This document shows positions 1 through 18,754 of a stretch of 18,754 nucleotides of DNA, piece by piece (position 1 is the first letter of the stretch; the number at the start of each line of letters is the position of its first letter). The notes below the pieces were generated by a model that was given only the letters and a program-made list of their open reading frames with translations, ran no database searches and was not told where the DNA came from. The stretch covers positions 1 through 18,754 of the forward strand of contig JANNWY010000151.1 in NCBI GenBank assembly GCA_031409335.1, in the 5' to 3' direction. Source of the DNA: Chthoniobacteraceae bacterium. GTDB lineage: Bacteria; Verrucomicrobiota; Verrucomicrobiia; Chthoniobacterales; Chthoniobacteraceae. The position numbers were made by a program, and so were the translations under genes.

Positions 1-825
1 TACGTGTCCGCGCTCGAACACGGCATCGCGCGGCTCAAGACGCTGCCGCTCTCCATTCGGCTCGTGCGTGAGTTGCACGAAAAGCTCATGACCGGCGTGC
101 GCGGCGACCACGCCACACCCGGCGAACTGCGGCGCTCACAGAACTGGATCGGCCCGCCCGGCTCCACGCTGGCGCAGGCGACCTATGTTCCGCCACCGCA
201 CGAGGACATGCCCAATGACTTGGGCGCGTGGGAAAAGTTCCTGCACGACGAAACCCTGCCGCCGCTGGTCCAGACCGCGCTGATGCACTACCAGTTTGAG
301 GCGATCCATCCGTTCCTCGACGGCAACGGCCGCGTCGGACGCCTGCTCATCACGCTGCTGCTCATGCAGCGCGGTGTGCTGCCTTTGCCGCTGCTTTACC
401 TGAGTGCATTCTTCGAGGCGACGCGCCGCGACTACTACGACGGCCTGCGCGCCGTCACTGAGCGCAGCGCGTGGGAAGACTGGCTGCTGTATTTCCTCAA
501 CGGCGTCGCGCGGCAAAGCGAAGACGCGCTCAGCCGGGCGGAGCGCATTAACCAGCAACTCGACCAATGGCGGGAGCGCGTGAGCCGCACCGGATCAGGC
601 GTCGCGCTGCGGTTGCTCGACCTGCTCGGCACCAATCCGTTCATCACTGTGCGCAAGGCCGAGGCCCAACTCGGCGTCGCCTACAACACTTCCGCAGCGG
701 CACTTGGTCGTCTCGTTAAGCTACGGATCGTGAAACAGATCGGCGAGGCCCGCCGCGACCGCGTATTCTGCGCGCAGGCGTTGCTGGACATCCTCGAAGA
801 GCCGCCCCGTTTGCGTCCGGGTTAG
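1..825 (+). CDS. Fic family protein with C-terminal HTH-like region (5' end outside window)
   Basis: Canonical Fic motif HPFLDGNGRVGR at 307-342. The typical RRSQNWIG and HYQFEAIHPF segments are present. The frame is open from base 1 and ends at TAG 823-825. Confidence 0.93.
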   Translation, partial: YVSALEHGIARLKTLPLSIRLVRELHEKLMTGVRGDHATPGELRRSQNWIGPPGSTLAQATYVPPPHEDMPNDLGAWEKFLHDETLPPLVQTALMHYQFEAIHPFLDGNGRVGRLLITLLLMQRGVLPLPLLYLSAFFEATRRDYYDGLRAVTERSAWEDWLLYFLNGVARQSEDALSRAERINQQLDQWRERVSRTGSGVALRLLDLLGTNPFITVRKAEAQLGVAYNTSAAALGRLVKLRIVKQIGEARRDRVFCAQALLDILEEPPRLRPG

Positions 826-877
826 ATTATCACCGAACCAGACCTTCTCCGCCATCGGCTCAATTCCCTGAGACACT

Positions 878-899
878 ATTTGTGACAGTATTTGTCACG
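878..899. repeat. GTGACA-N5-TGTCAC inverted repeat, candidate integrase arm-type site
   Basis: ATTTGTGACAGTATTTGTCACG. The same ATTTGTGACA occurs at 16245, at the same 51-bp offset from the att-like core. Confidence 0.55.
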
Positions 900-928
900 A
901 TTTAAGTATTTGAATGTGAGTTACTTAA

Positions 929-953
929 AGTTGAGGCGAGGGGAGTTTAACCC
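929..953 (-). repeat. att-like core, copy 1: degenerate tmRNA/tRNA-Ala 3'-end fragment
   Basis: + strand AGTTGAGGCGAGGGGAGTTTAACCC, 22/25 identical to 16296-16320. The - strand reads GGGTTAAACTCCCCTCGCCTCAACT, resembling a T-loop plus acceptor-stem 3' strand. Confidence 0.75.
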
Positions 954-1044
954 GCTCGAACCGATGCAAACCGGGCTATTTGATGCGGTGCATCAGAGTA
1001 AATTGATTTTGGTCGTCATCCAGTGCGGTTTGGTTGGGCGGTTT

Positions 1045-1062
1045 TTGTCACAGATTGTCACA
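1045..1062 (+). repeat. Tandem TTGTCACA direct repeat (10-bp period), candidate arm-type or regulator site
   Basis: TTGTCACA-GA-TTGTCACA. Confidence 0.5.
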
Positions 1063-1363
1063 CGCTTCCCGGCGGTCGAATCGCCGATGCGCGCCGGCTG
1101 CGTATGCCTGTGGATTGCGAACGGGTGATGCAGGCTATGAAGCGCCCGAGACCGATTGAACCGCAGAAGGTTCGCGGAGTTGTTCCGGGCGTCGCGTCGC
1201 CGCCGCCGGTTGTCGCAAGCGCAGGCGTCCTATGCCCGCCGCGCCGCGTCACTAACGTTTTTTTTGACAACGACACGCATCGACTGCGCAATTCGCGGAT
1301 CTTCCGCAATTGAAGGCGCACGCATCGCCTTACCCGAAGCGCGGACGTGTGTCGCTCTGGGGC

Positions 1364-1379
1364 TGGCCCCACTTTTGCA
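1364..1379 (+). promoter_or_regulatory. Candidate sigma-54 (-24/-12) promoter of the + operon
   Basis: TGGCCCCACTTTTGCA fits TGGC-N7-TTGCW with exact GG-N10-GC spacing, about 100 bp upstream of the 1479 start. Confidence 0.6.
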
Positions 1380-1478
1380 AAACTTGACCCACACAACCTG
1401 TGTGCTACCTAGCACGGCGCTGGTTCGGAGCCTGGCCGAGAGCCGGCTTCCACGATTTCACAGCGGCCCACCGACGAC

Positions 1479-3782
1479 TTGCAGACACATCAGCACTTAA
1501 CGCTATTTGGAATACGGGGGGCTCTTTGGTGCGTGCTTGGAGCAGCCGGTTTGACGGTGGCCTCCGCCGCCAGACCCATCCCGCCGGGTGGCCCGGACCC
1601 GGTGGCGGCGCGGATGTTGACTTCGACAAAGGATGCCGCGCGCCTCGCACTGGAGCGGGAAGGATTACCGCGGCTTAGTCCCGGGATCGTGACTCCCAAG
1701 ACGGATTCCGCACGCACGCCACTCGGCAAGAATTCGGCGACGAGCGAGCCGCCCATCATCGACGGGCGGCTCGACGATGCATGTTGGGCGAATGCGCCCG
1801 TCATCGACAAGTTCACGCAGGTCGAGCCGGTGGAAGGTGCGGTGCCGTCGGAACGCACCGAGGTGCGCATGCTCTACGACCGCGATTATCTGTTCATCGG
1901 TATTCGCTGCTTCGACCGCGAGCCGGCCAGGATCGTCGCCAAACAGATGCAGCGCGACGCCGACATGGACTCCGACGACACGCTCGCGCTGGTCTTCGAC
2001 ACCTTTGGGCGAAAGCGCACGGGTTACCTCTTTAAGATCACCCCTCGCGGCGCGACCCAAGATGCTCTCCTGGAAGCCGATGGCGCCCAGAAAACAGAAT
2101 GGGACACGGTCTGGACTGGCCGCAGCGGCATCGATGAGACCGGCTGGACGGCGGAGATTGCGATTCCGTTTAAGAGCCTCGCCTTCGATCCGCATTTGAA
2201 TGTCTGGGGATTCAACGTCGAGCGAGTCATCCGCCGGAGACAGGAGACCGTGCGTTGGGCGGCGCCTTTCCAGAATAAAAACGTGACGTCACTCGCCGAC
2301 TTGGGCGAGTTGCGCGATCTCTCCGGGATGCGGAAGGGACTCGGGTTGGAATTCAAGCCATTCGCCGTGCTGCGCTATGCGGAGCGCAGCGACGGGAAGA
2401 ACCAAGGACTCGAGTTTGAGCCCGGCTTCGACCTCTTCTACAGCATCACGCCATCGCTCACGGCAGCGCTGACCGTGAACACCGACTTCGCCGAGGCGGA
2501 CGTGGACAAGCGGCAGGTGAATCTCACGCGCTTTCCGCTCTTCTTCCCGGAGAAGCGCGACTTCTTTCTCCAGGACGCGAACCTCTTCAGCTTCGGCGCT
2601 TACAAGGGGCCGCTGGCGTTCCACTCGCGCCGCATCGGTCTCGGCCCGGCAGGGGAAACCGTCGATCTCCTGGCCGGGGGCAAACTCACGGGCCGGATCG
2701 GGAACCTCGATCTAGGTCTGCTCGATGTGCAGGTCGATGATACCGCGGGCGTGCCGTCGAAAAATCTGGCGGTCGGTCGCGCCTCTTACCGCGTGCTGGA
2801 GGAGTCGTCGATTGGCGGCATCTTCACCTACGGCGATCCGCGGAGCTCCGGCGACAACGCACTGTTCGGCGCCGACGTGAACTACCGAAACAGCCACTTG
2901 TTTAAGAACAATGCTTTCAAGGCGCAGGCATGGGTGATGAAAAGCGATGCCAGCGGAGCCGACGGACGCCAGATGGCGTTCGGCGGTTCGTTGCGCTATC
3001 CGAATGAACCGCTGGCGGCAGAGGTCTTTGCCTCACAGATCGATGCCGATTTCAACCCCGCGCTCGGCTTCATCCCACGACGCGGTATCCGTCAGTACGG
3101 AGGGAAGCTAGGCTATCGGTGGCGCCCGGGCGGTTACATCCGTTCGATGGGTGTGCAAGTGCAGCCGTTCTATGTCACGAATCTCGAGGGCGTGATCGAG
3201 ACGGAATCGGTGACCTTGCCAGGGATCGATTTTCTCAACGAAGCGGGGGATTCGCTGAACCTCGGATTCACCGTCAATCGCGAAAACTTCCGCGAAGGAT
3301 TCGAGATCAATCCGGGCGTTTTTGTTCCGGGTGGCGATTACCGGTTCAACCGCGCGTTTGCGCTGCTTTCCTCCACCTCTGCCCGACCGCTCAGTGCTTT
3401 TGCCAGCCTCGACATCGGCGAGTTCTACGACGGGAACAGCCGCGAATACGGTGCCGGGCTCGAGTGGCGGTTGAATGAGCACGTGTACCTGGCGACGGAA
3501 GCGACGCTCAGCCAGATCGAGCTTCCCGCAGGAAGCTTTGATGTCGTGGTTGGCCTTGCGCGCGTCAACTTCGCCTTCACGCCGAACCTTTCCTGGAACA
3601 CGGTGGTGCAATACGACAACGTCTCGCAAACGGCGGGTGTGAACAGCCGCCTGAAGTGGATCGTCCAGCCCGGCAGCCAGATTTTTCTCGTCTTCAACTA
3701 CGGTTTCGATGCGGAAGACGGCAGGTTCCAGACTCTCTCCACCGACATCACGACGAAGCTGGTTTGGACCTTTCGCTTTTAA
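1479..3782 (+). CDS. CBM9-like sugar-binding domain plus DUF5916-type outer-membrane beta-barrel protein
   Basis: Signal-like N-terminus; PPIIDGRLDD..W...FTQVEP..G..PSERTEVRMLYD (CBM9-like); NTDFAEADVD...NLTRFPLFFPEKRDFF (DUF5916-type); amphipathic strands ending in C-terminal F (WTFRF). The TTG start is uncertain. Confidence 0.85.
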   Translation: MQTHQHLTLFGIRGALWCVLGAAGLTVASAARPIPPGGPDPVAARMLTSTKDAARLALEREGLPRLSPGIVTPKTDSARTPLGKNSATSEPPIIDGRLDDACWANAPVIDKFTQVEPVEGAVPSERTEVRMLYDRDYLFIGIRCFDREPARIVAKQMQRDADMDSDDTLALVFDTFGRKRTGYLFKITPRGATQDALLEADGAQKTEWDTVWTGRSGIDETGWTAEIAIPFKSLAFDPHLNVWGFNVERVIRRRQETVRWAAPFQNKNVTSLADLGELRDLSGMRKGLGLEFKPFAVLRYAERSDGKNQGLEFEPGFDLFYSITPSLTAALTVNTDFAEADVDKRQVNLTRFPLFFPEKRDFFLQDANLFSFGAYKGPLAFHSRRIGLGPAGETVDLLAGGKLTGRIGNLDLGLLDVQVDDTAGVPSKNLAVGRASYRVLEESSIGGIFTYGDPRSSGDNALFGADVNYRNSHLFKNNAFKAQAWVMKSDASGADGRQMAFGGSLRYPNEPLAAEVFASQIDADFNPALGFIPRRGIRQYGGKLGYRWRPGGYIRSMGVQVQPFYVTNLEGVIETESVTLPGIDFLNEAGDSLNLGFTVNRENFREGFEINPGVFVPGGDYRFNRAFALLSSTSARPLSAFASLDIGEFYDGNSREYGAGLEWRLNEHVYLATEATLSQIELPAGSFDVVVGLARVNFAFTPNLSWNTVVQYDNVSQTAGVNSRLKWIVQPGSQIFLVFNYGFDAEDGRFQTLSTDITTKLVWTFRF

Positions 3783-3803
3783 CCAAGTGCCCGTATTGCG
3801 CCC

Positions 3804-4985
3804 GTGAGAATTGCCCTCGTTTCCCAGGAATATCCGCCTGAAACAGCCAAGGGCGGGCTCGGGACGCAGACGAATCTGAAAGCGCATGGACTGGCCGCGC
3901 GCGGGCACGAGGTTCACGTGGTTTCGCAAACGGCCGGACCTGCACTTCAGCACACCCGCGATGGCGATGTACAGGTGATTCGCACGCCGGGCTTTTACCC
4001 ACGCATGCCGATCTGGACTGAGCCCGCGGGCTGGCTGACCTACAGCGCGGAAGTCGCCGCGGTGCTCGCGCAGCTCCATGCCGAAAGCCCGCTCGACCTC
4101 ATCGACTTTCCCGAGTGGGCGGCGGAAGGCTATGTGCATCTGCTCAACCGAGCGGAAGGGAATCACATTCCGAGCGTCATCCATTTGCACGGGCCGCTCG
4201 TCATGTTCGCCCATGCCATGGGGTGGCCGGAAATCGATTCGGAGTTCTATCGGATCGGCACCGAGATGGAGAGGACGTGCCTGCGGCTCGCCGACGCCGT
4301 TTTCTCATCCAGCCAATGTTCGATCGATTGGTGCCGCCGTTATTACGACCTCCGCCACGAGGAGGTGCCGGTGATTCACACCGGCGTCGATACCTCGCTT
4401 TTCTCGCCACGGCCCGTCCCGAAAGAATCGCGGCCGACCGTGATTTTTGTCGGCCGCATCGCGCGCAATAAAGGCGTCGAGACGCTCGTCGCGGCATGCT
4501 GCCGGTTGGCTCGCGAGTTCCCCGATCTTCAGCTTCGGATGCTCGGCAACGGAGAGGAGGGCTTGCTCGCGGAACTCCGGCGTTTGGCTACCACCTCGGG
4601 TTGCTCCACGCTTCTCGACTTCGCAGGCTTCGCGCGAACGGAAGAGCTTCCCGAGCAACTTTCGCGGGCACACGTCTTCGCGGCGCCGTCAGTTTACGAA
4701 GGCGGACCCGGCTTCGTTTACCTCGAGGCAATGGCCTGCGGTGTGCCGGCGATCGGTTGTGAAGGGAGCGGCGTCAGTGAGATTATCACGCACGACCGCA
4801 CCGGTGTCCTCGTGCCGCCCAGGGATGTCGATGCGCTGGCCGAAGCGCTGCGCGACTTGCTGAGCGATCCGGAAAAACGTGCGGCGATCGGCCGCGCCGC
4901 TCGCGAATTCGTTCTCACCTACGCCGAGCGGGAGGACTGCCTGAACCGGCTCGAAGCATTCTATCGACGAGTCGCCGTGAAATGA
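3804..4985 (+). CDS. Glycosyltransferase family 4 (GT-B)
   Basis: RIALVSQEYPP..GG N-terminus, FVGRIARNKG, and the YEGGPGFVYLEAMACG motif. Confidence 0.92.
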   Translation: MRIALVSQEYPPETAKGGLGTQTNLKAHGLAARGHEVHVVSQTAGPALQHTRDGDVQVIRTPGFYPRMPIWTEPAGWLTYSAEVAAVLAQLHAESPLDLIDFPEWAAEGYVHLLNRAEGNHIPSVIHLHGPLVMFAHAMGWPEIDSEFYRIGTEMERTCLRLADAVFSSSQCSIDWCRRYYDLRHEEVPVIHTGVDTSLFSPRPVPKESRPTVIFVGRIARNKGVETLVAACCRLAREFPDLQLRMLGNGEEGLLAELRRLATTSGCSTLLDFAGFARTEELPEQLSRAHVFAAPSVYEGGPGFVYLEAMACGVPAIGCEGSGVSEIITHDRTGVLVPPRDVDALAEALRDLLSDPEKRAAIGRAAREFVLTYAEREDCLNRLEAFYRRVAVK

Positions 4986-6004
4986 ATTCGCCGACGATCA
5001 ACATCGAGGTGCTGACTGGCTTCGAGGACCCGCGCTGCCGACCGGAGGTTTGGAACGCCCTCGTGGCTCGCGGCGGCACCGACGCGATCTTCCTCACCTG
5101 GGAATGGCAGAAAGCCTGGTGGGATTCCTTCGAGCGTCGCGGGCTGCTGCTGCTCGGAGCTGAACGAAACGGCGAACTCCTCGCGATCGCGCCGTTCTTC
5201 GCTGAAGAAGGGATGATCTACTTCGTAGGATCGGGAGGATCGGATTACCTCGATTTCGTGGGCGAAATCCGTGATCCGGAAGTGCTCGATGGGCTTCTCC
5301 TCGGCGCGCGAAACGCCGTGCCGGATTTCAACGGGTTTCGGCTCTATCATCTGCCGGACAAATCGCCGACCGGCGACCTGCTCCGCGCGTCTGCTTCCCG
5401 ACTCGGTCTCCTCTTGCGCGAAGAGGGAGTCCAACCCGCGCCGGCGACTCAGCTCGGCGTGGACAGCGCAGCCGATCGCGCGCTGACGCAAAAGAAGAGC
5501 CTGCTCCGGCACGAGGCCTACTTTCGTCGATCCGGATCGCTGGAAGTGCTGCACCATTCCACGACGGAAGAGATCGAACCGCACCTCGATGCCTTCTTCC
5601 AGCAACACATCGCGCGGTGGAGCGCAACGCCGCATCCAAGTCTGTTCCACGACGCCCGCCAGCAGCGCTTTTATCGCACGCTGACGCAGTATGCTTCGAC
5701 TGGCGGCTGGCTCAGGTTCACGCGCGTCGAATCGAATGACCGCCCGATCGCGTTTCATTTCGGCTTCGCCTATCATGGCGTCTTCATGTGGTACAAACCT
5801 ACCTTCGCCATCGAACTCGCGCGGCATTCGCCGGGGGAAGTGCTGCTTCGCCAGTTGCTCCTGCGCGCAATTGAGGAAAGCGCGCACACCTTTGACTTCG
5901 GGCTCGGCGACGAGCCGTTCAAACAGCGGTTTGCAACCCACACGCAAACCGTTCGCGACTTTGGCCTATATCCAGCCGACGCTCCCATTCCAGCACCGTG
6001 GTAA
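4982..6004 (+). CDS. GNAT family acyltransferase (CelD/BcsL-like)
   Basis: FLTWEWQKAWW, SDYLDF, SPGEVLL, FDFGLGDEPFK motifs. ATGA overlap with the GT4 stop codon. Confidence 0.85.
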   Translation: MNSPTINIEVLTGFEDPRCRPEVWNALVARGGTDAIFLTWEWQKAWWDSFERRGLLLLGAERNGELLAIAPFFAEEGMIYFVGSGGSDYLDFVGEIRDPEVLDGLLLGARNAVPDFNGFRLYHLPDKSPTGDLLRASASRLGLLLREEGVQPAPATQLGVDSAADRALTQKKSLLRHEAYFRRSGSLEVLHHSTTEEIEPHLDAFFQQHIARWSATPHPSLFHDARQQRFYRTLTQYASTGGWLRFTRVESNDRPIAFHFGFAYHGVFMWYKPTFAIELARHSPGEVLLRQLLLRAIEESAHTFDFGLGDEPFKQRFATHTQTVRDFGLYPADAPIPAPW

Positions 6005-6018
6005 ACCGACCACCGCAG

Positions 6019-6654
6019 ATGAAACGCGTTCTTGTTCTCAGCCCCCATCCCGACGATGAAGCCATCGGCCTCGGCGGCACACTGCGGCGGCATATCGTGC
6101 AAGGCGATCACGTCGAAGTTATATTTCTCACCTCGGGGGAGAAAGGGAGCCGCTCGCAATCGCCTGAGGAACTCGGACCGATTCGCGAACGCGAAGCGGA
6201 AGCTGCTGCGAAGATTCTTGGGTGCCAACAGATTGAGTTCTGGCGACAGCCGGACGGATCTCTTGACGCGAATGATGAGCTTATTGCGCGACTCGTGAGC
6301 AAACTCAACGAAATCCAGCGGGACATTGTATATGTTCCGCACGAGGGGGAAATGCACCCCGATCACCGCGCTGCTGCCCAGCTCGTCGCCCGGGCGGTCG
6401 CATCGCTGAACCAACATGCACCGAGCGTGCTCATGTACGAAGTCTGGACGCCATTACAGCAGATCGACCACGTCGAAGACATCTCCTCGCAGATCGATGC
6501 TAAGTTGAACGCAATTCGCGCTCACAAGAGCCAGTGCGACATCATGGACTTCGTCGAGGCGATCCGTGGGCTAAACCGCTACCGCGGTGAAATGCACAGT
6601 TGGCCCGGCGGGCCCTATGCGGAGGTGTTCCAGCACATGTCGCTCGAAAGATAG
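6019..6654 (+). CDS. PIG-L/LmbE family deacetylase
   Basis: PHPDDE and HPDH metal-binding motifs, TSGEKG, R..E. ATG at 6019; alternative GTG at 5998. Confidence 0.92.
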   Translation: MKRVLVLSPHPDDEAIGLGGTLRRHIVQGDHVEVIFLTSGEKGSRSQSPEELGPIREREAEAAAKILGCQQIEFWRQPDGSLDANDELIARLVSKLNEIQRDIVYVPHEGEMHPDHRAAAQLVARAVASLNQHAPSVLMYEVWTPLQQIDHVEDISSQIDAKLNAIRAHKSQCDIMDFVEAIRGLNRYRGEMHSWPGGPYAEVFQHMSLER

Positions 6655-6663
6655 GGCACCCGT

Positions 6664-7860
6664 GTGATCCTCCCCACTAATGCGAATGAGCCAACACCAA
6701 AGAATTATATGATCCTATCAGACATTGAAGTGAGGCAGCACTCAAATGAGTGCGAGTTAACGGCACAGCTAACGTGCGACACGAGCTGGATTCTTGACGA
6801 TCGACCATTCCAGCTTTGGTATCGGTTTCCCGCAGACAATTATGATTTCCTGGATCCCCAAAATGCCGATCCCTATGTTGCCGCTCTGTTAGCGCCGGCA
6901 ATGTGTCTGGGCGAGCCGCTCAAAATCGAAGGCAAAGTCTCTCCGACACTTCTGCGGGCGACCAAACAGATCCAGGAGATTTACCGCTGTTGGAAGCCAG
7001 CACTCAAGCTAGTAGAGGTGGACGTGGAGATCGAAACCGCACGGCGGGCAGACGCGAAGACCGGACCAGGACGTAACGGCCTGTTCTTCTCGCTAGGTGT
7101 AGACTCCGGCTACAGCCTCGCTAAGAACCTTCGCGAGCATTCAGCCGACGAAGAAACCGTAACCGATCTTGTGACCGTCCTCGGATTTGATGTTTACCTC
7201 ACGGAACGACAGCGTTTTGTCGCGATGCTGGAAAACGCCACAAAGGTTGGTTCAGGCTTGGGAAAGAGCATCCTGCCGGTGAGCACGAACCTGCGCGATT
7301 TCACGGATAAGATTGCAGACTGGGTGCAACTTTACCATGGCGCGGCCCTTGCCAGCGTGGCACTGGCGCTTGGCGAGAGGTTTCGTCACATGCTGATCGC
7401 GGCGACCCACACCTACGCCGACCTGCTTCCCCTCGGATCCCACCCCGTGCTCGATCCGCTGTGGTCCACCGAGACGCTTTCGTTTTCACACGACGGATGT
7501 GAGGCCAATCGGCTCAGCAAGATGCGTGGCATTGCAGAAGTTCCCGGTCTGCTGACCACGCTCAGGGTATGCGCTACCGGCGAGACGACTGACGCTTACA
7601 ACTGCGGGCAATGTCCCAAGTGTCTTATGACCATGATCGGTCTGCACATCGTGGGAGCGCTTGAGAAATGCACCACCTTGCCGAAGGAGATCGATCTCGA
7701 TCGCGTCCGCAACATCCCGATAAAAAACACGACGCAAAGAGTCTATCTCCAGCAACTCGCTGACGCGCTGGGATCGGCACGAGATGACCTCGCAATCAAA
7801 GAAGCTCTCGAACACTGCCTGCATCGATCAGCCGGAAAAGCACCCGCTCGAACGGACTGA
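6664..7860 (+). CDS. Uncharacterised PP-loop (adenine nucleotide alpha-hydrolase-like) protein with Cys cluster, paralog 1
   Basis: FFSLGVDS (7090-7107 for SLGVDS), YHG, GSHP, RVC...NCGQCPKC (7603-7623). Alternative ATG at 6709. Confidence 0.7.
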   Translation: MILPTNANEPTPKNYMILSDIEVRQHSNECELTAQLTCDTSWILDDRPFQLWYRFPADNYDFLDPQNADPYVAALLAPAMCLGEPLKIEGKVSPTLLRATKQIQEIYRCWKPALKLVEVDVEIETARRADAKTGPGRNGLFFSLGVDSGYSLAKNLREHSADEETVTDLVTVLGFDVYLTERQRFVAMLENATKVGSGLGKSILPVSTNLRDFTDKIADWVQLYHGAALASVALALGERFRHMLIAATHTYADLLPLGSHPVLDPLWSTETLSFSHDGCEANRLSKMRGIAEVPGLLTTLRVCATGETTDAYNCGQCPKCLMTMIGLHIVGALEKCTTLPKEIDLDRVRNIPIKNTTQRVYLQQLADALGSARDDLAIKEALEHCLHRSAGKAPARTD

Positions 7861-7890
7861 CGCGAACCCCGCAGCGACCGATTTTTTTCT

Positions 7891-8787
7891 GTGATCCACC
7901 ACGTCTTCGCGAACAAGTCTAACATCGGCGACTGGCTCTCTGCGCGCGCGATTCAGAGGCTGCTCGGTCGAGAGCCGGTCTCGGAATATCTTTGTGATGA
8001 ACCATTCGTTCCAGAGACGCTCGCGCGCTTGCGGCAGGCCGGGCCTGGCGATCTGATCATCATTGGCGGCGGCGGGCTGTTCATGGACTACTTCGCGGAG
8101 TTCTGGGAACGGTTTCGCGTCATTGCGGAGCGCGTGCCGTTTGCAATCTGGGGCGTCGGCTGCTGCGACATGAAGCGGCAGAATACCCGGCTGCCCGCGG
8201 CGTTGCTGGAGGAGATCGTGAGCCAGAGCAGGTTGTGTGTCGTCCGCGACGAACTTACTCGCGCCGCATTATCCGGCTGCACACTTCCGCCGCCGGTCGC
8301 GTGTCCGACGATGAGCCTGGTCGAGCCGGCGGCGCCGGGCGCGGGCTTGCTGCACGTCGATGCATTCGATAATGTCGGAGAAGCTAACTACGAGGCGATG
8401 GAGGCTTTTGGGGAAGAGTTCGCCGCCGCGACCGGACGCTCGTTTCACTCAATCAACAACCTCATCCCGGCCGGGAGTGAAAAGAGCCTTAGCACCGTAC
8501 TGGCGCGTTATGAACACGCCGACTTGATCCTTGCTGGCAGACTGCACGGCTGCATCATCGGCCTCGCGATGGGCCGCAAAGTCCTGGCTGTCTCCGGCGA
8601 CCACAAAGTCGAGTCGTTCATGCAAGCCGCCGGGCTGAGCGACTGGGTGCTGGATCTTTCCGAAGTCGGCTCCGTCCCCCAGAGACTGCGCGATCTTGCG
8701 GGCCAGCCAAACCCGGCTGAGTTCATCGCTCGCACAAGAGCTCAGCATCAGCAGATCGCAGCTCAGCTTCGATCGTGGCTGCCGTGA
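7891..8787 (+). CDS. Polysaccharide pyruvyl transferase family protein
   Basis: NIGD, IIGGGGLF, WGVG, VVRD and GRLHG motifs. Confidence 0.85.
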   Translation: MIHHVFANKSNIGDWLSARAIQRLLGREPVSEYLCDEPFVPETLARLRQAGPGDLIIIGGGGLFMDYFAEFWERFRVIAERVPFAIWGVGCCDMKRQNTRLPAALLEEIVSQSRLCVVRDELTRAALSGCTLPPPVACPTMSLVEPAAPGAGLLHVDAFDNVGEANYEAMEAFGEEFAAATGRSFHSINNLIPAGSEKSLSTVLARYEHADLILAGRLHGCIIGLAMGRKVLAVSGDHKVESFMQAAGLSDWVLDLSEVGSVPQRLRDLAGQPNPAEFIARTRAQHQQIAAQLRSWLP

Positions 8788-10040
8788 GCTGCCCAATGAG
8801 TTCTCCACTTCGCATCATCGTTACTGGTCTCATCGCTCAGCATCCGACGCTCGGCGGGGTGACTTGGGATTACCTGCAATATGTGCTCGGCCTCGCGAGG
8901 CTCGGACACGACGTCTTCTATTTCGAAGACTCCGGCGAGTGGCCCTACAACCTCGACGGCGGACCGGGCGGCGACGACTGGGTGGCGCGCGATCCGATGG
9001 ATACGGTGCGGCCACTTGCGAAGGTCTTTGAGCGTTACGGCCTGAGTGAGCGTTGGGCTTACCGTTTTCCCGTCGCGCCTCAGTGGTTTGGGCTTTCCGA
9101 CCAAAAGCGGAAAGAAGTGCTGGAGACGGCTGATCTCCTGATCAATGTCTCCGGGACAATCGAGCATCCTGAGCAGTATCGGGACGTGCGGCGGTTGGCT
9201 TACATCGACAGCGATCCCGGCTTTACCCAGGCGAAGCTTGCCCTTCAGCAAGAGGAGTTTTGTCGCCGCGTTAATGCTCACGACGTGCATTTCACATTCG
9301 GTGAGGCGGCCTCTTCGGGGGTTCCTGTGACCGGCCATCATTGGCGTCCAACCCGGCAGCCAATTGTTCTCTCAGAGTGGTGGGATCCGGGAACTCCGCG
9401 TGAGGTATTTACCACGGTCATGAGCTGGACGAGTTACAAGCCACTCGTCCTCAATGGCAGGACGTATGGACAGAAGGACGTGGAGTTTCGAAAATTCCTC
9501 GACCTTCCGGAGAAGGTGAGGCCCGGTAAGCTCGAAGTAGCGATGGGTCGGCTGCATCACGTGACCTGGGAGGCCCAGGAAATGAGCCTGCCTCCGCGCG
9601 CCGCGTCGCTCGTGCATACGCACCCGAATTGGACCCCTGGCGATCTTCTCGAACACATGGGCTGGCGTATGGCTGATCCCCTTTGTGTTTGTAGCGATCT
9701 CGACAGCTACCGTGACTACATTCGGTCATCCAAGGCTGAGTGGAGCGTCGCCAAGAATGGATATGTCCGCGATCGGACCGGCTGGTTTAGCTGCCGGTCG
9801 GCATGTTACCTGGCGGCGGGCCGCCCCGTGGTAGTGCAGGACACGGGGTTTACTGACGTTATTCCCGCCGGCGAAGGTATTCTCGCCTTCAACACGATGG
9901 AAGAAGCTGTCGAAGGCATCCGCGCCATCGAGAGTGACTACACAAGGCACGCGAAGGCGGCGCGTGCTCATGCAGAGGAGTATTTCGATTCCCGCAAAAT
10001 CTTGAGGCGCCTCATCGAAGACGCGATGGCCACAGACTGA
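8784..10040 (+). CDS. Putative glycosyltransferase (atypical GT-B fold)
   Basis: GGVTWDYLQYVLGLARLGHDV N-terminus; C-terminal WFSCRSACYLAAGRPVVVQDTGF...GEG. The start is GTG 8784 (GTGA overlap with the upstream stop) or ATG 8796. Confidence 0.7.
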   Translation: MSCPMSSPLRIIVTGLIAQHPTLGGVTWDYLQYVLGLARLGHDVFYFEDSGEWPYNLDGGPGGDDWVARDPMDTVRPLAKVFERYGLSERWAYRFPVAPQWFGLSDQKRKEVLETADLLINVSGTIEHPEQYRDVRRLAYIDSDPGFTQAKLALQQEEFCRRVNAHDVHFTFGEAASSGVPVTGHHWRPTRQPIVLSEWWDPGTPREVFTTVMSWTSYKPLVLNGRTYGQKDVEFRKFLDLPEKVRPGKLEVAMGRLHHVTWEAQEMSLPPRAASLVHTHPNWTPGDLLEHMGWRMADPLCVCSDLDSYRDYIRSSKAEWSVAKNGYVRDRTGWFSCRSACYLAAGRPVVVQDTGFTDVIPAGEGILAFNTMEEAVEGIRAIESDYTRHAKAARAHAEEYFDSRKILRRLIEDAMATD

Positions 10041-10091
10041 CCAACAGCTCCTGATCTTCGCTTTGCTCGCGAGCTTTCTTGACGAGCAGGG

Positions 10092-11642
10092 ATGGGTGTC
10101 AAACACTGCCGTATGAAGTTATCTGAACTCAGAACATTCCAAATTGGCGGCAAGACGCGCGTTGAAGTCACAGCGACTTGGGAAGAGGTGCAGCGGCCAG
10201 CCCAGACACTGTTTGTTGAGACGAGCAGCGACTTTTCTGAGGCTTTGGCACCCGACTACGATGCTTTTGTGGCGGCTTGTGCCGTGCCCGCGTTGTTCCT
10301 CGGAGAACGTCGCCTGGCCGTTCCGGGAGACCTTTGTCCGAGGCTTGCAGACGGTCTGGCGTTCGTCATGGGAATCTTCCGGCAGTGGCGCGGCATTCGG
10401 CGTCCGCCTGTCGTCCTTGAGCCCGAAGGAGGCTTCCGGTCGCGTTATTTCGTAATGAAGCCCCGGACAGCCATGCTGCTTTCGGGGGGCGTTGATTCTT
10501 TGGCAATGCTCCGGTTGAATCGGCTTTATTATCCGCGAGACCATCCAGACGCCATTCACGATGGTTTTCTGATCGAGGGTTTCGATCTGGGCGGTTTTGG
10601 CAATCAGGATACCCGCCTGGAACGAATGAAGAAAGCGGTGGCGACCATTGCGGATGATGCCGGGGTAACGGTGATTCCGGTCGTCACTAATTTCGTGGCC
10701 CTCAATCCTGACGTGCATTTCTACGTGAAGCAATGGCACGGCGGTGTCCTGGCTGCGGTGACTCACCTGTTTGCGAAACGAATCACGCGCACCTGCATCG
10801 CTTTCACCTATAATGCGCGCAACCTGGCTCCTTGGGGTTCGCACCCTTTGATCGATCAATACTTCAGCAGCTCGCGTCTCCAGATCGTTCACGAGAGCGC
10901 TCATTTGTCGCGCCTGGAGAAGACCAGATACGTGGCCGACTGGGATACCGGTTTGCACAATATGCGCGTTTGCTTTGGCAATCCTACAGAGGACTTGAAT
11001 TGCGGCCATTGCGAGAAATGCATGCGAACCATGACCGCGCTGCTCGCATTGGGCAAATTGCGTGATTGCCGCGCTTTCCCGAAGCGGGATGTCACCCCGG
11101 ATATGCTCGACGACCTTGGGATGAGCACCAACTACACACTGGCTTGCTATGAAGAACTGTTGTCACCGCTTCGGGAACGCGGACGGGAAGACTTGGTTAA
11201 AGTGATTGAACGCAAGATCAGATATTACGCGCCCTCGATCGCTTTTGGCTACATGGAACCGCAACGATGGCTTGGGGAGTTACCCCCCCTGGTCCAGGAG
11301 ATTACCAGTGCCATCCCGATGCCCAGCACTCTGATCCTCGTCGATGATGGCACCCTGGTTGGTCAGGCACTGGATGGCTATCGTGTCTTCCCATTCCTGG
11401 AGCAGAACGGAGAGTATGCAGGTTATCCACCTGATTCCGCCACCGCAATCGCAGAATTGGAACGTTTGCGGCGGGACGGGGCAGAGTTTGTCGTCTTTAT
11501 CTGGGCGTCGTTTTGGTGGCTTGCTTACTACCGGGAGTTTGAACACTACTTGCGTTCGCAGTTCGGAAGCGTGGTGGAAAGCGAACGGATCATCGCGTTC
11601 GACTTACAGTCAGCCGGCCGGGCCTCCGGTGAGTCAGTGTAA
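10092..11642 (+). CDS. Uncharacterised PP-loop/Cys-cluster protein, paralog 2, with an extra C-terminal domain
   Basis: LLSGGVDS (10482-10499 for SGGVDS), WHG, GSHP, RVC...NCGHCEKC (11001-11021), plus a ~120-aa extension. Alternative ATG at 10113. Confidence 0.7.
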   Translation: MGVKHCRMKLSELRTFQIGGKTRVEVTATWEEVQRPAQTLFVETSSDFSEALAPDYDAFVAACAVPALFLGERRLAVPGDLCPRLADGLAFVMGIFRQWRGIRRPPVVLEPEGGFRSRYFVMKPRTAMLLSGGVDSLAMLRLNRLYYPRDHPDAIHDGFLIEGFDLGGFGNQDTRLERMKKAVATIADDAGVTVIPVVTNFVALNPDVHFYVKQWHGGVLAAVTHLFAKRITRTCIAFTYNARNLAPWGSHPLIDQYFSSSRLQIVHESAHLSRLEKTRYVADWDTGLHNMRVCFGNPTEDLNCGHCEKCMRTMTALLALGKLRDCRAFPKRDVTPDMLDDLGMSTNYTLACYEELLSPLRERGREDLVKVIERKIRYYAPSIAFGYMEPQRWLGELPPLVQEITSAIPMPSTLILVDDGTLVGQALDGYRVFPFLEQNGEYAGYPPDSATAIAELERLRRDGAEFVVFIWASFWWLAYYREFEHYLRSQFGSVVESERIIAFDLQSAGRASGESV

Positions 11643-11656
11643 GGGAGGTTTAGCTC

Positions 11657-13384
11657 TCAGTCCGCGACGATCTCGCCCATTTCCAAGTGCAGCCTCATGT
11701 CGCACTTCTCAAGCGTACTTAGGCGGTGGGCGATCATGAAAGTGGTCAGGCCGGGCATCAGCTTCTCCATGGCTTCCATGATCGCTCCTTCGGTCCTTAC
11801 GTCCACCGAGCTGGTCGGCTCGTCGAGCACGAGGATCGGCGCGTCTTTGAGGAAGGCCCGCGCCAGCGAGATGCGCTGGCGTTCGCCCCCCGAAAGCCGG
11901 GCGCCGCGCTGGCCCACCAGCGTCCGGTAACCGTCCGGCAGCGCGCTGATGAAGTCATGCGCGTTCGCCGCTTTTGCCGCCGCGACAATCTCCTCTTCGG
12001 AGGCGCCGGGCCGGGCGTAGGCGATGTTCTCGCCGATACTGTTGGAGAACAGCACCGGCTCCTGGAGCACGATCGCGAACTGGTTCCGCAGGTCCGCCAG
12101 CCGATACTCGCGCAGATCGAGGCCATCCAGCAGAACCTGGCCGCTGGTCGGGTCGTAGAAGCGTGTCAGAAGACTCACCAGCGTGGTTTTTCCGGCACCC
12201 GTTGTGCCCATGATCCCAACGCGGCTTCCGGGCCGGACTCGAAAAGAAATCCGGTGCAGGACGAAGGTCTCCGGCTCGTAACTGAACGAGACATCGTGGA
12301 GTTCGATTTCGCCTCTCGCCCTCGTGACCGTCTGGCCGTCGGCCCGGTCTTCGACGTCCGGAGTTTCGTCGAGCAGTGTGAAGGCACGTTCAGCACTAGA
12401 CATCGAAGACTGCATCTTGCCGATCTGTCCGCTGATCGTCTTCATCGGGCCGTAGAGCTGCGCAATGTAAGCCATAACTAGGAGTAACTGACCAAGGGTC
12501 ATCGCGCCGGACTGCACATGCTGGACTCCGATGAACAAGGCGGCAGCGGTGCCGCACGCCACCGCGATTCCCACGATCGCTCCAAAACCGCTGTCGAGAA
12601 ACGCAAGGTAAACATGACGCCGGACACCCAGGTTCGCTTTATCCAGATACTCGGCCTGCTGCCGCTCCTCCTGGCCGAATGCTTTCACGACACGAATGGC
12701 GCCGAGTGTTTCCTCGAGGACCGAAAGGGTCGCAGACTGGACTGCTTGCAACTCGCTCCAGCGAGTGCGCACGCGCCTCCGGTAAAACTCCGCGAGCGCA
12801 AACAGCACGGGCATCACAGTCAGCGCGACGAGCGCAAGCTGCACGTTGATGCGGGTGATGATGCAAACCATTCCGACGACCGTGCAGCCCGAGATGAGAA
12901 ATGGCGCGATGCCATGCACCAGAATCCATTCAATGGCCGGCGCGTCGTATTGGATGCGGTAGATCGAATCCGAGGTTCCCTTCCGGTCGTGATAGAGCAG
13001 CGAGAGCCGCTGGGCATGACGAAACAAACGCGATCGGAACGAGAGCACGAGCTTTTCGCTCAGGTAGCTTTCTCCCATATGATTCGCGACGTTCTGCGCC
13101 TGCAGGAGGAAGGTGGTCGCGACGATCAAGCCGACCGCGAGCAGTAACATCGCGCCCTTTGAGGCAGCCACCGATGCGGGCGTGACCATGTCGAGAAACC
13201 ACGGAAGCGGCAGATCGCCGATGACGTGATCCACCGCGATCTTCACCGGCAATGGTATGAGCAGAGTTAGCGGCGTCGCGAGGATTTGCAGAAGGAACAG
13301 TCCTCCAAGGAGCGGCGTCAACGGCCTGGCCTGCTTCAGCAGCAGGCGGTAAATCTGGAAGTCCGAATAGCGGCGCGGTTGCAT
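11657..13384 (-). CDS. ABC exporter, fused permease/ATPase (MsbA/NdvA-like half transporter)
   Basis: N-terminal TM domain, Walker A GTTGAGKT, signature LSGGERQ, Walker B ILVLDE, H-loop AHRLST. The ATG at 13384 overlaps the upstream TGA (TGATG), so the true start is likely here and not at 13528. Confidence 0.93.
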   Translation of the reverse strand: MQPRRYSDFQIYRLLLKQARPLTPLLGGLFLLQILATPLTLLIPLPVKIAVDHVIGDLPLPWFLDMVTPASVAASKGAMLLLAVGLIVATTFLLQAQNVANHMGESYLSEKLVLSFRSRLFRHAQRLSLLYHDRKGTSDSIYRIQYDAPAIEWILVHGIAPFLISGCTVVGMVCIITRINVQLALVALTVMPVLFALAEFYRRRVRTRWSELQAVQSATLSVLEETLGAIRVVKAFGQEERQQAEYLDKANLGVRRHVYLAFLDSGFGAIVGIAVACGTAAALFIGVQHVQSGAMTLGQLLLVMAYIAQLYGPMKTISGQIGKMQSSMSSAERAFTLLDETPDVEDRADGQTVTRARGEIELHDVSFSYEPETFVLHRISFRVRPGSRVGIMGTTGAGKTTLVSLLTRFYDPTSGQVLLDGLDLREYRLADLRNQFAIVLQEPVLFSNSIGENIAYARPGASEEEIVAAAKAANAHDFISALPDGYRTLVGQRGARLSGGERQRISLARAFLKDAPILVLDEPTSSVDVRTEGAIMEAMEKLMPGLTTFMIAHRLSTLEKCDMRLHLEMGEIVAD

Positions 13385-13947
13385 CACTGCGATTGCTTTT
13401 CCGAACGCAGATCGGCCGTGGCGCGCAGGATTGCCGCCATCGCGCTTCCCGCCTGCTGGAAGGTCCAAAGCGCGAACCAACCGAAGCCGATCCCGCAGAT
13501 GATGGCTGCGGTCCACGCTCCCTCCCACGCGGCGATTGTCGCAATCAGTCCGAAGGAAAATATGACTGCCTCAGCACCGCGACGGTATTGCGGCCACACG
13601 CGCGTCCTCACGTATTGCGCGCCGGCACCATGATCTTCAATTGCGAGTAACAGACGGGCGGCGCCGAACATGCCACCCCGGACTTCGATGTCCCAGCGCG
13701 CGAACTCATCACCGCAAAGCACGATGGCACGCTCTTCCCGCAAGGTTTTCTGGATGCGGGCGATGCGTTCTTCGGGCGCCATCCAGTCCTTGGTCCAGAG
13801 GGCGTCTTTGCGCGGATACGGCGTCACAGTTCCCGGCAAGCCACGACGGCGCCAGAAGGTCAGCCCATAATGAATGCGGCCGGAAAGCCTCGCGAGCGGC
13901 TGGAGAAAGTGCAGCCACGCGGTGAGCAGCCGCAATTGCAGCCGCAC
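13384..13947 (-). CDS. C-terminal membrane part of the GH-GT2 fusion (in frame, after the premature TAA)
   Basis: Same frame as the upstream GT2 ORF, 8 codons after TAA 13972-13974. Contains hydrophobic segments and is translationally coupled to the ABC gene. Confidence 0.7.
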   Translation of the reverse strand: MRLQLRLLTAWLHFLQPLARLSGRIHYGLTFWRRRGLPGTVTPYPRKDALWTKDWMAPEERIARIQKTLREERAIVLCGDEFARWDIEVRGGMFGAARLLLAIEDHGAGAQYVRTRVWPQYRRGAEAVIFSFGLIATIAAWEGAWTAAIICGIGFGWFALWTFQQAGSAMAAILRATADLRSEKQSQ

Positions 13948-13971
13948 GAAAGTCGCTCTCCGGGGAAAATG

Positions 13972-15909
13972 TTACGACCCGCGGAAGCCCGCGCGCAGCG
14001 ATTGCACGATGGTAATAATGATCGCTGTGAGGAGCAGTGGGAGCGCAGCAAAGAGCGGTGGCCATGACAACCCCAACAACACGCACCCGCCCAGGAACCA
14101 GACGAGTAAATGCCACTCTGGCATCGTGGGGAGACTTAAGAGGGTGCTCGGTCCGCGCTGGTAAAGTGACTGGAATGGCGCACTCCCCCAAACGCCGTGA
14201 TAGATGCGCGAGCCGAATCCGAGGATGTGGCTGAAGCCTTTGCCATAAAGTCGCCCGTTGAAGGTGTGATGGCCCGCGGAGTTGTAGCGTTCGGGCCACT
14301 TCGTCTCGAGCAAGGCCTCGGCGCGACCGTAGCCGCGCTGCTGCTGGCAATATTTCAAGACCGAACTGCGCCGGTGATGCCAGACCATGGCCGCCGGGCT
14401 GAAGCCAAGCGTCCAGCCGCGTTGCTGGATGCGCCAGCAGGCGTCCACGTCGTCACCGGCCGCGCGGAATCTCGGATCGAATCCACCGATCGCGTCCAAG
14501 GCTTCGCGTCGAAAGGCCATGTTGCACCCGGGGACGTGTTCGGCGAGCTCGTCCGTAATCAGGACATGCACGGGTCCGCCAGGCGCATTGGCGACGCAAC
14601 TAGCGATGAGGCTGCTGTCGTGGGGTTCGACGTTCGGCCCGCCGATGACCATGTGTTCGGTGGTTAGGAAAGAGGCGGCGAGGTAGTCGAGCCAGTCGGG
14701 ATCGGGGTAGGCATCGTCGTCGATGTAGGCGAGAAATTCGCCAGTCGCGGCCTCCATGCCGACGTTGCGCGCCTGGCTGAGACCCTGATTTTTAGTCGAG
14801 ATCAGCCGAACCTTGTATTCGGCTGCGATCTCCGCCGTCGCATCCGTCGAGCCGTCGTTGATGACGATGACCTCGTAATTTGGGTAGGTGAGGCGAGCGA
14901 GGCCCGCCAGGCATTCGCGAATCGTCGCAGAGCCATTGTAGGTGCAGACGATGACTGAAAAGCGAGGCGTGGGCCGGTCGGGCGGAAATGGCGTCTCGGC
15001 GAAGGCTTTGGAAACTGCTGCCAGCGCCGGTTTTGGCCGCCGCAATGTGTCTGTCAGGCCGAATGCCCAGTCGTGGACGAATTCCTTGGCGCGATACCAT
15101 TCGTCCGTCCACGAGAAGATGATCGTGCCAGCGCAGCCCGCACGGAAAGCGGTGCGGATTTGCCAGTCGAGGACGGCTGCTTGTTTCTCCTCGCCATTGC
15201 GGAGCGCGTCGAGACCCACCTCGCTCATGATCAGCGGCCGGTCGCCGGCGATATTCTGAAGTCGGAGAAGATACGAATACAGCACCGGCTCCGATTCCAG
15301 GTAAACATTGAAGCAGACGAGATCGAGGAACGGGAGATCCAGATACTCGGTCGTCGGGTAGTTGACATAGGTCACCAAGCCTTCCGGGTCTTCTGCTTTG
15401 ATCGCGCGAAAAATTCGGCGCAGATAACGCTCAATCGTCCGCGCGCCCAGCCAGCGCACGACCGAGGCTGGGATCTCGTTGCCAATCGCGCAACAGAGCA
15501 GCGCCGGATGTCCTGCCACCTGCCGCACCTTCGCTCGCACCAGCGCCGCGACGCCCGGCCCCTTCTTTTCCGGGTCCACGAGATAGCCCACATACTGCTC
15601 CGCGGAGAGGCCGACCATCACGCGCAACCCGTGCCGCTCCGCGACATCCAGGAGGGCGCGCGGCGGCATCGTGTGCGGGATGCGCACCGTGTTAATTCCG
15701 GCAGCAGCCATTTGCTCAAAGTCGGCGTCGATCTTATCGAGATCGTGGTATTCGTTCCCGGTCTCGTCCGGCTTGAATGCGCCGTAAGTCACGCCTTTCG
15801 GTGAAAACTTTTGCTCTCCGACGAAGAGAAATTTGCCCGAAGCAACGGGTCGCGCGATGGCGGCGCTTCGTTTCAGGGAATCTTCGAGTGATGGGACGGC
15901 GGTTTCCAC
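13972..15909 (-). CDS. Clan GH-A (GH2/GH17-like) TIM-barrel fused to a GT2 glycosyltransferase, interrupted by an in-frame stop
   Basis: GH motifs IGNEI, IMSEVG and FSWTDEW; GT2 motifs VCTYNG, NDGSTD, YIDDD, GCNMAFRR, GDDVD and QQRGY; TM hairpin at the end. The start is most plausibly GTG 15909; the ORF is open to 16179. Confidence 0.85.
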   Translation of the reverse strand: METAVPSLEDSLKRSAAIARPVASGKFLFVGEQKFSPKGVTYGAFKPDETGNEYHDLDKIDADFEQMAAAGINTVRIPHTMPPRALLDVAERHGLRVMVGLSAEQYVGYLVDPEKKGPGVAALVRAKVRQVAGHPALLCCAIGNEIPASVVRWLGARTIERYLRRIFRAIKAEDPEGLVTYVNYPTTEYLDLPFLDLVCFNVYLESEPVLYSYLLRLQNIAGDRPLIMSEVGLDALRNGEEKQAAVLDWQIRTAFRAGCAGTIIFSWTDEWYRAKEFVHDWAFGLTDTLRRPKPALAAVSKAFAETPFPPDRPTPRFSVIVCTYNGSATIRECLAGLARLTYPNYEVIVINDGSTDATAEIAAEYKVRLISTKNQGLSQARNVGMEAATGEFLAYIDDDAYPDPDWLDYLAASFLTTEHMVIGGPNVEPHDSSLIASCVANAPGGPVHVLITDELAEHVPGCNMAFRREALDAIGGFDPRFRAAGDDVDACWRIQQRGWTLGFSPAAMVWHHRRSSVLKYCQQQRGYGRAEALLETKWPERYNSAGHHTFNGRLYGKGFSHILGFGSRIYHGVWGSAPFQSLYQRGPSTLLSLPTMPEWHLLVWFLGGCVLLGLSWPPLFAALPLLLTAIIITIVQSLRAGFRGS

Positions 15910-15940
15910 GGTGTCGTTTTTAACTGGAACGTCTGGGGGT

Positions 15941-15956
15941 AGCAATGAGCGAGCCG
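15941..15956 (-). promoter_or_regulatory. Candidate sigma-54 promoter of the - operon
   Basis: - strand CGGCTCGCTCATTGCT versus consensus TGGCACG-N4-TTGCW, with exact GG-N10-GC spacing. The predicted TSS near 15930 lies just upstream of GTG 15909. Confidence 0.5.
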
Positions 15957-16244
15957 CCGAAGAGTAGCAATCCGCCTTCGAGACGTTCTTCGACAATCCG
16001 ACCGGCGAGAACGAACAGCGCATCATGGCTGATGCGAATCTCACCGGGACCGCCGTGGCCGTGGGCCACTCAGCGTCCCCTCCGGCGACCGAATCGCCGG
16101 CCAGAATCAGGGCGATCCCCCTGCTGCGCCAGACGATGAAGGCTTTGCAAAGCGTCCCTCTCCTCCCGAACAATTCCAATCGCGTTCAGAGTGGCCTTTG
16201 TCTCACACAAGCCCAATCCCGCTTGCCGAAGGGCTTGAAGAGGC

Positions 16245-16265
16245 ATTTGTGACAATGCCATCACG
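16245..16265. repeat. ATTTGTGACA...TCACG motif, candidate arm-type site
   Basis: ATTTGTGACAATGCCATCACG, matching 878-899 in sequence and in offset from the att-like core. Confidence 0.55.
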
Positions 16266-16295
16266 CACGTATTGACCTCTCCCACAGTGTGTTGG

Positions 16296-16320
16296 AGTGG
16301 AGGCGAGGGGAGTTGAACTC
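16296..16320 (-). repeat. att-like core, copy 2: tmRNA/tRNA-Ala 3'-end fragment
   Basis: - strand GAGTTCAACTCCCCTCGCCTCCACT: T-loop TTCAACT, T-stem 3' strand CCCCT, acceptor strand CGCCTCC with U70 and discriminator A. The 5' T-stem strand does not pair, so this is not an intact gene. Confidence 0.8.
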
Positions 16321-16326
16321 TTGGAA

Positions 16327-16468
16327 TGGTAGGGGTGTTTTGGCGGGCAGCTTCCGCCAATGCCCGCCAATACTTGATTTGCGGTTGGCAGGGCATTTCG
16401 AGCGGAGTTCCCGATAATATGCACGTAAACGCCATTATCCGCCAAATCCTACCACGATTTTGGTAGGA
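16327..16468. repeat. Cluster of short inverted/direct repeats adjoining att copy 2
   Basis: TTGGCGGGCA-N11-TGCCCGCCAA (16340-16370); TCCTACCA-N6-TGGTAGGA (16447-16468); extra TGGTAGG at 16327; CCGCCAA at 16354, 16364 and 16439. Confidence 0.6.
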
Positions 16469-16747
16469 AAATCGGAAATCGAACAAACCAAGTTTCAAGG
16501 GCGACCGGCGGTTTCTCGGAGAGTGCTTGTTTCGTCGCAGATGGTCCAGAAAGTCATGCCTGGCACGGAACGCTTTTTTCGCGTTGCGATCATGTGAGTC
16601 GCAAAATTGAGAGAAGCTGCCCGAAATGGAATGCAAATGCGATTTTTTGCCGAGACCGGACGGCATGGATAGTCTGCGTGACTTTGGAGCAGGCAGCTTT
16701 GCAAAGCTGCTCCGTATGCGGAGCCACTTTCGTCGAAGGAGTTCCCT

Positions 16748-16775
16748 AGTTTTGCGCCCGGAAAGGCGCAAAACT
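16748..16775. promoter_or_regulatory. Perfect 11-bp inverted repeat directly before the XRE gene 1 start
   Basis: AGTTTTGCGCC-CGGAAA-GGCGCAAAACT, then C and TTG at 16777. Confidence 0.6.
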
Positions 16776-16776
16776 C

Positions 16777-17055
16777 TTGAAATATTACAACATCATCGGG
16801 CCTCAAGTGAGGCGAATTCGATACGCTCGCCAATGGTCTCAATCGAAATTGGCGGGGAAATTGCAACGCGCGGGCTGGGATATTTCCCGAAGCGGCGTTT
16901 CTAAAATCGAAGCTCGCTTGAAGTTCGTTTTGGACTTTGAACTCGAATACCTCGTGGAAGTGCTGCGCGTCGAGTTGAAGGAGCTTTTCCCGGCTCATGT
17001 AGCGGGGGAGCCGGCGTATGATCGTCTCGCGCGATTGATGAACAACCGGCTCTGA
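16777..17055 (+). CDS. XRE/Cro-C1 family helix-turn-helix regulator 1
   Basis: NIIGPQVRRIR...WSQSKLA..LQ..GWDISRSGVSKIE HTH pattern; TTG start. Confidence 0.85.
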   Translation: MKYYNIIGPQVRRIRYARQWSQSKLAGKLQRAGWDISRSGVSKIEARLKFVLDFELEYLVEVLRVELKELFPAHVAGEPAYDRLARLMNNRL

Positions 17056-17168
17056 GGCTTGTAGCAGATCAGAGCACGCCACCTCACTGCACAAGACTGC
17101 TGCATCCATCCCATATGGAATGAAAAAGCGTCGCGCCCGCGCCTGACGTTGGATATTCACCGGGTGGA

Positions 17169-17534
17169 ATGGCTGGCAGTCCACCGTTCAAGAACCTCAT
17201 GAAATCGCCAACGCCAGAATCGTCTTTCAAGCTCATCGAAGCCGTGGAGGCGCTTTTGCGGTGTCCCGAGTTGCAACGGGAGGATGTGCCCGAATCGACG
17301 CACCAACTCATCGAGGGAGTGCTCGAAACCGCAGGGCAGATGAAGCGGGAATGCGCGTTCCCGGAGCGCAAGGAAATCATTGAGTTCTTCGCCCAACGAT
17401 TCGCGGAAGAAAGTCGAGAGACGCTGGTAAAGCGGGTCGTCGCGCTGGTGGGAACGCTGTCCAATGAAGAACTATATTCGAGCTACGAGGAGGCTCGTGA
17501 ACTGGATCGCAGTCGCGAGCAAAAGGAGGAGTAA
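17169..17534 (+). CDS. Hypothetical protein (acidic, predicted helical)
   Basis: 121-aa ORF with plausible composition, co-oriented between the two XRE genes. Alternative ATG at 17199. No motif recognised. Confidence 0.5.
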   Translation: MAGSPPFKNLMKSPTPESSFKLIEAVEALLRCPELQREDVPESTHQLIEGVLETAGQMKRECAFPERKEIIEFFAQRFAEESRETLVKRVVALVGTLSNEELYSSYEEARELDRSREQKEE

Positions 17535-17635
17535 GTTTTAATTCGCAGGTCGTTTCTGCGGGCCTGAAAAGGCAGAAATCCACCGGGGATGTAAGTCGTT
17601 TTGACGGAGGCGGAGCGCGGCGACGCGGTTTTTGA

Positions 17636-17656
17636 ATCCATGCCGCCGGCATGGAT
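17636..17656. promoter_or_regulatory. 21-bp palindrome overlapping the XRE gene 2 start codon
   Basis: ATCCATGCCG-C-CGGCATGGAT. Confidence 0.55.
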
Positions 17657-17956
17657 CACAAGAATGTTGTCGGAAGGGAGGTAGGACGGATCAGGGACAA
17701 TCGCGGCTGGTCGCAGGCGGATTTGGCGAGGGAGCTTCAGAAATCCGGCTGGGACATCAGTAGGAGTGAGGTCTCTAAAATTGAGATGCGAATCCGCGAA
17801 GTGAAGGACTGGCAGATGATGCTTCTGGTGCGCGTCCTGCAAACTCCGCACGAATCTTTCTACCCTCTCCTCGATCCAAAAAAGACCCTTCGTGACGCCT
17901 TCGCTGAGACAATGATGAAGAAGCCGCAACGATCCGTCGCTTCGCTTGTCGAGTGA
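17651..17956 (+). CDS. XRE/Cro-C1 family helix-turn-helix regulator 2
   Basis: NVVGREVGRIR...WSQADLA..LQ..GWDISRSEVSKIE; 34/68 residues identical to regulator 1 by manual alignment. Confidence 0.85.
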   Translation: MDHKNVVGREVGRIRDNRGWSQADLARELQKSGWDISRSEVSKIEMRIREVKDWQMMLLVRVLQTPHESFYPLLDPKKTLRDAFAETMMKKPQRSVASLVE

Positions 17957-17984
17957 GCGGAACGGTGCTGCGCGCCAATCGCCA

Positions 17985-18278
17985 CTACCAATCTTCGCGC
18001 TCGCGCCGTGGCGGCGGAGGCGGCGCGGGCTGCTGGTGATCGAAGCAATACTGCTCGGCCTGCCAATACTCATGCTCGGTTTGCGGCGGGGGCGGAGGGA
18101 CAAATAATGGCGTTTGACGAGGGCGCGAATCGGGAAAATGCGGTGGCGGTTCTTGGCGCGGACTGGATCGGTGTGATCTAAAAATCCGAGCGACTACTCG
18201 GAACAAAAGGAAGATGCCGCCGAGAAAAATAAATACCACGGCGAACGCATAGGCAGCGATGAAATGTGGTGGGTGCAT
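17985..18278 (-). CDS. Small single-pass membrane protein with proline-rich tail (hypothetical)
   Basis: Hydrophobic FIAAYAFAVVFIFLGGIFLLF followed by basic residues and PPP/PPPPP runs. ATG 18278 is preferred over 18341. Confidence 0.5.
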   Translation of the reverse strand: MHPPHFIAAYAFAVVFIFLGGIFLLFRVVARIFRSHRSSPRQEPPPHFPDSRPRQTPLFVPPPPPQTEHEYWQAEQYCFDHQQPAPPPPPRREREDW

Positions 18279-18475
18279 CGTTCTCGAAAAGCTTGTGCGA
18301 TATTGGCCGCAAAGGCTCATGCACGCAAGATCGCGCTGCATGTTTCAATGCGAAACACCGCGCGCGAATCGGTTGTTCTGGCGATGGCAACCGGAGCAGC
18401 GAGGCCCTCCCGAAAAAGGGCCGGCTCTAGCTGCGGAGGTTGTGAGTAACCGCGGCGGAAGGCGGGCGCAGTTAT

Positions 18476-18754
18476 TCAAATCGCCGGAAGCAACCGGCTC
18501 AAACCACGGGAGCTTTTCTCAGGTATCATCGCTCTCAGCGGCACCCTCTTTTCCGGCACCCATGATGGCAGCAAGCGTGGCGCGGGGATGCTGTTTCGCG
18601 TGCTCGCGGAAAGCTCCTTCACGATCTGGATGTAATCCTTAAGCGGCTTAGAGGGATTGTCCGCACGCCAGGCGATGGTCGATTCGCGGCGGAGCGGCGG
18701 GGAGAGCGGGCGAAAGACCACGCCCTCGAGCGGCAGTCTGGTGATTTGCTCGGG
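18476..18754 (-). CDS. LysR family transcriptional regulator, C-terminal fragment (5' end outside window)
   Basis: The frame is open from the window edge: PEQITRLPLEGVVFRPL...IAWRADNPSKPLKDYI, typical of the end of a LysR substrate-binding domain. Confidence 0.7.
   Translation of the reverse strand, partial: PEQITRLPLEGVVFRPLSPPLRRESTIAWRADNPSKPLKDYIQIVKELSASTRNSIPAPRLLPSWVPEKRVPLRAMIPEKSSRGLSRLLPAI

Follow-up and report, generated by a model that had tools for sequence, protein, structure and literature searches.

An integrase-less 15.4-kb glycan island with tmRNA-derived att ends, found in two genera and likely spread as a CIME by an ssrA-targeting ICE

The window analyzed here, an 18,754-nt stretch of contig C151 from a Chthoniobacteraceae genome, holds a 15.4-kb glycan unit, an integrase-less island whose tmRNA-derived att ends are the same in two genera and which likely spread (we put the probability at roughly 0.6) as a cis-mobilizable element (CIME) via an ssrA-targeting ICE with an integrase predicted to bind its TGTGACA arms. 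On the contig order that we infer, the window covers the central part of a stack of ssrA islands in which an ICE is followed by the glycan unit and then by a Fic-TOTE unit; in full, the stack would run from tmRNA through an ICE of another arm type, the glycan unit and the Fic-TOTE unit to the chromosome. The features of the window are as follows.

1..825, + strand: 3' part of a Fic gene, SoFic-like (PF02661; PADLOC SoFic, E 2e-94)
881..899: TGTGACA (881-887) and TGTCACG (893-899), two heptamers in inverted orientation that are predicted integrase sites in the left arm of the Fic-TOTE unit
929..953, - strand: att core copy a, a displaced fragment of the tmRNA 3' end that bounds the glycan unit on its right
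933..1064, - strand: conserved right (attR) arm of ~130 bp (nhmmer, profile of 25 arms, E 1.9e-34)
1092..1192: remnant resembling part of an ORF on C162, HTH-like by eye (79% over 101 nt; tblastx E 1.5e-6)
1479..3782, + strand: CBM9-like plus DUF5916 protein (Pfam)
3804..4985, + strand: GT4 glycosyltransferase (Pfam)
4982..6004, + strand: GNAT acetyltransferase, Acetyltransf_6 (Pfam)
5998..6654, + strand: PIG-L family de-N-acetylase (Pfam, NCBIfam)
6664..7860, + strand: 398-aa protein of no Pfam family, paralog (30%) of the product of 10092-11642
7891..8787, + strand: polysaccharide pyruvyl transferase (Pfam)
8775..10040, + strand: glycosyltransferase, Glyco_trans_1_2 (Pfam)
10092..11642, + strand: 516-aa protein of no Pfam family
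11657..13528, - strand: MsbA-like ABC exporter (membrane and ATPase), below all NCBIfam equivalog cut-offs shown
13384..16179, - strand: GH2-type TIM barrel fused to GT2, with an in-frame stop at 13972-13974
16248..16254, - strand: heptamer TGTCACA, which lies at +44 from core b in the tmRNA sense and is the predicted left-arm site of the glycan unit
16296..16320, - strand: att core copy b, a displaced fragment of the tmRNA 3' end that bounds the glycan unit on its left and the resident ICE on its right
16448..16470: two CCTACCA heptamers in inverted orientation, which are the predicted right arm of the resident ICE
16777..17055, + strand: XRE regulator with a 55% identical counterpart close to the right end of the ICE in genome G086
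17651..17956, + strand: second XRE regulator, end of the resident ICE

A preliminary description of this DNA had pointed to two same-orientation repeats, 22/25 identical, at 929-953 and 16296-16320, and these indeed form the only pair matching at 22/25 or better in the window, no such pair arising in any of six dinucleotide shuffles. Neither copy is part of a complete RNA gene, as had been stated, since the window contains no tRNA or tmRNA gene and yields no Rfam match up to E 5. Compared with the single tmRNA gene of the genome (C293:74106-74467), copy b is identical at 23 of 25 positions and copy a at 22, two substitutions of copy a falling within the 20-nt core. With a best match of 19/25 and 18/25, tRNA-Ala was rejected as the target; of the tmRNA or tRNA-Ala origin first proposed, only the tmRNA 3' end stands, and by sequence comparison the repeats are confirmed as displaced tmRNA 3' ends. 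A dispersed REP-like repeat was discarded because the 7.9-Mb genome has only four sites with up to five mismatches, namely the tmRNA gene, the two window copies and C80:1140-1164. The intact tmRNA gene and three displaced 3' fragments in the same orientation make up a tandem island array at ssrA, presumably contiguous across contigs, in keeping with the predicted array of at least three modules. The intact gene, expected to the right of the window on the - strand, can be placed there, but it lies on another contig (C293) and the link is made through an arm motif: the inverted CCTACCA pair of the window and a direct CCTACCA pair behind the tmRNA gene on C293 are the only paired occurrences in the genome, which is why we join the two contigs. 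End overlap gave no link for C151. No empty site with matching flanks was found, the four same-genus genomes having other islands or a contig end behind ssrA.

On the left of the window, the truncated Fic gene is the first gene of an integrase-less unit (Fic plus TOTE primase-helicase), the other end of which is on C80, where decay shows as truncation of an arm and as an IS next to the helicase. A complete att-bounded unit of 4,411 bp (L002) has a Fic gene 85.7% identical to the one in the window. The heptamer pair of the Fic-TOTE unit, at +32 and +44 from the core in the tmRNA sense, has a layout shared with L001/L002, L005 and G861. Silent divergence of the Fic-TOTE unit (0.38-0.45) is no lower than that of recA/ahcY (0.34-0.50), and transfer of this unit is therefore not supported. 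The element to the right of copy b has the predicted gene content of an ICE, that is, an integrase (phrog_1), a MobF relaxase (NF041492, over cut-off) and a VirD4-like coupling protein (under cut-off, 74% to the coupling protein of G086). The LysR label given earlier to 18476-18754 finds no Pfam or NCBIfam match.

The glycan unit is also present in a genome of another genus, G455, with 90.9% identity over 15,105 columns and all 11 ORFs 80-97% identical. Homology between the two stops at the att cores, at copy a on the right of the unit, and the neighbours differ on both sides. Fourfold sites of the unit (2,453) have diverged by 0.19, whereas 15 chromosomal genes give a pooled value of 0.447 and parC, which lies right beside the unit, one of 0.36. 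From this silent-site divergence of 0.19 versus a chromosomal level of about 0.45, we infer that the unit moved horizontally. The mobility proposed for the central module thus finds support in the G455 copy and the silent sites. A close match to the Glyco_trans_1_2 gene, used as marker, occurs in 2/151 family genomes, in both cases within the glycan unit, and in none of four same-genus genomes (71-90% complete) or 145 other family genomes. The copy in the window is decaying, with two changes in core a and a nonsense stop in the GH2-GT2 gene, which G455 has as one uninterrupted frame of 880 aa; at this stop, the contigs of two runs read as the window does.

That the central module is devoid of a recombinase, as originally described, is corroborated by several searches. 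None of the 18 PF00589 matches of the genome is on the window contig, and the 18 window ORFs show no recombinase or transposase in Pfam. Since PF00589 missed the integrase on C293, and the candidate helper integrase discussed below scores under the Phage_integrase cut-off, we rechecked this absence by other means. A custom integrase profile found nothing below E 0.2 in the six frames of the window, and tblastn with four integrases gave just weak matches (E 0.002 and 0.47), all from one integrase whose N terminus reads through its own att site and all on att sequences. The unit has no relaxase, coupling protein or mating-pore genes, all 11 ORFs being glycan-type or of no family. ICE backbone genes have no match to the G455 copy, in which there is no recombinase either, and the glycan genes have no plasmid match. 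Judging by the families present, this cargo likely makes, acetylates or deacetylates, pyruvylates and exports a glycan or glycoconjugate. O-antigen and capsule loci feature Wzx/Wzy or Wzm/Wzt export, an initiating transferase and nucleotide-sugar synthesis, none of which is among the Pfam and NCBIfam matches of the unit; export here would instead proceed via the MsbA-like ABC protein. The 398-aa protein has relatives of just 29-37% identity, in 12/400 genomes of the phylum, and no named family in ESM Atlas.

The right arm of the glycan unit, which contains a direct heptamer pair (TGTGACA at 1046-1052 and 1056-1062), is the same arm as in the ssrA-targeting ICE family. Right arms (31 aligned) are conserved and of near-fixed length, while left ends vary. 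The 31 arms share no conserved hairpin, with a trivial consensus fold and a median DNA z of -0.8, so that an attC-like structure was rejected. The comparison with integrons made in the preliminary description is consequently not supported, the ends being tyrosine-integrase att sites with arm-type repeats. Integron cassettes also form arrays of recombinase-less cargo at one site, with attC folding into a conserved single-strand hairpin. Here, however, the units are multi-gene with their own promoter regions and ssrA is the attB site; in place of IntI/attI there is no integrase on the contig, and the likely helper is a phage-type tyrosine integrase at attL.

The candidate helper is best illustrated by G086, in which the tmRNA gene, a TGTGACA pair and a 396-aa integrase (phrog_1, E 7e-16) accompany a ~93-kb ICE with a TrwC relaxase, a coupling protein and the same attR arm as the glycan unit. 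Integrases of this clade (at least 75% identity) occur in 9/130 family genomes and in 4/131 genomes of a second family. Of eight loci checked, seven had upstream DNA, and in all seven the integrase directly follows the 3' end of tmRNA. Co-occurrence predicts that the integrase binds TGTGACA arms; it has no solved-structure match. In G086 and G414, the cognate ICE is in tandem with a unit that lies behind it; the glycan unit was never seen beside a cognate ICE. No cognate integrase is encoded in the present genome (best 31%) or in G455 (best 38%). A host-encoded helper common to both was rejected, as only XerC/XerD-like pairs exceed 75% and the next best reaches 47%; the 12 integrase loci of G455 contain only one heptamer. 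In viral contigs, neither of two att patterns had a locus, and no relative of the integrase was confirmed. A 15-nt motif common to ICE relaxase leaders, a candidate oriT, is found in three ICE copies of this genome and in G086, and in no cassette locus at up to two mismatches, the window having one three-mismatch match, at chance level.

These findings fit a CIME, a unit without recombinase or transfer genes that keeps attL and attR. An ICE with TGTGACA arms would first insert into the 3' end of tmRNA and thereby come to lie ahead of the resident unit. Its integrase would then recombine the attL of the ICE with the conserved attR of the unit, and both would be excised as one circle. This circle would be transferred by the MobF relaxase and T4SS of the ICE and would integrate at ssrA in the recipient, where the ICE could later excise alone and leave the unit behind. 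Repeated cycles would yield stacked units, with the newest adjoining the tmRNA. Such a mechanism needs the right arm only, which is the conserved part. The movement in trans that had been raised as one option is not supported, since no oriT-like motif is present and cis-mobilization explains the data; nor is the swapping of surface-glycan loci that had been suggested with it. An oriT of its own, as expected of an IME or iOriT (together with its own integrase for an IME), is presumably lacking, the candidate motif being absent from the units. In this genome, the glycan and Fic-TOTE units are probably fixed because the cognate integrase is missing from the assembly and the units decay. Logan contigs of four runs contain no ~950/~16300 joint among the 15 joints listed (18 more exist), which is no evidence either way because contigs drop rare forms. 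No RNA dataset containing the sequence was among the matches listed.

Several points tell against this reading. Pure cis-mobilization has no need of a left arm, yet TGTCACA is kept in many unrelated units. Both genomes with the glycan unit lack the cognate integrase. The left spacer of the unit is unlike the ICE attL spacer and contains no integrase stub, so that deletion from this ICE, although suited by the shared right arm, would be a tentative account of its descent. G455, moreover, is a 360-contig assembly with 7% contamination.

Left arms are central to an alternative that we consider rather unlikely, in which the units would be dedicated cargo-only cassettes with a left-arm design of their own, moved singly by the ICE integrase in trans, and ssrA a cassette array loaded by a visiting helper. 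In a pattern-based census over two families, directly behind left arms with TGTGACA (G-type) at +38/39 there is an integrase, whole or part, at 15/16 sites, versus 0/10 (0/7 when G455 is counted once) for arms with TGTCACA (C-type) at +37 to +44, which leaves room for a dedicated cassette class, although sites in related genomes are not independent and two C-type sites have less than 900 bp of flank. The heptamer at 16248..16254 has the same offset as at copy a (+44) and an identical context in G455, and many unrelated units retain TGTCACA at +41 to +45. In G455, at least four units of this kind are stacked, with a C-type heptamer following four of its five cores and no cognate integrase, in an array spread over four contigs. 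True deletion remnants (the G021 stub and G156) keep the G-type arm. The Fic-TOTE unit stands alone at an intact tmRNA gene in G117, with both arms present, and the cargoes are unrelated (glycan, Fic-TOTE, a 2,083-aa repeat protein, Wzc-type polysaccharide genes). However, the heptamer is a near-palindrome and the "flipped" arm amounts to a single central G-to-C difference. Moreover, the C-type class is mixed, since one site, in G924, is a decayed ICE attL that retains a piece of the integrase start and four more have kept the ICE spacer, and cassettes devoid of an oriT-like motif would have no route of their own between cells. A tmRNA-gene cassette system of the Chthoniobacterales, with units of up to 15 kb (glycan, defence, adhesin, polysaccharide) that keep a flipped left arm on purpose and are cut and stacked singly by a visiting ICE integrase, is doubtful to the same degree; if it were true, the glycan locus would be gained or lost as one cassette without its own recombinase.

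Less probable still is an origin in a second, unsampled ICE/IME clade with an integrase for C-type arms, lost after or shortly before the last move. Fixed-offset heptamers and AT-rich spacers unlike the known ICE spacer are what one would expect of attL for another integrase clade, and sampling was one genome per species, mostly fragmented assemblies. Yet no integrase of 43%-74% identity to the known clade turned up among 131 + 131 genomes at the cut-offs used, and none lies behind a C-type arm at the ten census sites or at seven metagenome loci (0/7). Furthermore, since the two genera share the glycan unit in colinear form, any integrase loss preceded transfer. As for an old immobile island, inherited vertically or exchanged by homologous recombination of a chromosomal block, the decay seen in core a, in the GH2-GT2 gene and on C80 would suit it, but it is largely refuted by the identity to G455 and by a silent divergence that is less than half the chromosomal level and falls precisely where the att cores lie, with other neighbours to the left and right and no copy in the other family genomes, which makes it very improbable.

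The CIME reading has precedents. The definition of CIMEs and the accretion-mobilization of ICE-CIME tandems are established (PMC7563491, PMC5704250). Like those CIMEs, the glycan unit has att sites at both ends and no integrase, relaxase or transfer genes, and lies in tandem with an ICE at the 3' end of a gene, farther from the target than the ICE; carbohydrate or glycosyltransferase cargo is common in them (PMC7563491, PMC5704250). In contrast to those, it is in another phylum and target (tmRNA in Verrucomicrobiota), spans 15.4 kb versus 1.2-13 kb in the S. salivarius survey, appears from silent sites to have passed between genera, and has a left arm systematically unlike that of the cognate ICE. 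Islands at ssrA lacking an integration module are already published for Dehalococcoides, where 15 were proposed as CIMEs; they too are in tandem behind ssrA and bounded by a ~20-bp repeat of its 3' end, but they have serine recombinases (DsiA/DsiB) and dehalogenase cargo, versus a tyrosine integrase of a MobF/T4SS ICE and arm-type repeats here (PMC3146451). Islander-type tRNA and tmRNA islands insert by a tyrosine integrase that regenerates the gene, and a displaced 3' fragment marks the far end as it does here, except that the glycan unit has no integrase of its own (PMC4383910). The iOriTs, oriT-only hitcher islands relying on a conjugative helper, are similarly minimal and helper-dependent, whereas the conserved motif upstream of the ICE relaxase is missing from our units (bioRxiv 10.64898/2026.01.13.699239). 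A literature search with most subscription journals outside its coverage gave no paper that describes this family of ssrA ICEs or reports that the arms of ICEs and of their passengers differ.

Islands at tmRNA that lack an integrase are usually taken for dead remnants, and it is rare for their helper to be known. For the present one, we can point to a likely helper integrase, to the motif of its arms and to the passage of one 15-kb unit between genera, so that a direct test could tell cis from trans mobilization. The flipped left arm, if functional, would give cargo an uncomplicated means of parasitising an ICE integrase, and mobilization of this kind would offer soil and sediment Verrucomicrobiota a route to acquire whole glycan-modifying loci.

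The preliminary description had placed two same-orientation 25-mers, 22/25 identical, at 929-953 (copy a) and 16296-16320 (copy b), and both lie exactly there. They are the sole pair of such similarity within the window, which is an entire contig (C151) of a 7.9-Mb assembly in 326 contigs, and six shuffles produced none. ARAGORN finds 48 genes in the whole genome, including one tmRNA (C293:74106-74467) whose 3' end matches the two copies at 23/25 and 22/25. Of the two origins initially suggested, tmRNA thus holds, while tRNA-Ala, which reaches at most 19/25, was rejected. The repeat has only four matches genome-wide, i.e., the tmRNA and three displaced copies, a, b and one on contig C80. As also anticipated, no recombinase gene is encoded in the window, and the 15.4-kb block between copies a and b consequently has none. 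This block carries the following genes.

Glycosyltransferases: a GT4, a GT2 fused to a GH2-type barrel, and one further glycosyltransferase
Modifying enzymes: a GNAT, a PIG-L deacetylase and a pyruvyl transferase
Other cargo: an MsbA-like exporter, a CBM9-like/DUF5916 protein and two paralogs of no family

Judged by sequence, this gene set suggests that a glycan or glycoconjugate is made, decorated and exported. O-antigen and capsule loci have Wzx/Wzy, Wzm/Wzt and nucleotide-sugar genes as hallmarks. None of these was found in the glycan unit, so that of the "surface glycan" locus first proposed the glycan gene set stands, and a surface location is at most plausible. In 40 sampled relatives, cargo paralogs occur at ~40% only and in other settings. 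An in-frame stop (13972-13974) splits the GH2-GT2 gene, which is one open frame in another genus (G455), and since contigs from two runs of one study concur with the window at this stop, the locus may be inactive here. Contigs of sequencing runs X1 and X2 give other bases at 11748 and 11754 in the ABC gene. The two paralogous proteins (6664-7860 and 10092-11642) match no Pfam family and are patchy in the phylum; their nearest named Atlas clusters, DUF6395 (0.89) and QueC-like (0.88), are leads only.

The same unit is present in G455, a genome placed in another genus. Alignment to it covers window 928-15998 (90.9%, 15,105 columns) and 16070-16318 (81.7%). The 11 ORFs all have counterparts there (80-97%), the G455 cores are 15,610 bp apart, and homology ends at the cores, with another TGTGACA-arm unit (G455) versus an ICE (window) upstream, and topoisomerase genes versus Fic downstream. 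Fourfold-site divergence is 0.19 for the unit (2,453 sites) and 0.447 for 15 chromosomal genes pooled, 14 of which lie between 0.36 and 0.55, one partial match at 0.13 being retained. Although G455 is a fragmented assembly with 7% contamination, parC on the unit's own contig diverges by 0.36, which argues against misbinning from a close relative. Together with a marker gene found in 2 of 151 family genomes, these sequence comparisons are evidence of movement between genera. G455 has five cores, its tmRNA plus four displaced copies on four contigs, and a conserved right arm (the attR side, before the core in tmRNA sense) accompanies every displaced copy; it has no cognate integrase (best 38%). 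Its contigs C194, C296, C346 and C28 (L173-L177, L206) hold four or more integrase-less units in an array, and the tmRNA loop variant in one internal core differs from that of the host gene; this junction may have been imported as a whole. In Logan contigs of a second study, parts of the glycan unit recur at about 92-98%, and one contig spans the junction between the Fic and glycan units, which hints at further carriers.

In the genome under study, C293 carries, right behind the tmRNA, a direct pair of TTTTCCTACCA, a tyrosine integrase (phrog_1) and an XRE gene, followed by a MobF relaxase, a ParA-like gene and a coupling protein. The one other CCTACCA pair in the genome, at 16448-16467 of the window, stands immediately to the right of copy b and adjoins two XRE genes. 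As these two pairs are the only ones and sit at those ends, an ICE most likely spans tmRNA to copy b. The Fic gene left of copy a (85.7%) and the helicase 3' end before the C80 copy (84.1%) match opposite ends of a complete 4,411-bp Fic and TOTE primase-helicase unit, which lies between an intact tmRNA and a displaced core in locus L002. Its places are listed below.

Window 1-825: part of the Fic-TOTE unit
C80:139-1161, same genome: part of the Fic-TOTE unit
L002:9361-13771: complete Fic-TOTE unit

Several genomes have this 4.4-kb integrase-less unit (SoFic-like Fic, AEP-TOTE primase-helicase) at ssrA, with 84-92% identity; it is a candidate defence cassette, and its silent sites give no sign of transfer. 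As the ends of C151 overlap no other contig of the assembly, we infer the order, tmRNA - ICE - b - glycan unit - a - Fic/TOTE unit - C80 core - chromosome. The units look fixed in this genome, since two positions of core a are changed, the GH2-GT2 gene is interrupted by its stop, and the Fic-TOTE unit has a truncated arm, with IS-like sequence at the C80 start. Immediately upstream of ssrA the genome is rearranged: genes that precede the tmRNA in three same-genus genomes sit on C65 (13985-16477) instead of before C293:74057, and no tmRNA follows them. Further ICE backbone copies (67-90% identical) occupy other sites on C214, C228, C161, C111 and C294, and C9 and C14 carry two trios of adjacent tyrosine-recombinase domains, which we take to be like RIT elements.

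In tmRNA sense, core a is preceded at ~95 nt by a direct TGTGACA pair, and TGTCACA follows both cores a and b at 44 nt; the heptamer has a genomic background of about 1.3e-5 per position. An exact-pattern scan of GTDB genomes for the heptamer 86-102 nt before the core returned 23 loci, 22 labelled Verrucomicrobiota (20 of them Chthoniobacterales or Spartobacteria-level) and one Nitrospirales, on a 1.6-kb contig. The arm is ~130 bp, nearly constant in length across 31 distinct copies, which share no conserved fold, and a profile of 25 arms matches window 933-1064 (E 1.9e-34) and the truncated copy on C80. Genes before the arm are diverse among the loci displayed, and an integrase profile made in this analysis found nothing in the 23 loci (upstream flanks of 19 bp to 10 kb). 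Other ssrA units were seen: a 7.8-kb att-bounded one without integrase (L004:393-8245), encoding a protein of 2,083 aa that contains both passenger-associated and Ig-like repeats; a second glycan-type unit in G406 (L052:3368 onward), with a TGTCACA left arm, then polysaccharide genes including a Wzz/Wzc-type chain-length protein, its right end beyond the contig; and a third family with GTAGGAAC arms (L005:1950-3263, reverse-complement coordinates, and L220), whose integrase, at the right end, has a reading frame running through the att core.

A likely helper is found in G086, where one long contig carries tmRNA, a TGTGACA pair and a 396-aa integrase, after which about 93 kb that include relaxase, coupling protein and T4SS-like genes extend to the arm and core; the next 18.6 kb have no integrase and lead to another arm and core. 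Its sequence shows a putative parent of the arm-bearing units. The backbone resembles that of our resident ICE (relaxase 56%, coupling protein 74%, XRE 55%), but the two integrases share 27% identity and the arms are dissimilar. This integrase clade (at least 75%) occurs in 9/130 family genomes, in G865 and G021, and in 4/131 genomes of a second family, G086 included. Eight loci were examined, and all seven with upstream DNA start right behind the tmRNA 3' end plus heptamer. Co-occurrence and established tyrosine-integrase biology suggest that the clade integrase binds the heptamer. The clade is absent from the studied genome (98% complete; best 31%).

Accretion and cis-mobilization, which passages of PMC7563491 and PMC5704250 describe for CIMEs, fit most simply. 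An ICE would enter at the tmRNA, excise together with the unit via the unit's right arm, transfer itself and the unit, and later leave alone, the unit remaining. Contigs, which could not reveal excision, showed none. The model predicts that the right arm is conserved, that the left end is free and that oriT is absent, and each of these was seen. The putative oriT is a conserved 15-nt motif upstream of the relaxase, common to ICE relaxase leaders in three resident copies and G086, and found in none of the cassette loci.

The left arms (attL side, behind the core) bear on the rivals. A pattern-only census of 151 + 131 genomes gave 26 distinct sites, not independent where genomes are related, and left copy a outside because its core is mutated. 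TGTGACA at +38/39 marks 16 sites, 15 with a whole or partial clade integrase no more than 70 nt from the core or a little farther on; TGTCACA at +37 to +44 marks the other ten (including an inverted pair in G861, and two with <900 bp of flank), none with it. The heptamer is a near-palindrome, and the two types therefore differ by one central base. The TGTCACA-type site in G924 is a decayed ICE attL in which the integrase start has left a trace, and the ICE spacer is kept at three G455 sites and L006; nine other left arms, including both window sites, resemble neither spacer nor integrase. In L181 (G156), a TGTGACA left arm without integrase precedes three tandem flagellin-like ORFs (by eye). 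The left heptamer persists at a fixed offset across unrelated units, which cis-mobilization leaves unexplained, and this leaves some probability for two rivals: a trans-acting cassette class, which we consider improbable, and an unsampled integrase clade, more improbable still.

On the CIME criteria examined, the glycan unit works like such an element, with a possible origin by deletion. Passages of PMC3146451 report 15 cases of tandem ssrA islands without integration module in Dehalococcoides, as for the glycan unit here. Our literature search found no publication on the three points that this case adds: a named likely helper, evidence that one large unit passed between genera, and the contrast between the two kinds of left arm.
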